Shown here: in pieces, positions 1 through 64,000 of the stretch
Position numbering within the stretch: the first letter of the stretch is position 1
Layout: the number at the start of each line of letters is the position of its first letter
NCBI GenBank assembly: GCA_963770895.1
Contig: CAVYRF010000002.1
Span: 5,760,001-5,824,000, forward strand
Direction: 5' to 3'
DNA: 64,000 bases
Source: an uncultured Acidobacteriota bacterium
GTDB lineage: Bacteria; Acidobacteriota; Thermoanaerobaculia; Multivoradales; UBA5704
Made by a program: the position numbers and the translations under genes
Notes under the pieces: model-generated
Told to the model about the DNA's origin: nothing
Seen by the model: only the letters and a program-made list of their open reading frames with translations
Databases searched by the model: none

Positions 1-156
1 GGTCACGTCCACCGCCACCCAGCGCAGCGCCCCGCGCCCGGCCAGACCCAGCTGCAGCCGGCGGTCGGCCTGGGGCGCTTCCGCCTCCGCACCGGCGTCG
101 GCCGGCGTCGGGGCGGGGGCAACGGCGGTGGCATGCTCTTTCCGGCTGGTGTTCAT
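1..156 (-). CDS. 5' part of a probable Hsp33-family chaperone (runs off window edge)
   Basis: ATG at 156 with AAGAAGGA RBS; translation MNTSRKE...RLQLGLAGRGALRWVAVDVT resembles the Hsp33/HslO N-terminus; only 52 codons visible. Confidence 0.4.
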   Translation of the reverse strand, partial: MNTSRKEHATAVAPAPTPADAGAEAEAPQADRRLQLGLAGRGALRWVAVDVT

Positions 157-259
157 GGGGTCCTTCTTTCGTCCAGGTTGTTGGATGCCGGGGTGGAGGT
201 CCGGCCGGGCGCCCGCGAAAGGCTCAGGCGGCCGATCCGGCCCCGGCCACCGGCCGGCG

Positions 260-1834
260 TCACGCCGCCGGCGCCGCTGCCAGCGCGGCGCGGTAGATCT
301 CGCGCCAGGGAACGCCCGCCGCCAGGGCCAGCCGGCGGCAGTCTTCGTATTCCGGCGCCAGCGCCAGCGGTCGCCCGCCCAGCCTGCCGCGCTTGACCCG
401 CACCCTGCCGAAGGCGGTTTCCACCTCCAGCGAGTCGCGCTCGGCTTCGAAGCGCGCCGCCAGGTGATAACGGCAGCCGAGCGATCCAGATTCCACCAGC
501 AGGATTCCGGCCAGCTCGGCCACCTGCGGCGGCCGGCACAGCAGGCTGACCAGCGTGCCGGGCCGGCTCTTCTTCATCATCACCGGCGTGAAATAGACGT
601 CGAGTGCGCCCGCCGCCAGCAGCCGCTCCATCAGGTAGCCGAACGCCTCCCCGGCCAGGTCGTCCACCTCGCATTCGACGACCGCCACGACCGGCATGCC
701 GGGAGCGACGCCGGAGCCGACCCCGGCGGCGCCCCAGGCCTGCTCCGCCATCGCATGGCCGCGCAGCAGGCGTACCGCATTGGGCTGCGTCGGCAGGTCC
801 TTGCGGCCCAGGCCGTAGCCGGTCGCCTCCAACACCAGGGGCGGCAGGTCCACGTAGGCGTCCACCAGCTCCGCCAGCAGCACGGCGCCGGTCGGCGTCG
901 TCAGCTCGCCGCCCGGCCCACCGTGGATCGGCACCCCGTGGAGCAGCTCGGCGGTCGCCGGCGCCGGCACCGGCAGCTCGCCGTGCGCCGTCCACACCCG
1001 CCCGCCGCCGACGTTGACGGCGCCGCAGGTCAGCCGCTCCGGCGCCAGGTGCTCCATCGCCGCCGCGGCGCCCACCAGGTCGACGATCGAATCCACCGCG
1101 CCGACCTCATGGAAGTGCACGCGATCGATCGGCATGCCATGCGCCTTGGCCTCCGCCTCCCCCAGCCGCGCAAACAGCCGCAGCGCCCGCTCGCGCACCG
1201 CAGGCGTCAGCCCGCTGGTCGCCAGCAGCGTACGGATCTGCGCCAGGTCGCGCTGCCCGCGCGGATCGTGCGGATCCGCCACACCATGAGAATGCTCCGT
1301 CCCCGGCTGGTGGGGGCCGTGGGGGTGGCCGTCCGCGTGAGAATGGCCGTGCTCGTGAGCGTCCGCCGCGGCCTGGTCATGGGAATGACCGTGGTCGTGC
1401 GCCGCCTCATGGTCATGGGAGTGGCCGTGGCTGTGCGAGTGCTCGGGTCCGTGCTCGTGCGGGTGAGAATGGCTGTGCGAGTGCTCTGTTCCGTGTTCGT
1501 GCGGATGGGAGTGGCTGGTCGAGTGCCCCGGTTCATGCGGGTGCGCATGCGCGTGGGCATGGCCGTTTTCGCCGTGCGCCGGGGCGTGCCGTGCAGGCCC
1601 GGCCGCCTCGTCGGGGTCGGGGCCTTCGATGGGAGCGCCGTCGATCAGCACGCGAAACCGGGTGCCGGTGAAGCCGCCGCGGGACGCCTTGCGCTGCTCG
1701 ACCGTCACGCCGCGCAGGCCCAGGCTGGCAACCGCGGCAGCCACGACGTCGAGCGGCATCCCCAGGTCCAGGCACGCCCCCAGAAACATGTCGCCCGCAA
1801 TGCCGCTCGCGCAATCCAGGTGGTATCTCGCCAT
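260..1834 (-). CDS. larC: Nickel-pincer cofactor biosynthesis protein LarC with long His-rich insert
   Basis: LDCASGIAGDMFLGA N-terminus, HFHEVGAVDSIVD, GELTTPTG, MKKSRPG and PEYEDC motifs. Confidence 0.93.
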   Translation of the reverse strand: MARYHLDCASGIAGDMFLGACLDLGMPLDVVAAAVASLGLRGVTVEQRKASRGGFTGTRFRVLIDGAPIEGPDPDEAAGPARHAPAHGENGHAHAHAHPHEPGHSTSHSHPHEHGTEHSHSHSHPHEHGPEHSHSHGHSHDHEAAHDHGHSHDQAAADAHEHGHSHADGHPHGPHQPGTEHSHGVADPHDPRGQRDLAQIRTLLATSGLTPAVRERALRLFARLGEAEAKAHGMPIDRVHFHEVGAVDSIVDLVGAAAAMEHLAPERLTCGAVNVGGGRVWTAHGELPVPAPATAELLHGVPIHGGPGGELTTPTGAVLLAELVDAYVDLPPLVLEATGYGLGRKDLPTQPNAVRLLRGHAMAEQAWGAAGVGSGVAPGMPVVAVVECEVDDLAGEAFGYLMERLLAAGALDVYFTPVMMKKSRPGTLVSLLCRPPQVAELAGILLVESGSLGCRYHLAARFEAERDSLEVETAFGRVRVKRGRLGGRPLALAPEYEDCRRLALAAGVPWREIYRAALAAAPAA

Positions 1835-1912
1835 GGCGGCGCGAGCCTACCATGCCGCGGTCAAACGCCCTGGCCGCTGCCGCCGGGTCCTTCCGGCTGC
1901 GCGGCGGAGCGG

Positions 1913-2653
1913 CTACCAGCCGCCGCGTTGGTGGAGGGAGACCCAGAGGCCGAAGGTGCCGATGATCAGGTGGTCGAGCAAATCGACGCCGACGGCGGAG
2001 GCGGCGGTGGCCATGCGGCGGGTGAAGAGGAGGTCTTCGGAGCTGGGCGTGGGGTCGCCGCTCGGGTGGGTGTGGAACAGGACGATGCCCGCGGCTTCGC
2101 GCAGCAGCGCCTCTTTGAGGATCTGGCGCGGCTCGACCGTGGCGCGGTGCAGCGTGCCGCGAAAGAAGTCCCGGTCGCCGAGCCAGCAATGCCGGGCGTC
2201 GAGGAAGACCGCTCCCATCACCTCCTGGTTGTGCAGCTGGTAGCGCAGGCCCAGGTAGCGCACCACCTCAGCTGGGCGGTCGAGCGGCCGCCGGGCTTGC
2301 ATCCTGGGCCTGGCGAGGCGGCGGCCGAACTCGACGGCGGCCAGAATGGTTGCGGCCTTGGCGTTCCTGAGGCCTCGCCGGCGCAGCGACAGCACGCTGG
2401 CGCCGGCCAGCCCGTCCAGCCCGCCGTGCTCGCGCAGCAGCCGGGCGGCGATCTGCAGCACCGGCTTGCCGGCGATGCCGACGCGCAGCAGCACCGCCAC
2501 CAGCTCGATGTCGGAGAGCGCGGCGGCACCCTGCTCCAGCAGCCTCTCGCGCGGGCGCTCGCGCTTCGCCAGGTCTTTGATCCGGGGCCGTCTGTCGCCA
2601 TCTTCGTCCGGCAGTCCCAGCGGCTCGCCGGCCAGCGAAGTTGCCACCAGCAC
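1913..2653 (-). CDS. radC: RadC-like JAB-domain protein (start uncertain; alternative GTG at 2872)
   Basis: ERPRERLL..G..ALSD.EL and HTHPSGDPTPSSED...LLDHLII motifs. Confidence 0.9.
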   Translation of the reverse strand: MLVATSLAGEPLGLPDEDGDRRPRIKDLAKRERPRERLLEQGAAALSDIELVAVLLRVGIAGKPVLQIAARLLREHGGLDGLAGASVLSLRRRGLRNAKAATILAAVEFGRRLARPRMQARRPLDRPAEVVRYLGLRYQLHNQEVMGAVFLDARHCWLGDRDFFRGTLHRATVEPRQILKEALLREAAGIVLFHTHPSGDPTPSSEDLLFTRRMATAASAVGVDLLDHLIIGTFGLWVSLHQRGGW

Positions 2654-2850
2654 CTGGCCGGGCGGTACCGGTAGCGCCGGAAGGTCGACAGACGCCGACG
2701 ATGCTGCCGGCAGCTCCCCGGACTGCGGCAGCTTCGCCGACGGCCTCCCAGGCTGAGTCGGAGCCGCCAGGAGCCTGGCGCGCGATGGCCGTGCCGGAGG
2801 CGATGCGCCCGGCGCCGGCGACGATGCTGCCGACGAGGACTGCGGGGGCT

Positions 2851-3633
2851 TCAGACTTGAGCGCCGCGGCACGCTGCAATCGCATCGGTGAGCGCCGGCA
2901 GCGCTTCCCCGGCCGGCGAAGTCAGCCGCAGGCGGGCAAACGGCGAGTACGGCGTGGGTTCGGGATTGACTTCGATGAGCCAGGCTCCGGCTTCCAGAGC
3001 CGTGCGGATCAGGCCGGCGGCCGGGTAGACCTGGGCGGAGGTGCCGGCGGCGAGGATGAGGTCGCAGGCGGCCGCCGCCTGTCCGGCGCGGGCCAGCGCT
3101 GCGACCGGCAGGCTCTCGCCAAACCAGACCACTGCCGGCCGGAAGCGTCCGCCTCCGGCCGCGCAGGTCCCCACCCCGCAGGACGGCGGCGCCGCAGGGG
3201 ACCGAGCGATGGCGTCGGCCATCGGCTGCCGCCGCCCGCAGGTATCGCAGTACGCTTCGGCGAGCGAACCGTGCAAGGGCACGACGTCGCTGCTGCCGGC
3301 TCGCTGGTGCAGGTTGTCGACGTTCTGGGTCACCAACAAGAAGGACGGAAACAGGGCCTGCCAGCGCGCAAGAGCCAGGTGTCCGGCGTTGGGCCTGGCC
3401 GCGACCAGCACCGAATGGCGCCAGGCGTACCACTGCCACACCCGCTCCGGGGTGCGGTAGAAGGCCTCGGGGGTCGCCAGCTCTTCGGGCCGCTGCTGCT
3501 GCCACAGCCCGCCGGCGCCGCGAAAGGTGCCCAGGCCGCTCTCCTGCGACACTCCGGCGCCGGTCAGCGCCACCACCCGCGTCGCCTGCCGTACGCGGTC
3601 TGCAAGCTCGTCATCCAGTCGTACCATCGACAT
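2851..3633 (-). CDS. cobB: NAD-dependent deacylase (class III sirtuin)
   Basis: [28 protein letters not shown], CxxC..C zinc site, GTS..VYPAA; YAWR matches the YxxR desuccinylase signature. Confidence 0.92.
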
Positions 3634-3910
3634 CCGCGCTCCTTCCGCGGCGCCAGGCCTGGGTGCCCGGCGCACTCCACTGGCCCGCTCGGTTCACTGG
3701 GATGGTCGTCGCGGAGCAGTCCGGTCCTCTGCCAAGGCGCGCCGACGCAGGACCGCTAGCTCCATGATGTCGCAGGATGAGCGTCGGCGGGTGCACGGTG
3801 CACCGGGTTACAGCCCCAGGCCGTATACTGAAGTGCGATCCCGATCGCCGATCGCCGGGTCGCCGCCGCGGCCCGGGCGACCTCGCGCGCGAAGGAAAGG
3901 AGACGTTCCG

Positions 3911-4855
3911 ATGAGCTACCAGGCAGGCCTCACGGCAGCCGGCAACCGCCGCCCCTACGCAGGCGTCGCGGCAGCCGGCAATGATCGCCCCCGCCGTTGT
4001 CGATGGATTTCGTCCCACGCAGCTGCCGGTGCTCGCCTCGACCCGCCGCGATCCCTGCGTGCGGCCGTCGTTGGTGGCGCGGCGTTGGCGCTCCTGGTCC
4101 TGGCAGCGCCGGCGGCGGTTTGGGGTGCGGCGCCGGAAGGCTCCTACCAGAAGAGCTGCAAGGACATCCAGATGTCCGCCGACGGCGCGACGCTGTCGGC
4201 CACCTGCAAACAGCACGACGGCACGTGGCATCCCACCAGCCTGTCCGGGCTCAAGGACTGCACCGATCCGGTCGCCAATCTCAACGGCAACCTGCGCTGC
4301 AACAAGGGGGGCGTGCCGCCGGAAGGCTCCTACAGCGCCTCCTGCCGCGAAATCTGGCTGGAGGCAGGCACCCTGCACGCCGCCTGCGACGACGGCCAGG
4401 GCCACACCCTGGCGAACGACCTGCAATCCGTCAGCACCTGCACCACCCGCGTGGCCAACATCCACGGCCACCTGACCTGCGCCCAGGGCGGCAAGCCGCC
4501 CGCCGGCACCTACGGCCGCAGCTGCTGGGACGTCGTGGTCAGCGGCTCGTCCCTGGCCGCCACCTGCCGCGCGATCAACGGCTCCTCCCGCTCCAGCACC
4601 CTGTCGCTGACCGAACCCTGCCGCGGCGCCGTGCGCGACGTCGACGGCTACCTCACCTGCAACCGCGGCTCGGCCGATCCGCCGCCGGGCTCCTACCTGA
4701 AGACCTGCATCGACATCAAGGTCGATGGCAATGCCCTGCAAGCCCGCTGCGAGGACACGACCGGCACGCCGGTGGCGGCCCACCTGGACGACGACCGCGG
4801 TTGCACCGCCATCGCCAACCACAACGGCACCCTGGCCTGCGTAAAGCCGAAGTAG
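3911..4855 (+). CDS. Secreted protein with four CVNH-like (cyanovirin-N homology) repeats
   Basis: Hydrophobic signal-like segment, then four units of P.GSY..SC..I....L.A.C....G......L..C....N..G.L.C; GGAG RBS before ATG 3911. Confidence 0.75.
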   Translation: MSYQAGLTAAGNRRPYAGVAAAGNDRPRRCRWISSHAAAGARLDPPRSLRAAVVGGAALALLVLAAPAAVWGAAPEGSYQKSCKDIQMSADGATLSATCKQHDGTWHPTSLSGLKDCTDPVANLNGNLRCNKGGVPPEGSYSASCREIWLEAGTLHAACDDGQGHTLANDLQSVSTCTTRVANIHGHLTCAQGGKPPAGTYGRSCWDVVVSGSSLAATCRAINGSSRSSTLSLTEPCRGAVRDVDGYLTCNRGSADPPPGSYLKTCIDIKVDGNALQARCEDTTGTPVAAHLDDDRGCTAIANHNGTLACVKPK

Positions 4856-5069
4856 CGCCGGCCGCGGCCCACAGATTTGCCGCGCCGCTCCAGCCGGCGA
4901 AAAGCAACTGGGCATCGCCGTCTGTACGCCCCGCTGCGTCCCACGCTGGCCCGCGGCGCCCGGCGGTGAAGCCAGTGGCGCCAGTGCTCCTCCGGCGCCA
5001 ACCCTGACGGAAGTGCCCGCGGTGGCGTCCGTGGCCGCGCCCCACGGCGAAACGCAGGTGGGGCGCCGC

Positions 5070-5471
5070 TCAGTGCTGGGTTTGCTGGATCGAAAGGATG
5101 TTGCCGTCGGGGTCCTTGAACCAGGCGACGCGCGAGCCGTCGGGGAACTCGGCGATGCCTTCCTGGTTCTGCTGGATCCAGGTGTAGCGTTCGATCGCCA
5201 CGCCGGCGGCGGTCAGGCCCTCGACCGTGGCGCTGATGTCCTGCACCCGCCAGCCCAGCGCGGTGCGCGGCACCGGCGTCAGCTCGGGGCCTTTCTGGAT
5301 GCGCAGGCGGGTGCCGTTGGACTCCATCACCAGCATGTAGGGATTTTCGTCCACGAACTGCAAGCCCAGCTTGCCTTCGTAAAAGGCGCGGCTGCGCACC
5401 GCATCGGTGGTGGCGATAAACGCCACCAGGTCCGCGGATCGCAAGGGGAACTCCGGCGACGATGGCTGCAT
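5070..5471 (-). CDS. VOC/glyoxalase family protein
   Basis: RAFYEGKLGL and AWFKDPDGNILSI motifs; AAGGAG RBS. Confidence 0.88.
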   Translation of the reverse strand: MQPSSPEFPLRSADLVAFIATTDAVRSRAFYEGKLGLQFVDENPYMLVMESNGTRLRIQKGPELTPVPRTALGWRVQDISATVEGLTAAGVAIERYTWIQQNQEGIAEFPDGSRVAWFKDPDGNILSIQQTQH

Positions 5472-5500
5472 CTGAGGCTCCTTTCCGGTTGATCGCTGCT

Positions 5501-5519
5501 CTAGTCTCAATTAGACTAG
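5501..5519. promoter_or_regulatory. Palindromic operator candidate CTAGTCT-N5-AGACTAG between divergent VOC and PadR genes
   Basis: Perfect 7-bp AT-rich inverted repeat in a GC-rich intergenic region next to a PadR gene. Confidence 0.55.
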
Positions 5520-5630
5520 TGGAGCCCGGCGAGGCCGTCAAGCCCACACCTGTTGCGGATTGCGGGAGGTGGTGAGCAACGGCGGTGGGTGAGAATTGAC
5601 GCGAGCGGAACCAGCGGGGAACGATTAGAG

Positions 5631-6215
5631 ATGACGCCGCCGCGCAACAAGGCCGCCGACCAGCTGACGCCAGCCGACCTGCTGGTCTTGGCGATGCTCG
5701 CCGAAAGGCCGACGCACGGCTATGACCTGGTGGCGGCGCTGGATCGGCGCGACGCCGGCGACAACGCCACCGTGTCGAAGGCGCAGATCTACTACTCGCT
5801 CAAGAAGCTGCAGCGCCTGGGCCTGATCCTTGCCGCCAGGGACGACGGCTCGCCCGCCGGGCCGGAGCGCGAACCCTACCGCCTTGCCGCCGCCGGCCGC
5901 CGCGCCATGAGCGCCGCGCTGTCGCGGCCGGAATGGGCCCGCCAGCGCCCGCCCATCCCCTTCCACACCTGGCTGGCCCTGGTCGGCCAGGGCGAGCCCG
6001 CCGACCGCTCCGCCGTCCTCAAGGCCCGCCGCGACTTCCTGGACGAAGAGATCGCAAAGGAGAGCCGCGCCCTGGCCGCCCTGCGCGCCGACCCCGATCC
6101 GACCAAGGCCGTCACCCAGGCCCTGGTCTCCCACACCATCGAGGTCTACCGCCTGGAACGCCAGCTGCTGGACGCCGTCGAAGGAATGCTGCGCACCCCC
6201 GAGCCTCAACCGTGA
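5631..6215 (+). CDS. PadR family transcriptional regulator
   Basis: LAMLAERPTHGYDL...QIYYSLKKLQRLGLI winged-helix pattern. Confidence 0.88.
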   Translation: MTPPRNKAADQLTPADLLVLAMLAERPTHGYDLVAALDRRDAGDNATVSKAQIYYSLKKLQRLGLILAARDDGSPAGPEREPYRLAAAGRRAMSAALSRPEWARQRPPIPFHTWLALVGQGEPADRSAVLKARRDFLDEEIAKESRALAALRADPDPTKAVTQALVSHTIEVYRLERQLLDAVEGMLRTPEPQP

Positions 6216-7699
6216 GCGGGCAGCCCCACGGCATCGGGTTGCACAAGCGAGGATATCCTTGACGGGGGCGCACTCGGGGAGTTGGAATTGGTCCAAATGC
6301 CACGCAAGCTCTCGTCTTCGAGGAGCGCGAGCGTTTTGCGGTAATCCCTGGCCTCGGCAATCCGCGTCACCTCGATATCAGCAGGTGGCAATTCTGTCGC
6401 CGCAAGGATCTCATCCAAGGTAACGCGAAAAAATTCCCTGCGTTCGTTGATTCGGTTCATGCGCCGATAGTGGAAGATGCGGTGAAGCTTGCACTCAAGG
6501 GCGGGAGCATCCTCCGACCGGATCATAGCGTGCACGTCGAAATCGAATGGCACAGCGGCGCCGCTTAGCTCTCGCACCCGCTCTTGGGGGTCGAGCCTGC
6601 GTGTCATGCCGATCTTGAACACGTTCTCACCAAACGATCCAATGTTAGAGATGATATAGACGTTTCCTGAACGGGTCAGCTGTGCTTGTGAGATGGCGCG
6701 CTCCTTGGCAGCGCGAGCGTCGGCGAGCTTTTGCTGCAGCTCGGCGATCTGTGCATTCATCTCTTCTCGCTTGGCCCCCTCTGTCCGTTCGATCTCTCCG
6801 CGTGCGCGGGCGAGCGCCTGCTCGTAGCGTGTCTCTTCCCGTTCGGCCTCAATCCGGGCCTTTTCCATCTCCCTTTGGGCGATCTCTTCTTCCCGAATTT
6901 GCTCGCGCAGGCGGCGCTGTTCCTCTTTCTCCTCTTGCACCTTCTCCTGATACTCGTGAGCCAGGTGTAACTCTTCCAGCTTTAGGGCTTGGAACGCTGA
7001 TGAGATTTGGCACTTCTGCACCTCGGCAAGACTATTGATCTTCTCTAGCGCTTTCTGGATGCGCGCTTCCATGACGCCCACATTATTGAATTTCACTTTG
7101 GCGACAGCGGCATCGCACTCGCCATTGAAAGCCCGCAGCATCAGGTTAAGCGTCTGGGAGATCTGTTTTCTACCTTCTACTTTGCTGCCATTTACCGTCC
7201 ACGCAATGCCGCATGTCGCCGCCGTTTTCGACTTGATCATCTCCTTCTGTGCATCGCGAATCCGCTCCAACTCTGCCTGATAGTGGGCAGAGTCAACAAA
7301 TTGATAACGCGGTTTGTAGAAACCAAAAGATTGCAGCGTGGATTCTTCGTCGAGCGACTGAAGCTCCCTGCGGAGCATAGCTATTTGCGACTGGACGTCC
7401 GTCAATTCAGCAGTTGCCGACGATCGCAACGCCTGGAGCTTTTCTGTCTCCTGCCTTTGCAGCGCCTTTTCCCGCTCGCCGGATGCAATCGCTTCGTCCC
7501 GATCCCGCTGCAAGCTGATGAGGATCCGCGATCGCTCGGCATCGGCATCGATTACACCTTTAAAGCGCTCGGCAAGGGCGTCTTGAGAGGCTTTCAGGGC
7601 GTCTCTTTCGGCCGACAAAGCACCAAACCGTCGTGAGAGGAGTGCGATGATGAGAATTGCAATTGCGAGCAGAATTATGGAGATGATCAGCGGATACAT
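6206..7699 (-). CDS. Membrane-anchored DUF4041 + T5orf172/GIY-YIG-like nuclease (PD-Lambda-1/SNIPE-like)
   Basis: N-terminal TM helix, coiled coil, LMLRAFNGECD (DUF4041), GNVYIISNIGSFGENVFKIGMTRRLDPQERVREL..A.VPF.FDVH; GC visibly lower than flanks. Confidence 0.85.
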   Translation of the reverse strand: MYPLIISIILLAIAILIIALLSRRFGALSAERDALKASQDALAERFKGVIDADAERSRILISLQRDRDEAIASGEREKALQRQETEKLQALRSSATAELTDVQSQIAMLRRELQSLDEESTLQSFGFYKPRYQFVDSAHYQAELERIRDAQKEMIKSKTAATCGIAWTVNGSKVEGRKQISQTLNLMLRAFNGECDAAVAKVKFNNVGVMEARIQKALEKINSLAEVQKCQISSAFQALKLEELHLAHEYQEKVQEEKEEQRRLREQIREEEIAQREMEKARIEAEREETRYEQALARARGEIERTEGAKREEMNAQIAELQQKLADARAAKERAISQAQLTRSGNVYIISNIGSFGENVFKIGMTRRLDPQERVRELSGAAVPFDFDVHAMIRSEDAPALECKLHRIFHYRRMNRINERREFFRVTLDEILAATELPPADIEVTRIAEARDYRKTLALLEDESLRGIWTNSNSPSAPPSRISSLVQPDAVGLPAHG

Positions 7700-7885
7700 A
7701 TGCAGATCCTCATAGGTGAAATTTTCGCCTTACCGCAGACACATACAGTACGACCTATGGATTTTGAGCAAGTATAGCCTCAGCTCAATCCAGTCGTCAA
7801 CGGTGGGGGTTTGACTCGACTGGCGGCATACTGGTAGAAACCGCGCGCCCGCGGTGTGGCGCTTTTTCTTTTGGGAGGATGAGGG

Positions 7886-8776
7886 ATGCCTTTGATGCCG
7901 ACGAATTTTGGGTTGCTGGAGAGCCCTTACTGCGACTATGAGCGCAGCCGGGTGGTGGTGCTGCCGGTGCCGTTTGAGCGCACGACGAGCTATGGGAAGG
8001 GGACTTCGCTGGGGCCGGCGGGGATCATCCGGGCTTCGCAGAGCATGGAGCTGTACGACGAGGAGCTGGAGGCCGAGCCGTTTGGGCAGGGGATCGCGAC
8101 GCTGGCTCCGTTCCTGCCCGAGGCGTTCGACATGGCGGCGGCGCTGGGCGAGATCGAGGCGGAGGCGGGCAGGCATTTCGCGCAGGGGAAGTTTGTGGTG
8201 ACGCTGGGCGGCGAGCACAGCCTGACGCTGGCGCCGGCGCGCGCCGCGCGGACGACGCACGGCGCGATCGGCGTGCTGCAGTTTGACGCCCACGCCGATC
8301 TGCGCGAGGAGTACGAGGGGACGCCCTACAGCCATGCCAGCGTCATGAAGCGCATCCTGGACGACGGCTTCCCCACCGCCGCGATCGGCATCCGGTCGCT
8401 GTCGGCTCCCGAGGCCGCCCTGGTCCGCCACCGGCAGCTGCCGATCGTCTGGGGGCACGAGCTGGACCAGGCGGCCGAAGCGCTGCCGCAGCTGCTGACC
8501 GCTTTGCCCGAAAAGATCTACCTGACGTTCGACATCGACTTCTTCGATCCTGCCCTGGTGCCCGCCACCGGCACCCCCGAGCCCGGCGGCGGCTGGTGGT
8601 ACCCCACGCTGGCCCTGCTGCGCGCGGTGTTCAGCACCAAGACGGTGGTGGGCATGGATCTGGTGGAGCTGGCCCCCGTCCACCACCACCCGGCCAGCGA
8701 CTTCCTGGCCGCCAAGCTGATCTACAAGTGCCTGGGCTACCTGCAGGAGGTCGAGTCCGGCCACGTCCTGCATTGA
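7886..8776 (+). CDS. speB: Agmatinase
   Basis: GGEHS, DAHADLR and TFDIDFFDP..PATGTPEPGG ureohydrolase motifs. Confidence 0.92.
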   Translation: MPLMPTNFGLLESPYCDYERSRVVVLPVPFERTTSYGKGTSLGPAGIIRASQSMELYDEELEAEPFGQGIATLAPFLPEAFDMAAALGEIEAEAGRHFAQGKFVVTLGGEHSLTLAPARAARTTHGAIGVLQFDAHADLREEYEGTPYSHASVMKRILDDGFPTAAIGIRSLSAPEAALVRHRQLPIVWGHELDQAAEALPQLLTALPEKIYLTFDIDFFDPALVPATGTPEPGGGWWYPTLALLRAVFSTKTVVGMDLVELAPVHHHPASDFLAAKLIYKCLGYLQEVESGHVLH

Positions 8777-8855
8777 CGCCGGCGGCGCGCGGCGGGGCGG
8801 CGCGCCAGGGCGCGACCGCGGCCGTGCCCAGGAGGGCCTCGCCGCCGGCCGGCGG

Positions 8856-10820
8856 CTACTTGCCGAGCAGGTGCAGGACGCCGGTCGAGAGGGCGGGGAT
8901 GTAGGTGATGGCGAGGACGCCGGCGCCCAGGATCGCCAGGAACGGCAGGACGTGGCGGTAGAGCTGCGGCAGCGGTTTGCCGAAGCGCGACGAGGACAGG
9001 AACAGGTTGAGGCCGACCGGCGGGAAGAGGAAGCCCAGCTCCAGGTTGGCGAGAAAGATCACGCCCAGGTGCACCGGGTCGACGCCGAAGGCGGCGCCGG
9101 TGGGGGCGATGAGCGGTGCCAGGACGATGATCGCCGAGTAGATCTCGAGCACGCTCCCCAGGACCAGCAGCAGCACGTTCAAGGCCAGCAGGAAGACCAG
9201 CTGCGAGTGGATGTGCAGCTTGACCCAGGCGAGCAGCTGGTCGGGGATCTGGGCTTCGACCAGGTAGCCGGTGAGGCCCATCGCGATGCTCAGCAGGATG
9301 AGCACCGCCCCCATCAGCGCCGAGGCGCGCAGCAGCACGCCGGGCAGCTGGCGGCCGATGGAAATGTCGCGGTGGATGAAGCATTCGACGATGACGGCGT
9401 AGGCGACGGCCGCCGCCGCGGTTTCCACCATCGAGGCGACGCCGCTGCCGAAGAGCGCGATGACGAAGACCGGCAGCCCCAGCTCCCACTTGGCGACCCA
9501 GCCGGCACGGGCCAGCTCGCGCCACGAGAAGCGCTGCACGGTGCGGGCGCGCGCCGCCCAGCCGGTGCGGATGCCGTAGGCGGCGACCAGCAGCACCAGC
9601 AGCAAGCCGGGCACCAGGCCGGCCAGGTAGAGCGACTCGGCCGGCACGCTGCCGCCCTGGCCGTTGCTGGCGACGACGCTGTACAGGATGACCGGCAGGC
9701 TGGGAGGGAACAGCAGCCCCAGGCTGCCCGCCGCGGTGACCAGGCCGAGCGAGAAGCCTTCGGGATAGCCGTCTTCCTTGAGGATCGGATAGACCAGGCC
9801 GCCCAGGGCGATGATGGTGACGCCCGAGCCGCCGGTGAAGGTGGTGAAGACCGCGCACACCGCCGCCACCATGACCGCGATGCCGCCCGGCATCCAGCCG
9901 AACAGGGCGCGGAAGAAACGCACCAGGCGCGAGGAGGCGCCGCTTTCGGCCAATACGTAGCCCGCCGCCGTGAGCAGCGGGATCGCCGGCAGGGTCGGCG
10001 AGGCGATCAGCCGGTAGACCTCCGCCGACACCGCCGCCACCGGCGTGCCGTCGGAGAAGAAGAGCAGCAGCGCCAGGCCGCCCATGGCGACGAAGACCGG
10101 CGCGCCGACCAGCGCCGCGGCGACGACCACCAGGGCGAGCGGCCAGAGCACGGCGCCGGCGTGCGCCGGAAAGAGCCCCAAGGCGAAGGCGGCGGCGATC
10201 GCCGCCAGCGACGCCAGGCGCCCGCGCCAGCGGTCGGCGCCCTGGCCGGCGCTCCAGGCAAAGCGCAGCGCCATGAGCGCCAGGGTCACCGGCATGACGC
10301 ATTCGCTGACCCACTCCGGCAGGCCTCCCGGCAGGATCTTGCCCTCCTGCCGGTTGGTGGCGACCAGCATGGCGCTGGCGTAGGCCAGGATCGCGACCAC
10401 CGCCGCCGCCACCGCGAACGCCGCGACGTGCGCGACGCGCCGGGCCAGGCCGCTGCCCAGCAGCTCGGCGGACGACAGCGTCAGGTGCTTGTGCCAGCGC
10501 GTCGCCGCCAGACCGCCGACGAAGGCGAGCCACAGGGTCAGCTGTTGGACGTAGAGCTCCGAGCCGGGGATGTGCAGGCCGCCCAGCGGCCGGCCCAGCG
10601 CGCCGATCAGCGGCAGCAGGGTGGCGAGCCCCAAGGCCGCCACCAGCACCCACTCTTCGACCCGTTGCAGCACGCCGCCGCCGCCGGTTTCGGGCTCGCC
10701 GCCTGGAGCACCCTGGCCCGCCGCGAAACCGGGTGCGACGGTCGCGACCGGGGCGGCCACCGCCGGCCCGGCGACGGGCAGGAACGGCTCGCCGCGGCCC
10801 TGCTCGCGTTCGGCGGTCAA
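8856..10820 (-). CDS. TRAP transporter fused DctQ-DctM permease
   Basis: Many TM helices; AIPLL, GSLGLLFPPS and PPVGLNLF DctM motifs; TTG start overlaps the dctP stop. Confidence 0.88.
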   Translation of the reverse strand: MTAEREQGRGEPFLPVAGPAVAAPVATVAPGFAAGQGAPGGEPETGGGGVLQRVEEWVLVAALGLATLLPLIGALGRPLGGLHIPGSELYVQQLTLWLAFVGGLAATRWHKHLTLSSAELLGSGLARRVAHVAAFAVAAAVVAILAYASAMLVATNRQEGKILPGGLPEWVSECVMPVTLALMALRFAWSAGQGADRWRGRLASLAAIAAAFALGLFPAHAGAVLWPLALVVVAAALVGAPVFVAMGGLALLLFFSDGTPVAAVSAEVYRLIASPTLPAIPLLTAAGYVLAESGASSRLVRFFRALFGWMPGGIAVMVAAVCAVFTTFTGGSGVTIIALGGLVYPILKEDGYPEGFSLGLVTAAGSLGLLFPPSLPVILYSVVASNGQGGSVPAESLYLAGLVPGLLLVLLVAAYGIRTGWAARARTVQRFSWRELARAGWVAKWELGLPVFVIALFGSGVASMVETAAAAVAYAVIVECFIHRDISIGRQLPGVLLRASALMGAVLILLSIAMGLTGYLVEAQIPDQLLAWVKLHIHSQLVFLLALNVLLLVLGSVLEIYSAIIVLAPLIAPTGAAFGVDPVHLGVIFLANLELGFLFPPVGLNLFLSSSRFGKPLPQLYRHVLPFLAILGAGVLAITYIPALSTGVLHLLGK

Positions 10821-11857
10821 TGCGCCGCGCCGCCGGCGCGCTTGCGGTATTCGTCGCGGTAGCGCAGCGCCTCGTCGAAGGCGTCGGCGGGCACGATCGG
10901 GCCGCGGACGTGGGGGTAGACGCTTTCGGCGGCCTGGCGCCACAGGTCACGGCCGTGCGCGTCGACCGGCACCACGGTCAGGCCGCGCTGCTTCATCGCC
11001 GCGACGTCGCGGTCGCCGCTCTGGCGGACCTCGGTGCGCAGCCGGCGGCCGGCGTCGCGCATGGCCTCGATCAGGGCGGGGCGGATGTCGGCCGGGATCT
11101 TGTCCCAGGTCGCCTTGGCGATCACCGTGCCGCCCAGCAGCAGCTCCCAATTGAGATCGGTCATGAACTTGGCGTGGGTGTAGTACTGGGTGAGGACCGC
11201 CACCTGCGGCGGCACCTGGATGGCGGTGATCAGGCCGGTCTGCAACCCCGTCGAGATCTCGGTCGCGGGCAGCGGCACCGGGTGGAAGCCGGCGGCCTTG
11301 TAGATCTCTTCGCCCTGCGGATCGCCGGCGGTGGTCATCAGCTTGAGCGACTTGAGGTCGTCGGGCGTCGCCACCGGCTTCTGGGTGAAGAAGTGGTTCC
11401 AGCCGCCGTCCACCCAATTGAGCGTGACGAAGCCCTTGGCCTCCAGCTTGGCTTCCAGGCCGGGGCGCACCTTGTCGAGGACCGCGTCGACCTCGTCGTA
11501 GGAGTTGTACATCATCGGCACGCCCAGGGCGTAGACGGCGCGGTCGATCTCGGCGATGCCCACTTCGGTGAGCAGGCCGGCGTTGAGCGTGCCCAGGCGG
11601 ATCTTGCGCACCACGTCGGCGTCGTCGCCGGCGACGCCGCCGGGATAGAGGCGGATGATGACGCGGCCGCCCGAGATCGTCTTCCACTTGTCGGCGGTCT
11701 CCTTGAGCACCTGGTACCAGGAGGACCCGTCCGGCACCAGCGTCGCCATCTTGACCACCACCTGCTGGGCATGGGCGGCGGGCGCGCTTATCAGGCCGAG
11801 CGCGACGACTGCCGCCATCGCCGCCATCGCTGCTCGGTGCAGAGCGATTCGTTTCAT
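10817..11857 (-). CDS. dctP: TRAP transporter substrate-binding protein DctP
   Basis: Signal peptide, KMATLVPDGSSW, YPGGVAGDD; lies between tatT and dctQM. Confidence 0.9.
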   Translation of the reverse strand: MKRIALHRAAMAAMAAVVALGLISAPAAHAQQVVVKMATLVPDGSSWYQVLKETADKWKTISGGRVIIRLYPGGVAGDDADVVRKIRLGTLNAGLLTEVGIAEIDRAVYALGVPMMYNSYDEVDAVLDKVRPGLEAKLEAKGFVTLNWVDGGWNHFFTQKPVATPDDLKSLKLMTTAGDPQGEEIYKAAGFHPVPLPATEISTGLQTGLITAIQVPPQVAVLTQYYTHAKFMTDLNWELLLGGTVIAKATWDKIPADIRPALIEAMRDAGRRLRTEVRQSGDRDVAAMKQRGLTVVPVDAHGRDLWRQAAESVYPHVRGPIVPADAFDEALRYRDEYRKRAGGAAH

Positions 11858-11876
11858 CTCCGTTCTCCTTCTCCCC

Positions 11877-12881
11877 TCACTCGATGAAAAGCTCGTCCGT
11901 GCGGCCGAGCAGCCAGCGCGCGCGGCGTTGCGCCAGGATGTTGGCCAGCCGCACCGCCGGCACCTGGTCGGGATCGATCGCCAGGGCGCGGTCCAGCAGC
12001 TGCTTGAACTCGGCTTTATCCTGGCGCGCCACCGAGACGGTTTCGGCGAAGCTCACCAGCGGCGCCGCGCGGTGCCCGCCGGACAGCGCCAGGGCGCGCT
12101 CCAGGTGGCGTCGCGCCGCGTCGAGCGAGCCGCCGACGCTCGACCGGCCGCCTTCGTAGGCGATGAAGAAATCGTGGATGGCGCCCATCTCGAACGATTC
12201 GTCGAGCGCCAGCGCCCGCCGCATGAGCGCTTCGGCGCGCGTCTGGTCGGCGGACAGGTCGGCGTTGTCCTTGGAGATCGCGATGGCGCTCCCCCACGCG
12301 GCGGCGGTCCAGTAGAGCAGCGGCACGTCTTGCTTGCCGGCGCCGTCCAGGGCGTGATCGGGGTCGTTGCGCAGCCGCTCGCGGACGCCGGGAAGGTCCA
12401 CCTCCAGGCCGCGGAAGCCGTAGCCGAGTGCCCGCAGGTACAGGTTGCGGGCGCGGGAGCGCAGCTCGGTCGCCCTGGCCAGGTCCTTGGCCTCGGCGAA
12501 GTCGGCTTCCTGCTGCAGGGCGCCGTAGGCATATTCGGTGTAGCCGCTGGCCGCCGCCAGCAGCAGGCCGCGGTTGGCCGGCGACTGCTCGAGCAGCGCT
12601 TCGATGGTCTTGAGGCCGAAGGGGACCGCCTGCCAGACCAGCTCGGGGTCGTTGTCGGTGGCGTAGACCGAGCTGCCTTCCGCCAGCGAGTTGCCCACTG
12701 TGTTGACGGCGATCTTCTTGAGCGAGCAGCTGCCGCCGCCCAGCGCCAGGGCGAACAGCGCGCCCAGGGCGGCGATGCGGCGCAACGTGCGGCCGGCGCC
12801 GGCGGCAGCGGTGTCAACCGGAGCGGCGATGGCCGCAGTCGTGGCAGTCGTGGCGTTGGTGGCGGCGTTGGTGGCGGTCAC
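11877..12881 (-). CDS. TRAP transporter TatT component (lipoprotein, TPR-like)
   Basis: Lipobox-like LGGGSC, D.DPELV..A.PF.LK..EALL, GGS...AR.H.ERAL; directly upstream of dctP; start chosen at GTG with RBS. Confidence 0.8.
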   Translation of the reverse strand: MTATNAATNATTATTAAIAAPVDTAAAGAGRTLRRIAALGALFALALGGGSCSLKKIAVNTVGNSLAEGSSVYATDNDPELVWQAVPFGLKTIEALLEQSPANRGLLLAAASGYTEYAYGALQQEADFAEAKDLARATELRSRARNLYLRALGYGFRGLEVDLPGVRERLRNDPDHALDGAGKQDVPLLYWTAAAWGSAIAISKDNADLSADQTRAEALMRRALALDESFEMGAIHDFFIAYEGGRSSVGGSLDAARRHLERALALSGGHRAAPLVSFAETVSVARQDKAEFKQLLDRALAIDPDQVPAVRLANILAQRRARWLLGRTDELFIE

Positions 12882-12903
12882 GGCGACGGTCCCCTTGGAA
12901 GCG

Positions 12904-14124
12904 CTAGAAAAGCTGCGGCTCGGACTGCCCCAACAGGCGCCGGGCGAGGTGGCGGCCGGTGGCAAAGCCGAGCGACATCCCATGGCCGTTCAAACCCGCT
13001 GCATAGATCGCGCCTGGCACCCCCGGCACTTCGCCGACGCGCGGCAGGCCATCGGCGGTGACGGCCATCGTGCCGCCCCAGCGCGCCGCCACCGGCAGGT
13101 GGGCGAAACGCGGGAAGGCTTCGGCGCGGAACCGTTCGAGCGCCCCCTGCACCGTCGCGGTGGGCGCCTCGGCGTAGCCGACCTCCAGGTCGCGCGCCGC
13201 CCAGCGGCAGCCGCCCAGCAGGAAGGTGCCGTCGGCCAGCTGGCGCGCGTATTCGTAGCCGTCGTTGATGTACCAGACGCCGTGCAGATCGCGCGGCGCC
13301 CCCGGCACGGTAGCCAGGATCTGGCCGCGCACCGGCCGCACCTCCCCCGCCAGGTGCGGCAGGAGCGCCGGGCTGTAGGCGTTGAGCGCCAGCACCACCT
13401 GCTCCGCCCGCACCACGCCCGCCGCGGTGCGCAGCTCCACCCCGCCGCCGGTGCCGCTGCTGGCGCCACCGCCATCGCCGTCGCCGGCGGCGGCGATGCC
13501 AAGCACCTGGCAGCCGCTGCGCACTTCGCAATCCGCCTCCGCCAGCAGCCGGGCGAGCCCGCGGCAGAGCGCGACGGGATCGAGGCCGCCGTCCTGCGGC
13601 TGGAAGATCGCGCCGCCCAGCCGGTCGCTGCCGCTGGCGCGCCGCACCTGCGGCGCCTCGCGCCATTCGACGTCGAAGCCCAGCGCCGCCAGCCGCTGGG
13701 CGCTCTGGCGCAGCTCGGCCTCCTGGTCGGTGCCGGCGAGCGCCGCCAGCCAGCTGCCCTCCTGCTGGAAATCGCATTCGACCCGCCGCGCGTCGAGGAT
13801 CTCCGCGCGCAGCAGCTCGCGGTTGACGCGCGACACCTCCCAGAAACGGTGCGCCGCCGCCTCCCCCACCTCGACTGCCATCCGCGCGTAAGGTTCGGCG
13901 GTGCCGGTGAGCAGGAAGCCGGCGTTGCGCCCCGAAGCGTGCGCCGCCACCTGGTCCGCCTCCAGCAGCAGCGGCCGCTTGCCGGCGCGGGTGAGCCACC
14001 AGGCGGTCGCCAGGCCGACGATGCCGCCGCCGACGACCGCCAGCTCCACCTGCTCCACCCGGCCGCCGCCGCGGGAGAGCCACAGCGACGGCAGCGCCTC
14101 AGCCCGCAAGGACGCTGCCTCCAT
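12904..14124 (-). CDS. FAD-dependent oxidoreductase (DAO/PuuB-like)
   Basis: VVGGGIVG dinucleotide-binding motif, ASGRNAG, GLNGHGM. Confidence 0.85.
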   Translation of the reverse strand: MEAASLRAEALPSLWLSRGGGRVEQVELAVVGGGIVGLATAWWLTRAGKRPLLLEADQVAAHASGRNAGFLLTGTAEPYARMAVEVGEAAAHRFWEVSRVNRELLRAEILDARRVECDFQQEGSWLAALAGTDQEAELRQSAQRLAALGFDVEWREAPQVRRASGSDRLGGAIFQPQDGGLDPVALCRGLARLLAEADCEVRSGCQVLGIAAAGDGDGGGASSGTGGGVELRTAAGVVRAEQVVLALNAYSPALLPHLAGEVRPVRGQILATVPGAPRDLHGVWYINDGYEYARQLADGTFLLGGCRWAARDLEVGYAEAPTATVQGALERFRAEAFPRFAHLPVAARWGGTMAVTADGLPRVGEVPGVPGAIYAAGLNGHGMSLGFATGRHLARRLLGQSEPQLF

Positions 14125-14860
14125 TCACGTTGAGGATCTCGCCGGTGACGTGGCGCGCCAGCTGCGAGGCGAGGAACAGCACCGGCCCGGCGATCTCTTC
14201 GGCCGTGGCGACGCGGCCGAGCGGGATGGTCGCCGCCACCTGCCGCCCTGCCGCGCCGTCCAGCGCCGCCTCGGTCATTTCTGTCGCCACCCATCCCGGC
14301 GCCACCGAGTTGACGCGCACCCGCGGCGCCAGCTCAAGGGCCCACGACTTGGTGGCCGAAATCAGCGCTCCCTTGCTGGCCGAATAGGGGCTGTAGAGCG
14401 CTTCGCCGCGCTGGCCGGAGGTCGAGGTGATGTTGATGATGCTGCCGTCGTCGGACGCCGCCAGCAGCGGCGCGAGCGCCGTCACGCACAGGAACGGCCC
14501 CACCACGTTGACCGCCAGCGTGTCGTCCAGGGCGGCGGCGTCGAAGCGCGCGAGCGGGTTTTCCACCCACACCCCGGCGTTGTTGACCAGGGTGTCGAGC
14601 GCCCCCCACTCGCTCTTCACCGCGTCGGCGAGCGCGCCGATGGAAGCCGCGTCGCGCAGGTCGCAGTGCCGAGCCAGGTGCGGCGCCGGGGCCGGCGAAA
14701 GCGCGCGCAGCTCGCTCAGCAGTGTCATGGCCGCCTGCTCGCGCGCCTGGTACTGGACCAGGACGGCGGCGCCGGCGCGCGCGAACAGCCGGCAGCAGGC
14801 GGCGCCGATGCCGCGGCTGCCGCCGGTGACCAGCACGCGCCGGCCCGCGAGGTCGATCAC
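14099..14860 (-). CDS. SDR family oxidoreductase
   Basis: TGGSRGIG, NNAG, YSASK. Confidence 0.92.
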   Translation of the reverse strand: MIDLAGRRVLVTGGSRGIGAACCRLFARAGAAVLVQYQAREQAAMTLLSELRALSPAPAPHLARHCDLRDAASIGALADAVKSEWGALDTLVNNAGVWVENPLARFDAAALDDTLAVNVVGPFLCVTALAPLLAASDDGSIINITSTSGQRGEALYSPYSASKGALISATKSWALELAPRVRVNSVAPGWVATEMTEAALDGAAGRQVAATIPLGRVATAEEIAGPVLFLASQLARHVTGEILNVNGGSVLAG

Positions 14861-16044
14861 TGGACCGACTCGACCAGCATGGCGATGCCCTGGCCGCCGC
14901 CGATGCAGGCCGACGCGACGCCCACGCCGCCGCCGCGCCGCCCCAGCTCCTTGAGCAGCGTGATCAGCAGGCGGGTGCCCGACGCGGCCAGCGGATGGCC
15001 GAGCGCGATGGCGCCGCCGTTGACGTTGAGCTTGTCGACGTCCAGGCCCAGCTCGCGCACCACCGCCAGGATCTGGCCGGCGAACGCTTCGTTGATCTCC
15101 AGCAGGTCGAGGTCGCTCAACTGCATGCCGGTCTTCTGCAGCACGGCGCGGATGGCCGGCGCCGGGCCGATGCCCATGCGCGACGGCTCGACGCCGACGA
15201 CCGACCAGCCGAGGATGCGGCCGATCGGCTTCCAGCCGCGCTCCTTGGCGCGCTCGGCGGTGGTCAGCAGCATCATCGCCGCGCCGTCGACGATCCCCGA
15301 GGCGTTGCCGGCGGTGACGAAGCCGTCCTTGTCGAAGGCCGGCGGCAGGCCCGCCAGCTCTTCCATCGTGCTTTCAGGGCGCATGTGGTCGTCGCGCTCG
15401 ATCTTTTTGGCCTTCTTGCCCTTGCCCACTTCGACCGGCACCACCTCTTCCGACATCTTGCCGCTGTCCCAGGCGGCGCCGGCGCGGCGCTGCGACAGCA
15501 GGGCGAACTCATCCTGGTCGGCGCGGCTGATGCCGTAGTCCTTGGACAGGTTGTTGCTGGTCTGCGCCATGTAGTAGCCGCAGTAGGAATCGAACAGCGC
15601 CACCATCAGCAGGTCTTCCAGCTTCCCCTGGCCGAGCTTGAAGCCGCGCCGCGCGCCCCAGATGACGTGCGGCGTCTGCGACATGTTTTCCATGCCGCCG
15701 ACCAGGCAGGTGGTGGCGTCGCCGGTCAGCACCATCTGCGCGCCCGAGATCACCGACTGGATGCCGGAGCCGCACAGCCGGTTGATGGTGAGCGCCGGCA
15801 CCTCCTTGGGCAGGCCGGCCTTGAGCGCCACGTGGCGCGCCCCGTAGATGGCGTCCGGCGAGGTCTGCAGGGCGTTGCCGACCACCGTGTGGTCGATCTC
15901 CTTGCCATCGACGCCCAGGCGGTCGAGCAGCGCGCGGGCGGCGTGGGCCGCCAGGTCGATCGCCGACAGGTCGGCGAAGACGCCGTTGTATTCGGCCATC
16001 GGGGTGCGCACCCCGTCGACCAGGACCAGATCACGAATATTCAT
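14857..16044 (-). CDS. Acetyl-CoA C-acyltransferase (thiolase)
   Basis: NRLCGSG, NEAFA, GGAIALGHP, CIGGGQG. Confidence 0.95.
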   Translation of the reverse strand: MNIRDLVLVDGVRTPMAEYNGVFADLSAIDLAAHAARALLDRLGVDGKEIDHTVVGNALQTSPDAIYGARHVALKAGLPKEVPALTINRLCGSGIQSVISGAQMVLTGDATTCLVGGMENMSQTPHVIWGARRGFKLGQGKLEDLLMVALFDSYCGYYMAQTSNNLSKDYGISRADQDEFALLSQRRAGAAWDSGKMSEEVVPVEVGKGKKAKKIERDDHMRPESTMEELAGLPPAFDKDGFVTAGNASGIVDGAAMMLLTTAERAKERGWKPIGRILGWSVVGVEPSRMGIGPAPAIRAVLQKTGMQLSDLDLLEINEAFAGQILAVVRELGLDVDKLNVNGGAIALGHPLAASGTRLLITLLKELGRRGGGVGVASACIGGGQGIAMLVESVQ

Positions 16045-17213
16045 CAGGTGGAGCCTCCATCGCGCCAGGCAGGGTCAGGCAGGTCGAAGGCGCGCGTCGC
16101 AGCCGCATGAAAGCGCCTCCGCCAGCGGTTCAAATTGATCGCCGGATCGAGCCGGTGGGCCAGCAGAACGAACACCCGCGACCGCGCCGGGTCGATCCAC
16201 AGGCTGCCACCCGCAAATCCGCTATGTCCAAAGGAGTCCGCCGACAGCGCCGGGCCTCCCCCTCCACGGTGGCGTCGCCGCCACCATCCCAGGGCGAAAG
16301 GTCCGCCCCCGGCCAGGGCCGCGGCGACCATCCCCCTGTCCAACAACCGGCGCGGCGCCAGCCATTCCGCCCCCAGCCGCCACAGGTCGGCCGCCGGCCC
16401 GAACAGCCCGCAATGCCCGCACAGCACGGCGCCAGCCGCTCCCCCGCGTTCCCCGCCCGGCGCGGCGGCCCCGGCTACTCCGCCGGCGCTGCCGGCGAGC
16501 GCCAGCCGGGTCAGGAAGCGGGCGTTGCCGTCCTGCGGCCAGCCGACCTGCGGCGGCGGCAGTGCCGCGATGGTCAGCCCCGCCCGCGCCGCCAGCTCCA
16601 CCTCCCGTCCCGTCCCCATCCGCGACTCCGCCACCGGCAGACCCGTCGCCGGCGACGCTCCGGTGGTGGCGGCGATCCCCAGCGGCGCCAGCACGCGCTC
16701 GGCGACCAGCTGCGCCAGCGGCCGGCCCAGCGCCCGCTCGGCGGCCCATCCCCACAGCAGGTAGTCAAGGTCGCTGTAGGTGCCGGCGCGCCCGCCCAGC
16801 AAGGCGCCGGAGCGCAGCAGCGCCTGGGCCGCGTCCAGCGAACCGCAGCGCGCATAGAGCGGCGTCCAGGCCTGGAGCCCTGCCCGGTGCCGCAGCAGCG
16901 CCGCGAGCGGCTGCGCCGCAAGGTCCGGCGCGGTGCCGGGCAACACCGCGCCCAGCGGCGTCGCCAGCGGCAGGTCGCCCGCGCGGTCCAACCCCAGCGC
17001 CAGCGTCGCCACGAACGGCTTGCTCAACGAACCGTAGTCGAAGCAGGTGCCGGCATCCGCCCGCCGCCCCGCCATCCCCTGGCGCGCCCACCCCGCCGCC
17101 CGGCTCCATAGGACGTCCCGCGGGCCGCCGACCAACGCCACGACCGCCGATGCGGCCCCCTCCGCGACCAGCGCATCGACGAAACGCTCGAGCGCGGTCA
17201 GGGGGGAGCGCAT
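16044..17213 (-). CDS. Serine hydrolase (beta-lactamase family)
   Basis: SxxK (SLSK), LLRHRAGL, YSD, HSGFAG motifs. Confidence 0.82.
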   Translation of the reverse strand: MRSPLTALERFVDALVAEGAASAVVALVGGPRDVLWSRAAGWARQGMAGRRADAGTCFDYGSLSKPFVATLALGLDRAGDLPLATPLGAVLPGTAPDLAAQPLAALLRHRAGLQAWTPLYARCGSLDAAQALLRSGALLGGRAGTYSDLDYLLWGWAAERALGRPLAQLVAERVLAPLGIAATTGASPATGLPVAESRMGTGREVELAARAGLTIAALPPPQVGWPQDGNARFLTRLALAGSAGGVAGAAAPGGERGGAAGAVLCGHCGLFGPAADLWRLGAEWLAPRRLLDRGMVAAALAGGGPFALGWWRRRHRGGGGPALSADSFGHSGFAGGSLWIDPARSRVFVLLAHRLDPAINLNRWRRRFHAAATRAFDLPDPAWRDGGST

Positions 17214-17229
17214 CCGGCGGCCGATCCTA

Positions 17230-19155
17230 TCAAACGGCGGCGGGCGCCGCCGCCCGCCGCGGCCTGCTCGCTGGATCTATAACGGGTGGAGACTTGCCGG
17301 TGAGCAGGACCGGGATGAGGTCACCGGGCAGACTCTGCATCTCAATGGCATTGCGACCCGCTAAAAACGCAGCGGGGATCTGGAGGCCGGCACCGAGGGC
17401 GGTATAAAAGCCCACCGAAAAGTTGATCGCGGTGCGGTCACTGATTGAACTTTTCATCCCGACGACGTAGGGGACGCGCTCGGCGATCGCCATCGCCTGA
17501 GCCTCCGAGTGACAGGAGTTGAGCACAACACAGCGCACCGCATCCGCGACCAGGTCAAAAAGGTGGACGAGGGCTGTCGTCGACACGAGCTGTGAGTCGC
17601 CCTGGTCGTTCTCGAGGACCAAACCGCTGGCACCCGTTCCGTGTCCGCAAAAGTGGACAATCTGTGGCCTGAGCTCCAGGATTGCCCGCTGCAAATCGAG
17701 AGGGCGCAGCGCGACGCGCTGCTCGAGGCTGAAAAGGTCCCGATACCTGGCGCGTCGGAAGCTGTCATCGATTTCCCGCATCTCTGCGTTCAGGCGCAGG
17801 CGCGTCTGATCGGACGGATCGGCCACCAGCAAGAGGATCTTGGCGACTCCGGAAACATCGCCAGACAAGGAGATCTGCTTGGCGATCGGTGTCCATGGCT
17901 GTGGCATCGCCACCTTCGCGTCGGACCTTTCCAGCTGGGCGCCGCTCGGCCCGGTGGGCAGCTTGGGAAGGTCGCTCGCGAACAGGTCTCTTGGCGTCAC
18001 AGGCAAGTCTGGTTCATCGCCTGACCTGCCGCCCTGGGGGAGCGCACCGGCCACCGCGGCCGTGGCTGTCACGACATCAGCGCCTGGATTGGCGAGCAGC
18101 TCCACAGCGATGGGTCGCAACGGAGCGCTGGCCGAGGGTGTCGCATACAACAGCGGCGCCTCTGTTTCAGTGCTGCCCGTTGCCAACTCCAAGGCCTTGC
18201 GAGCCGCAGCGACGCTCTGGCCGACCGTGGCACCGCCAACCAGCGAGGCATAGAGCTGCCGCTGCCAGGCGGCGCCGCCACCACCGGTCAGCCGGCGCCG
18301 CAGAGTGACCACCGACTCCAGGCCGCCACGGATAAGCGCCCGCGCGGTCAGGGCAAACGGGTTTACCTCGGAGCTTGTTTCGCCTGGTTCAAGCACTGCC
18401 AGCCGCAGCTGGTGATGGCCGGCGAGGCGACCAGCCATGAAGTCCGCGGTGACCATGCGAGGGTCTCCGCTTTCGCCTTCGACCAGCAGGCTGCCGATGC
18501 CTGAGCGTGCGTCGGAATGACCGCAACCTACGAAATGAAGGACCTGGAACGATTTCTGAGCGAGAGCCTGGGCAAGGTCAGGCATCCGGGCCGCCGGCAG
18601 GCGGGTGATCGAAAGCGTACCCGCGGCACGGAATTCCTGGAGCGCCGCCTGCAAGCCGTACCACGCGCGGTCGACCTCAACCCTGCGGTCCGGGAGACTG
18701 GGTAGGACTGCCAGGATCTCCAACGGACAGCCGAGGGCCTGCATAGAGCGGGGCTCCGTGGCGATGCTGCGAACGACGTCGATCCCAGCGAGGGGCGGGC
18801 CTTCGCTCAGCGCCTCCCATGGGATGTTCTCCAGCTCCGCCGCCGCTTCCAGGTCGACCCACAGACGCATGCACTTCCCGGCGGAGCTGGCCGCGGTCCT
18901 GGCGGTTTCAAGCCTGGCCAGGGTTTCACCACGAAAAACGGTCGAGAAAAGCAGCCCGGCGCCGGCCAGGGTCGCTTCTGGCCGGCCGCCGTCGGAGACC
19001 TTCGGCAGAAGGTCCAGGAGGTCCGCGGCAGAGAGACACGCGATGAGCGCGCCGCCGACGTCGCGCACCTGATATTGGCCGGGAGCGCTGCGGAAGCGCA
19101 ATGTCAGCTCTCCGGCCGTCTGTTGCACGCCGACGCTCAACCCTGTTGCGTCCAT
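17230..19155 (-). CDS. Tandem CHAT-domain protein (N-terminal degenerate, C-terminal intact)
   Basis: IPWEAL..QVLHFVGCGH..AVLEPG in the first domain; IVHFCGHG..VVLNSCHS in the second. Confidence 0.82.
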   Translation of the reverse strand: MDATGLSVGVQQTAGELTLRFRSAPGQYQVRDVGGALIACLSAADLLDLLPKVSDGGRPEATLAGAGLLFSTVFRGETLARLETARTAASSAGKCMRLWVDLEAAAELENIPWEALSEGPPLAGIDVVRSIATEPRSMQALGCPLEILAVLPSLPDRRVEVDRAWYGLQAALQEFRAAGTLSITRLPAARMPDLAQALAQKSFQVLHFVGCGHSDARSGIGSLLVEGESGDPRMVTADFMAGRLAGHHQLRLAVLEPGETSSEVNPFALTARALIRGGLESVVTLRRRLTGGGGAAWQRQLYASLVGGATVGQSVAAARKALELATGSTETEAPLLYATPSASAPLRPIAVELLANPGADVVTATAAVAGALPQGGRSGDEPDLPVTPRDLFASDLPKLPTGPSGAQLERSDAKVAMPQPWTPIAKQISLSGDVSGVAKILLLVADPSDQTRLRLNAEMREIDDSFRRARYRDLFSLEQRVALRPLDLQRAILELRPQIVHFCGHGTGASGLVLENDQGDSQLVSTTALVHLFDLVADAVRCVVLNSCHSEAQAMAIAERVPYVVGMKSSISDRTAINFSVGFYTALGAGLQIPAAFLAGRNAIEMQSLPGDLIPVLLTGKSPPVIDPASRPRRAAAPAAV

Positions 19156-19167
19156 GGTGGCGAAGGC

Positions 19168-20121
19168 TCAGGAAGGCGCCACGGCCGACGCGTCGACCAG
19201 ATGGCCGCAGCAGGTGCAAAAGCGCTCGTCACCGACGGGCAAACGGCATCCGCAGCGCGGGCAGAAGCGCGCCGCCTCGTCACCCTTCGACCTGACGGTG
19301 CGAGCGGTCAGAATGCGATCGTACTGGCCGCTGCTGGTCCAGCGATCGAATTCAGCGGCCCGCATCACGGTCCAGGGGTGGCTCTCTCCCATAATACTGA
19401 GAATCTTCGCGACGCGGTCCAGTGGATTGGCGTCGAAGCCCTTGAACGCCCGTGCCTGGGCGATGAAGTCTTCGGCGTTGAAGCTGGAGCGATACTTATG
19501 CGGCAGTCCAGCCATTTTGATCATGGCGCTGATTGCCGCATCGCGGTTCTGGCAAGCCAGCAGTCCCGCGCGATCGGCCGTCAGCTCGGACATCCGCTTC
19601 CAATTGAGCAATGCCACTTCGAGCGCGGTCGACAGCCACGGTACTCCCGGCAGGACGCCAAGGGCATCTCCCAGGAAGGGCAGCACGGACCCCATCTGGT
19701 GGTAGAGGACGTGTCCGCTCTTGATGTGCCCGAGCTCGTGGCCGATCACGAAGAACAGCTCTTCTTCGCTGAGGCAATCGATGCAGGCGGCGTTGAGCAC
19801 CAGAATTGGCTTCTCGACACCAGCTGTAAACGCATTGATGCCGCGCCCTTCCTGCAGGTAGATGTCGGGCAAGGTCGCCAGGTCGAGAATCCCTGCAGCT
19901 TCCGCCACCAGGGTGTGGATGTCCGGCAGATTGTCGGCAGTTACCTGCAAATTGCTGCCGGTGTACTGAATCTTGAGGAAGCGCTCAAAGCCATATTGAT
20001 TAAAGGCACGCACCACCACCTCCAACCCTGGAGTGCCGCGCAGGCTTTCGAGCGCATGTCCGTCGAAAGGATGTTCATAGGCTTGTGCCTGTAGCCCTGC
20101 CAAAATCGCCCTTGCCATCAT
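19168..20121 (-). CDS. M48 family metallopeptidase with C-terminal double zinc ribbon
   Basis: YEHP.D, NAFT.G, HELGH, SELTADRAG, SHPW; C-terminal CPRC..CTCC. Confidence 0.88.
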   Translation of the reverse strand: MMARAILAGLQAQAYEHPFDGHALESLRGTPGLEVVVRAFNQYGFERFLKIQYTGSNLQVTADNLPDIHTLVAEAAGILDLATLPDIYLQEGRGINAFTAGVEKPILVLNAACIDCLSEEELFFVIGHELGHIKSGHVLYHQMGSVLPFLGDALGVLPGVPWLSTALEVALLNWKRMSELTADRAGLLACQNRDAAISAMIKMAGLPHKYRSSFNAEDFIAQARAFKGFDANPLDRVAKILSIMGESHPWTVMRAAEFDRWTSSGQYDRILTARTVRSKGDEAARFCPRCGCRLPVGDERFCTCCGHLVDASAVAPS

Positions 20122-20155
20122 TGTCCTCCAGCTAAGGCGCTGTCAATAAACAAAT

Positions 20156-20184
20156 TTGACACTTGAGAGATTTTGATGTAGAAC
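20156..20184 (+). promoter_or_regulatory. Sigma70-like promoter of the ISAzo13 transposase
   Basis: TTGACA-17 bp-TAGAAC just upstream of the transposase start. Confidence 0.45.
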
Positions 20185-20187
20185 ATT

Positions 20188-21414
20188 GTGGAGATGTCTG
20201 ATCTCCGCGCGCTGCAACAGAAGGTGGATTTGCTTTGGCCTCACCTGGACGAGCGGGCACGGCGTTTGTTCGCAGCGAGCGAGGCTCGCCAGCTTGGCCA
20301 CGGTGGCGTCTCGACAGTCAGTCGGGCCTGTGGCTTGTCGCGGGTCACGATTACGAAAGGCCTGAAGGAACTTGAAGGTTCCCCTCTTGCTGCGGGCCGA
20401 GTTCGGCGCGAGGGTGGCGGACGACCGGCGCTTGAGGTGCTCGATCCCGACCTGCCGAAGAGGTTGGAGGCTCTCGTTGAGCCCTTGACGAGCGGCGACC
20501 CCGAATCGCCTCTGCGCTGGACGAGCAAGAGCACGCGCGTCCTGGCCGCAGAGTTGGCAGCCGAGCACCATCCGGTCAGCCATGAGAAGGTGGCTCAGTT
20601 GCTGCGGCAGATGGACTACAGCCTGCAGGGCAACCGGAAGGCCGATGAGGGAAGCGACCATCCGGACCGCGATGCTCAGTTCCAATACATCAACGCACAG
20701 GTGAGCAAGGCGCTGGCCGCGAAGCGACCTGTCATATCGGTCGACACGAAGAAGAAGGAGATCCTCGGCAACTATTTAAACAAGGGCCAGCAGTGGCGAA
20801 AAGCGAAGTCTCCGCAACGAGTGAATGTCCACGACTTTCCCAGTCCAACGGTGCCGCGAGCCTACCCGTATGGAATCTACGACCTTGGCCGAAACACCGG
20901 GTTTGTGAACGTCGGCACAGATCATGACACCGGCGCCTTCGCGGTCGCGTCGATTCGGGGATGGTGGCGCGCCGAGGGGCGGCGGCTATATCCGAAGGCC
21001 CAAACTCTCTTGATTACCGCGGACGGTGGCGGCAGCAATGGCTATCGTCTTCGTCAGTGGAAAATGGAACTCCAGGCGCTGGCGGACGGGGCAGCGCTCT
21101 CCATCATGGTCTGTCACTTCCCTCCGGGGACCAGCAAGTGGAACAAGGTGGAGCACCGACTTTTCTCCTTCATCTCGTCGAACTGGCGCGGAGAGCCGCT
21201 TCGCGACTACGAGACCATTGTCCGCCTGATCGCCAAGACCACCACTGCCAAGGGCCTCAAGGTGAAGTGCCGGCTAGACCGTCGCTCGTACCCTGTCGGG
21301 CGAAAGGTATCCGACCAGGAGATCGCTACCCTCAACCTTAAGCCTCACTCATTCCACGGCGAATGGAACTATCTCATCCGATCTCACGATGGGGGATGTC
21401 CCACTTTCCGTTGA
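20188..21414 (+). CDS. ISAzo13 family transposase (last codons replaced by IS256 end; native end ...RSHDV*)
   Basis: GDPESPLRWTSKS, HPDRDAQF, SVDTKKKE, DGGGSNG, PPGTSKWNKVEHRLF, FHGEWNY. Confidence 0.93.
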   Translation: MEMSDLRALQQKVDLLWPHLDERARRLFAASEARQLGHGGVSTVSRACGLSRVTITKGLKELEGSPLAAGRVRREGGGRPALEVLDPDLPKRLEALVEPLTSGDPESPLRWTSKSTRVLAAELAAEHHPVSHEKVAQLLRQMDYSLQGNRKADEGSDHPDRDAQFQYINAQVSKALAAKRPVISVDTKKKEILGNYLNKGQQWRKAKSPQRVNVHDFPSPTVPRAYPYGIYDLGRNTGFVNVGTDHDTGAFAVASIRGWWRAEGRRLYPKAQTLLITADGGGSNGYRLRQWKMELQALADGAALSIMVCHFPPGTSKWNKVEHRLFSFISSNWRGEPLRDYETIVRLIAKTTTAKGLKVKCRLDRRSYPVGRKVSDQEIATLNLKPHSFHGEWNYLIRSHDGGCPTFR

Positions 21415-22818
21415 AAGTCGACGGCGAAGTTGGCGGTAGTTTCACGCAGTGAGCGTCTCCTGGTCAAGCTTTTCTGGGTAAGAAGGGGCAGACCGAGCGA
21501 GGGCGATGCTGAGAGCCGGCAGGTCGCGGTAGCCCTTGATGCGACGGAAGCGCTTCTCGGCTTCGAGGATCCCGGTGACCGCCCAGCGCAAGACCATCGT
21601 CCCTCCTCGCCAGCGCTTGACACGGCGAGCCAGGTGCTTCAGAGCACTGTTGAGATTCTCGATTGGATTGGTCGAGCGCAAACTGCGAGTGAGCGTCGCC
21701 GACATGCGCAGGCCGATGATTGTTAAGGTTTCATCGAGACCTTCCCGCAACGACGACGCTGCGCCTGGATGCGCCTCTTCCAGTTGCTCTGCCAAGCCCA
21801 CGAGGCGCTTCCGGGCTTGCTCGACAGAGCCAGCGGCCCAAGCCTTCCGGATCACCGTTCGCACCCACGCGTGCTTACTATCAGGTAAATGATCGATCAC
21901 GTTGCGCATCTTGTGGATCTGGCAGCGTTGGATCAATGCCCAGCCCGCAAAAGTCTTTCTAATCGCGGCACGCACGCCCTTGCCGCCGTCCACAACGAAC
22001 AGGCGCATCCGCTCTACCAGCAGGCCGCGCTCGATCAAGTTGCGCAGCAACGCCCGCCCTGCCTGCTCGCTCTCGCTGCTGCCTTCCACCACCCCCAGCA
22101 CTCGCTTCGACCCATCCGCCTCGATGCCCATCGCCAACAGCAGCACATGGTCGCCAAGCACCGTGCCGTCGATCATGAGCACCGGGAAGTCCCTGCCTTC
22201 GAGGGACTCGGACAGCCGCTGGGTGATCTGCTGGCGGGTCCGCGCGACGAAGCGCCGGGACACGCTCGAACGGCTGACCGAGCACGAGTTCCGGCTCTCG
22301 GGCAGGGCCTCCAGGCTCCGGGCATACTTGCGCGTCGATACGCCCACGATCATCTGCTCGAGAGCTCGCTCGTCGAGAGGATCTTCCTGTCGCATCGCGA
22401 CCCAACTCGGCAGCGCCAACTCCTCGCCCCCGACGGTGCGCACCCGCGGCCGGCCCAGCTGCACCTTGCGGCCGCCGAGGACCACGCGACCCTGCTCATG
22501 TCCGTAGCGATACGCCGTGCGCTGCGCTCCCTGCCGGCTGCCGGCAGGACCCACCAGCGCCTCGCGGTCCTCCTCCAGCATCGCCTCGAACACCGCGAGC
22601 CCCGTCGCCATCACCAGCTCCCGTAGCGCCTCTCCGGCTCGCACCAGCACGCCCCCCACGCCTACTCGCCGACAGGCTCCCTCGTGCCCAGCAGTTGCCT
22701 CTCTCCCTCTCGCCGTGGCACTCTTCTTCATGACGGTGACCCTCCTTTAGTTGGCACCCCCATGCTCTATGGGGGCGAGGATCGCCGTCAACTTTCAACG
22801 GATTCTGGGACAAGGCCC
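21391..22818 (-). mobile_element. IS256-family element
   Basis: 37-bp imperfect IRs (..TGTCCCA..TCCGTTGAAAGT.GACGGCGA) flanked by a CACGAT(G) duplication. Confidence 0.88.
21442..22731 (-). CDS. IS256 family transposase
   Basis: GVSTR, LMIDG, VDGGKG, QRCQIHK.RN, STNPIE motifs. Confidence 0.93.
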   Translation of the reverse strand: MKKSATARGREATAGHEGACRRVGVGGVLVRAGEALRELVMATGLAVFEAMLEEDREALVGPAGSRQGAQRTAYRYGHEQGRVVLGGRKVQLGRPRVRTVGGEELALPSWVAMRQEDPLDERALEQMIVGVSTRKYARSLEALPESRNSCSVSRSSVSRRFVARTRQQITQRLSESLEGRDFPVLMIDGTVLGDHVLLLAMGIEADGSKRVLGVVEGSSESEQAGRALLRNLIERGLLVERMRLFVVDGGKGVRAAIRKTFAGWALIQRCQIHKMRNVIDHLPDSKHAWVRTVIRKAWAAGSVEQARKRLVGLAEQLEEAHPGAASSLREGLDETLTIIGLRMSATLTRSLRSTNPIENLNSALKHLARRVKRWRGGTMVLRWAVTGILEAEKRFRRIKGYRDLPALSIALARSAPSYPEKLDQETLTA

Positions 22819-22850
22819 CACGATGTGTAAATGTTATTTGTTGACGACTC

Positions 22851-23177
22851 CTAAGCCCACAATGGAGCTACGCCCTTGGCGACACGAAAGGCGTTGACGA
22901 CACTCCACAACCAGACTGCCAGATAGGAAACACCAGCCGTCACCGGTACTGCCCCCATGGCCGGAACGGTGAGGATCATCATCAACAAGCCCTTCTTGAA
23001 ATCGTTGTTGTAAAACTGGCCCAGACCCGGAACCACTACAGAGAAAATGACCGCGGCAATGGGACTCTTGCTTTTTCCGGTAATCAGACCTGGCATCTTT
23101 GCCTGCAGCTGGAAACCGCAACCACGGCAGAAAACGGCACGGTCGTCATTGTGTGTCCCGCACTTTGTACAGACCAT
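22851..23177 (-). CDS. Zinc-ribbon membrane protein (TM2-like, PGLGQFY)
   Basis: ATG 23177 with GGAGG RBS; CTKC..CRGC followed by KSP..A..S...PGLGQFY and TM helices. Confidence 0.75.
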   Translation of the reverse strand: MVCTKCGTHNDDRAVFCRGCGFQLQAKMPGLITGKSKSPIAAVIFSVVVPGLGQFYNNDFKKGLLMMILTVPAMGAVPVTAGVSYLAVWLWSVVNAFRVAKGVAPLWA

Positions 23178-23363
23178 CGAGCACCTCCCATGTAGACGTT
23201 CAGGTTCAACTTGGTCTGACACCCTCCACGTCGCTTTGGGTGAGTCCAACCCGGCAGGAGCCGCGTTCGACTTCCTGGCAATTTGCGATATGCGCATTGG
23301 ACTTGCTCAGCCGATCACTCCCATACTTGCGCAATCCGTGGCGAACGAAAGAGGAGGCGGCGA

Positions 23364-24506
23364 GTGCCCAGGAACCTGGTGGTGTGCTGTGACGGGACGG
23401 GTAACGAGTTCGGCGACGCCAATTCGAACGCCGAAACGATCTATAGCTTGCTGGTCCTGGACGACGGCCGGCAGGTGGCCTACTACCATCCGGGCGTCGG
23501 CACGATGGGGGCGCCCAACGCGCTGCTCAAGACCACCAAGTGGTTCACCCGCGTGCTCGGGCTGGGCTTCGGCTACGGCATCACCGCCGACATCGAAGAC
23601 GCCTACGAATTTTTGATGGACACCTTCGAGCCGGAGGACCGCGTGTTCGTGTTCGGCTTCAGCCGCGGCGCCTACACCGCCCGCGCGCTGTGCTCGATGC
23701 TGCGAATGTATGGCCTGATCCGCCGCGGCGACCGCGCGCTGGTGCGCTATGCCTCGCGCATGCTGCGCCACGGCGGCGCCGACCGGTTCCGCCTGGCGGC
23801 GCAGTTCAAGGCAACCTTTTCGCGCCCTTGTAAACCTTATTTTGTCGGCGTCTGGGACACCGTTAAGTCGATCGGTTGGATCACCAACCCGGTGGACCTG
23901 CCCTATACCGGCACCAACAAGGATATTCAGTTCGCCCGCCACGCGGTGTCGATCGACGAGCGGCGCTGCTTTTATCGCACCAACCTGTGGCAGGCGGTGG
24001 CGGACCCCCGGCCCGGCCAGCCGCCGCCCCTCAAACAGGTCTGGTTCGCCGGCGTCCATTCCGACGTCGGCGGCTCCTATCCGGCGGCCGAAAACGGCCT
24101 TTCCAAGATCGCCCTGCGCTGGATGCTGGCCGAGGCCGCCGACGCCGGCCTGATCCTCGATCCGCAAAAAGCGTCGCGCGCCCTGCACACCGACGCCCAC
24201 GACCAGACGTCCCCGGAGTTCATGATCCACCGCTCCCTCAAGCGTTGGTGGTGGTCGCTCGAGTACTTGCCCAAGCGCTCCAGGAAGGAGCAGCCGCAAC
24301 CCGACGGCAGCTCCACCTGGATCACCCGCTGGGCGCTGCCGCGCGCCAAGCCGCGCACCATCGCTCCCGGCTCCCTGGTCCACCAGAGCGTCATGGACCG
24401 CATGCAACAGGTGCCGTCCTACCGGCCGATCAACCTGCCGCCGCCGCCGCAGTACACGGTCGTGGACGACCTGCCTGCGCCGTTTCCGAAGGTGCCCACG
24501 CCCTGA
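23364..24506 (+). CDS. DUF2235 alpha/beta hydrolase (Tle1-like catalytic domain)
   Basis: GTG with GAGGAGG RBS; VVCCDGT.N, YHPGVGT, GFSRG, GVWDTV, HAVSIDE.R, WFAGVHSDVGG. Confidence 0.88.
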   Translation: MPRNLVVCCDGTGNEFGDANSNAETIYSLLVLDDGRQVAYYHPGVGTMGAPNALLKTTKWFTRVLGLGFGYGITADIEDAYEFLMDTFEPEDRVFVFGFSRGAYTARALCSMLRMYGLIRRGDRALVRYASRMLRHGGADRFRLAAQFKATFSRPCKPYFVGVWDTVKSIGWITNPVDLPYTGTNKDIQFARHAVSIDERRCFYRTNLWQAVADPRPGQPPPLKQVWFAGVHSDVGGSYPAAENGLSKIALRWMLAEAADAGLILDPQKASRALHTDAHDQTSPEFMIHRSLKRWWWSLEYLPKRSRKEQPQPDGSSTWITRWALPRAKPRTIAPGSLVHQSVMDRMQQVPSYRPINLPPPPQYTVVDDLPAPFPKVPTP

Positions 24507-24531
24507 AGGTTGCCGTCCTGCCTTTGGCTCA

Positions 24532-25569
24532 CTAGGGCACGCACTCGCCGAGAACGGTGGTGAGCGTGACGGAGCACCCGAGCAACGTGGCGCCCCCGCA
24601 GGACACCGTCAGGTTCATGGGAGTGGCGCCTTGATAGATGCCGGTGATGGTGTTGTTGCCGCTGGCCAGGGTCGTGGGCGCATGGGACACGAGCACTCCG
24701 GGAGATGCGGTCACGGTTGGAGTGCAGCCCGAAAGCGACCCCGACAGGTTCACCGTGGCGACAAAGGCATGGAAATCGGGCCCCGCTGTGCCCGGCGGCG
24801 GCCCGAGGCAGCATCCCGAGGTAACCGTTCCTGTCAGCGTGCATCCCAGAGGTTGTATATGTGTGGCGCAAGGACAACCCCTGGGGATCACCCCTCCCGG
24901 GGCGCTGATGGTACCGGCGACGTCCAGCCCGGTGGGGGTGGGCCCGATCGCGGTGGCTCTGGCGGTGGCGTTGGTATTGGTCGGGTTGATCGCCGAGCCC
25001 TCGTTGTGAACCTTGATGATCACGCAGTTCTCGCCCGCCACGAACGGGCCGCTTAAGACTTTCGTGTCGGGAGCGTTCGCCTCGAATGAATTAAGGGTCC
25101 CCGTGTACGCCGGCGTCGTGCTTGGATTCTCGGCCATCGCGAGGCTGTCGTTCAGGTAGACGAATTCCTGGTTGTCGGCCTGCATCTGCAGACTGACCGT
25201 CGCGCCGGCCGGTTTGTCTAGGCAAAAGCACGACTGGTAGAAGTAGTCGCCGCCGGGCTGGGCAGCGTTGGCTGCTGTATTGCTGATCCACTGGCTGCCG
25301 CCAATCGGCGGATTCCAGCCGCTGATCTTAGACACCGTGAAGGTGGGCAGGGTTGCGACGACCGCAGGAGGAACCGCGATCAGACTCCACAAGGGATCCT
25401 GCGCTCCAATCGCCAGCAGGCCTCCGGTCGCATTGGTACCGGTGTTCAGGGACAAGCTGGCGGCATCCCTGCAAATGAGGGCTGTCTGACCCGACAGGGA
25501 CCATGGACACACCACGAGAAATAGCAACACGAAACCCATACGCTGGAGCTGCCGCGCCGCCAGGTGCAT
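24532..25569 (-). CDS. Secreted Cys-rich hypothetical protein (beta-sandwich/lectin-like)
   Basis: AAGGAG RBS, signal peptide, DP.W..QWIS..ADN..VYLN..G.N..V.N..PTGL pattern, Cys-rich tail. Confidence 0.55.
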   Translation of the reverse strand: MHLAARQLQRMGFVLLFLVVCPWSLSGQTALICRDAASLSLNTGTNATGGLLAIGAQDPLWSLIAVPPAVVATLPTFTVSKISGWNPPIGGSQWISNTAANAAQPGGDYFYQSCFCLDKPAGATVSLQMQADNQEFVYLNDSLAMAENPSTTPAYTGTLNSFEANAPDTKVLSGPFVAGENCVIIKVHNEGSAINPTNTNATARATAIGPTPTGLDVAGTISAPGGVIPRGCPCATHIQPLGCTLTGTVTSGCCLGPPPGTAGPDFHAFVATVNLSGSLSGCTPTVTASPGVLVSHAPTTLASGNNTITGIYQGATPMNLTVSCGGATLLGCSVTLTTVLGECVP

Positions 25570-25731
25570 ACTTGCTCCTTTTTTTGAGAAAGGTGATCAA
25601 ATTTCAGTATGAACCTGGCGACTGGCTCCCGCAAGCCTACTCGCTCATGGCAAAATACAGAATTGACATTCCGGGCTCGCGCTTCAAGACTCTAAAATGA
25701 AGCTGGCACCGGCACCCAAAGGAGACGCACG

Positions 25732-26337
25732 ATGGCTGAGCAACCAGGACCGTTTCTGAACCTGCCCTCGGAAGAGGAGCTGCGGCAGCGGGCGCACGCC
25801 GCCGGCGCAGCGCCGTCGCCCTACGACTTTGGCTTCGTCGGCGACATGTCGCGCCTGCTCGCGGCGCACCCGCGCATCGGTCCGGCGATGCAGCGCGCCT
25901 TTGCCGAGATCATGTTCGCGCCGGGCGCGCTCAGCCGCGCCGAGCGGGAGATGGTCGCGGCCGTCGCCTCGGCGGCCCAGGACTGCCAATACTGAACGGA
26001 GTCTCACGCAGAGTTTCTGCGTGTCGAAAACGGCGACCCCAGCCTGGTCGAGGCGATCAAGCGCCACCGGTGGCGCGACCTTCCCGGCCTCACGCCGCGC
26101 CAGCGCGCCCTCTGCACGGTGGCGGAAACCATGACCCTGCGCCCCCGGCAGATGACCGCCGCCGACTGGCAGCCGCTGCGCGACCTCGGCTTCTCCGACG
26201 AAGCGCTGCTCGAGTTGGGGCACCTGATCGCCATCTTCAACTACTTCCCGCGGATGGCCGACGGCTTCGGCCTGGTGGTGCACGAAAAGCTGCGCGAAGC
26301 GGCCGCCACCGGCGTCCCGCTACGTCGCCAGAGCTGA
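25732..26337 (+). CDS. AhpD/CMD-family peroxidase-related selenoprotein (in-frame TGA 25993-25995 read as Sec; CxxU)
   Basis: ORFs 25732-25995 and 26119-26337 are in one frame separated only by TGA; the join reads REMVAAVASAAQDCQY-U-TESH, matching the AhpD CxxC..H motif; hairpin follows the TGA. Confidence 0.85.
26005..26023 (+). promoter_or_regulatory. Candidate bacterial SECIS element
   Basis: Perfect 8-bp stem CACGCAGA/TCTGCGTG with a GTT loop starting 17 nt after the TGA. Confidence 0.7.
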
Positions 26338-26369
26338 GACCCGCGGCGGCAGGCTGCTACCATGACCTG

Positions 26370-29300
26370 ATGGATCTTGCCGCTTCGCTCTCCAGCCACG
26401 TGACGCGGGCAGTGCGCTATCGCGGCACGGCGTACTTTCATGCCGGCCGCGTGACCCTGCTCAAACGGGGCGCCGAGATGGTGACCGCGGCGGTCAGCGG
26501 CACCAAGCCGTACCACGTCGAGCTGACCCGCCGGGACCGGTCGCTGGCGGTGTCGTGCACCTGTCCGCACTTCGAGCGCGACCAGCAGGCGTGCAAACAC
26601 ATCTGGGCGACCCTCCTGGCCGCCAGCTCGCTGGGCCATCTGGTGCCGCCCTCGGGTGAGGCGCCGCGCTGGATCACGCCCGTCGCCACCGTCCCCACCT
26701 CCGGCAACGGCAGCGGCGATGCGCGCACTGCGGCCGCCGCGGCGGCGGCTCGCGACGGCTCGGCCCTGCCGCTCGCGGCGCGCGGCGGCGCGGCGGCATC
26801 CGCCCTGGCCGGCGCCGGCGGCGCCTTCGCTTCGCAGGCCTGGCGGCTGGCGGATCCCATGCCGCAGAGCCCGCCCGCGCCGCCGCCGCCGCCGACCTGG
26901 CGCAGCCACCTGGCGTCGCTGGACATCGCGGCGGTGCCGGCCGCCGGGCGCGGCAAGCGGATCGAAGAGGTGCAGTACGTGATCGACCGGGCGGCGTCGA
27001 GCCGCACCGGCGGCCTGGTCATCGAGCTGTTGGAGCGCGGCCGCCGGGCGAACGGCGAATGGGGCAAGGCGCGGTCGCTCAAGCTCGACCGCGGCGACAT
27101 CGCCTCGCGCGTGCCGCTCGAGGTCGACCGCCAGATCCTTGCCCTGCTGGGCGGCGCCCGGTCGCACCCGTCCTTCTATGCCGGCTGGATGACCTACGCG
27201 GATGCGCTGCCGTCCCGCGCCGAAGCGCCCGAAATGCTGGGCCCGCTGCTGGCGCCGCTGCTGGCCGCGACCGGCCGCGCCAGCCTGCGCCCCGCTCCGG
27301 AAGCCCTGCCAGGACCGCCGCTCACCTGGGACGCGGGCGCCCCCTGGCAGCTGTGGCTGGCGGTGCGGCGCGGCCAGGACGGCAGCCAGTACCAGGTCGA
27401 GGGCAGCTGGCGGCGCGGCGACGAGCGCCTGGCGCTCGACCAGGTGGCCCTGACCCTGCGCTCCGGCATCCTGGTCACCGCCGACCGCATGGCGCGCCTG
27501 GACCACGGGGGGAGCTTTGCCTGGATCCCGCTGCTCAATCGCATCCACCGGCTGGAAGTGCCCGCCGCGGAGATCGAACAGCTGGCGGCACGGCTGCTTG
27601 CCGAGCACGACCTGCAGCGGCTCGATTTGCCCCCGGAGCTGCGCTGCGAAGAGGTGAGCGAAACGCCCACCCCGCGCCTGCTGCTGCACGCCCCCGGCTC
27701 CCCTGCCGAGCGCTGGCAGCGCGCCACGGCGATGCTGCGCTACAGCGCCGGCGACGTGGCGCCGGACGCCCCCGGCCAGCGCCTCTACCGGGCGGCGCCG
27801 GACCGCCGCCTGGTGCGGCGCGACCGCGAAGCCGAAGCGCGCGCCCAGCGCCGGCTGGCCGACGGCGGCTTCCAGCCTGCCGGCGACGGCGACCCCCACG
27901 GCACGCTGCGCATCGAGCGGCGGCGGGTCGCCGACGTCGCGCCGCAGCTGCTCGCCGAGGGGTGGCTGCTGGAGGCGGAGGGGCGGCCGCTGCGCGCGCC
28001 CACCCACCCGCAGCTGGCCGTCAGCTCGCACATCGACTGGTTCGAGCTGCGCGGCGGCGTCGACTTCGACGGCCAGATCGTGGCGCTGCCCGATCTGCTG
28101 CTGGCCCTGCGGCGCGGCGCCACCACCATCCGCCTGGGCGACGGCGCCACCGGCCTGCTGCCCGAAGAGTGGCTGCGGCGCGTCGCGCCGCTGGCCGAGC
28201 TCGGCCAGCCGAGCGGCGACCACCTGCGCTTTCAGCCGGCGCAGGCGGGCCTGCTCGACTCGCTGCTCGCGGCGGAACCGGCGGCCACCGCGGACCGCGG
28301 TTTTGCCGACGCCCGGCGGCGCCTGGCGGGTTTTGCCGGCATCGAGCCGGCGGCGCCGCCGCCGGGCTTTCACGGCGAGCTGCGCCCGTATCAGCGCGCC
28401 GGCCTGGGCTGGCTGCACTTTTTGCGCGAGTTCGGCTTCGGCGGTTGCCTGGCGGACGACATGGGCCTGGGCAAGACCGTGCAGGTCCTGGCGCTGCTCG
28501 CCAGCCGCCGCCGCCTGCGCAAACGCCAGGGCCTCGGCCCCTCGCTGGTGGTCGTGCCGCGCTCGCTGATCTTCAACTGGATCGCCGAGGCCGCCCGCTT
28601 CACCCCCGCCCTGCGCGTGCGCAACTACACCGGCACGCAGCGGCATCGCCACGACCAGCCGCTCGACGACTGCGACCTGGTGCTCACCACCTACGGCACG
28701 CTGCGCCGCGACGCCGGACGCCTGAGCGCGATCGAGTTCGACTACCTGATCCTGGACGAGGCGCAGGCGATCAAGAACCCCGCCAGCGAGTCCGCCAAGG
28801 CCGCCCGCCGGCTCAAGGGCAGGCATCGCCTGGCGCTCACCGGCACGCCGGTCGAAAACCACCTGGGCGACCTGTGGAGCCTGCTGGAGTTCCTCAACCC
28901 CGGCATCACCGGCGCCTCGGCGATCCTGCGCTCCGCCACCGGCATGCTGCGCGACCCCGACGAGACGACCCGCGCCCAGCTGGCGCGCGGCCTGCGCCCG
29001 TTCATCCTGCGCCGCACCAAGGAGCAGGTGGCGCCCGAGCTGCCGGCCAAGTTCGAGCAGACCATCGTCTGCGAGCTGACCGCCGGCCAGCGGCGGCTGT
29101 ACGACGAGCTGCGCCAGCACTTCCGCTCGACGCTCGCGCTGCGCGTCGACGAGCGCGGCCTGGGGCGGTCCAAGATGCTGGTCCTGGAAGCCCTGCTGCG
29201 GCTGCGCCAGGCCGCCTGCCATCCCGGCCTGATCGACCCGGCGCGCGGCGGCGAGCCCAGCGCCAAGCTCGACTTTTTGCTGCCGCAGCTGGCGGAGGTC

Positions 29301-29765
29301 CTGGCCTCGGGCCACAAGGCGCTGGTGTTTTCGCAGTTCACCAGCCTGCTGGCCATCCTGCGCCGCCACCTGGACGCGCAGGGCATCACCCACGCCTATC
29401 TCGACGGCCAGACCCGCGACCGCGCCGCGCGCGTCGAGCAGTTTCAGGGCGACCCCGCGTGCAAGCTCTTCCTGGTCAGCCTGAAGGCCGGCGGCCTGGG
29501 CCTCAACCTGACGGCCGCCGACTACGTGTACCTGCTCGATCCGTGGTGGAACCCGGCGGTCGAGGCGCAGGCCATCGACCGCGCCCACCGCATCGGCCAG
29601 ACCCGCCAGGTGTTCGCCTACCGCATCGTCGCCAAGGACACCGTGGAGGAGAAGATCCTGCTGTTGCAGCAGAGCAAGCGCCAGGTCGCCGACGCCATCA
29701 TCAGCGCCGACGACACCCTGCTGCGCCGGCTGAGCCGCGACGACCTGGATCTGCTGCTGTCCTGA
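26370..29765 (+). CDS. SWIM zinc finger + SNF2-family helicase
   Basis: CTC..CKH SWIM; LADDMGLGKT, DEAQ, LTGTPVEN, SLKAGGLGLNL, QAIDRAHRIGQ. Confidence 0.93.
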   Translation: MDLAASLSSHVTRAVRYRGTAYFHAGRVTLLKRGAEMVTAAVSGTKPYHVELTRRDRSLAVSCTCPHFERDQQACKHIWATLLAASSLGHLVPPSGEAPRWITPVATVPTSGNGSGDARTAAAAAAARDGSALPLAARGGAAASALAGAGGAFASQAWRLADPMPQSPPAPPPPPTWRSHLASLDIAAVPAAGRGKRIEEVQYVIDRAASSRTGGLVIELLERGRRANGEWGKARSLKLDRGDIASRVPLEVDRQILALLGGARSHPSFYAGWMTYADALPSRAEAPEMLGPLLAPLLAATGRASLRPAPEALPGPPLTWDAGAPWQLWLAVRRGQDGSQYQVEGSWRRGDERLALDQVALTLRSGILVTADRMARLDHGGSFAWIPLLNRIHRLEVPAAEIEQLAARLLAEHDLQRLDLPPELRCEEVSETPTPRLLLHAPGSPAERWQRATAMLRYSAGDVAPDAPGQRLYRAAPDRRLVRRDREAEARAQRRLADGGFQPAGDGDPHGTLRIERRRVADVAPQLLAEGWLLEAEGRPLRAPTHPQLAVSSHIDWFELRGGVDFDGQIVALPDLLLALRRGATTIRLGDGATGLLPEEWLRRVAPLAELGQPSGDHLRFQPAQAGLLDSLLAAEPAATADRGFADARRRLAGFAGIEPAAPPPGFHGELRPYQRAGLGWLHFLREFGFGGCLADDMGLGKTVQVLALLASRRRLRKRQGLGPSLVVVPRSLIFNWIAEAARFTPALRVRNYTGTQRHRHDQPLDDCDLVLTTYGTLRRDAGRLSAIEFDYLILDEAQAIKNPASESAKAARRLKGRHRLALTGTPVENHLGDLWSLLEFLNPGITGASAILRSATGMLRDPDETTRAQLARGLRPFILRRTKEQVAPELPAKFEQTIVCELTAGQRRLYDELRQHFRSTLALRVDERGLGRSKMLVLEALLRLRQAACHPGLIDPARGGEPSAKLDFLLPQLAEVLASGHKALVFSQFTSLLAILRRHLDAQGITHAYLDGQTRDRAARVEQFQGDPACKLFLVSLKAGGLGLNLTAADYVYLLDPWWNPAVEAQAIDRAHRIGQTRQVFAYRIVAKDTVEEKILLLQQSKRQVADAIISADDTLLRRLSRDDLDLLLS

Positions 29766-29837
29766 CCGGCGGCTCGCCGCCCGCGCCGGCGCCGGCGGCG
29801 ATGCTCGGGGGGCTGGGGGTGCTGGGGGCGCTGCCTT

Positions 29838-32678
29838 TCATTCGTCGCGCAACGCCTCGATCGGCTGGATGCCGGCGGCACGGCGCGCCGGCACGAAGCC
29901 GGCGACCAGGGCGACCAGAGCCAGCGTGGCGGTCGCTGCGCCCCAGGTCGCGGGATCGTGGGCGGTGACGCCGAACAGCTGGCCGGCCACCAGCCGCGCC
30001 AGGCCCCAGGTCGCCAGCAGGCCGCAGGCCGCCCCGATCCCGACCAGCAGCAGCGTTTCGCGCATCACCAGGCCCAGCAGCTGGCGGCGCGGCGCGCCCA
30101 GCGCCAGGCGCAGGCCGATCTCGCCGGTGCGCCGGGCCACGCCGTAGGACATCACGGCGTACAGGCCGACCGCCGCCAGCAGCAGCGCCAGGGCGCCGAA
30201 AAAGCCGGTCAGCCGGGCGACGGCGCGCTCGCGCGAAAGCGACCGCGACAGCTGCTCGTCCATGGTGGTGACGCTGAGAACGGGCAGGTTCGGCGCCACC
30301 TCCGCCACGGCGCGGCGCAGCTGTGCCGCCACCTCCCCGAGGCCGGTGCCGCCGCCGCCGGCGCCGCCGGCCGCCGGGGAATCGACGCGCAGCTCGATGT
30401 CGCGCAGCACGTTCGCCTCGTGGAATCGGGCGGGGATCTGCGCCGCCGGCAGGTAGGCGAGCGGCGCCGCGTCTTCGCCCAGGCGGTGGTACTTGCCGTC
30501 CTTGACCACGCCGACGATTTCAAGGTCGCGCGCGTGCTCGGCGCCGCCGAAGCCGAAACGGCGCCCGATCGGCGACCCCGGCGGCAGGTAGCGGCGCACC
30601 AGCGCCTGGTTGACCACCGCCACCAGCGGCGCGCCGGCGCGGTCGCGCGGCTCGAAGCCGCGGCCGGCGACGAGCGGCAGCCCGACGGTGGCGAAGTAGC
30701 GCGGCGTGACGGTCGTGTGCTGCACCCCCAGGTCTTCGTGCGGCCGTGGGTTGTAGCCGGGCACCTGGATCTTGCCGTTGTCGACGTCTTCGGTCAGCAG
30801 GCGCGACCGCGACAGGCTCACCGAGCGCACGCCGCCGATGGCTTCCAGCCGCTGGCTCAGGCGGTCGTAGAACGCCGCGAACCCGGCGGTGTCGCGGTAG
30901 CCGAGCAGTTGGGGATCGACGCCGGCCGTCACCAGGCCGCCGGCGGCATAGCCGGGATCGACGCGCAACAGGTTCTGCAGGCTGCGCACGAACAGGCCCG
31001 CGCCGCACAGCAGCACCAGCGACAGCCCCACCTGCGCCGCCACCAGCGCCTTGCCCAGCGGCAGCCGCCTGCCGGCGGCGCCGGGGCCCTTCATCGACCG
31101 CGCCCCCTGGCGCAGCACCGAGGCCAGGTCGACCCGCGTCGCCTGGAGCGCCGGCACCAGGCCGAAGGCGAGACCGGTGAGCAGCGCGACCAGCGTCGCA
31201 AATGCCACCTTGCGCAGATCGAGGTCGACGTCGAGCGGCACCGGCGCGTCGCCCAGCGAGACCAGGCGCAGCAGCAGGCGGCTCCCCCAGGCGGCGAAGA
31301 CCAGGCCCAGGGCGCCGCCCAGGCCGGAGAGCAGCAGGCTTTCGACGACCAGCTGCCGCACCAGGCGCGCGCGGCCGGCGCCGATGCCCAGGCGCACCGC
31401 CATCTCGCGGCGCCGCCGGTCGGCGCGCGCCAGCAGCAGGGTGGCGACGTTGGCGCAGGCGATCAGCAGCACCAGGCCGGCCAGGCCGCTGAGCAGCAGC
31501 AGCGGGCTGGTCAGGGTCTGGCGCAGATTCGCCAGGCCGCGCGCGCCGGGCGAAACCACCAGCTTTGCCGCCTGCAGCCGGCTGCGGTCGGCGGCATCGC
31601 CGCGCCCCGCAAGCTCGCCCTGCTTTTCGCGCGCATAGACGACGTCGAGCAGCGCCCGCGCCGCCTGCAAGCTCACTCCCGCGCGGCGCTTGGCCAGCAG
31701 CTGGAGCCAGTGCCGGTTGACCTGGTGCCACACCGGCTGGCGCGGATCTTCAGGTCCGTCGATGGTCATCGAGCCGACGTAGCGGACGGCGTCGCGCAGC
31801 GTCACCGGCAGGAACAGGTCGGGGGCCTGGTCGGCCAGCACGCCGCGAAAGCCGCGCGGCAGGACGCCGACGACGGTGACCGGGGTGCCGTTGACCAGGA
31901 GCGGCTGCCCCACCGCCGCCGGATCGCCGCCGAAACGCCGCCGCCAGTAGCCGTCGCTGATCACCGCCACCGGGCGGCCGGCGGCGAGGCTGTCTTCGGC
32001 GGCGGTGAAGGTGCGCCCGGCGACCGCGCCGACGCCGAGGACGGCGAAGAAGTTGCCCGACACCAGCTGGGCGTCCGCCGGCTCGCCGTCGTCGGCGCCA
32101 GCGCCGGGCCGGGAGGCGCCGCCTGGCAGCCGCACCACGGCGGTGAAGTCGTCGGTGACCGCCAGCACCCCGGTGCACGCCGGCGACGCCGAGTCGGCGA
32201 AGAGGCGGAAGGCCGGATACGAAAACAGCTGGGCGGGCGTGCCGTCGATCTGCTTGCTGAGCACCACCAGGCGATCGGCGCCGGGCACCGGCAGCGGCTT
32301 GAGCAGCAGCGCGTCGACCAGGCTGAAGATGGCGCTGTTGGTGCCGATGCCAAAGGCCAGCAGCAGCAGGGTCACGGCGGTGAAGCCGGAGCTTTTGCGC
32401 ATGGTTCGCCAGGCGTGGCGCAGGTCCTGGAGCGTGGCTTCCAACACCGGCACGCCGCGGCCGGCGCGGTGGCTTTCGCGCACCCTTTCCAGCGCGCCGC
32501 CCGGCGCCAGGTCCAGGCGCGCCGCGCGCCGCGCCGCATCCGGGGCCATGCCGCGCGCCGCAAGGTCGCGCGCCGCCATCTCGACATGGAATTGCAGCTC
32601 TTCGTCCAGCCTCGCATCCAGCTCGCGGCGGCGAAACAGGCTCGCCAGACGCGCCACCCAGCTCCGCAGCATGCTCAT
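29838..32678 (-). CDS. ADOP-family duplicated ABC permease (MacB/FtsX x2)
   Basis: LDEELQFH, QDLRHAWR, IGTNSAIFS, LLIACANVA, RRTGEIGLRLALGA, PARRAA.I.P..ALR. Confidence 0.9.
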   Translation of the reverse strand: MSMLRSWVARLASLFRRRELDARLDEELQFHVEMAARDLAARGMAPDAARRAARLDLAPGGALERVRESHRAGRGVPVLEATLQDLRHAWRTMRKSSGFTAVTLLLLAFGIGTNSAIFSLVDALLLKPLPVPGADRLVVLSKQIDGTPAQLFSYPAFRLFADSASPACTGVLAVTDDFTAVVRLPGGASRPGAGADDGEPADAQLVSGNFFAVLGVGAVAGRTFTAAEDSLAAGRPVAVISDGYWRRRFGGDPAAVGQPLLVNGTPVTVVGVLPRGFRGVLADQAPDLFLPVTLRDAVRYVGSMTIDGPEDPRQPVWHQVNRHWLQLLAKRRAGVSLQAARALLDVVYAREKQGELAGRGDAADRSRLQAAKLVVSPGARGLANLRQTLTSPLLLLSGLAGLVLLIACANVATLLLARADRRRREMAVRLGIGAGRARLVRQLVVESLLLSGLGGALGLVFAAWGSRLLLRLVSLGDAPVPLDVDLDLRKVAFATLVALLTGLAFGLVPALQATRVDLASVLRQGARSMKGPGAAGRRLPLGKALVAAQVGLSLVLLCGAGLFVRSLQNLLRVDPGYAAGGLVTAGVDPQLLGYRDTAGFAAFYDRLSQRLEAIGGVRSVSLSRSRLLTEDVDNGKIQVPGYNPRPHEDLGVQHTTVTPRYFATVGLPLVAGRGFEPRDRAGAPLVAVVNQALVRRYLPPGSPIGRRFGFGGAEHARDLEIVGVVKDGKYHRLGEDAAPLAYLPAAQIPARFHEANVLRDIELRVDSPAAGGAGGGGTGLGEVAAQLRRAVAEVAPNLPVLSVTTMDEQLSRSLSRERAVARLTGFFGALALLLAAVGLYAVMSYGVARRTGEIGLRLALGAPRRQLLGLVMRETLLLVGIGAACGLLATWGLARLVAGQLFGVTAHDPATWGAATATLALVALVAGFVPARRAAGIQPIEALRDE

Positions 32679-32691
32679 CGCCCTGCCCTCC

Positions 32692-32730
32692 TGTCGAGAC
32701 TCTACAGGTACCTCCTGTAGACAGTCAACA
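32692..32730. promoter_or_regulatory. Tandem palindromic operators TGT(A/C)GA-N3-TC(T/A)ACA upstream of the ADOP permease
   Basis: TGTCGA-GAC-TCTACA (32692-32706) and TGTAGA-CAG-TCAACA (32716-32730). Confidence 0.6.
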
Positions 32731-32856
32731 GGGAAGAGCGCGGCGCGGTGGCCCGGACCTGGCTTTGCCGTAGAATGTGCTAACAGGACTGCCCGAGCCG
32801 TGCGACGCAAGCCGCAGGGGGTTGTGCGGGCCGCTCCGTGTTCAGCACCCATCGCC

Positions 32857-35800
32857 ATGTCGAAAACTGCCTGCATCGTGCCCTGGAGCACGCTTGTCCT
32901 CGGACCCGACGGACGCGCCAGCTTTTGCTGTGACGTACCGCAACCGCTGACCGTCCAGGGGCGGCAGGGCAGCATCTACCAGGACTCGCTCGACGACCTG
33001 TGGAACGCGCCAACGTTGGTCGCGGTGCGCACCGCCATGGCGGCAGGCGAAAAACCCGCGACCTGCCGGGTGTGCTGGGAGCGGGAGGCCGCAGGCGGCA
33101 TCAGCCGGCGCCTGCTGACCAATACCGTTTACAACCAGCTGGGCGGCCGGCTGGCCGTCGATGCGGTGACCCGCGAAGGCGCCGCCAGCGGCTTCCGGCT
33201 GGAGCGCCGCCCCGATTGGTTCATCCTGCAGCTGGGCAACGTCTGCGGTCTGAAGTGCCGCAGCTGCAGCCCGCTGTACAGCGCCCGCATCGCCGCCGAT
33301 GCGGTCCACGCAGCCTGGGCGGGGCACCAGCCGGCGCCCTTCCTGGCGCCCCCCGCGCCCGCCACCTCCGCGCCGGCTCCGGAGGCCGGCGGCGGCGCCC
33401 AGGCTGGTCCGCGGCGGCGCCTGCAACTGGCGCCGCAGGGCACGACGGCCTGGTTCGACGACATCGACAGCGTGGCCGACACCATCGCGAGCGGCGCCGG
33501 CGGCAACGCGATGCTGTCGCTTATGGGGGGCGAACCGTTCTTGATCGACAGCGTCTGGCGCCTCCTGCACGCGCTGGTCGCGCGCGGCGTCGCGGCCAAC
33601 ATCCTGGTCGCCCTGGCGACCAACGGCCAGCATCGCAAGGCCGAGCTGGCCCAGCTGGCGCCGCGGTTCCGCAGCTTCAGCCTGGCGCTGAGCATCGACG
33701 CCCACGGCAGGCTTTACGAATACCTGCGGCACGGCGCCAGCTGGCGCACGCTGGTCGACAACCTGGAGTGGTTCCGGCAGGTGCCCAACCTGGACCTGGC
33801 CGCCGTGCCGACGTTGCAGAACGGAAACGCGCTGGACATGGTGCCCCTGCTGCGCTTCCTGGACGGGCAGGAGCTGCGGCTGGCCTTCAACGTCCTGACC
33901 GAGCCCGCGCGCCTGCGACCGGCCACCCTGCCGCCCAGCGTCCGCCGCATCGCCGCCCAGCGGCTGCGCGGCTACCTGGCGGCGGAGTGCAAGCCGTTCA
34001 ACGCGCCCGTCGTGCGCGGCTATTGCGAAGCTCTCGAGGAGGCGCCAGATGACTTCGACGCGGAGCTGTTCGGGGAGTTCATGACGTTCACCAACGACCT
34101 GGACGCCAGCCGCGGCGAGAACCTGCGCGAAGCGGCCCCCGAGCTGACGGCGCTGGTGCGCGGCGCGGGGGTTGCGTGGTCCCCTGCGCACCGCCACGGG
34201 CCCGGCCCGGGCATCACCGACAGCGACGCCGCTGCCGGCACCGCCGGGCCGGAGTTCCCGCCGGCCGGCGCGCTGGACCGCGTCAACCGCACGATCGCCG
34301 CGCGCGACAGCCTGTTCGCCGGCTTTGAAACCGCAGCGCCCGGCGCCTATTTCAGCTCGGCGCTGACGCAGCTGGGCGAGCTGGACGGCCGGTTGCGGCG
34401 GCACGGCCATGGCGGCCTGGCAGGGTGCCGGGCGATCGCCGACTTCGCCTGCCACTACGGCCGGTTGACGCGCGCCCTGCGCGCCGCGCTGCCGCACGCC
34501 GCCGTGTACGCCTGCGACATCGACGACGGCGCCCTGCGGTTCTGCGCCCGCGAGCTGGGCGCGCTGCCGGTCGCGACCAGCTGGCGGCCCGACCAGGACA
34601 GCCTGCCCGGCGACCTGGACGCGGTGCTGTGCGTCTCGCTGCTGACCCACACTCCCCTCGCCCACTGGCGGCACACCCTGCGCGCCTGGTTGCGGATGCT
34701 GCGGCCTGGCGGCGTCGTCGCCTTCACCTACCTGGCGCCGCAGCACCTGGACGCCTGGCTGGCCGGTACCATGGAACACTACGGCAGCTACGACCGCCAG
34801 GCGCGCCAGGCCACGGCCGCGGCGCTGCGCCAGGACGGCTTCGGCTACGCCGCGCTCACCTCCGGCTACGGGGGAGAACCGCCGTACGGCATCGCCTTCG
34901 CCACGCCCCAGGTCGTGCGCCGGGAGATCGCCGCCGCGGGCTTTCAGCTGCTCGACCTGCCCGACGACGCCAGCCCTCTGTTCGCGCAGCAGCTCGCCCT
35001 CGCCCGCAAGCCGGACGCGGCGGCCGCGGAGGGTGCGGCGCCGGCACCGCGGGCAGCGGCTGCCGACAGCGCGACGCATGCCGGCGAAGCGACGCTTGCC
35101 GACCAGGCGGCCGTTGCCGACGAAGCGGCGGCGGTGCGCGACGTGGCGGTCGTGGCGCTGTACGACCCGCGCTGCTATGCCCCGGCGGAGCAAGGCGAAG
35201 GCGACGCGGCCGCCAGCGCCTGGGCGCGGCTGGCCGCCGCCGATCCGGCGCGGCCGCTGCCCACCGAGCTGGGCTTCGGCGATCCGCGGGTGCCCGAGGT
35301 GCGCGAGGCGCAGGCGGCGCTCGCCCGCGAGCACGGCATCGATGGGTTCTGCTACCGCTACGTGTGGCAGGCGGGCGGGCCGCGATGGGATGCACCCTGG
35401 CGCAACCTGGTGGCGAGCGGCCGGCCCGCCTTTCCGTTCTGCCTGATGGTGGAGGTCGACGATGGTGAGCCGCTGTCGATGGCCGACGCGGCGCGGCTCT
35501 TCGACGCCATCGCCGCCGGCCTGGCCGATCGCCGCTACCTGCGCGTTGCCGGGCGGTGCCTGCTGATCGTGCGCGACGCCGGGCGGCTGGCCGCGCCGCG
35601 GGCGATCGCCGCCGCATGGCGCGCCGCCGCCGCCGCCGCGGGAGCCGGTGAGCTGCATCTTTGCGCCGCCCAACCGGCGCCCGCCGATCGCCCCGAAGAT
35701 CTCGGCTTCGATTCCTTTCTGGAGGCGCCGGCGGCCGGCGGCGATCCCATCGACGCGGTGACCGAGGCGCTGGCGCGTCCCTGGCCCGCCTACCGTCTCC

Positions 35801-36642
35801 TGCGCCGGGTCGAGTGCCGCCGCGACGCCGGCGGTGCGGAGGCGGCCGAGCTCTATGAGCACTGGCTGCGCTCGGCGATCGACGCGACACGGCAGCGCGG
35901 CGAACCGGTGGTCGTCCTGGACGCCTGGAACGATTGGCTGCGCGGGCGCTATCTGGAGCCCGACGATCGCGACGGCCGCGCCGCGCTGCTCGCCACGCGG
36001 CGGTCGGCGCGCGGGCCGGCCAGCGGCCTGGTGCTGTTGCGCCAGCTGCGCGACGTACTGGGCGAGGTCGCCGGGCGTCCCGCCGCGGTGCTGTCCGAGC
36101 TGGAGCAGGTGCTGGCGCTGCACGAGCACAGCCGCGACCGGCTGCTGGCCACCATCGAAGCGGCGCTCGGCCGCAACGCCGGAGGCCCCGCCGCCACCCA
36201 GCGCTGGGTGCCGGTCGCGAGCCGGCAGCTGCCCCCTTCGGACGGCGGTTTCTGCCTCGACCGCGTGGGGACCGTCGGCGGGCCGGAGCTGCACGACGCC
36301 GACGACCCCATCCCGCTGCGCGGCGACGAAGTGAGCCTGGCGGGCTGGGCTCACGCCGGAAGCGACGAACCGAACGAAGTGGATCTATTCCTGGCCCTGG
36401 AATCGGCCAACGGCGCCGAGGATCGCATCTTCCGCGTCGCCGAACGGCGCCTGCGCGACGACGTCGCGGCGGCCTTTCCCGGCCATCCCCGCAACTGCGG
36501 CTTCGATACGATCGTCAGCCTGGCCGGCATGGCGCCGGGGACCTACGGCGTCGCCATCGTGCAGCGCACGCCGCGGGCGGCCTATCGCGACGCCACCCGC
36601 GTGGCGATCACGATCGCAGGAGCCGCGTGTTCGGAAACCTGA
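32857..36642 (+). CDS. Fusion protein: N-terminal twitch radical SAM + class I methyltransferase + degenerate GH99/WbsX-like domain + C-terminal Ig-like domain
   Basis: CIVPW..CC..CRVC twitch, CGLKCRSC, GGEPF; DFACHYGR..ACDID methyltransferase; HGIDGFCYRY..FPFCL WbsX-like; GWA..CGF. Confidence 0.82.
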   Translation: MSKTACIVPWSTLVLGPDGRASFCCDVPQPLTVQGRQGSIYQDSLDDLWNAPTLVAVRTAMAAGEKPATCRVCWEREAAGGISRRLLTNTVYNQLGGRLAVDAVTREGAASGFRLERRPDWFILQLGNVCGLKCRSCSPLYSARIAADAVHAAWAGHQPAPFLAPPAPATSAPAPEAGGGAQAGPRRRLQLAPQGTTAWFDDIDSVADTIASGAGGNAMLSLMGGEPFLIDSVWRLLHALVARGVAANILVALATNGQHRKAELAQLAPRFRSFSLALSIDAHGRLYEYLRHGASWRTLVDNLEWFRQVPNLDLAAVPTLQNGNALDMVPLLRFLDGQELRLAFNVLTEPARLRPATLPPSVRRIAAQRLRGYLAAECKPFNAPVVRGYCEALEEAPDDFDAELFGEFMTFTNDLDASRGENLREAAPELTALVRGAGVAWSPAHRHGPGPGITDSDAAAGTAGPEFPPAGALDRVNRTIAARDSLFAGFETAAPGAYFSSALTQLGELDGRLRRHGHGGLAGCRAIADFACHYGRLTRALRAALPHAAVYACDIDDGALRFCARELGALPVATSWRPDQDSLPGDLDAVLCVSLLTHTPLAHWRHTLRAWLRMLRPGGVVAFTYLAPQHLDAWLAGTMEHYGSYDRQARQATAAALRQDGFGYAALTSGYGGEPPYGIAFATPQVVRREIAAAGFQLLDLPDDASPLFAQQLALARKPDAAAAEGAAPAPRAAAADSATHAGEATLADQAAVADEAAAVRDVAVVALYDPRCYAPAEQGEGDAAASAWARLAAADPARPLPTELGFGDPRVPEVREAQAALAREHGIDGFCYRYVWQAGGPRWDAPWRNLVASGRPAFPFCLMVEVDDGEPLSMADAARLFDAIAAGLADRRYLRVAGRCLLIVRDAGRLAAPRAIAAAWRAAAAAAGAGELHLCAAQPAPADRPEDLGFDSFLEAPAAGGDPIDAVTEALARPWPAYRLLRRVECRRDAGGAEAAELYEHWLRSAIDATRQRGEPVVVLDAWNDWLRGRYLEPDDRDGRAALLATRRSARGPASGLVLLRQLRDVLGEVAGRPAAVLSELEQVLALHEHSRDRLLATIEAALGRNAGGPAATQRWVPVASRQLPPSDGGFCLDRVGTVGGPELHDADDPIPLRGDEVSLAGWAHAGSDEPNEVDLFLALESANGAEDRIFRVAERRLRDDVAAAFPGHPRNCGFDTIVSLAGMAPGTYGVAIVQRTPRAAYRDATRVAITIAGAACSET

Positions 36643-38534
36643 CCTGGATGACGGATCGCGCCCTGCTGCGCGACCTGGTGTTCCGCCTCGAGCCGGCCGC
36701 GCCGGACGCCCCCTGGGAGCTGGGCGACGACTGCTTTCGCTTCTATAAAAACCGGCAGCTGATCGATCAGTTCGATCGCTTCTGGGCGTCGACCGCGTTT
36801 CGGCCGCGCCATATGCTGGAGATCGGCATCTGGGATGGCGGCAGCACCGCCTTCTGGTACGAGCACCTGCGCCCCGAGCGGCTGGTGGCGATCGATCTCC
36901 AGGACCGGGAGGACAGCCGGTATTTTCGCCGCTGGGTGTCCGCGAACGGACTGCACGAGCGGGTGACGACGCGCTGGCGCACCGACCAGGCCGACCGCGC
37001 GGCGCTGCAACAGATCGTGGCGCGCGACCTGGACGGCCAGCTCGACCTGGTGATCGATGACGGTTCCCACCTGGACGCGCCGACGCGGGCCAGCTTCGAA
37101 GCGCTCTTCCCGCTGCTGCCGCCGGGCGGTTTCTACATCATCGAAGACTGGGCCTGGGAGCACTGGCCGGAGTTTCAGGACCCCGGCCACTTCTGGGCCG
37201 GCGAAGAGAGCCTGAGCAACCTGGTGTGCGACCTGGTGGCGGCCACCGGCAGCTCGCGGACGCTGATCCGCGGCCTGGCGGTGCACGAAGGGTTCGTCGT
37301 CGTCGAGCGCGGCGAAAGCCCTCTGGACCCGCAGGCGTTCCGCCTTGCCGACCACATCACCCGGCGGCCGTGGCGGCGGTACGGCGGCTCCCCAGCCCCC
37401 GGCAGGGCGCCTCGCCTGCGCGCCGGGCAAGCCGGCGGCGGCCAGGCCGGCGGCGGCAGCGAAGGCGGTGGCAGCGGCGACCGCGACGACGAGGACGTCA
37501 AGATCGTCGCCTTCTACCTGCCGCAATTCCATCCCATCCCCGAAAACGATCGTTGGTGGGGCAAGGGCTACACCGAGTGGTCGCGCGTGGCGCGGGCGCG
37601 GCCGCAGTTTGCCGGCCACTATCAACCTCATCTTCCGGCGTGCCTGGGCTTTTACGACCTGCGCCTGGCCGCCGCGCGCGCCGCCCAGGCGGCGCTGGCG
37701 CGCGGCCACGGCGTGCACGCATTCTGTTACTACTACTACTGGTTCGGCACCAAGACCCTGCTCGACCGGCCGCTGACGGACATGCTCGCCGGCGGCGATC
37801 CCGACCTGCCCTTCTGCCTCTGCTGGGCCAACGAGAACTGGACGCGGCGTTGGGACGGCGCCGACCGCGACCTGCTGATCGAGCAACGCTACGGCCCCGA
37901 GCTCGACGCCGTGCTGATCGAAAACCTGATGCCTTTCTTTCGCGATCCGCGCTATCTGCACGTGCAAGGCGCGCCCGTCCTGCTGGTCTACCGGCCCACC
38001 GCGATCCCGGACCCTCGAGCCACGATCGCCAGGTGGCGCCGCGCGGCGCGGGAACAGGGGCTGCCAGACGTCCACCTGGTCGCCGCGCTGACCTTCGGGT
38101 TGCAGGATCCGCGGCCGCTGGGCTTCGACGCCGCCGTGGAGTTCCCGCCGCACGGCGAAAACCTGCCCCAGAACGCCTGTGCCGTGGAAGGGCTGGAACC
38201 GGATTTCGCCGGCGAGGTGGTGGACTTTCGCGCCGTCGTCGCCCGCCGCCTGGCCCTGCCGCCGCCGCCGTTCCGCCTCTACCGCACCGCCATGGCCGGC
38301 TGGGACAACACTCCCCGCCTGGGCCGGCGGGCCGTCATCTTTCACGCCGCCTCACCCGCCGCCTACGAAGAGTGGCTGCGCGGCCTGGTCGCGACGGCCC
38401 GGCGCGAACCTCCCGATCACCGCCTGGTCTTCGTCAACGCCTGGAACGAATGGGCCGAAGGCGCCCACCTGGAACCCGACGCCCGCTTCGGCACCGGCTA
38501 CCTGGAAGCGACCCGGCGCGCCCTCAGCCGCTGA
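36627..38534 (+). CDS. Class I methyltransferase + GH99/WbsX-like glycoside hydrolase fusion
   Basis: LEIGIWDGGS, IDDGSH, YIIEDW; FYLPQFH, CWANENW, WDNTPR, NAWNEWAEGAHLEPD; GTG start with GGAG RBS (alternative ATG 36648). Confidence 0.85.
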   Translation: MFGNLTWMTDRALLRDLVFRLEPAAPDAPWELGDDCFRFYKNRQLIDQFDRFWASTAFRPRHMLEIGIWDGGSTAFWYEHLRPERLVAIDLQDREDSRYFRRWVSANGLHERVTTRWRTDQADRAALQQIVARDLDGQLDLVIDDGSHLDAPTRASFEALFPLLPPGGFYIIEDWAWEHWPEFQDPGHFWAGEESLSNLVCDLVAATGSSRTLIRGLAVHEGFVVVERGESPLDPQAFRLADHITRRPWRRYGGSPAPGRAPRLRAGQAGGGQAGGGSEGGGSGDRDDEDVKIVAFYLPQFHPIPENDRWWGKGYTEWSRVARARPQFAGHYQPHLPACLGFYDLRLAAARAAQAALARGHGVHAFCYYYYWFGTKTLLDRPLTDMLAGGDPDLPFCLCWANENWTRRWDGADRDLLIEQRYGPELDAVLIENLMPFFRDPRYLHVQGAPVLLVYRPTAIPDPRATIARWRRAAREQGLPDVHLVAALTFGLQDPRPLGFDAAVEFPPHGENLPQNACAVEGLEPDFAGEVVDFRAVVARRLALPPPPFRLYRTAMAGWDNTPRLGRRAVIFHAASPAAYEEWLRGLVATARREPPDHRLVFVNAWNEWAEGAHLEPDARFGTGYLEATRRALSR

Positions 38535-38590
38535 GCGCCCGCGAGGCGCCATTTCGTGACTCGCTCGTGACTCGCAAACCCACGTCGCCC

Positions 38591-40363
38591 ATGCCCCCGA
38601 CACCGCCAACCTCGCAAATACCGCCCACCTCGCAAATTCCGCCAACCTCGCAAATTCCGCCCGCGTCGCCAACGTCGCCCACGTCGCCAACACCGGCCAC
38701 GATGCCGGCAACGCCGGCGCCGCGCTGGCTGGAGCACCTGCCGCTGCTGTGGCTGGGGCTGGCTCTGCTTGCCTTCGCGCTCCTGGCGCCGGTGCGGCGC
38801 CTGGGCGACGCTTCCGACTACGTGCTGGCCACAGAAAGCCTGCGCTACGACCGCGACATGCGCTATACGCCAGAGGACCTGGCGCGCAATCTGATGCGCA
38901 AACCGATCGCATTCGATTCGCCGGCCGGCCTGCACACGCGCGTCGGCGCCGGCGGCAACGTCTACCTGGGAGCGCACCACTCGTTTTATTACTCGATCGC
39001 CGCGCTGCCCTTTTTCGTCGTCTTCGGCTATCGCGGCTTCCTGCTGTTGAACGCCCTGGCCTACTGGATTTTCGCCTGGTGTCTCTATCGCCACCTGCGC
39101 ACCTGGAACCGGCCGCCCGTCGCCTGGGCATGGTTGCTGATGGCGGTGGTCTTTTCGGCCTCGTGGACCTACGTCGCCTGGATCCACACCGAAGTCCTGT
39201 ACATGTCGCTGGTCGGCATCTTCGTCTTCGCCTGGCAGCGCGGCCGGCTGTTCGTCGCGGCGGCGGCGTTGGGATTGGTGTCCGCCGCGCAACCCACGCT
39301 CAGTCTTCTGTGCCTGCCGTTCGTCGCCCTGGTATGGCTGGAACGGCGACGCCCGGCGCTGCTGCTGGCGATCGGCGGCGTCATGGCGCTCGCCGCCGCG
39401 CCGCAGGTGCTGTTCAACCTGTACGCTTTCGGCACAGTCCATCCGATGCTGCTCGACAGGGGCCTGCTGGCTCCCCACTTCATGAGCATCGAGCGCTTCG
39501 TGCGCTCCTGGATCGATCCCGCGGGCGGCATCGTCTGGTTCTACCCGGCCGTGCTGGTGGCCCTGGTCGAAACCCGCTGGAACCGCCGCAACGCCGCTCT
39601 CTGGCTCACCTGCCTGGCGGTGATCGCAGCCTGCGGCCTCTCGGTCGCCTGGTATTCTCACCAGGTCGGTCTGCGCTACGGCGCCTACGTCTTCGGCCTG
39701 GTGCCGTTCCTGGTGCAGAAGGTGCGCTTCGACCGCGGTGCCACCGCCGCCCTGTGGAGCCTGGCGGTGCTGGTCGGCACGGGCCTGGCGGTCGACCCGC
39801 TCGGCAACTCGGCAGGAGTGGGCATCGGCAACAAGCTCTTCCTTCCCTACCGCGTGGCGGCGGCGCTGCACTATCCAGAAGACCGCTCGGTCTTCAAGTC
39901 CCGCCTGGAACATCTCAGCCAGATCGTCAGCGTCTCCCCCATCTGGTCCGAAGGCTGGCTCCCCGGCGACAGCGACGTCACCCTTGCCATCACCATGCAA
40001 CAGGCAGCCCCGCTGCGCCTGGTCGTCGGCCCCTGGTTTTGCGCCGGCCGCCTGCAGCGTTTCGACGTCACCACCGCCACCGCGCACTACCGCTTCAACC
40101 TGGTCCCCGGCTCCGACCAGGCCGTGGTGGTGCCGCTCACCCCCGCCGACCTCCTGATCGACGGCAATTCCGAGGGGAGAAACCAGGTCCGCCTCACCCT
40201 GCGCGCGCAGGGCTGGGTGCCGCGCCTGTTGGACCCGCAAGCCGGCGACGTCCGCCGCCTTGGTGTCGTCCTGCAAGAGGTGGCCGTCGGCGGCACCGTC
40301 GCGTTCCGGCGCAACGGCAATTCGCTCCCCGTCCCTCCCCGTCTGCTGCCCGCAAAACCCTGA
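38591..40363 (+). CDS. Polytopic membrane protein (GT-C glycosyltransferase-like)
   Basis: GD..DY after the first TM, many TM helices, periplasmic C-terminal domain ending D.R.LG; follows the glycan genes. Confidence 0.6.
   Translation: MPPTPPTSQIPPTSQIPPTSQIPPASPTSPTSPTPATMPATPAPRWLEHLPLLWLGLALLAFALLAPVRRLGDASDYVLATESLRYDRDMRYTPEDLARNLMRKPIAFDSPAGLHTRVGAGGNVYLGAHHSFYYSIAALPFFVVFGYRGFLLLNALAYWIFAWCLYRHLRTWNRPPVAWAWLLMAVVFSASWTYVAWIHTEVLYMSLVGIFVFAWQRGRLFVAAAALGLVSAAQPTLSLLCLPFVALVWLERRRPALLLAIGGVMALAAAPQVLFNLYAFGTVHPMLLDRGLLAPHFMSIERFVRSWIDPAGGIVWFYPAVLVALVETRWNRRNAALWLTCLAVIAACGLSVAWYSHQVGLRYGAYVFGLVPFLVQKVRFDRGATAALWSLAVLVGTGLAVDPLGNSAGVGIGNKLFLPYRVAAALHYPEDRSVFKSRLEHLSQIVSVSPIWSEGWLPGDSDVTLAITMQQAAPLRLVVGPWFCAGRLQRFDVTTATAHYRFNLVPGSDQAVVVPLTPADLLIDGNSEGRNQVRLTLRAQGWVPRLLDPQAGDVRRLGVVLQEVAVGGTVAFRRNGNSLPVPPRLLPAKP
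38603..38656 (+). repeat. 18-bp tandem repeat x3 (PPTSQI)
   Basis: CCGCC(A/C)ACCTCGCAAAT(A/T) three times. Confidence 0.85.
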
Positions 40364-40531
40364 TCGCCAAAGTCCCACATTAGGGCGGCGTCGCACTCAC
40401 CGAAACATCGTCAAACAAAGATATGAACAACCGTAGCACCCTTACCGGACGTCGCGCAGGCTCTATGCTCTAAACGAGTGAAAGTCAGCGAGGGCTATGG
40501 GGTGCTCCTCGTCAACTTGTTCCGCAAGTTC

Positions 40532-41237
40532 TAGTGTAGTGCGCCCTAATTAGGAATCCTTATATGCGGTTCGTACGTATCGTCCTGTGGGAGGATTTGG
40601 GACGATGCGGATCGCACCGTTGGTTCTGGTTTCGCCGGAGGAAAGGCGGCAGTTGGAGGCCTATGCCCGAGGCCGCAGCACGCCGACGCGTCTGGTGCAG
40701 CGCGCGAAGATCGTCTTGCTGGCCGCCGAGGGCAAGGAGAATCGGGAAATTGCCGAAAGTCTTGGCATCATGCGGCATACCGTCGGACGTTGGCGGAGCC
40801 GCTTTTGCCAGTTCGGCCTGAGCGGGATCGAGAAAGACGCTCATCGAAGTGGGCGCCTGCCGAGCCTGTCCCAGGGCTTGCTACGGAAGATCGTGCGCAA
40901 GACAACGCAAGAGACGCCGCAGGACGGCACTCATTGGAGCACGCGGAGCATGGCCGAGGCGGTCGGGGTCAGCGCCTCGACGGTGCGCCGGGTCTGGCAG
41001 CGGCACGGCCTCAAGCCTCATCGGGTGCGGACCTTCAAGCTGAGCAACGATCGACGCTTTGTCGAGAAAATGGAAGATGTCATCGCGCTCTATCTCAACC
41101 CGCCAGAGCACGCCCTCGTCTTGTGTGCCGATGAGAAGAGCCAGATCCAGGCTCTTGATCGGACTCAACCCGGCCTGCCGATGAAGAAGGGCCGCTGCGG
41201 CACGATGACGCACGACTACAAGCGCAATGGCACCACG
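40532..41237 (+). mobile_element. Truncated IS630-family element (copy 1; transposase from 40605 broken)
   Basis: Near-identical to the start of 53254-54423 including the left end TAGTGTAGTGCG; identity stops at CACCACG 41237. Confidence 0.9.
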
Positions 41238-42237
41238 CACCAGCCCAAAAGGTAGTCGTTGAGTGACTCGAAGCTGGCGAAACGACGACCCGCCAACGCA
41301 TTGCCCTTGATGTATTTGACACCGCTCTCCACCTTGCCTTTCGTTTGAGCCCGGTAGTAGCGGCACAGCTGCACCTTGACTCCGTAGAAGTCCATGCGAT
41401 CCTTGAACGTGGCGTTCCAGCTCACACGGCCCGTGGCCTCGTCTTTGGCAATGACGATCGTCCGCGGGTTGTCGTAGAGCAAGCTCTCCGGCCGACCGCC
41501 AAAGTGAGCAAATGCCGCCGCATGAGCCTCCAGCAACGACTCCAAACCCTCATTGCAGTAGGCTTTGGCGAACAACCGCCGGCTGAAGCCCAGTACCATG
41601 GTGAACAGGTGCACCCGTACCTGCTGCTCGCCGAGATAGATCCAGGTGCTGCCCCAGTCCACCTGGCCTTGCTTACCTGGCTCGGTCTCGAAGCGCACCG
41701 TCGACTCGGCCGGCCGCTGCGCCGCCCGCCACGACGCGATGTACTTCGCCACCGTCGAGGCGCTGCACCGCTGGCCAAGATGCGCCAGCTCACGACTCAG
41801 CACCACGCTGTTGAACCCCACCTCCGGGGCTCGCACCCGCAAGAACGGCACCCAACGGTCCAGGACACGCCCCCGCCGCCGACGGTGCTGCACCTGCCAG
41901 ACCCGCGCCCACCACTTCCGCACGGTCTTTACGTCGAGGCCGAGCTGCCGCGCAATCGCCTTCTTCGCCACTCCACGCTCCCGCAAAGCGGCGATCGCTC
42001 CCCACATCCCCTCGTCGACCAACTCGCCCTCCTGGGCGCCTCCAGGCGCCGCAGAGAGCATGTCCGACTCCGGTGCCGGCAACGGCGCCGGCTCCTGCTC
42101 CGCATGCACCTCGGCCGCCGGCACGCCGGCCGCCGCCACTTCGCTGCTGCTGCTTGTTTCGCTCATTCCCTTCCTCCGTGCGGAGGGGGGGAATTTTAGC
42201 GTCCAGCATGGGGGGAATTTAGGCCGTCTCGCTGACA
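41238..42237 (-). mobile_element. istA: Truncated IS21-family element (istA 5' part, 42166 downward)
   Basis: TGTCAGCGAGACG end at 42237, RFETEPG.QGQVDW, YDNPR, QTKGKVES; diverged relative of the copy at 56229. Confidence 0.88.
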
Positions 42238-42402
42238 CGGCGTGCCGGTCTGGGTGCCGATCTGCAGCCAGTCGTCGACCATGCGGTCGGCGGCATCGAA
42301 CTGGCGCAGGCCGGTGACGCCGTTGGCGAGGGCGCGGGCGGCCAGCAGGTCGGGGCCGCGGAAGCCGAAGGTGGCGAGCGGCGTGGACGACGTGGGGCCG
42401 AC
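42238..42402 (-). pseudogene. Isolated Rhs core fragment (VGPTSSTPLATFGF...IGTQTG)
   Basis: Near-identical to 47441-47603 and the equivalent part of the 59-60 kb Rhs. Confidence 0.85.
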
Positions 42403-42785
42403 CGCGGGGCGTTCACCGTCGCGGTGCTGTTGACGCCGGGGAGCGTCAACCGGCTGCTGGTGACGGCGGCGACGACGACAACCGGCGTGGCGTCGCCGCC
42501 GGCGACGGTGCAGGTGGTGGACGACTGTGCCGCTGGCCAATGTTCATGGTAGGGCTGCGCTATCGGATAAAGAAATCTTTCGAGCGTTCGCCCGCTACCC
42601 TGGCAGCAACCTCGCCGTAGAAGCCTCGCTCAATATTCAATACGTCGAGATGAAGCCAGCCGGCCTGTCGTCCCCGATCGAGCGTGAGAACCCTCGCATT
42701 CAGTGTGTCAGCCACTGACCAGATCTCCGCATCTTTGACATCACCTCGACCAAAACTCTCTCGAACACCACGGATATCGAAACCC

Positions 42786-44230
42786 CAGTAATGTCCGGTT
42801 AGAAGTCGAACAGAATGAGTTGGTTAGCCGCAGTGCGCAGTTCTCGCTGGGACCGGTCAGGCTGGAAAGCGCATGAAACCTCGGTTTTCTCGAAGACCGA
42901 GACCGACAAGATCTGTAGACATGTGTAGAGCGAGGCATCGAGTTGAAGCTCCTTCTTAAGGATGGCAATCAGCACGTAGGTCGCGACGGCGCACCAGATT
43001 TGCGTCTTCACGGCGTTCTCGCTGGTGCCCAGGAATCGCTTGATGCGCAGATGTTGCTTGATCCACTTGAAGAACAGCTCGACCTGCCATCGGCTCTTGT
43101 ACAAGGCAGCGATCGCCAACGGTGGCAAAGTCGTGTTGTTTGTCAGGAAAACAAGCGTCTTGCCCGAAAAGGGGTCCTTGAAACGGACGCGCCGCAAATG
43201 CTCCGGGTAGGCCTTGGCCGAGTAGAAGCCATTGAGCATCACGCGCTGGTCGCAGATCACGCCAGTGGCGCGTTGCGTCTCAAACGAATACACCCGCCGG
43301 GCGGCCATTCCATGCTTGGCGCGGGTGACGAAGAAGGCTCCGGTCTGATGCATCGCATAGAGCCGCGCGAAGTCGACATAGCCGCGATCCATGACGTAGA
43401 AGGCTCCAGCCTCGACGGGCAGGATGTCGAGCACTTTCACATCGTGAAGTTTGCCGTCGCTGATGAGGATGAACGTTGGAATCGCGCCGCGCAGGTCCAG
43501 AAGCGTATGCAGCTTGACCGCCGCCCTGGTCGATTGAAACGGCGCCCAGTCGAACAGGCTCAGGCACAGATCGATGGTGGTGGAGTCGAGGGCGTAGACG
43601 CTGGTGTCGAGATCGAGGACCGAAGGCTCTTGCGCATAGAGTGCTCTGGCGCGCACGATCAGCCGCTGAGCCAGCGCCTGATAGATACGCCAGTCGCGAC
43701 GCTCGAGCGCGTCGGCCAGCGTCGAGCGGGCGGGCGCTGCCTTGATTCCCATGTGGAAGAGCTTGCCTTGATTGGCAGCGAGGCAAGCCTCGATGTCGCG
43801 CAGAGACTCGCGCCAAGTGAGCTGCGCGAAGGCCATGATACGGAACAGGTCGGCGCAACTGAGGGTACGAACGCCAGCATCGCCCTTGTGTCGCTCGATG
43901 ATGCGTCCGAAGGTCTTCCAGGGGACGAACTCCATCACCTGTGCGAACAGCGTCTTGCCCACGTTCATGCGTCACCTCGGATCGGTCTGACCCGAGAGCA
44001 TCGCAAATCGTCTGCTCAAGATGGGGCATCGCGGTGAAGTGCGGGGAGCGTGCCTCAGGCCTCAACCGCGGTCTCGAGCCGTCGAGCTCGGAGCCGCCCT
44101 TTGCACCGGACTCCAGGTCATCCTGTACGCAAGGCCAGGAATTCAAATCGTGGACACCCATCGGAGGCCGCAAGTGCCAGTCACTGCCACGTTTGTGGCA
44201 ACAGGTCGCCAAAACAACCGGACACTACTG
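42786..44230 (-). mobile_element. IS4-family element
   Basis: 15-bp IRs CAGTA(A/G)TGTCCGGTT; 9-bp TSD TCGAAACCC at 42777-42785 and 44231-44239. Confidence 0.92.
42799..43968 (-). CDS. IS4 family transposase (DUF4372 + DDE)
   Basis: FAQLTWRESLRDIE, DSTTI, DRGY, YKSRWQVELFFKWIKQHL. Confidence 0.94.
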   Translation of the reverse strand: MNVGKTLFAQVMEFVPWKTFGRIIERHKGDAGVRTLSCADLFRIMAFAQLTWRESLRDIEACLAANQGKLFHMGIKAAPARSTLADALERRDWRIYQALAQRLIVRARALYAQEPSVLDLDTSVYALDSTTIDLCLSLFDWAPFQSTRAAVKLHTLLDLRGAIPTFILISDGKLHDVKVLDILPVEAGAFYVMDRGYVDFARLYAMHQTGAFFVTRAKHGMAARRVYSFETQRATGVICDQRVMLNGFYSAKAYPEHLRRVRFKDPFSGKTLVFLTNNTTLPPLAIAALYKSRWQVELFFKWIKQHLRIKRFLGTSENAVKTQIWCAVATYVLIAILKKELQLDASLYTCLQILSVSVFEKTEVSCAFQPDRSQRELRTAANQLILFDF

Positions 44231-44297
44231 TCGAAACCCTTATATCAAAGAGATTGCGCAATCTCGCGGACCGTCAAAGTGTCGTCCAGGATAATTG

Positions 44298-44370
44298 GCG
44301 CTGTTCTACTCGCTGATCGACACCGCGAAGCTACGCGGACTCGATCCCAGCTCCTACCTCCGCCAGCGCA
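44298..44370 (+). pseudogene. IS66 transposase C-terminal remnant
   Basis: ALFYSLIDTAKLRGLDPSSYLR matches the IS66 TnpC C-terminal pattern. Confidence 0.55.
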
Positions 44371-44518
44371 TTCTGCAAAGACGTGGTCTGAGCCACAAGG
44401 TCCTTACTAACCGCGTCGAATTCTCTGTCAACAAAGCCAGAAATCATTACGAACACGCTACACATGCAAAGACCAAACTGCGTGAAGCGCCTCCCGTACA
44501 GACTTAGCGGACCTTCGG

Positions 44519-45085
44519 TTATACCTCTAGCACCTTCGGCATCGAGGCCCATTGGTCCTCAAATCTATCCCTCCATTCTTGAAGAATGCCATAAAATCTG
44601 TCGGCGGCAAGATATATATCGCTTACGGAGAAGGGATCGAACCTACCCGAACATCTAAACGCCACTAGACGAACACGGTCATGGATGTCGAATTGCAATA
44701 TATGGCTGCCATCATCAAATGCCTCATCGCCGTCTGGGGCCCAAAGAAGGCGGTGCGAATAGGTCATATTAGAGAATTCTGCCTGTGAAACCCCAAAGAT
44801 CGTCTCGCTAACATGGCCATCAGAGTAGAGACTCGAGCTGACGGCCTCGGCGATCTGATCTGCACCTGACTCGGCGATAAACGAAGTGTGCTTGCCACGA
44901 TCGGCTATGCGTCGCTCAACCTCGTCGAACGAATTGGCTAACATTGATGCGTGGGGACTACATACGCCGTAGCGACTCCCCTTCACGTAGATCACGAAGT
45001 AACCCAGGGCTCGCAGGCTCAGCCGCTCATAGGCGCGGGTAATGCTTGACTCAATAGCAGCAATTGAGGGCTCACCCACGATCAT
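44519..45085 (-). CDS. Immunity protein, Imm42-like
   Basis: MIVG.P...AIES.I..AY....ALG.F, EAFDDGS.ILQFD..RVRL.AF; overlaps the Rhs stop; low GC. Confidence 0.72.
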   Translation of the reverse strand: MIVGEPSIAAIESSITRAYERLSLRALGYFVIYVKGSRYGVCSPHASMLANSFDEVERRIADRGKHTSFIAESGADQIAEAVSSSLYSDGHVSETIFGVSQAEFSNMTYSHRLLWAPDGDEAFDDGSHILQFDIHDRVRLVAFRCSGRFDPFSVSDIYLAADRFYGILQEWRDRFEDQWASMPKVLEV

Positions 45086-48000
45086 TCAATAGCCTCCTAA
45101 TCTCGATGGGTATATTGTCCTGCCTGATTGGCTCGGGACCTGCCGTTGAGCCATTCCAATGAGATTCACCATTGCTTGGAGCGCTGAACCGATGAATCGT
45201 TCCATCTTCATCCTTAGCCCATCGAACACCTTTCTCATCGACGACCGACTTATCGAAAAGCTCTTGGGCGTTCTTTGGTTCTGGGCTAGGCGAGCCCGGG
45301 TGATGCTTAGGATTTGTGACACGCTTCGGACGCGTCTCCATTTCAGGATCGGCACTCTTGGGCGCTGGGTCTCCGGCCTTTTTCGTTTTCGGCTTGTCTC
45401 GTTGTTCGCTAGCAGTCCCCTTATCATGCAACTTCATCGCATATGTGACGCCATTTGCGGCCACCGCAGCAGCGCCTGCCGCGGCTGCAGCCCCCCCAAC
45501 ACAGCCGGCTGCGGGCACAAGAACGCCAGGCCCAGTTACGACAGCTGGGACTGTTGCAGCGCACGCGACCGCCGTTTCTGCGCCTGCGGCCCCCGCCCCC
45601 GTTGCCCCCGCAGCTGCTCCGAAGATTGATCCCACATACTGTCCGGCGCGTTGGGCTGTAGTATCGTTGTTCTTGGGTTTTGAGTTCGGATCGTTCGGAT
45701 TAATACTGCCTGCGAGCCCCTGGCCAACTCCGGCGGCAAACTCCGTAGCTACCCGCTTGGCGCAATCTGCAGTGCTTTCGCCCTCGTTGCAGGTCCCCAA
45801 CGGGTCGCTGCCGTTTCCCGGGTTGTCCATCTCAAAGGCGTACGTTGACGGTCCATCAATGTACCCCTTCGGGTCCGCCGTGATGAACCGCCCCAGCTGC
45901 GGGTCGTAGTAGCGGTTGCGGAAGTAGAGGAGGCCGGTTTCGGGGTCCAGGCTGCGGCCTTGGTAGCCGAAGAGATTGCCTAGGGCGGAGCCGGTGGCGA
46001 GCTGGGGGTTGGGGGCGGTGTAGACGATGAGGCTGTCTTGCGCTGTGACGGTGGTGAAGGTCTGGCTGAAGGGCGCGGCGAGAGGCTGGTTGCCCGCATC
46101 GGTCAGGGTGGTGGCGATTGTCAGGGTGTGCGCGCCGGCGGCAACTGGATTGGCTGCTTGGAGCGTGTAGTGGTCGGCAGCCAGGCTCCAGGTCAGGCCT
46201 ACGCCGTCCAGCTGGATCGCTGCCGTCGCTGCGGCCAGGTTTGGCTCGGCGGAAAACTCGACCGAAAGCATCCCCTGCTGCAGGGTGACGCGCTGCACGG
46301 TGGGGGCTGCCAGGCCGGCGACGACGGCGTCCGAGGCTGGCCAGGTAAAGGCCAGCGTGTAGTCGTGGGCGGGCTGGTTGAGGAAGCTGTCGACCAGGGC
46401 GCCGGCCGGGATGGTCAGGGTGACCTGGTCGCCGGGCTGGAAGCCTCCGGGAGGCTGGCCTACCAGGACCAGGCGCCTTTGGGCCAGGTCTCCGGTGGTC
46501 ACGGGCTGGGTGACGGTGAGTGCCCCAAATGCGGCGGGGAGGGTGTTGTCAAAGAGCTTCAGGGTGCCGACGGTGGCGGCCTGGGCGAGCGGGCCGGGGT
46601 TTACGGCCTCGGAGAGCTCGACCCAAACGGCGTTGCCGACGACCCTCACCTGCTCAACCGCAGGCGGAGTGGAGTTTACCAGGATCGTCTGGGTGCCGTA
46701 GGGGGTGTAGTCGTAGCGCTCGATGGGTAGACCGGTCGGACCGGTGAGCAGGACCAGATTGCCGGTGGAGTCGTAGAGGGGCCAGGACTTGGTGGCGACG
46801 GTGCCGGTGCCGTCCAGGTCGGACTCCAGGTAGACGATGTCGTCGAGGCTGTCGCCGTAGGTGCGGCGCTGCAGGAGACGGCTGCCGTCGTAGTCCTCGA
46901 TGGGGTGCCAGCCCTGCCAGGTGGTGGTCTTGACGTCTCCTGCCACGGTCTTGGCAATGCGGCGGTTCCAGGCGTCGTAGTCGTAGTGGGCGATGGGGTT
47001 GTTGCTGCCGTCGGCGACGTCGGTGAGGCGGTTGCGGAAGTCGTAGGAATAGTGAACGTTGCCCTTCTGGATCAGGTTGCCGTTGCGGTCCCAGACCAGC
47101 GCTACCCCGCTGACGGAGCCCGGCCGGTTGCGGCCCGAGCCGTCGAGGGGCAGCGCGGTCGTGGCAAGCACTCCGGCGTTGGTGGCGGTGCGGGCCAGCA
47201 GGTTCTGCGCTACGTCGTAGGTGTAGCCGAAGGCGTCCGGCAGGCCGGCCAGGGCGGGCGGCGCGACGGCGGTGTTGTTGGGTGTCAAGGTCAGCGGCGC
47301 CGGCGATTTGGCGGCCTGGATGAGGCGCTCGGCGGGGTCGTAGGCGAAGGCCAGGCCCTGGCCGCCCAGGTCCTGGCGCGCTTGCGCCGAGCGCAGGCCG
47401 CGCGGGCTCCAGGCCAGGCTCTCGCGCATGACGGTCTGGGGCGTGCCGGTCTGGGTGCCGATCTGCAGCCAATCGTCGACCATGCGGTCGGCGGCGTCGA
47501 ACTGGCGCAGGCCGGTGACGCCGTTGGCGAGGGCGCGGGCGGCCAGCAGGTCGGGGCCGCGGAAGCCGAAGGTGGCGAGCGGCGTGGACGACGTCGGGCC
47601 GACAGACTGCAGGCGATCGAGCGGATCGAAGGCGCGCACCAGGTTGAGGCCCGACGGATAACCGATCGCGGTTTCGTTGCCGGCGTCGTCGTAGGTGTAG
47701 TTGACGAACTTGCCGCCCAGCGATTCACTGGTGCGCCGCGACAGGGAATCGAACGTCAGGTCCGTCGTCTGGTTGCCGGACTGCGCGTGGGTGAGCCGCC
47801 CCATGCCGTCGTAGACATAGGACTCGGACAACGCTCCGCCCTGGCGCGAGGTCATCCTGTTGAGCGCATCGAAGACCTGCTGGATCAACGTTCCGTTGGG
47901 GTCGGTGACCTGGGTGGCGTTGCCGTTGGCGTCGTAGGCGGTCTGCTCGGTGGTGTGGTCCGGCCAGGTGACCAGGACCAGGCGGTTGAGGGCGTCGTAG

Positions 48001-48385
48001 GCGTAGGTGGTGGCGTTGCCCGGGGCGTCGGTGTAGGCGGTGAGGCGCGAGCTGGCGTCGTAGGTGGAGTCCACCTCGATGCCCAGCGGCTGGACCCGCT
48101 TGATCAGACGATTGAGCCCGTCCCAGGTCTGGGTGGTCAGGTTCTGTTCGGCATCGACGCTCAGCGCCAGCTGGTTGCGGGCGTCGTGGGTGAACACCTC
48201 GGCGTTGCCCAGGCCGTCGGTGCGGGTGGCCTGCCGGTTGAGGGCGTCGAAGGTGGCGGTTGCGGTGACGGTGACCGATCCGCCGGTGCCCGGCGCGCCG
48301 ACGCCTTCGTACTGTTCGATCGTGCGCGTGGTGACGGGATTGCCCGCGGCGTCCAGGTCGTGCTGCACGACGTTGCCGGCGGGGT
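45072..48385 (-). CDS. Orphan Rhs cassette C (5'-truncated core + Ig insert + putative RNase-type toxin KHH..HRF..HWNGST)
   Basis: YD repeats, RYYDPQLGRFITADP, PGNGSDPLG cleavage motif; Rhs homology begins abruptly at 48385 and no clear start codon or RBS is visible. Confidence 0.85.
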
Positions 48386-48546
48386 GTCCGCTAATCCGGG
48401 GCAAGGCCAGGGCTCGGCGCGGAGCGGCGGAGGCCGGCGCAGCCGGCCGCAGCGCGAGCACCGAGACCGTTCCTTCTGGGAGCCCCCTTGAGGGGGCGAC
48501 CGCCCGGCGGCCGGCGCTCCCCGGCAGTCCCTGAGGCCGGCCCCAG

Positions 48547-48571
48547 TTGACATAAGCCTCGCTTATGTCAA
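48547..48571. other. Palindromic dif-like site (XerD-arm type) TTGACATAA-N7-TTATGTCAA
   Basis: Perfect 10-bp inverted repeat; arm resembles the XerD half of dif (TTATGTTAA). Confidence 0.65.
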
Positions 48572-48599
48572 GGCCGCAGGCCCAAGGCGGGGCGGCCGA

Positions 48600-48637
48600 G
48601 GGCCAGGTCGGATAAGTGCACTTATCGGACCTGGCCC
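48600..48637. other. Palindromic dif-like site (XerC-arm type) GTCGGATAA-N6-TTATCGGAC inside a 38-bp palindrome
   Basis: 38-bp palindrome with one mismatch, extended by a 13-bp outer stem 48587-48599/48648-48660. Confidence 0.6.
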
Positions 48638-49180
48638 GTATGATCGATCGGCCGCCCCGCCGCCGCTCGGGCCGGCCCCGTCGCAAACGGTCCGACGCCG
48701 GCCGCCGGGCGGGACGGGGTGATCCGGCGGCCACAGCGCAGCGGCGGCCGCGATCGATGCGGGCTCCGCGCGGAGCGGCGGAGGCCGGCGCCGCCGGCCG
48801 CAGCGCGAGCACGGAGACCGCTTCCCTACAGGTCTCCCGACAGGTCCGGCCTGCTTCATCGGCCCGGCTTGGAGTGAGTGGGGTGTGCATACACCGCAAG
48901 TGGTGCGGCGCAAGATAGTTGCCGGGAGCGAAGACCGTTGTATGCGCCGCAGCCGCCCGGAGAGATGGGGCCGGAGAGCCGCCCCGCGGCGTGCCGTGTA
49001 CCCGAGCCGCGGAGCGGCGAGGGCCTACCCTGCGCGTGCGTCAGCACGCGTGCGGCGGGGCATGAGAGACCAGCGATCAGGGGCGGCCTGGCGGGGAGAG
49101 CGCGGGGCGCGGCGCACCAGATCACCCAACCCGCTGCGGCGAGCGGAGATCGGGCCGCCACGGTCACGCCGCGGGCCTTC

Positions 49181-50227
49181 TCAGGCTTCCTCGTCGGCGG
49201 CCTCGGCGGCCAGATCCGCGGCCAGGTCCTTGCGGGCGCTAGCCGGGTCGTCCGCCGGGTCCGCCGAGGCGCCGGCCGTCGAACGCTCCAGGCGCGCCGG
49301 ATGGGTCACCGTATGGATCTCCTTGAGCTTCTTGACCGCGACTTGCGTGTAGATCTGCGTCGTCGAGATCTCGGCGTGGCCGAGCATCTGCTGGATGAAG
49401 CGCAGGTCGGCGCCGTTTTCCAGCATCAGCGTCGCCATGGTGTGACGGAAGAGATGACACGAGCCGGTCTTACCCACCGCGGCCGACTCGATGTAGCGCT
49501 TGGCCAGCTTCGACAGCTGGTTGAGCGCCAGCGCCCGGCCCTCCTCGGAGAGAAACAGCGCTCCGTCGTCCGGCTCCACCGCCAAGCTCGGTCGCACTTC
49601 GATCAGGTACTTGTCGACCCAGGCCACCGCCCGCTCGCCGATCGGGATCAGACGATCCCGGCCCCCCTTGCCTTGGCGCACCATCACCAGACCCTGGTCG
49701 AGGTTCACATCGAAGACACCCAGCCCGATCAACTCCTTGCGCCGCACACCCGTCGAATACAGCGTCTCCAGGATCGCCCGGTCCCGCACACCCAGCGGCG
49801 TGGCGACGTCGGCCTGGTTGAGCACCTGCTCGGCCTCCGACGCGGTCAAGATCGCGCGCGGCAGACGATGCATGCGACGCGGCAGCTCCAGCTCCGACGC
49901 CGGGTTGTAGAGGATGTAGCTGTTCCGCGTCAGCCAGCGAAAAAACGACCGCACGCAGATCAGCCGCTGGTGTTGGCTCGCCCAGCTCAGCGGTTTGCCG
50001 CTCGCCTGCCGATAGAGGAAAAGATGACGCTGGTAGCGCTGGAGCACCGGGCGCGTGACCTCCTGCGGCCGGGTCAGGCCCCGCTCTTCGCACCAAGCGA
50101 AAAAATATCCCAGGGCCTTCGCCTGGACGCGGACCGTCTCCTCGGCGTACCGGGTGACCCGGCTCCACTCCAGGAAATCCACCAGCAGCGCCTGAGGACG
50201 ACGCCGTGTCCGGGGCAGCCGAGACAT
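49181..50227 (-). CDS. XerC/D-like tyrosine recombinase
   Basis: All catalytic residues present: TGVRRKE (R), GKGG (K), HLFRH, LGH, TQIYT (Y). Confidence 0.93.
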   Translation of the reverse strand: MSRLPRTRRRPQALLVDFLEWSRVTRYAEETVRVQAKALGYFFAWCEERGLTRPQEVTRPVLQRYQRHLFLYRQASGKPLSWASQHQRLICVRSFFRWLTRNSYILYNPASELELPRRMHRLPRAILTASEAEQVLNQADVATPLGVRDRAILETLYSTGVRRKELIGLGVFDVNLDQGLVMVRQGKGGRDRLIPIGERAVAWVDKYLIEVRPSLAVEPDDGALFLSEEGRALALNQLSKLAKRYIESAAVGKTGSCHLFRHTMATLMLENGADLRFIQQMLGHAEISTTQIYTQVAVKKLKEIHTVTHPARLERSTAGASADPADDPASARKDLAADLAAEAADEEA

Positions 50228-50230
50228 GGC

Positions 50231-52750
50231 TCAGCGGCTCCCGACAGCCGCCGGCGCCGAGCCATTGCTACGATGCGAGCCGGGGTACGACGACGGGTTT
50301 TCCTCGGGGTCCAGATGTGCGTTTTTCGGCGATTTTGCCGAAAAACCACCGGAAACACCTACCAGGGCTACGTTTTCCTCACTCCTGTATGGACCGGTAT
50401 GGCCCCGGTATGGGGCCGGTATGGCACCCCAAAGCGAGCCTGCCACCACCCCAAACCCACCCTCCGGCCCCCCCAAACTTTCTGTCGTACCGCCAGCCGG
50501 CAGCGCTGACGGGTCGAGCAAGCCCAGCAGCACCGGCCGCCCGTCCTCGCCGCCGCCCTCGTACAGCAGCTCGTAGACGAAGCTCTGGCCGCGCCCGCCA
50601 TGGTGCACCACCAGGTATTCGAGCGCCACCAGGCGGTCGAGGTGGACGCGCACCTGCTCGTAGCTCCAGCCGCTGTACGCCCGCACCTCCCGCCGGCTGA
50701 AGCGGTAGTCGGCGCGCGCTATCGCCAGACGCTCGCACGCCTCCCGCACCATCCCGTCGAGCTGCCCCAGCATCCGCCGCGTCTGCGGCGGCAGCTCGTC
50801 GAGCGAGCGCCCCAGCACCTCGGCGGTCAGACGGTTGGCGACCGCGATATCCGACGGCTCCACCTCCAGGTACTCGATCGTCTGGCCGTGCAGCTCCGCT
50901 TTGCGCACCGGCCGCTGGTGCTGGTAGAGCAGCGCGATCGCCCGGATCAGCGTCAGGTATTTCATGTGATCCCGCCGCGTCCGCGTCTGGCTGTCGAGGA
51001 AAGTCAGCCCCGGCGCGTATGGGTTGGCCACCGCCAGCGGCCGCAGCAGACGTTGCGCGTTGCGGTGCAGCCGCTCGATCGCCTTGCGCTCCTCGCGCGC
51101 CAGCAGGCCGGCCAGCGTCTGCGCCGTCCGCTGCGCCCGGTGGATCGCCCGCGTCTGCTCCCGCTCCTCGTCCACCGTCAGCACCAGGCAGCGGTTCAGC
51201 AGCTCTTCGTCGAGGTCGATCGCCGTCGTGGTGAGAAAGATCATCACCGGACCCTCGACCCGGTACTCGTGCGTCGTCAGCTTGCCCGTCGCCGGGTCTT
51301 TGCCCGTCGAAGCGATCGTCAGCTCGCCCTCGCTCTGCAACAGCTTCAGCGCGTAGGACGCCCGCTCCGCCCCCTCCTCCTCGACGATCGCCAGGATCTT
51401 GTGACGCAGATCCGTCTCCCCCATGTAAAACAGCGATTGACCCGTCATCGCCGAGTACTGCACCCGCTCCTCCTCGGGCACCAGCGACAGCACCGCCTCC
51501 ATCAGCGCCGACTTGCCCGCCGCCGTCGAGCTCTGGACGATCACCGCCAGCGGCTCGTCGAGCTTGCGCGACACCGCCGCAAGGTAGCCCACCAGCTTGT
51601 TGGTCTCCTCTCCCACCACGCCGCAGAGCGCAAAGTCCGCGAGAATCCGCCCCAGCAGGTCCGGCGACGACAGCAGCTCGAGCGCTGCGGCGCGCTCCTC
51701 GGCGCTCATCGTGACCTCCTTCGCCACCGGGTGCAGCGCCGACTGGATCTGCGCGTCCTGGAGCTGTTCGAGCTGGAGCAGCACCTGGCCCAGGTCCCGC
51801 TTCACCACCTCGGGCTCGACGCCCAGCTCGCCGGCGGCCTGCTGGATGAAGCTCGCCCGCTGTCGCGCCGAGTAGAGATCCAAAGTGTCCACGTGGAAGC
51901 TCTCACCGCGGCCGGCCAAGAGGTTGATCTTCAGGCTCTCGTACGAGAGGTTCTTCGCCAGCCCCCGCACCCGGTAGCGCCGGTCACCGAGGCGGATCAT
52001 CACCTCCTCCGGCTTCACCTCCGCGGGCAACGGAGATGCCGCCGGCGCCAGCGCGGGCAGCAGCGACACCGGCGGGACCGGCGATGCCAGCGGCGCTGGG
52101 GACGGCGCCGGCAGCTCGGCCGCGGTGGAAGAAAAAGCAGCGACTAAAGGAGAAACAGCGGGAGCCAGGGCCGAGCCGCGAGGCGCCGCCGGCGACGGCG
52201 GCCTGGGGGACGCCGGCGCCGGATCGTCGGTGCCACCCCCGGCGACGAGACTCGCGCCCGCTGGCGGCAGCTCGGGTGCCAGGCCGTGGCCTCCGGTGCT
52301 CGCACCGCCGCCCCTTCTTTTCCCTTTAGCTGCTGCTTTTTCTTTTGCCGCCGCTTCCTCCGGCACCGCCGTGACCTTCGCCACCTCGGCCGCCGCAGGC
52401 ACCGGCATCGACGCGGCGACGGCAAGCGTGGCCAAGGTGACGGCGCCGGCAGCACGGGCGCCGGCGAGCGTAGCCGAGGCGGCGGCGCCGGCGGCGCTGC
52501 CAACAGAGGAAGCGACAAGGGCGGGCGTCGAAGCCTGCCCGGCGATCCCCTCGCTGGCGGGCACCGCACCGGACGACGCCGGCGTCGTCCCGCCGCCCAG
52601 CCACACCGCCCGGCGCAGCGCCAGCTCCAGGCTCTTGGCTGCCGGCGTCACCTTCTGCGCGTACTCGTTGGCGTCCATACCGCGCGGAAACTGCACCCGG
52701 TAGCAGCCGATGCCGGCCGCCGCCAGCTGCTCGGCCAGGGCCGCCGCGGC
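50231..52750 (-). pseudogene. 5'-truncated DNA primase (Toprim tail) + P-loop ATPase/helicase protein
   Basis: Begins mid-Toprim (AAAALAEQLAAAGIGCYRVQFPRGMDANEYA); SSTAAGKS Walker A, IVEEEG Walker B; frame runs straight into the RBS of the divergent XRE gene. Confidence 0.78.
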
Positions 52751-52762
52751 AAGGAGACAACG

Positions 52763-53161
52763 ATGCAGGAGCCCCTGACCGATATGGAGCGAGACGAGAT
52801 CCTGAAAGCCTTTGGTGCCCGCGTGAAGGACCTGCGCAAGCGGAAGAGTTGGACGCAGAAACAGCTCGCCGCCACCCTCGACGTGCGTTTCTCGCAGCTC
52901 AACAAATACGAGAGCGGCCTACACGCTCCCCCTCTCGACAACCTCGTCCAGCTCGCCGAGATCCTCGATACCTCGGTGGACTACCTCCTCACCGGCGATC
53001 CAAGGGGCAGTGTCCCGCTCTCCAGTATCCGACTCCTCGACCGCTTCCGCGCCCTGGAAGCCTCCGAGGCCGACGACCGGGAAACCGCCATCAAGCTCAT
53101 TGATGCGCTGATTGTGAAACGACAGGTGGAAGGAGCGCTACGGCCCTTCGAGAGCCGATGA
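52763..53161 (+). CDS. XRE-family HTH transcriptional regulator
   Basis: AAGGAG RBS; FGARVKDLRKRKSWTQKQLA...KYESG..P....QLAEILDTSVDYLLTG. Confidence 0.9.
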   Translation: MQEPLTDMERDEILKAFGARVKDLRKRKSWTQKQLAATLDVRFSQLNKYESGLHAPPLDNLVQLAEILDTSVDYLLTGDPRGSVPLSSIRLLDRFRALEASEADDRETAIKLIDALIVKRQVEGALRPFESR

Positions 53162-53253
53162 TGTGGCGGCTAATGAGTGGCAGGGGGAAAGATACCCTTG
53201 GTCGCGGTAGGCATAGGGCGTGCCTGAATTACGCGAAGCACAGTAATGGCTCC

Positions 53254-54423
53254 TAGTGTAGTGCGCCCTAATTAGGAATCCTTATATGCGGTTCGTACGT
53301 ATCGTCCTGTGGGAGGATTGGGACGATGCGGATCGCACCGTTGGTTCTGGTTTCGCCGGAGGAAAGGCGGCAGTTGGAGGCCTATGCCCGAGGCCGCAGC
53401 ACGCCGACGCGTCTGGTGCAGCGCGCGAAGATCGTCTTGCTGGCCGCCGAGGGCAAGGAGAATCGGGAAATTGCCGAAAGTCTTGGCATCATGCGGCATA
53501 CCGTCGGACGTTGGCGGAGCCGCTTTTGCCAGTTCGGCCTGAGCGGGATCGAGAAAGACGCGCATCGAAGTGGGCGCCTGCCGAGCCTGTCCCAGGGCTT
53601 GCTACGGAAGATCGTGCGCAAGACAACGCAAGAGACGCCGCAGGACGGCACTCATTGGAGCACGCGGAGCATGGCCGAGGCGGTCGGGGTCAGCGCCTCG
53701 ACGGTGCGCCGGGTCTGGCAGCGGCACGGCCTCAAGCCTCATCGGGTGCGGACCTTCAAGCTGAGCAACGATCGACGCTTTGTCGAGAAAATGGAAGATG
53801 TCATCGCGCTCTATCTCAACCCGCCAGAGCACGCCCTCGTCTTGTGTGCCGATGAGAAGAGCCAGATCCAGGCTCTTGATCGGACTCAACCCGGCCTGCC
53901 GATGAAGAAGGGCCGCTGCGGCACGATGACGCACGACTACAAGCGCAATGGCACCACGACGTTATTCGCGGCCTTGAGTACGCTGGACGGTAAAGTCATC
54001 GGTAGCTGCATGCCGAGGCACCGCCACCAGGAGTGGTTGAAGTTCCTCAAACAAATCGATCGGGAGACACCCGCAGCCAAGCAAATCCACCTGATCGCCG
54101 ACAACTATGGCACCCACAAGCACGCGGTCGTTCTACGCTGGATCGCTCGGCATCCGCGATTTCACCTTCATTTCACTCCGACCAGTGCCTCCTGGCTCAA
54201 CATGGTCGAACGCTTCTTCCGACACCTGACCGAGAAGCAAATTTCCCGTGGAGTGTTCCGCAGTGTCGACCAGCTCGAATCCGCGATTCTGGGGGCGATC
54301 GAGCGGCACAACTCTGATCCTAAACCCTACATCTGGACGGCTAAGGCTGCTGACATCCTCGAAAAGGTCAAGAGAGCACGTCTCAGACTGAATAAGGTCC
54401 CATCTGTGTGACGCACTACACTA
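53254..54423 (+). mobile_element. IS630-family element (complete copy 2)
   Basis: IRs TAGTGTAGTGCG / CGCACTACACTA; TA duplication at a CTAG site. Confidence 0.93.
53326..54411 (+). CDS. IS630 family transposase
   Basis: [35 protein letters not shown]. Confidence 0.95.
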
Positions 54424-56297
54424 GCGGGCACCACTCTCCACTTGGCTGTGGACCGTCGTACCGGACAACGACATCTGCAAATCCAAAGTGCCAGAATTCT
54501 TTTGCATTCTCCCCAATAGCGCTAGTAGCCTGCCGCAGCGCGTCGTCACACTGCTTAGAATCGAAGCTAACACAATAGTCCGTAAAGTTGAACAAGCTTT
54601 GAGCGTTGCACATGTCTTCGTTGCGCGTCGGACAAGAAATAGCCAACTTGCCCGAAAGCTCCCACGCATCTCTGTAGATTCCCTGCAACCTGTGAAGCGA
54701 TCCGACCCTATTGTCGGTGATGAAGCCCTCTATCGGCATTTTCAGACTAGCAGCACTCCTCTCTCGACACGGCCCTCCCAACGAGCAGCCCCAGAGAACC
54801 AGAGCTAAGAACGAACCAAGAAGCGCCAACGTCGCAGCAGCCTTAGTTCTTCTCGTTCTTGATATCCTCAACAAACTCTTGCCCCTTCTTGTCTGCAGTG
54901 TTCGCATGTTTCTTGTGGATCGCTGTAGCATCCTTGGATTCTTGCAAGCCCTTGGGGCCGAGAAGGCGCTGATACTCGGCCACTCGCTTAACCGGATCGT
55001 TCGGAAACGCCTTTGCTGCAGCCTCCTGCGCCGCCGCTGTCGTCGCGTTGAATTGCTGTATGCGAATGGCTTCGCTAGCGTACGCTGGATCGGTTACGGC
55101 TGACATGAAGTGGCCCTGCTCTTCGTGACCCACCACGTAAACCTGCTTCTCCCTACCAGAGCCCTTGAGTTTCGAGGCGTTAGGGTAGTTTGGATCGTTG
55201 ATATCTCGGAGAAAGTTCGGTCCGACATTCAGCTCAGCCGAGACGATCTTCCCTTTCTCGTCAGCCTTATAATTCGTCACCTCTGCGCCCACATTCTTGC
55301 CCGGCGGCGCCGATGAATACTTGACGGTAAGTTTAATGCTTGGATCATCCTCAAGGGTTTTTGCGGCAACAGCGCCCTTGGGGGTCTTCTTAAACTCCTC
55401 ATAAGCCTTCCTGTATTCCTGCTGCACCTTCTGAGCGGCCTTGTCTTTCGGATCGGGCTCTTGTTCGACTCTTTCCAATCCCATCGGGTCGCTGTCGTTG
55501 GCCGGGTCGTCCACCTCGAAGGCATACTCGCTCGGGCCGTCGACGTAGCCCTTCGGATCGGCGGAGATGAATCTGCCGAGTTGTGGGTCGTAGTAGCGGT
55601 TGCGGAAGTAGATGAGGCCGGTTTCGGGATCCAGGTTGCGGCCTTGGTAGCCGAAGAGATTGCCCAGAGCGGAGCCGCTGGTGACCTGCGGGTTGGGGGC
55701 GGCATAGACGATGAGGCTGTCTTGCGCCGTGACGGTGGTGAAGGTCTGGCTGAAAGGCGCGCCCAGGGGCTGGTTGCCCGCATCGGTCAGGGTGGTGGCG
55801 ATTGTCAGGGTGTGCGCGCCGGCGGCAACTGGATTGGCTGCTTGGAGGGTGTAGTGGTCGGCGGCCAGGCTCCACGTCAGACCGGCGCCGTCCAGCTGGA
55901 TCGCCGCCGTCGCTGCGGCCAGGTTTGGCTCGGCGGAAAACTCGACCGAAAGCATCCCCTGCTGCAGGGTGACGCGCTGCACGGTGGGGGCTGCCAGGTC
56001 GGCGACGACGGCGTCCGAGGCTGGCCAGGTAAAGGCCAGCGTGTAGTCGTGGGCGGGCTGGTTGAGGAAGCTGTCGACCAGGGCGCCGGCCGGGATGGTC
56101 AGGGTGACCTGGTCGCCGGGCTGGAAGCCTCCGGGAGGCTGGCCTACCAGGACCAGGCGCCTTTGGGCCAGGTCTCCGGTGGTCACGGGCTGGGTGACGG
56201 TGAGTGCCCCAAATGCGGCGGGGAGGGTTGTCAGCGAGACGCCTAAATTCCCCCCATGCCGGACGCTAAATTTCCCCCCCTCCGGAAGGAGGCAGGG

Positions 56298-57680
56298 ATG
56301 AGCGAAGCAAGTGGCAGCGAGATGGAGTCGGCCTTGGTGCCGGCGGCGCCTGCGGCACCGGCGGCCGAGGCGGAGGTGCAGCGGGGAGCGGTGTCGGACA
56401 TGCTCTCTGCGGCGCCTGGAGGCGCCCAGGAGGGCGAGTTGGTCGACGAGCGACTGTGGGGAGTGATCGCCGCTTTGCGGGAGCGTGGCGTGGCAAAGAA
56501 GGCGATTGCGCGGCAGCTCGGGCTCGACGTGAAGACGGTGCGGAAGTGGTGGCAGCGGAGCTGGCAGGCCCAGCAGCGCCGGCGGCGGGGGCGCCTTCTG
56601 GATCAGTGGGAGGCGTTCTTGCGGGCGCGAGCGCCGGAGGTGGGGTTCAACAGCGTCGTGCTGAGCCGCGAGCTGGCAGGTCTTGGCCAGCGCTGCTGCA
56701 CCTCGACGGTCTCAAAGTACATCGCGCCATGGCGAGCGGAGCAGCGGGCGGTGGAGCCGACGGTGCGGTTCGAGACCGGCCCCGGCAAGCAAGGGCAGGT
56801 GGACTGGGGGAGCACCTGGATCTATCTCGGCGAGGAGAGGGTGCGGGTGCACCTGTTCACGATGGTGCTGGGCTTCAGCCGCCGGCTGTTCGCCAAGGCG
56901 TACCTCAACGAGGGGCTGGAATCGCTGCTGGACGGTCATGCGGCGGCGTTCGCGCACTTCGGCGGTCGTCCGGAGAGCTTGCTGTACGACAACCCGCGGA
57001 CGATCGTCACCGCCAAGGACGAGGCGACGGGCAAGGTGAGCTGGAACGCCACCTTCAAGGACCGCATGGACTTCTACGGGTTGAAGCTCCAGCTGTGCCG
57101 CTACTACCGGGCTCAAACGAAGGGCAAGGTGGAGAGCGGCGTCAAGTACGTCAAGGGCAACGGCTTGGCGGGCCGGCGTTTCGCCAGCCTCGATGCGCTC
57201 AATGATCACCTTCTGAGATGGTGTGTGGAGGTGGCCGACCAACGGGTGCACGGGACGACGCACGAGAAGCCTGCGGAGCGATTCGCCCGTGCCGAGCGGC
57301 TGATTGCGGTGGACCAGCGTTCACCGACGCCACGGGAGCGGGTGGTGAGCCGGCAGGTGCCCCGTGACGCCTACGTCGCGGTCGAGGCCAATCGCTATCC
57401 GGTGCCGCTGGAGTGGGCTGGCGCGGTTGTGGAAGTGCGCCTTCTGGCCGAGGAGATCTGGATCCATCGGGATGGGGCCGATCCCGTCCGCCATGTCCGG
57501 TTGACGGGCAAGCACCAGGTGGCGCGCTGGAGCGGTGCTGGCCGGGAGGTGCCGCGGCGACCACCCGCGCCCGCTGCGGGGCCGCCGCGCTTCGATCCGG
57601 CCTACGTGGAGCAGATCGGCGAGGTCGAGATCCGTCCGCTCGGCCGCTACGAAGGGCTGCTCTCCGAGGTGCACTCATGA
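56298..57680 (+). CDS. istA: IS21 transposase IstA
   Basis: RFETGPG.QGQVDW, YDNPR, QTKGKVES, RVHGTT. Confidence 0.94.
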   Translation: MSEASGSEMESALVPAAPAAPAAEAEVQRGAVSDMLSAAPGGAQEGELVDERLWGVIAALRERGVAKKAIARQLGLDVKTVRKWWQRSWQAQQRRRRGRLLDQWEAFLRARAPEVGFNSVVLSRELAGLGQRCCTSTVSKYIAPWRAEQRAVEPTVRFETGPGKQGQVDWGSTWIYLGEERVRVHLFTMVLGFSRRLFAKAYLNEGLESLLDGHAAAFAHFGGRPESLLYDNPRTIVTAKDEATGKVSWNATFKDRMDFYGLKLQLCRYYRAQTKGKVESGVKYVKGNGLAGRRFASLDALNDHLLRWCVEVADQRVHGTTHEKPAERFARAERLIAVDQRSPTPRERVVSRQVPRDAYVAVEANRYPVPLEWAGAVVEVRLLAEEIWIHRDGADPVRHVRLTGKHQVARWSGAGREVPRRPPAPAAGPPRFDPAYVEQIGEVEIRPLGRYEGLLSEVHS

Positions 57681-58489
57681 GCGCCGGTACGGTCCAGATC
57701 GATCGGCTCCAGGAGCAGCTGCGGCGTCTGAAGCTGGTGCGCACGGCTGACCAGCTGCCGTCGCTGCTTCAGGAGGCGAGCAAGAAGGAGTTGCCATATA
57801 CCGACCTGCTCGAGGATCTTCTCGGCCGGGAGCTGGCGGCCAAGCAAGAGCGCCACACGGCGATGAAGACGAGCATGGCGCGCTTCCCGTTCCACAAGAC
57901 GCTGGAGAGCTTCGACTTCAAGTTTCAGCCGTCGATCGAGCCGAAGGTGATCCGAGAGCTCGCCACCTGCCGGTTCATCGCCGACGCGGACAACGTGCTG
58001 CTGCTCGGGCCGCCCGGGGTCGGCAAGACGCACCTGTCGGTGGCCCTGGGCCTGAAGGCTTGTGCCGCCGGCTACCGGACGGCCTTCGCGACGGCGACCT
58101 CGCTGGTCAACACGCTGACGCGGGCGCACCAGGAGAACCGCTTGGAGGAGAAGCTGAAGCAGCTCATCCAGCCCAAGCTACTGATAATAGACGAGATCGG
58201 ATATCTGCCGCTCGACCGTCTGGGGGCGAATCTTCTCTTCCAGCTGGTGTCGCGCCGCTACGAGCGCGGCTCGATCCTGATCACGTCGAACCAGAGCCTG
58301 GCCGGCTGGGGTCAGGTCTTTGGCGACCAGGTGATCGCGACGGCGATTCTCGACCGGCTGCTGCATCACTCCACCATCGTCAACATCAAGGGCGAGAGCT
58401 ACCGGCTGAAGGAGAAGCGCAAGGCTGGGCTGCTGACGCGCAGCGAGCCGCACGTCGCCGAGTCGCTTGCGGCCGAGGAGGCGAGCTGA
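57677..58489 (+). CDS. istB: IS21 helper ATPase IstB
   Basis: GPPGVGKT, IIDEIGY, ILDRLLHH, GESYR; ATGA overlap with istA. Confidence 0.95.
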   Translation: MSAGTVQIDRLQEQLRRLKLVRTADQLPSLLQEASKKELPYTDLLEDLLGRELAAKQERHTAMKTSMARFPFHKTLESFDFKFQPSIEPKVIRELATCRFIADADNVLLLGPPGVGKTHLSVALGLKACAAGYRTAFATATSLVNTLTRAHQENRLEEKLKQLIQPKLLIIDEIGYLPLDRLGANLLFQLVSRRYERGSILITSNQSLAGWGQVFGDQVIATAILDRLLHHSTIVNIKGESYRLKEKRKAGLLTRSEPHVAESLAAEEAS

Positions 58490-61158
58490 TCATGCGGTGG
58501 CAAAGAAGCGAGTCCGCCATGATCGCCGCCCTGGGAACGCCCTCAAGGCCAGCGCGCGCTACGCGCCTGGGAGGGAGTGTCTGGTGCCGATCTCCCAGGG
58601 TGGCGGCGCCGGCGACGGCTGCCCTCCCGTCCCCCACCGCCCACCCAACGCACGCATGGGCTATGGAAGGCGCCGGGTCGGCGGAAACCGCGGACCCAAC
58701 GGGGGCCGCCCGTGTCGCTACGCTCCACGGCCCCCACCCACCGCGGCCCCCGGTCCGCCGTTCCCGCCGCCCCTTGGAAACCGGCTCCCGGCCCCCCGCG
58801 CACCCGCCCTTCACCCACCCACCCTCGCCGCTTTCCACCCCTTCCACAGCCCCGGCGACGAGGTACGCATACCTGAGTTTTAGAAGCAAAAGCAACAGCA
58901 CTCAGCAGGCAACGGTAAACCCGAGACCTGTCCCTGCGGGACAGGTCCACTAACCGAGGAGGGGGGGAAAATTAACGTCGCGCTGGGGGGGAAATTTGGC
59001 GTCGTCTTGACAAGGGTGTTGTCAAAGAGCTTCAGGGTGCCGACGGTGGCGGCCTGGGCGAGCGGGCCGGGGTTTACAGCCTCGGAGAGCTCGACCCAAA
59101 CGGCGTTGCCGACGACCCTCACCTGCTCAACCGCAGGCGGAGTGGAGTTTACCAGGATCGTCTGGGTGCCGTAGGGGGTGTAGTCGTAGCGCTCGATGGG
59201 CAGACCGGTCGGACCGGTGAGCAGGACCAGATTGCCGGTGGAGTCGTAGAGGGGCCAGGACTTGGTGGCGACGGTGCCGGTGCCGTCCAGGTCGGACTCC
59301 AGGTAGACGATGTCGTCGAGGCTGTCGCCGTAGGTGCGGCGCTGCAGGAGACGGCTGCCGTCGTAGTCCTCGATGGGGTGCCAGCCCTGCCAGGTGGTGG
59401 TCTTGACGTCTCCTGCCACGGTCTTGGCAATGCGGCGGTTCCAGGCGTCGTAGTCGTAGTGGGCGATGGGGTTGTTGCTGCCGTCGGCGACGTCGGTCAG
59501 CCGGTTGCGGAAGTCGTAGGAATAGTGAACGTTGCCCTTCTGGATCAGGTTGCCGTTGCGGTCCCAGACCAGTGCTACCCCGCTGACGGAGCCCGGCCGG
59601 TTGCGGCCCGAGCCGTCGAGCGGCAGCGGGGTCGTGGCGGGCACTCCGGCGTGGGTGGCGGTGCGGGCCAGGAGGTTCTGCGCCGCGTCGTAGGTGTAGC
59701 CGAAGGCGTCGGGCAGGCCGGCCAGGGTGGCCGGTGCGACGGCGGTGTTGTTGGGCACCAGGGTCAGCGGCGCCGGCGATTTGGCGGCCTGGATGAGGCG
59801 CTCGGCGGGGTCGTAGGCGAAGGCCAGGCCCTGGCCGCCCAGGTCCTGCCGCGCTTGCGCGGAGCGCAGGTTGCGCGGGCTCCAGGCCAGGCTCTCTCGC
59901 ATGACGGTCTGCGGCGTGCCGGTCTGGGTGCCGATTTGCAGCCAGTCGTCGACCATGCGGTCGGCGGCGTCGAACTGGCGCAGGCCGGTGACGCCGTTGG
60001 CGAGGGCGCGGGCGGCCTGCAGGTCGGGGCCGCGGAAGCCGAAGGTGGCGAGCGGCGTGGACGAGGTCGGGCCGACGGACTGCAAGCGGTCCAGAGGATC
60101 GAAGGCGCGCACCAGGTTGTAGCCCGACGGATAGCCGATCGCGGTTTCGTTGCCGGCGTCGTCGTAGGTGTAGTTGACGAACTTGCCGCCCAGCGATTCG
60201 CTGGTGCGCCGCGACAGGGAGTCGAACGTCAGGTCGGTCGTCTGGTTGCCGGACTGCGCGTGGGTGAGCCGCCCCATGCCGTCGTAGACGTAGGACTCGG
60301 AGAGCGCTCCGCCCTGCCGCGAGGTCATCCGGTTGAGCGAATCGAAGACCTGCTGGATCAACGTGCCGTTGGGATCGGTGATCTGGGTGGCGTTGCCGTT
60401 GGCGTCGTAGGCGGTCTGCTCGGTGGTGTGGTCCGGCCAGGTGACCAGGACCAGGCGGTTGAGGGCGTCGTAGGCGTAGGTGGTGGCATTGCCCAGGGCA
60501 TCGGTGTAGGCGGTGAGGCGCGAGCTGGCGTCGTAGGTGGAGTCCACCTCGATGCCCAGCGGCTGGACCCGCTTGATCAGACGATTGAGCCCGTCCCAGG
60601 TCTGGGTGGTCAGGTTCTGTTCGGCATCGACGCTCAGCGCCAACTGGTTGCGGGCATCGTAGGTGAACGCCTCGGTGTTGCCCAGGCCGTCGGTGCGGGT
60701 GGCCTGCCGGTTGAGGGCGTCGAAGGTGGCGGTCGCGGTGACGGTGACCGATCCGCCGGTGCCCGGCGCGCCGACGCCTTCGTACTGCTCGATCGTGCCC
60801 GTGGTGACGGGGTTGCCCGCGGCGTCGAGGTCGTGCTGCACGACGTTGCCGGCGGGGTCGGTGGTGGCGGTGCGCCGCTCGGCGGCGTCGTATTGGAACT
60901 GCGTGGTGCGATGCAGCGGATCGATCACCGCCACCAGGTTGGACGCCGGGTCGTACTGGTAGGACGTCGTCAGGTCGCGCGCGCTGCCCGGCAGCCCGGA
61001 ACCGTTGGTCTGGGTGCCGATTTGCAGCCAGTCGTCGACCATGCGGTCGCCGGCGTCGAACTGGCGCAGGCCGGTGACGCCGTTAGCGAGGGCGCGGGCG
61101 GCCTGCAGGTCGGGGCCGCGGAAGCCGAAGGTGGCGAGGGGCGTGGACTCGGATTAAC

Positions 61159-61548
61159 TCAAAGTCCATCCGTGGCAACGCCCGTAAATCTGTCCCACTC
61201 ACGGCAATATGTTCTGCTTGCTTCACCGAGCATCGGAGCTATGCGACGAAAATCAAGTTGTCCCGCAGAGGCTTGCGCCAGCAATGACTCCAAAAAACCA
61301 GTGGCAATGGCAGCTTGTGTTTCTTCATCGGACATAACCAAAAAGTTCTCGACAAGATCGAAGATCGCACGCATTTCTCCATCGGAGATGTCGGTTGCAT
61401 TTTGCGCCAATGCTTGCGCAATCACTCCCATTGCGAAGGTGACAGGAGGCTTATCCGGCATCCAGTCACTTTCCAAGTCCCGTATAGACCTGCTAGTGGC
61501 ATTTGTCAACTTGGCCAACTGGCGCACGCTTTCATATGTCGATGGCAT
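61159..61548 (-). CDS. Immunity protein of cassette A (helical, CdiI-like)
   Basis: Immediately after the toxin stop, low GC, F..VE..L......AIATGFLE.L pattern. Confidence 0.7.
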   Translation of the reverse strand: MPSTYESVRQLAKLTNATSRSIRDLESDWMPDKPPVTFAMGVIAQALAQNATDISDGEMRAIFDLVENFLVMSDEETQAAIATGFLESLLAQASAGQLDFRRIAPMLGEASRTYCREWDRFTGVATDGL

Positions 61549-61554
61549 GGATTT

Positions 61555-64000
61555 CTATTTTCCAGATAGAGCATTCCCGAGATCCTTAACAACATTCTCC
61601 GCCGCCGCTCGATCCCCGGGAGACGCTGTCGGATTATTCCTGAGCCACCTATTCAGCGCCGCGATGTAATCCTGAGCCTTCTGTGTATGGAACTTGCCAC
61701 CGACACTCATTTCCGTGCTCTGCTCCTCTCGAACGGCTGCAGCCGTGCTACCACTTCCCACACTTGCACCCGGCCGGTAGAGGTCGTTCATGATCTGATT
61801 TAGCTTCGGATCTCGCACCGCCGGGCGACTCATCTGAGCCCGTAAGGAGTCCTTGTAGGCTTCAAATGAAGCGCGATTCGAGGCGCCATTCTCTGGCTCT
61901 TCGACCACCAGCTCCGTATTCGTCGCGCCAGAAGGCCCACCGGCAAAGGCGGGAGTAGGAGGCAATGCACCGGCCAGCAACCCCGTCGCGACCATTGGTG
62001 CACCAACTGTCCAAGCTAAGACTCGCTCGCCTTCGGCGTTCCCCTTCGCGATCTCCTCAGGCGTCGGTTGCGGTCTAAAGGTCGTTACAGTGTGCGCATC
62101 AGTCCATGACTTGGGTCCGGTCTCCTCGCGAATCAGTTGTCCCGGCGCTGCGGCCCAAATCGCCTGCACATAGCTCATCCGCCGGTTCCGAAGATCGTCA
62201 AACTTGGTTCTATATTCATCGTCCGAAACTTTGATGCCCTGGTAGGTCCCCGACTTGTTGTATTCGACTGTAAGATCATTCTGCGACTTCGTGATGCTGC
62301 GAACATACGCCTTGTCATCCTCATCCAAATCACGGAGCCCCATTGGGTCGCTGCCGTTCGTCGGGTCGTCCACCTCGAAGGCATACGTCGATGGTCCGTC
62401 CGTGTAGCCCTTGGGATCTGCGGTGATGAACCGCCCCAGCTGCGGGTCGTAGTAGCGGTTGCGGAAGTAGATGAGGCCGGTTTCGGGGTCTAGGTTGCGG
62501 CCTTGGTAGCCGAAGAGATTGCCTAGGGCGGAGCCGGTGGCGAGCTGGGGGTTGGGGGCGGTGTAGACGACGAGGCTGTCTTGCGCTGTGACGGTGGTGA
62601 AGGTCTGGCTGAAGGGCGCGGCCAGAGGCTGGTTGCCTGCATCGGTCAGGGTGGTGGCGATCGTCAGGGTGTGCGCGCCGGCGGCAACTGGAGTGGCTGC
62701 TTGGAGCGTGTAGTGGTCGGCGGCTAGGCTCCAGGTCAGGCCGGCGCCGTCCAGCTGCATCGCTGCCGTCGCTGCGGCCAGGTTGGGCTCGGCGGAAAAC
62801 TCGACCGAAAGCATCCCCTGCTGCAGGGTGACGCGCTGCACGGTGGGGGCTGCCAGGTCGGCGACGACGGCGTCCGAGGATGGCCAGGTAAAGGTCAGGG
62901 TGTAGTCGTGGGCGGGCTGGTTGAGGAAGCTGTCGACCAGGGCGCCGGCCGGGATGGTCAGGGTGACCTGGTCGCCGGGTTGGAAGCCTCCGGGGGGCTG
63001 GCCTACCAGTACCAGGCGCCTTTGGGCCAGGTCTCCCGTGGTTACGGGCTGGGTGACGGTGAGTGCCCCAAAGGCGGCGGGGAGGGTGTTGTCAAAGAGC
63101 TTCAGGGTGCCGACGGTGGCGGCCTGGGCGAGCGGACCGGGGTTTACGGCCTCGGAGAGCTCGACCCAGAGGGCGTTGCCGACGACCCTCACCTGCTCAA
63201 CCGCAGGCGGAGTGGAGTTTACCAGGATCGTCTGGGTGCCGTAGGGGGTGTAGTCGTAGCGCTCGATGGGTAGACCGGTCGGACCGGTCAGCAGGACCAG
63301 ATTGCCGGTGGAGTCGTAGAGGGGCCAGGACTTGGTGGCGACGGTGCCGGTGCCGTCCAGGTCGGACTCCAGGTAGACGATGTCGTCGAGGCTGTCGCCG
63401 TAGGTGCGGCGCTGCAGCAGGCGGCTGCCGTCGTAGTCCTCGATGGGGTGCCAGCCCTGCCAGGTGGTGGTCTTGACGTCTCCTGCCACGGTCTTGGCGA
63501 TGCGGCGGTTCCAGGCGTCGTAGTCGTAGTGGGCGATGGGGTTGTTGCTGCCGTCGGCGACGTCGGTGAGGCGGTTGCGGAAGTCGTAGGAATAGTGAAC
63601 GTTGCCCTTCTGGATCAGGTTGCCGTTGCGGTCCCAGACCAGCGCTACCCCGCTGACGGAGCCCGGCCGGTTGCGGCCCGAGCCGTCGAGGGGCAGCGCG
63701 GTCGTGGCAAGCACTCCGGCGTGGGTGGCGGTGCGGGCCAGCAGGTTCTGCGCTACGTCGTAGGTGTAGCCGAAGGCGTCCGGCAGGCCGGCCAGGGCGG
63801 GCGGCGCGACGGCGGTGTTGTTGGGCGCCAGGGTCAGCGGCGCCGGCGATTTGGCGGCCTGGATGAGGCGCTCGGCGGGGTCGTAGGCGAAGGCCAGGCC
63901 CTGGCCGCCCAGGTCCTGGCGCGCTTGCGCCGAGCGCAGGTTGCGCGGGCTCCAGGCCAGGCTCTCGCGCATGACGGTCTGCGGCGTGCCGGTCTGGGTG
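61555..64000 (-). CDS. Rhs protein A (5' end outside window) with Ig insert and Ntox28-like (CdiA-EC536-type tRNase) C-terminal toxin
   Basis: YD repeats, PTNGSDPMG; the CT segment KLNQIMNDLYRPGASVGSGSTAAAVREE...GGKFHTQKAQD...DLGNAL matches the Ntox28 pattern as recalled. Confidence 0.85.
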   Translation of the reverse strand, partial: TQTGTPQTVMRESLAWSPRNLRSAQARQDLGGQGLAFAYDPAERLIQAAKSPAPLTLAPNNTAVAPPALAGLPDAFGYTYDVAQNLLARTATHAGVLATTALPLDGSGRNRPGSVSGVALVWDRNGNLIQKGNVHYSYDFRNRLTDVADGSNNPIAHYDYDAWNRRIAKTVAGDVKTTTWQGWHPIEDYDGSRLLQRRTYGDSLDDIVYLESDLDGTGTVATKSWPLYDSTGNLVLLTGPTGLPIERYDYTPYGTQTILVNSTPPAVEQVRVVGNALWVELSEAVNPGPLAQAATVGTLKLFDNTLPAAFGALTVTQPVTTGDLAQRRLVLVGQPPGGFQPGDQVTLTIPAGALVDSFLNQPAHDYTLTFTWPSSDAVVADLAAPTVQRVTLQQGMLSVEFSAEPNLAAATAAMQLDGAGLTWSLAADHYTLQAATPVAAGAHTLTIATTLTDAGNQPLAAPFSQTFTTVTAQDSLVVYTAPNPQLATGSALGNLFGYQGRNLDPETGLIYFRNRYYDPQLGRFITADPKGYTDGPSTYAFEVDDPTNGSDPMGLRDLDEDDKAYVRSITKSQNDLTVEYNKSGTYQGIKVSDDEYRTKFDDLRNRRMSYVQAIWAAAPGQLIREETGPKSWTDAHTVTTFRPQPTPEEIAKGNAEGERVLAWTVGAPMVATGLLAGALPPTPAFAGGPSGATNTELVVEEPENGASNRASFEAYKDSLRAQMSRPAVRDPKLNQIMNDLYRPGASVGSGSTAAAVREEQSTEMSVGGKFHTQKAQDYIAALNRWLRNNPTASPGDRAAAENVVKDLGNALSGK

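Follow-up and report, generated by a model that had tools for sequence, protein, structure and literature searches.

A defective copy of a widespread mobile element, tied to Rhs toxin cassettes, in an acidobacterial Rhs array

Rhs loci are known in which a main gene is followed by displaced orphans, each comprising a core fragment of variable length, a tip and an immunity gene. For this C-terminal displacement Jackson et al. 2009 (PMC2935791) predicted an episomal circle with a core fragment and a new tip, which inserts by a single crossover. The portion of their account considered here names no carrier, whereas in the family described below a replicon and a recombinase are located at the junction and a plasmid form occurs. 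Tandem orphan toxin/immunity pairs interspersed with integrase genes were reported in 2016 (PMC4927057). In the rAID systems of Bacteroidales, according to the part of the description available (10.1101/2025.05.03.651265), a tyrosine recombinase adjoins low-GC toxin-defence genes that share its orientation and have conserved motifs between them, and these systems are thought to be mobilisable.

The window is a stretch of 64,000 nt from an uncultured Acidobacteriota bacterium (Multivoradales, UBA5704; GTDB: Acidobacteriota; Thermoanaerobaculia), assembly GCA_963770895.1, contig CAVYRF010000002.1, positions 5,760,001-5,824,000 of the forward strand, of which the region 40,532-64,000 was analysed. 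We refer to the end of the giant main Rhs gene as cassette C and to the orphans as B and then A; the module lies between B and A. The Rhs cassettes comprise the following features.

42238-42402, minus strand: isolated Rhs core fragment of 165 nt, remnant of an older orphan (97-98% identity to 47440-47603 and 59912-60076)
44519-45085, minus strand: immunity gene of cassette A, immA (Imm42 PF15593, E 3e-8, above cut-off; GC 52%)
45072-45794, minus strand: toxin C-terminus of cassette A, following PGNGSDPLG (GC 58%; unrelated to those of B and C)
45795-48385, minus strand: orphan Rhs core A, 863 aa (96.6-96.7% identity to core C; RHS repeats E 2e-30)
54416-54931, minus strand: candidate immunity gene of cassette B, immB (by position; GC 52%)
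54843-56228, minus strand: cassette B toxin C-terminus (54843-55479) and tip-proximal core (55480-56228), with the TIGR03696 tip at 55476-55673
59013-61006, minus strand: upstream part of core B (96.5-97% identity to A and C)
61007-61148, minus strand: second isolated fragment of the same core segment as 42238-42402 (96-98% identity to 47448-47589 and 59921-60062)
61159-61548, minus strand: immunity gene of cassette C, immC (DUF7674 E 4.5e-9, above cut-off; GC 51%)
61555-64000, minus strand: 3′ end of the giant main Rhs gene, with its toxin C-terminus at 61555-62337 and the core from 62338, continuing past the window

In line with the initial annotation, three near-identical Rhs cores are present, all on the minus strand and 93-97% identical over as much as 2591 nt. 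At the end of each is a TIGR03696 tip, which scores above the curated cut-off (at 45795-45986 in core A) and carries the motif PxxxxDPxG (PGNGSDPLG, PANDSDPMG and PTNGSDPMG). The switch after this motif to a different low-GC toxin and an immunity gene, also proposed earlier, was seen in all three cassettes: the C-termini are mutually unrelated, with a GC content of 53-58% versus 69% in the Rhs core, and a small ORF of 51-52% GC follows each of them. The C-terminus of cassette B contains a HEEQGH motif, and a Pfam profile search returned no family for immB or for any of the three C-termini. The giant ORF exceeds 3757 aa, is open at the end of contig C2 and contains RHS repeats (E 5e-61), Big_5 and DUF6531. 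Cassette C is the end of this gene, and A and B are 5′-truncated orphans that begin at unequal points: relative to the giant gene, core A begins at residue 2635 and lacks a credible start codon of its own, and core B, by blastx against the giant ORF, begins at residue 2585. As a counterpoint to import, core A shares 96.7% identity with core C and is host-like in GC, which local duplication or gene conversion could explain. The displacement of B by C left no element behind, a counterpoint to the vehicle reading given below.

Five IS copies in the array had been overlooked in the first reading.

40531-41237, plus strand: partial IS630-family copy, truncated by the element that follows (99.7% identity to 53253-53958)
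41233-42237, minus strand: IS21-like fragment with a terminal inverted repeat (85% identity to 56229-57228, inverted)
42799-43968, minus strand: IS4-family transposase (DUF4372 E 4e-29; DDE_Tnp_1 E 4e-27)
53253-54424, plus strand: complete IS630-family element with transposase at 53326-54411 (DDE_3 E 1.5e-21; terminal inverted repeats read)
56229-59012, plus strand: IS21 element with istA at 56256-57680 and istB ending at 58489 (rve, Mu-transpos_C_2; IstB E 8e-92; inverted repeats)

The complete IS630-family element sits between the XRE gene and immB, and its right end overlaps the final immB codons. The IS21 element at 56229-59012 interrupts the core of cassette B, with a 5-bp duplication, AGGGT. 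Cassette remnants had previously been placed at 42.2-44.3 kb; the core fragment at 42238-42402 is such a remnant, and the rest of this interval is mostly IS DNA.

The module between B and A consists of three genes and a spacer.

48386-49180, minus strand: element spacer between core A and the recombinase gene, matching the corresponding spacers of related loci
48410-48473 and 48761-48825: 65-bp direct repeats R2 and R1 in the spacer
48478-48498: conserved 21-nt motif in the spacer
48547-48571: pal2, dif-like, TTGACATAA-N7-TTATGTCAA (fold z -4.8)
48603-48640: pal1, with a GTCCGATAA-N6-TTATCCGAC core (fold z -6.0)
49181-50227, minus strand: intact XerC-like tyrosine recombinase, REC (PF00589 E 5.5e-39)
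50231-52750, minus strand: 5′-truncated primase-helicase gene, PRIM (called ORF 50231-52696, 821 aa)
52760-53158, plus strand: divergent XRE-family regulator (RstR/DicA-like HTH; 68% identity to the XRE of loci L039/L040)

REC scored 441 bits with the NF002331 XerC subfamily model (cut-off 371), which agrees with its earlier description as an intact Xer-like recombinase; the divergent XRE regulator was likewise confirmed. Assignment of REC as an integron integrase was rejected (IntI model, 105 bits; cut-off 265). The spacer, which contains the dif-like palindromes noted earlier, borders core A directly, at 48385/48386. Both pal1 and pal2 fold better than 200 of 200 of their own shuffles, and the 65-bp repeats show no unusual structure (fold z -0.5 and -1.4). 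A search of the genome for pal1, pal2 and the 65-bp repeat elsewhere gave no match, the pal2-type motif occurring once in 8.16 Mb; a single spacer carries all of them, and cassettes B and C are therefore without such a site. The spacer features recur downstream of the recombinase in five related loci (L028, L039, L040, L042 and L032).

The adjacent gene had been taken for a Toprim/P-loop protein, but it is not whole. The 821-aa ORF aligns in one piece (71% versus P0004) and covers only residues 325-1086 of relatives of ~1000-1090 aa; it keeps the MCM-like AAA+ helicase and winged-helix part and has lost the zinc finger, the DnaG core and almost the whole of Toprim. A distance of 10 nt separates the deletion junction (~52750) from the start of the XRE gene. 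PF01807, PF08275, Toprim families and PF27228 are present in relatives, the best Foldseek matches of the AF2 model (pLDDT 72) were all MCM (E 4e-10), and the N-terminus of intact members matches DnaG primase (PDB 2au3, E 9e-28). As judged by these sequence and model comparisons, intact members are full DnaG primases fused to an MCM-like helicase. The module is the only copy in the source genome and has lost its primase domain; hence, the earlier view of a self-replicating element is not supported for this copy, which is defective and probably a fossil. That the window copy is single, without primase and without a partner site is a further counterpoint to the vehicle reading.

Comparison with related loci identifies the module, by its gene content, as a defective copy of a widespread small mobile element, whose intact backbone of ~5.3 kb is predicted to encode a divergent XRE regulator, a DnaG primase with MCM-like helicase and winged helix, and a XerC-like recombinase, followed by a dif-like site. 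REC comes after PRIM in 69 of 70 genome loci, the contig ending in the remaining one, and a divergent XRE-like ORF is found upstream of 92 of 122 PRIM starts. At about 70% identity the family comprises 8000 or more members, which by record title occur in Acidobacteriota, Myxococcota, Syntrophorhabdus, Gamma- and Betaproteobacteria, Bacteroidia and others. Every unit has an immunity gene, orphan toxins have no delivery domain, and some units contain addiction genes (RelE/DinJ, SymE, VbhA). These traits would suit a domesticated locus that serves the host in defence or diversification, a store of acquired immunity rather than a selfish replicon, comparable to the pairing of a tyrosine recombinase with orphan immunity arrays reported for rAID (10.1101/2025.05.03.651265). 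We nevertheless regard such a role as very unlikely, given that a complete primase-helicase is kept at ~70% identity across phyla, that near-identical backbones occur in different phyla (88.7% DNA identity between L034, Vulcanimicrobiales, and L050, Thermoanaerobaculia), that copies per genome range from 0 to 14, and that a free plasmid form exists, all of which fit a mobile replicon.

Enrichment of recombinase-primase homologues near Rhs cassettes, together with conserved palindromes, had been put forward as a check, and the result was strongly in its favour. Of 23 REC copies in five whole genomes, 19 (tallied by hand) are followed within 3 kb by a same-strand tip, versus 0.14 expected (binomial P 1e-38; curated TIGR03696 model, 131 tips in 31.6 Mb). 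Among the 70 loci, 45 contained 90 tip matches, 84 of them on the PRIM/REC strand. A same-strand tip lies at most 3 kb downstream of 33 of the 48 REC copies that have at least 3 kb of downstream sequence, and a tip on the other strand follows 1 of 48; at a stricter cut-off of 1e-12, 24 of 48 copies have a tip. The loci of the contig sets are mostly from Acidobacteriota and are not independent: L028, L039 and L040 overlap, and some of the 48 copies are therefore counted twice, from which the whole-genome count is free. In an independent metagenome set, all 81 tips lie on the same strand and 18 of 22 REC copies are followed by a tip, leaving 15 of 48 and 4 of 22 copies in the two sets with no Rhs tip within 3 kb.

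Taken together, these counts support a specific tie between the element family and Rhs toxin cassettes. It has to be weighed against a passive link, in which rapidly changing toxin islands merely attract or tolerate the element and it has no role in moving tips. Unrelated IS elements do fill the window array, related arrays hold a recombinase trio, IS21 and IS66, and many Rhs loci are without the element. Still, a passive link appears extremely unlikely, as the spacing from REC to the tip is fixed (mostly 250-1500 nt), as is the strand (165 of 171 tips on the same strand in both contig sets pooled), the five-genome count far exceeds expectation, the spacer and the leader up to the tip are conserved along with the backbone across genomes, and the free plasmid carries cassettes.

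The tips downstream of REC are orphans: the open frame upstream of the tip measures at most 264 aa in 76 of 77 cases and 526 aa in one. The window orphans keep a core of 863 aa, far above the 77 tips examined, again a counterpoint to the vehicle reading. In genome G002, a 1689-aa Rhs gene is followed by seven units, each located before a tip-containing open frame of 365-381 aa. Since the Rhs gene upstream of the element retains its own tip, C-terminus and room for an immunity gene, the element brings its own tip and does not merely split a gene. Most tips have no adjoining element (of 16 in the source genome, 13 are located beyond the window, and in G002 the 85 tips compare with 14 elements); displacement in general therefore does not require it.

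The element also occurs outside chromosomal arrays. The circular Lonsdalea populi plasmid NZ_CP072857.1 (11,289 bp), the one complete free plasmid form found, is built of the module and cassettes, namely two partial tips (…NPxxWxDPFGLA) fused to nuclease C-termini, plus immunity genes. Six contigs have terminal overlaps of 119-129 nt but could be collapsed tandem units, a counterpoint to the vehicle reading; in one of the contigs analysed (L101) the overlap falls within a repeated tip. Among 5426 E. coli genomes, 60 have the module in their vgrG-Rhs loci, and in E. coli MP1 vgrG-Rhs-imm is followed by two units, each with a partial tip and the same dif-like 31-mer.

The initial annotation had proposed that the recombinase captures, amplifies or reorders cassettes by site-specific recombination. 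In this view, recombination at the palindromes, as in integrons or rAID, would be the main route of exchange, and several observations are consistent with it. A conserved dif-like site occupies a fixed place after the recombinase gene, CATAA-N5-9-TTATG being found in 26 of 125 post-REC spacers versus 0.44 in shuffles, and the pal2 arms covary between lineages (GAC/GTC, TCC/GGA, GTC/GAC). Moreover, units form direct tandem arrays with a period of ~7-8 kb, the two identical MP1 31-mers, 6.8 kb apart, flank exactly one unit, and the Lonsdalea plasmid has the unit structure expected from such excision. However, each unit has a single site: at the far cassette end no second site was found, there being only terminator-like hairpins beyond XRE. 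The window has one site cluster, REC is co-oriented with the cassettes and scores poorly with the integron-integrase model, and orphan core lengths vary. Furthermore, where element copies can be compared, the palindromes are not where homology ends; it stops within the tip or leader or shortly ahead of it, ~100 nt past the tip start in L056/L061 and at leader-ORF residue 67 in L009/L019. In G002, the main gene and its orphans have only ~196 nt of tip in common, and the 3′ end of the main gene equals the next unit (100% over 2354 nt). Breaks at the tip and variable core starts are marks of homologous recombination, as in the displacement model (Jackson et al. 2009). Site-specific exchange as the main route is thus not borne out, and we consider it rather unlikely.

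The account that we favour, and hold as a whole to be reasonably likely, is that the window is a Rhs C-terminal displacement array with main gene C and displaced orphans B and then A, into which the IS630, IS21 and IS4 insertions came later, and that the element, always travelling with a polymorphic-toxin cassette (most often Rhs tip, toxin and immunity gene), would act as a replicative, integrative vehicle for this displacement. The vehicle reading is based on the element adjoining spare tips in many bacteria and existing as a free plasmid. A circular form could replicate via its own primase-helicase, and one homologous crossover in the common tip or core might bring it into a Rhs locus. The resident gene would thereby be joined to the new toxin and the old tip pushed downstream of the recombinase spacer, and repeated entry would build the order main Rhs - (CT-imm-XRE-PRIM-REC-spacer-tip)n. 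The recombinase and the dif-like site most likely resolve multimers, or excise and re-insert unit circles between neighbouring units. The copy in the source genome would mark one event, the arrival of the cassette B toxin end and the displacement of A.

Apart from the displacement model, the system reported in PMC4927057 comes close; we found the same module after a tpsA2 gene on a P. aeruginosa plasmid; the portion of that report considered names integrases in general terms and describes no primase-helicase, conserved module or site. rAID differs, as far as its available description extends, in having one recombinase with a long immunity-only array and no primase-helicase, XRE or toxin tips, whereas the present element has one cassette per recombinase unit, toxin included. 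Integrons likewise combine a tyrosine recombinase with an adjacent array of exchangeable cassettes and possible circles, but REC fails the IntI model and is co-oriented with its cassettes, no attC-like sites are present at the cassette ends, and the whole backbone is repeated per unit. SCCmec-type elements, as outlined in the part of PMC7581432 considered, are integrative, can form composite tandem arrays and have their own MCM-like helicase, primase and site-specific recombinases; they use serine recombinases and a fixed chromosomal site and carry resistance cargo, in contrast to the tyrosine recombinase, DnaG-MCM fusion, polymorphic-toxin cargo and proposed entry via toxin-gene homology here. 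Finally, dif-exploiting elements, and dif beside Neisseria vgrG effector clusters, share the CATAA-spacer-TTATG architecture (PMC10210955, in the part considered), and in E. coli MP1 each arm of the site agrees by eye with gonococcal dif at 10 of 11 positions. Those elements need host XerCD and chromosomal dif, whereas the element described here itself supplies a XerC-like gene, together with a site whose central region is longer.

The window lies 8.8 kb short of the end of contig C2 of an 8.16-Mb host genome (three contigs, 70.7% GC), and all Rhs sequence in it is on the minus strand. Comparison of the window with itself revealed one Rhs core in three copies, A, B and C, which share 93-97% identity, together with isolated pieces of one core segment:

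45795-48385, minus strand, core A
55480-56228 and 59013-61006, minus strand, core B, interrupted by IS21 (target duplication of 5 bp)
62338 to 64928, minus strand, core C, extending past the window
42238-42402 and 61007-61148, minus strand, isolated pieces of the same core segment, 142-165 nt each

The cassettes contain RHS/YD repeats (PF05593, E 2e-30 to 5e-61), and three tips, i.e. the ends of the Rhs cores, exceed the curated cut-off of TIGR03696, each with the PxxxxDPxG motif. The toxin C-termini CT-A, CT-B and CT-C are mutually dissimilar, have a GC content of 53-58% and are each followed by a small gene of 51-52% GC. Two of these genes fall into Pfam families (immA, Imm42; immC, DUF7674), and the Pfam search returned no family for immB or for any of the three toxin C-termini. 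Core C is the end of an ORF that exceeds 3757 aa and encodes Ig-like domains, DUF6531 and RHS repeats; measured against this ORF, the first residue of A is 2635 and that of B is 2585. Thus, repeats with a tip, unrelated C-termini followed by an immunity gene, and 5′-truncated orphans downstream of a full-length gene are all present, as in an Rhs polymorphic toxin locus with orphan cassettes. The giant ORF (C2:5821555-5832828, corresponding to 1555-12828 of the end region L001) exits the contig, and no continuation of at least 150 aa was found at the start of C2, so that the contig may break inside this repeat-rich Rhs gene. An Rfam scan of 40000-64000 matched no family. A second array of the same genome (C2:4905149-4931701) comprises an Rhs frame of 4048 aa and a pair of long orphan frames (2095 and 1594 aa), with no primase or recombinase module; a motif of the spacer downstream of the window recombinase is matched there over 28 nt (93%, C2:4915293-4915320).

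The array likewise contains IS DNA:

53253-54424, complete IS630-family element, one end overlapping the immB stop codon
40531-41237, partial IS630-family element
56229-59012, IS21, inside core B
41233-42237, IS21 fragment, 85% identical to the IS21 at 56229-59012
42799-43968, IS4-family transposase

The two IS630-family copies are 99.7% identical, as opposed to just 85% for the IS21-type pair, which suggests recent activity of the IS630 family. In the initial annotation the Rhs cassettes and the module lying among them were seen, but these IS630, IS21 and IS4 copies were overlooked.

The module consists of a divergent XRE gene, a primase-helicase gene (PRIM), a tyrosine recombinase gene (REC) and a spacer, and it occurs once in the genome:

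49181-50227, REC, intact
52760-53158, divergent XRE gene, its start 10 nt from a junction at about 52750

The REC product scores 441 bits with NF002331, the NCBIfam XerC subfamily (cut-off 371). The 821-aa primase-helicase ORF matched no Pfam or NCBIfam family and, by sequence, no PDB entry; PHROGs returned one family of unknown function. The Pfam copy searched predates PF27228, an accession that a literature search found in no paper. At least 8000 relatives share about 70% identity with the ORF; nearly all are 950-1150 aa long, with the domain order CHC2 zinc finger, DnaG catalytic core, Toprim and PF27228. The window protein aligns as a single uninterrupted piece to residues 325-1086 only of P0004, the closest relative among the matches listed (86% identical), and the last ~20 residues of the Toprim domain are legible to about 52750, immediately before the XRE gene. 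Because the match is restricted in this way and a Toprim remnant lies close to XRE, about 1 kb of primase coding sequence has been deleted, and the window gene is a truncated member of its family. The order of primase and recombinase is retained, with residues 1-324 of a protein of about 1000-1090 aa missing. Likewise gone is the region between PRIM and XRE, in which the nearest relatives carry two SymE-like ORFs. The initial annotation, which was right about the cores, cassettes, recombinase, XRE regulator and palindromes, had therefore missed, besides the IS DNA, that its 'Toprim/P-loop' protein is not whole. The N-terminus of the full-length family protein matches the DnaG primase 2au3 (E 9e-28), and for the C-terminal part that the window retains, modelled with AlphaFold (pLDDT 72), the best Foldseek matches are MCM helicases (E 4e-10, probability 1.0). 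From these two matches the family protein is predicted to be a fusion of DnaG primase, MCM-like helicase and winged helix, i.e. a replication protein.

Short contigs from soil metagenomes of one study match parts of the REC and helicase genes within 49467-51935 without a single difference, and a strain identical or very close to this one may be present in those soils at low depth. Sequence from 48000-53300 was found in just four runs of one soil-metagenome study, at shares of 0.05-0.18; in these short contigs the spacer is uncovered and no junction is bridged. The pieces of Rhs core diverge at 48385, as the B and C copies do.

The spacer between the REC stop codon and core A measures about 795 nt and has four features:

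48761-48825 and 48410-48473, two 65-bp direct repeats, one on either side of the palindromes
48603-48640, pal1, near-perfect palindrome with the core GTCCGATAA-N6-TTATCCGAC
48547-48571, pal2, perfect palindrome, TTGACATAA-N7-TTATGTCAA
48478-48498, 21-nt motif

Both palindromes fold better than shuffled sequences (pal1, z -6.0; pal2, z -4.8; 0 of 200 shuffles as good for either), while the 65-bp repeats, tested as hairpins, were no better than shuffles. A search of the 8.16-Mb genome found pal1, pal2, the 65-bp repeat and the 21-nt motif nowhere beyond this spacer, and CATAA-N6-8-TTATG occurs exactly once. All spacer features match the spacers downstream of REC in related loci from a Thermoanaerobaculia genome and an uncultured proteobacterium. 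In the alignment the arms of pal1 are kept and its centre varies; the arms of pal2 vary by lineage yet remain complementary (GAC/GTC, TCC/GGA, GTC/GAC). Moreover, CATAA-N5-9-TTATG is present in 26 of 125 such spacers (shuffles: mean 0.44, maximum 3). Given this excess and the conserved or complementary arms, the palindromes are fairly described as dif-like and conserved. The window thus combines a divergent XRE gene and a dif-like palindrome with a same-strand tip downstream of REC.

The association with Rhs tips was analysed in 70 element loci from species-representative genomes and in an independent set of 79 metagenome loci. PRIM is followed by REC in 69 of the 70 genome loci, the last being a contig end, and across both sets a divergent XRE-like ORF lies at most 1.5 kb upstream of 92 of 122 PRIM starts, with none on the same strand. 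A purpose-built profile of the Rhs tip detected 90 tips in 45 of the 70 genome loci, 84 of them on the module strand; five of the six on the opposite strand come after an inverted REC copy in one locus (L065). Among REC copies with at least 3 kb of downstream sequence, 33 of 48 (a count that includes duplicates, since L028, L039 and L040 overlap) are followed within 3 kb by a tip on their own strand, usually 250-1500 nt away, and one has a tip on the opposite strand; at a profile cut-off of 1e-12, 24 of the 48 retain their same-strand tip. In the metagenome set, all 81 tips are on the module strand and 18 of 22 REC copies have one. As a control, the curated TIGR03696 model and REC were searched in five whole genomes, which hold 131 tips in 31.6 Mb, and the pairs were tallied by hand: 19 of 23 REC copies are followed by a same-strand tip within 3 kb, where 0.14 would be expected (binomial P 1e-38). 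The enrichment of Rhs tips beside recombinase-primase homologues, which had been put forward initially as a check, is hence borne out in all three counts.

For 28 elements the sequence extends far enough in both directions to look for tips on either side: 17 are flanked by tips on both, five have them downstream only, two upstream only and four not at all. Loci without a tip mostly contain other small toxin-like ORFs, several with HExxH, and small partner ORFs, or inserted mobile DNA of other kinds. Conversely, most Rhs tips in the examined genomes have no element nearby. The open frame that precedes a tip downstream of REC is at most 264 aa long in 76 of 77 cases and 526 aa in one; the window orphans are much longer than those at other element loci. 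In one genome (G002), a 1689-aa Rhs gene is followed by seven units, each trailed by a tip-containing open frame of 365-381 aa. Such orphan tip ORFs of Thermoanaerobaculia arrays (e.g. L028 13996-15051) open with an apparent signal peptide, which raises the question of whether they might be expressed independently.

The full-length protein is encoded in 195 plasmid records. The complete circular plasmid NZ_CP072857.1 of Lonsdalea populi (11,289 bp) carries genes for an HTH regulator, SymE, a 'DNA primase', xerC and RelE/DinJ, together with a further, truncated unit and two cassettes. Each cassette joins the final ~35 residues of an Rhs tip (…NPxxWxDPFGLA) to a nuclease C-terminus and has an immunity gene behind it. 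Overlapping contig ends were also weighed as a sign of circles and set aside as ambiguous, because collapsed tandem units give the same overlap. Among complete E. coli genomes the module is present in 60 of 5426, chromosomal in all and at a median of four places. In the mouse commensal E. coli MP1, vgrG, a chaperone gene, Rhs and an immunity gene are followed by two units with an identical dif-like 31-mer about 160-200 nt past xerC and a partial tip about 700 nt beyond. The same order was found on a Ralstonia solanacearum megaplasmid and a Janthinobacterium plasmid. The xerC genes of the neighbouring MP1 units (L158, 7270-8313 and 13998-15035) are 78.6% identical, with both flanks at 94% and identical 31-mers; judging from this pattern, the units form a mosaic centred on the recombinase. 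On the P. aeruginosa plasmid NZ_CP090650.1 (L157, 157802-178678) the module follows not an Rhs gene but tpsA2, a CDI-type gene of two-partner secretion, indicating that the family serves polymorphic toxins more widely than Rhs. Also present at this locus are an orphan resembling a C39 peptidase and an immunity gene that is repeated; IS66 interrupts the second unit.

Several further ORFs recur in the units. Small SymE-family (AbrB-fold) ORFs adjoin XRE in many of them (L028 16352-16865; L154 5290-5625 and 9310-9615; L158 11766-12095 and 18736-19065) and are missing from the window copy. Some acidobacterial units carry a ribbon-helix-helix-looking ORF of ~120-130 aa (L019 14994-15353; L044 5584-5985 and 13833-14222), which we take to resemble plasmid mobilisation accessory proteins. 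In two loci (L006 13095-16385, L026 2440-5730) three successive tyrosine-recombinase-like ORFs directly follow REC, presumably a 'recombinase in trio' insertion.

The Rhs gene upstream of an element retains its own tip, its toxin and space for an immunity gene ahead of XRE. For this reason, the element does not merely split a gene; it arrives with its own tip. Where near-identical backbones from different genomes are compared, the shared block stops downstream either just short of the tip or within it: about 100 nt inside it for L056 and L061 (94.5% identical), and at residue 67 of the conserved leader for L009 and L019 (95% identical). For L034 and L050 (88.7% identical, from different phyla) the shared block starts 520 nt ahead of the primase. 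The main gene of the seven-unit array has only about 196 nt of tip in common with its orphans, and its 3′ end is 100% identical to the next unit over 2354 nt. Such junctions are hallmarks of homologous exchange within the conserved tip, in line with the C-terminal displacement model. As formulated by Jackson et al. 2009 (PMC2935791), displacement requires a circle that bears part of a core plus a new tip and integrates through one crossover. The observed order, i.e. main Rhs fused to the new CT, immunity gene, XRE, PRIM, REC, spacer, old tip, old CT and immunity gene, is what a single crossover predicts if the circle is the element.

The initial annotation had instead proposed a self-replicating integrative element that shuffles Rhs cassettes by site-specific recombination at the palindromes. 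Its association with Rhs and the mobility of the family hold up. Site-specific shuffling of cassettes is not supported: none of the junctions compared has its breakpoint at a palindrome; on the far side of XRE, where another recombination site was sought in the window, L028 and L040, only terminator-like hairpins were seen; and the marks of exchange lie in the tip. Self-replication of the window copy is likewise not supported, as its primase domain is deleted. As far as sequences can tell, the evidence supports a family of replicative, integrative elements with a toxin tip cassette as cargo. Each unit has a single conserved site, and along an array these sites are direct repeats; the recombinase may accordingly resolve multimers or excise and re-insert unit circles, and the unit structure of the Lonsdalea plasmid fits the latter. 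On this view, the window copy is what remains of an integrated element that has lost its primase, and it records how CT-B arrived and A was displaced. Several observations weigh against this reading: in GC content core A resembles the host, its identity to C is 96.7%, no element was left by the C-over-B event, the window orphans are unusually long, and most Rhs tips lie away from any element. For the window itself the modest conclusion is a broken copy in an array that reads best as a fossil record.

The origin of new C-terminal toxin/immunity ends of Rhs and CDI proteins has been an open question since 2009, and the stable circular carrier required by the model of that year had not been identified. 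We tentatively propose, as a reading with a little less than an even chance of being right, that the family is this long-postulated episomal carrier of C-terminal displacement in Rhs and CdiA/TpsA: a DnaG-MCM mini-replicon of at least five phyla, including E. coli, whose unit circles would leave and re-enter arrays via their own XerC-like recombinase at a dif-like site, new toxin-immunity ends being installed by recombination in the conserved tip. Such a 'toxin-tip shuttle' would account for the build-up and spread of orphan arrays. If true, it would constitute a new class of small mobile element with bacterial weaponry as cargo, explain long tandem orphan arrays such as the seven units after one Rhs gene in a single genome, and provide a new marker for toxin-immunity cassettes in metagenomes. 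A conserved, recombinase-bearing predicted replicon at the displacement junction in many phyla, together with a small plasmid of the same units, renders the question directly testable, for instance in E. coli MP1.

A full-text literature search, with subscription journals and supplements outside its reach, found neither the module nor its link to Rhs tips described, and a prior mention is possible. Chloroplast rhs and primase genes of Bryopsis and Tydemania were ruled out as this element, as they belong to different species and regions. The family differs from several systems that it resembles. Integrons use an IntI-type integrase and have an attC-type site at each cassette end, whereas the window REC stays below the cut-off of both integron-integrase models (TIGR02249, 105 bits, cut-off 265; NF011946, 72, cut-off 435) and its palindromes and 65-bp repeat are confined to one spacer. 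Housekeeping XerC, a single conserved chromosomal gene, acts in dimer resolution at the terminus dif; although it passes NF002331, the element REC is linked to PRIM in 69 of 70 loci, reaches 14 copies per genome and is missing from most E. coli (present in 60 of 5426). A phage satellite (PICI or P4-like) would combine integrase, repressor and primase-helicase, all three of which the element has, with capsid-hijacking or packaging genes; inspection of individual units turned up no packaging gene, and phage records contain distant DnaG-domain matches only and in no case the full protein. In Bacteroidales rAID systems one recombinase is followed by at least two co-oriented short immunity genes with conserved intergenic motifs, whereas the window REC precedes a single cassette of core, toxin and immunity gene and then IS DNA. 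Parts of the arrangement are on record elsewhere: orphan CDI modules interspersed with integrases and transposases, mentioned in general terms (PMC4927057), XerC/D genes adjoining polyimmunity loci (Zhang et al. 2012), a tyrosine recombinase paired with immunity arrays in rAID systems (10.1101/2025.05.03.651265), dif sites next to vgrG clusters in Neisseria (PMC10210955), and an MCM-like helicase together with a primase in SCCmec (PMC7581432).

Follow-up and report, generated by a model that had tools for sequence, protein, structure and literature searches.

The two palindromes that lie downstream of the recombinase gene in the window -- the whole 64,000-nucleotide stretch of an uncultured Acidobacteriota genome analysed here -- are built of the arms of the host's own dif site: one of them (site A) pairs the XerC arm with its own inverted copy, the other (site B) does the same with the XerD arm, and both are held in a larger fold that is conserved, with compensatory changes, among relatives of the element that carries it. 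With about equal measures of confidence and doubt, we take A and B to be hairpin-capped dif half-sites in a folded, Xer-dependent module, and not fixed double-stranded dimer sites.

Both palindromes were found by sequence inspection and by an inverted-repeat search at the places where they had originally been predicted. Site B (48547-48571) reads TTGACATAA-GCCTCGC-TTATGTCAA, a perfect 9-nt inverted repeat about a 7-nt centre (9+7+9) that, as a hairpin, has 11 bp and a 3-nt loop; its 3' arm on the integrase-sense (-) strand continues into helix P1, described below, reading TTATGTCAACT. With up to 3 mismatches allowed it is the sole match in the window, where 0 are expected (100 shuffles), and by the same search it is also single in the whole genome of 8,164,432 bases. 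Site A (48600-48637) is a 38-nt palindrome without a gap, with 19-nt arms that are 95% complementary, and reads GGGCCAGGTCCGATAA-GTGCAC-TTATCCGACCTGGCCC on the integrase-sense strand; at its one non-pair, G faces G on the + strand and C faces C in the integrase sense (C.C). The palindromes are 28 nt apart, so that A starts 29 nt after B, as predicted, and since the recombinase gene occupies 49181-50227 on the - strand, they lie 544-634 nt 3' of its stop. The region is 73% G+C, and its few A+T-rich bases fall in the module. In a canonical Xer core a single duplex holds a XerC arm and a XerD arm on either side of a 6-8-bp centre; here each site has two arms of one type and that layout is absent. 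Reading the TTGACA of site B as a sigma-70 element was rejected, since, by eye, neither strand offers a usable -10 at a spacing of 17 bp.

Searched with the pattern N7-ATAA-N6-TTATG, the host genome yields a single match, ACGTCCGATAA-GATATA-TTATGTAAACT at G000:C2:5712238-5712265; this only dif-like site, with XerC arm ACGTCCGATAA and XerD arm TTATGTAAACT, is 96 kb away from A and B. Site A carries GTCCGATAA, which has 9/9 identity with the host XerC arm, while the right arm of site B together with its two flanking bases, TTATGTCAA(CT), has 10/11 identity with the host XerD arm. By sequence match, both sites are thus composed of arms of the dif of this very host, which bears out the dif-like character ascribed to them in the original prediction; its further claim that the two outer arms together form one reversed dif holds on the + strand. 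The word GTCCGATAA occurs 4 times in the genome, dif and site A being among the occurrences, and TTATGTCAACT 2 times against 0.15 expected. The host encodes both an XerC-like protein (333.7 bits) and XerD (345.8 bits). Among other hosts, to which elements were assigned by MAG bins, G004 and G005 have GTCCGATAA as the XerC arm of dif and also in their elements, L002 and L026; G002, with the dif ACTTCGCATAA-TGTATA-TTATGTTAACT, has elements bearing TTCGCATAA-TGCGCA-TTATGCGA; in G007 and G001 the element arms are 1-2 nt off the host dif; and a candidate dif of G003 (GATACGCATAA...) disagrees with the A arms of its element. The arm words of these genomes suggest that the element's arm type tracks the host dif, a co-variation that, with only two GCATAA-type hosts in the comparison, is not statistically established.

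Sites A and B sit within a nested set of helices. An outer stem, P2 (48586-48599 with 48648-48661, 14/14 pairs), bears site A past a 10-nt one-sided internal loop; helix P1 (48535-48546 with 48666-48677, 11 pairs and one mismatch) surrounds both sites; and the outermost helix, P0 (48500-48516 with 48696-48712), is perfect at 17/17 pairs. Site B stacks directly on P1, the first pairs of which (CT/AG) fill out the 11-nt XerD arm. A third hairpin, C (48482-48497), reads GCCCCC-TTGA-GGGGGC on the + strand and GCCCCCTCAAGGGGGC in the integrase sense, and the folded module is flanked by two 60-nt direct repeats, DR1 (48410-48469) and DR2 (48761-48820), that are 95% identical. P1, P0, hairpin C and the direct repeat had not figured in the original prediction. 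Both copies of the repeat are present in the closest relative, L144, and the motif is found once in L010-type copies; clear only in these loci, it was rejected as a general feature. Folded as single-stranded DNA, 48531-48681 reaches -63.7 kcal/mol in the integrase sense (z -8.9) and -64.0 kcal/mol on the + strand (z -10.3), and the wider stretch 48472-48722 reaches -105.2 kcal/mol (z -9.7), with 0/200 shuffles as stable in each case. As the two strands fold equally, neither can be named as the folding one.

Relatives of the integrase were gathered from genomes (234) and metagenomes (482), and counts were made on 80 genome loci and on 53 metagenome loci with >=500 nt downstream. The A-then-B order recurs 3' of integrases of 52-61% identity in MAGs labelled with several phyla, so that the pair is conserved downstream of homologous recombinases in genomes and metagenomes alike, a recurrence that the original prediction had named as a check. 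A strict scan finds A then B in 17/80 genome loci, to which a relaxed reading adds pairs in L008, L078, L025, L028 and L041, and both sites are present in 6/53 metagenome loci; most of the loci in both sets are without them. The arms of site A and the same C.C non-pair are shared by L002, L010, L018, L023 and L026; L037 has the same non-pair but a variant 5' arm, TTCCGATAA, and L019 and L016 have perfect site A stems with no non-pair. From locus to locus, ATAA and TTAT are separated by 5, 7 or 8 nt in B and by 6-8 nt in A, and the stems of both extend up to 3-4-nt loops. The centre of A is self-complementary in most loci, and in many it is a GC-rich hexamer (GTGCAC, TGCGCA, CGCGCG, GGCGCC). 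Hairpin C was found in 13/19 loci examined (GCCCCCT-loop-AGGGGGC). In L010 the module is followed by iteron-like 26-nt repeats.

The long-range pairing is conserved as well. A distant complement to the bases just past B, corresponding to P1, is present in 16/16 modules, matching at 10/10 bases in 12 modules (in two of which the best match is an outer helix), at 9/10 in 3 and at 8/10 in 1, and this helix exists in three sequence versions, GGGGCGG, CCCGCCG and GGGCCGG. Minimum-energy folds of 16/16 modules are closed multibranch structures with A and B as hairpins. RNAalifold, run on 7 sequences, three of them near-identical copies of one genome, gives 64 pairs, 21 of which have compensatory changes; the share of paired cells in the same 7-sequence alignment is 95.3%, compared with 84.9% for shuffles (0/500 reach the observed value) and <=48% with the partners slid. 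At the same place L057 has two complete dif-like sites in inverted orientation. In L020 and L005, which are array copies, the A-B segment is deleted and the deletion ends at the feet of the helices, as is expected of structure-forming DNA.

The recombinase itself is a 348-aa Xer-like tyrosine recombinase (Phage_integrase, 134 bits, plus a SAM-like N domain), present in a single copy in the genome, that scores 440.9 bits with the NF002331 'XerC' profile (cut-off 371); it stays below the cut-offs of the integron profiles TIGR02249 (105.2 bits, cut-off 265) and NF011946 (72, cut-off 435), and so is not of the integron type. Upstream of it on the same strand, at 50231-52696, is the remnant of a DnaG-type primase/P-loop protein lacking about the first 378 residues: it has 67% identity over 565 aa to a 1054-aa protein of L010 with a Zn ribbon, DnaG core and Toprim, query residue 1 corresponding to subject residue 379. 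Divergent from the primase gene is an XRE-family repressor gene (52709-53113, + strand), detected by tblastn, with RstR/HTH matches in the ORF 52286-53161. On the other side of the module, about 28 nt at 48383-48410 also form the ends of three IS copies at other places in the genome, letter for letter, and homology to L144 ends exactly at 48410; this stretch marks the loss of the element's right end and its fusion to a 5'-truncated rhs gene, and a metagenome contig carries that gene past 48385 with different sequence. The truncated gene (45072-48385, - strand; about 1100 aa, RHS_repeat 104.9 bits) has its own toxin tip and a third-codon-position GC signal from about 45650 to 48350; it lies on the integrase strand, 3' of the module, and is followed by an Imm42-family immunity gene (44519-45085, - strand). 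Upstream of the element, 54843-56186 on the - strand encodes an rhs 3' core with a different toxin tip and is followed by a 171-aa ORF at 54416-54931; the core is 86% identical to the downstream rhs over residues 627-863 of the latter, with divergence just past the DPxG(L) motif. Further rhs pieces at 58880-61042 and 61555-63999 are broken by an IS21 at 56256-58489.

The carrier was defined by an XRE gene, a DnaG-type primase/P-loop gene and an Xer-like integrase gene, followed on the same strand by a displaced tip and an immunity gene. All of these are present in the window, as they are in G001 and in plasmid records, with the window copy truncated at both ends. This copy is decayed and probably inert. 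The carrier appears to be an integrative replicon that enters polymorphic-toxin genes, rhs among them, within the 3' core and displaces their toxin tips, often in tandem arrays. For rhs cores near the loci, where a strict motif regular expression found 10/80, the tblastn result (28 loci) was relied on together with Pfam; cross-phylum tblastx, used to place the ends of the element, gave too much noise on sequences so rich in G+C. In the reads of four soil-metagenome runs from one study (shares 0.05-0.19), coverage excludes 48446-49291. Relatives of the integrase in plasmid records have 52-61% identity, and the two examined, from megaplasmids of Pseudomonas and Janthinobacterium, share the gene set and lack A/B sites, which argues that the module is dispensable for integration and replication. 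Viral contigs gave only one partial integrase fragment, and phage records only distant integrases (<=36% identity).

The point at which the element joins the chromosome lies elsewhere than A and B, which are internal to it. In the tandem array of G001, the full-length rhs and 7/7 orphan tips become homologous at a common point, ...CTGTCCCCT|TCACCCGAGG..., which lies about 0.7 kb past B, inside the rhs core-coding region, so that A and B are not the element-chromosome crossover, and the proposal that they are attachment sites joining the chromosome fails on this seven-copy array. The junction inverted repeat, CTGTCCCCT-TCACCCG-AGGGGGTCAG, shares arm words with hairpin C, and these words are also found in similar repeats of L006/L007 and L025/L028; hairpin C thus seems to resemble the likely core arms of the integrase itself. 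The repeat unit of the arrays is the whole 7-12-kb element, and the whole contigs L007 and L174 have terminal repeats of 129 and 127 nt, consistent with a circular or tandem unit.

Several known systems are similar in part. CTX phage and other IMEX carry dif-like arms whose inverted copies fold on a single strand into duplex Xer-binding arms matching the host dif. Dif-like arms on a mobile element, folding of inverted copies and a match to the host dif are shared with this folded attP, and L057, with its two inverted complete dif-like sites, is like the CTX arrangement. The module in the window differs in that each hairpin has one arm type and is capped by a loop, in the order C-x-C' ... D'-y-D, so that no single stem holds a C arm, a centre and a D arm; two inverted complete dif-like sites in one stem are found in L057 and not here. 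It also differs in that the element has an Xer-like recombinase of its own and lies in an rhs locus 96 kb off dif, with its chromosomal junction elsewhere, whereas an IMEX has no recombinase of its own and is integrated at the host dif. Integron attC sites are imperfect palindromes with extrahelical bases, used as folded single strands by an Xer-related recombinase; the imperfect palindromes are similar, the C.C non-pair of A recalls the extrahelical bases, and both systems have arrays of exchangeable cassettes, but here there are no R/L box words and the repeat unit is a 7-12-kb element, not an ORF plus attC. At cer and psi, which serve plasmid maintenance, one XerC and one XerD arm make up a single duplex core with accessory flanks. 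Host Xer binding sites on a replicon, accessory flanks and a role in maintenance are points of likeness, the sites and the role being putative here; here, in contrast, the arm types are apart and each is made symmetric.

The orphan-tip and polyimmunity loci of rhs genes are also related, with displaced tips and immunity genes 3' of a full-length gene and with integrase or XerC/D-like genes nearby in both papers concerned (PMC5727410, PMC3482391). In the parts of these papers that bear on the question, the connection is one of association and speculation only, and a primase-integrase element, its tandem arrays and dif-like hairpins are not described. A full-text search of one library turned up no account of this element, nor of dif half-sites that are symmetric or hairpin-capped.

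Among other explanations, the one that would make A and B symmetric Xer sites acting in double-stranded DNA has most to be said for it, and we still think it unlikely. Site A would bind two monomers of XerC or of the integrase and site B two of XerD, and the reaction would be either recombination between like sites of sister or multimeric copies, as at cer and psi though with one recombinase type, or an A x B exchange unmasking a dif-like site. Both sites do have the arm-centre-arm layout of tyrosine-recombinase core sites, with a centre of 6-8 bp in A; this centre is self-complementary in most loci, as expected of a fully symmetric duplex; and the identical neighbouring units of the G001 array indicate that multimers or repeated insertions occur. 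On the other hand, half-site spacing differs among close relatives (B 5, 7 or 8 nt), and the covarying long-range helices P1, P1b and P2 would be without a role in a duplex. The centres of A and B are unlike in length and sequence, so that their exchange would leave mismatches, and the predicted hybrid of C arm, centre and D arm was found at the module position in none of the A/B-bearing loci among the 80 genome loci searched. Matches of the hybrid type occur only in L057 and L070, whose layout differs. The original suggestion that the inner arms would make a dif once the intervening segment is excised suffers from the same facts: the 5-8-nt centre of B fits it poorly, and the product is seen in no relative.

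That the module is a replication signal -- an origin or single-strand initiation site for the DnaG-type primase/ATPase, with the dif-like arms recruiting host proteins or being secondary -- we regard as likewise unlikely. Hairpin signals for single-strand initiation are known in phage G4 and RSF1010, and the module has the right place, just 3' of the primase-integrase operon, a stable multi-hairpin fold on both strands and the few A+T-rich bases of the region, with the 26-nt iteron-like repeats following in L010. The 9-11-nt identity to the host dif arms and the host-linked switch of arms would be left unexplained, however, and the module is absent from relatives with the same primase.

A structured RNA, whether as the 3' UTR of the integrase mRNA or as a small RNA that regulates the displaced toxin and immunity genes downstream, might be expected from a conserved, covarying structure between two co-oriented genes. 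G.U pairs are nevertheless rare -- on the sense strand 39 beside 1203 Watson-Crick pairs, about 3%, and on the antisense strand 84 beside 1241 -- and this scarcity, with the equal folding of both strands, suggests that the module is a DNA structure rather than an RNA. A scan of 48200-49300 against Rfam 15 (E <=10) gave 5 chance-level matches, the best with 28.9 bits against a gathering score of 150, and stems identical to dif arms would be meaningful only to recombinases that bind DNA; we hold an RNA to be improbable. The motif GTCACG-N4-CTTGCA was considered as a promoter for such an RNA and rejected: its position shifts among module types, and the 5' strands of P1 and P1b would fall outside the transcript.

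More improbable still is a role of A, and possibly of B, in resolving hairpin telomeres, in which the Xer-like integrase or XerC would make cuts 6 bp apart in the palindrome and close both sides into hairpins, giving a linear, hairpin-ended plasmid. The telRL site of N15-type prophages occurs with a protelomerase and RepA, and the gene set here -- a repressor, a primase-helicase and a tyrosine-recombinase-type enzyme adjoining a palindrome -- recalls these linear prophages, site A being in many loci a near-perfect palindrome through a GC-rich, self-complementary hexamer. The enzyme is of another family, however, scoring as an ordinary Xer-type recombinase with no match to a protelomerase family; the nested helices are asymmetric about A, with B and the extra hairpins on one side only, so that no palindrome symmetric with its flanks is found; and L057 has non-palindromic inverted dif-like sites instead. 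The fall-back offered by the original prediction, that the palindromes are operators of the XRE repressor (a gene that does belong to the element, operators being often palindromic) or mere chance, can be set aside as scarcely credible, since the chance expectation is 0, the arms equal the host dif arms and none of the half-site words is found between the XRE and primase genes of the 8 relatives examined.

Hairpin-capped half-sites, the explanation we prefer, are argued for by the covarying nested helices, by stems that run up to 3-4-nt loops and by the variable spacing of the half-sites. Of the three mechanisms originally put forward -- single-strand hairpins used for attachment, resolution of hairpin ends, and separate binding sites for host and element recombinases -- the single-strand hairpin fits best on these grounds, while the attachment role attached to it does not stand. 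Site A would be the XerC half and site B the XerD half of the host dif, each paired with its own inverted copy, and in single-stranded or extruded DNA they would form short hairpins in which a recombinase-binding arm is capped by a 3-4-nt loop. The module, ordered P0 > P1 > [P2-A] + B and then hairpin C, would occupy the non-coding arm that runs from the integrase gene to the right end of the integrative replicon, and would fold when single-stranded, for example on the lagging-strand template of the excised circle or on any transferred strand. Hairpin A would then present a single half-site of the XerC type; hairpin B, with its stacking on P1, would add a full XerD-type half-site of 11 bp, and hairpin C one resembling the core arms of the integrase, each binding one recombinase monomer. 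We infer that Xer proteins and the integrase bind the module and that the folded form is the active one. What the complex does is speculative: the recombinase-loaded junction may be an accessory Xer-dependent site, distinct from the chromosomal crossover, for maintaining or processing the excised replicon, possible roles being copy or multimer control, or holding the replicon at the septal Xer/FtsK machinery. Against this, the replication protein of the element looks like a theta-type primase/ATPase, with no rolling-circle or transfer gene seen in the element, and we are aware of no earlier case in which Xer proteins act on half-sites capped in this way.

A bolder version, which we think unlikely, is that the module represents a new class of folded-DNA site, in which three capped half-sites (with XerC, XerD and integrase arms) in one covarying junction would assemble host and element recombinases on a single strand for chemistry impossible on a duplex dif. 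One option is that the outer arms would be joined into a working dif-like site and the inner segment released; another is that hairpin ends would be sealed to give a linear form of the replicon.

To our knowledge, natural Xer substrates have so far been of two forms, the dif-type duplex site and the forked hairpin, a single one, of CTX phage, and if Xer proteins do bind capped half-sites, these would be a third; the hairpins, being short and defined, lend themselves to direct oligonucleotide assays of binding and cleavage. The carrier, recorded from bacteria of soil, peat and sediment whose labels span several phyla, seems to be undescribed: a small replicon that enters polymorphic-toxin genes, among them rhs and TpsA-type genes, at the 3' end. 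By installing a new toxin tip and immunity gene, shifting the old pair downstream and building tandem arrays, it would offer a concrete route for the rapid turnover of contact-dependent toxins, which has hitherto mostly been ascribed to homologous recombination with orphan cassettes.

Between the gene for the Xer-like tyrosine recombinase (here the integrase; 49181-50227, minus strand; NF002331 'XerC', 441 bits) and the right end of the element that carries it lies a region of predicted folded DNA, the module, which contains both palindromes of the original prediction. Site B, built of XerD-type arms, reads TTGACATAA-GCCTCGC-TTATGTCAA at 48547-48571, just as described; at up to 3 mismatches it has a single match in the window, where 0 are expected from 100 shuffles, and that is also the sole match in the entire 8.16-Mb genome. 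Site A, built of XerC-type arms, was confirmed as a palindrome of 38 nt with one non-pair (48600-48637), and is surrounded by a perfect 14-bp outer stem (48586-48599 / 48648-48661). Features beyond those noted before are a long-range helix enclosing A and B (P1, 48535-48546 / 48666-48677), a perfect 17-bp outermost helix (P0, 48500-48516 / 48696-48712), a small third hairpin (hairpin C, 48482-48497) and a G+C-rich 60-nt direct repeat flanking the whole module (48410-48469 and 48761-48820). Folding predictions for single-stranded DNA give about -64 kcal/mol for the 151-nt core, whichever strand is taken (z -8.9 and -10.3), and -105 kcal/mol (z -9.7) for a wider stretch of 251 nt; third-codon-position GC gives no coding signal at ~48400-49100. 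In the closest relative, locus L144, site B matches that of the window base for base, and both 60-nt repeats are present, likewise flanking the module (L144:1703-1767 and 2058-2123). Some copies in another genome, G001, carry the repeat motif once, within an indel of 110 nt located between integrase stop and module.

With each species represented by one genome, a scan gave 234 integrase relatives, of which 80 loci with 52-61% identity were kept, labelled Myxococcota, Acidobacteriota, Verrucomicrobiota, Actinomycetota, Pseudomonadota and others; spacings of 7-12 kb between relatives on a single contig are common. The search downstream of homologous recombinases proposed with the original prediction recovered A and then B, always in that order, at 17 of the 80 loci under a strict scan, joined by L008, L078, L025, L028 and L041 under a relaxed reading. 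In these relatives A takes the form GTCCGATAA-N6-8-TTATCCGAC or TCGCATAA-TGCGCA-TTATGCGA, and B, some 40-140 nt past it by the scan offsets, the form TTTACATAA-N5-8-TTATGTAAA. Metagenomes supplied 53 loci with sufficient flanking sequence; A was present in 10, B in 9 and both in 6. Two array copies in G001 (L020 and L005), aligned with L019, have lost the A-B segment through two different deletions, with the foot of the long-range helices marking the ends of both, and a GGGGCG microhomology at one. A motif spaced like a sigma-54 promoter, with GT where GG would be expected, GTCACG-N4-CTTGCA, is conserved beside site A in several relatives (L019:6250-6275, L057:6085-6160 and others), though not in the window; it precedes A in one module type, trails it in another, and is partly paired in a hairpin.

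In all 16 modules compared, the bases directly past B (CTT...) find their complement (...AAG) 140-240 nt upstream, the paired sequence being group-specific (GGGGCGG/CCGCCCC, CCCGCCG/CGGCGGG, GGGCCGG/CCGGCCC), and all 16 minimum-energy folds are closed multibranch structures with A and B as hairpins. RNAalifold on seven sequences predicted 64 pairs, with both sides changed in 21; paired cells reached 95.3%, against 84.9% in shuffles (0/500) and at most 48% with partners slid, and a second long-range helix has compensatory changes in 8 of its 12 pairs. Near-identity among three of the seven makes this covariation good evidence rather than final. Against the rival reading of A and B as symmetric Xer sites acting as duplex, their stems extend to loops of 3-4 nt and the half-site spacing varies, which fits hairpins and agrees poorly with a protein dimer of fixed geometry on a duplex. 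Because B directly abuts P1, the conserved CT/AG that opens this helix would complete the 11-bp XerD arm by stacking. G.U pairs are scarce, both strands fold alike and the arms carry dif words, which together point to a module acting as DNA and away from the rival of a structured RNA.

Comparison with the host chromosomal dif bears out the dif-like character of the arms. The window's genome, which encodes XerC- and XerD-type proteins, has only one match to the dif core pattern, ACGTCCGATAA-GATATA-TTATGTAAACT (C2:5712238-5712265, 96 kb from the module); the 5' arm of site A on the integrase-sense strand is GGTCCGATAA, the 3' arm of B continues into the adjoining helix as TTATGTCAACT, and by word counts the arm words of both sites are rare in this genome. 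In two other genomes (G004 and G005) the dif arm GTCCGATAA recurs in their elements; G002 combines a dif-like ACTTCGCATAA-TGTATA-TTATGTTAACT with TTCGCATAA arms in its elements; in G007 and G001 dif and element arms agree to within 1-2 nt; and in G003 the candidate dif and element arms do not match. G006 and G008 yielded no dif candidate. With the match to the window's host, the rarity of the words and the arms in other hosts, the dif likeness is solid; that the arms track their hosts one by one is suggestive, given few genomes and MAG binning. A 10.2-Mb MAG (G009; L110, L113, L115-L117) has five different dif-like sites, with arms GTCYGAT(A/T)A plus TTATGTAAACT or TTATGTCAACT, which could reflect multiple replicons, elements exploiting Xer or a bin of mixed origin. 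The distance between dif-like site and element or array is about 100 kb in each of the two genomes that look complete: the 96 kb given above for the window's genome, and ~101 kb in G001 (dif-like site at C5:819830).

Hairpin C, GCCCCCT-loop-AGGGGGC, follows B at 13 of 19 loci, and its arm words recur in the G001 junction repeat and in repeats like it at L006/L007 and L025/L028; we infer that it may be a capped half-site for the integrase itself. At L057 (6352-6493), hairpin C is followed, in the place of the window's A and B, by a pair of complete dif-like sites, inverted relative to each other and 56 nt apart, AAGTAACATAA-CGCGGGA-TTATGCGCAAT and then GCGCCGCATAA-TCAGCG-TTATGTGTAAA. The folded attP of CTX phage consists of two complete inverted dif-like sites, the same layout. 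By this analogy, L057 supports the view that the position holds, across the element family, Xer substrates that would act when folded.

The carrier consists of an XRE gene, a DnaG-type primase/P-loop protein gene and the integrase gene. In the window the 3' two-thirds of the primase gene (50231-52696, minus strand) adjoin a divergent XRE gene (~52709-53113), above which lie an IS630, a 171-aa ORF and an rhs 3' core with a different toxin tip; below the module are an rhs gene without its 5' end (45072 to ~48385) and an Imm42 immunity gene, both on the minus strand. Over 237 residues the upstream core and the downstream rhs share 86% identity, parting directly past a DPxG(L) motif, and more rhs pieces, interrupted by IS21, lie beyond it. 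This copy is decayed: the primase is short by ~378 residues, and the element's right end breaks off at 48410, where 28 nt of IS end are joined to the rhs fragment. The 28-31-nt string at this module/rhs boundary (48383-48410) equals the terminal bases of three repeated-element copies elsewhere in the genome (C2:1557774, C1:1249461, C1:1490283); this leftover of a single IS end marks a deletion. Beyond 48385 a metagenome contig carries the same rhs gene on with other sequence. The layout of 44519-64000 is otherwise that of the G001 array, disrupted by IS elements. Outside the window (C2:3826681-3830423), 3-4 genes for tyrosine recombinases follow one another on a single strand, much like a recombinase-in-trio element.

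In G001 (C5, ~921-989 kb; L105-L109), a full-length 1685-aa rhs ORF precedes seven tandem units of XRE, primase, integrase and module, each followed by an orphan (displaced) rhs tip and a small ORF; some adjacent units show 100% identity to each other. Homology between the full-length rhs and the orphan tips begins at one identical base in all seven, within an imperfect inverted repeat, CTGTCCCCT-TCACCCG-AGGGGGTCAG, ~0.7 kb past B. The pattern is, to judge from the sequence, that of a circle inserted in Campbell fashion into the rhs core-coding region, and the insertion may be either site-specific or homologous via the ~350-bp shared core. Of the original proposal of hairpin attachment sites, the hairpin reading is backed by folds and covariation; attachment at A and B is not supported, the rhs junction of this array lying beyond B. 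Rhs-core-like segments occur downstream of the integrase at 31 or more of the 80 loci, and the carrier is an integrative replicon located in the 3' core of rhs genes. Two whole contigs with A, B and C (L007 and L174, ~7.6 and ~6.7 kb) end in direct repeats, 129 and 127 nt long, which indicates a circular or tandem unit in each. At L010 (6793-6851), the stretch from hairpin C to the orphan tip ORF contains two A-rich 26-nt direct repeats separated by 33 nt, which resemble iterons or a promoter region; that ORF starts with an element-derived, signal-peptide-like stretch of 81 residues. The family is not confined to rhs, since on a Pseudomonas aeruginosa plasmid (L212) the gene set comes after a TpsA2 two-partner-secretion gene, with the same small immunity-type ORF recurring past the element, and on a Janthinobacterium plasmid (L213) after an FG-GAP-repeat gene, with an Imm26 gene downstream. 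These two copies bear VbhA-type and RelE/ParE-type genes, and both lack A/B sites and dif-like hairpins, which makes the module an accessory of one sub-lineage.

Integrase or XerC/D genes are noted near rhs or polyimmunity loci in passages of two papers (PMC5727410, PMC3482391). Full-text searching of one literature library turned up neither a description of dif half-sites that are symmetric or hairpin-capped nor one of this element; the carrier itself seems undescribed, and the module is rated as belonging with folded-DNA sites for Xer-family recombinases, a known kind of site. Operators and telomere resolution, both raised originally, and a priming or origin signal are the other explanations considered. 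The reading we prefer, as apt to hold as to fail, is that the capped half-sites A, B and C are putative binding sites for XerC, XerD and integrase on folded DNA; counting against it, many integrase relatives have no module, and we know of no precedent for half-site hairpins. Much less certain than such binding is its purpose, by which A, B and C would act as an accessory site of the excised replicon and not in chromosomal crossover. The RelE/ParE addiction pair that the Pseudomonas copy carries in the same slot past the integrase gene is, by position, a weak hint that the module may have a maintenance role.
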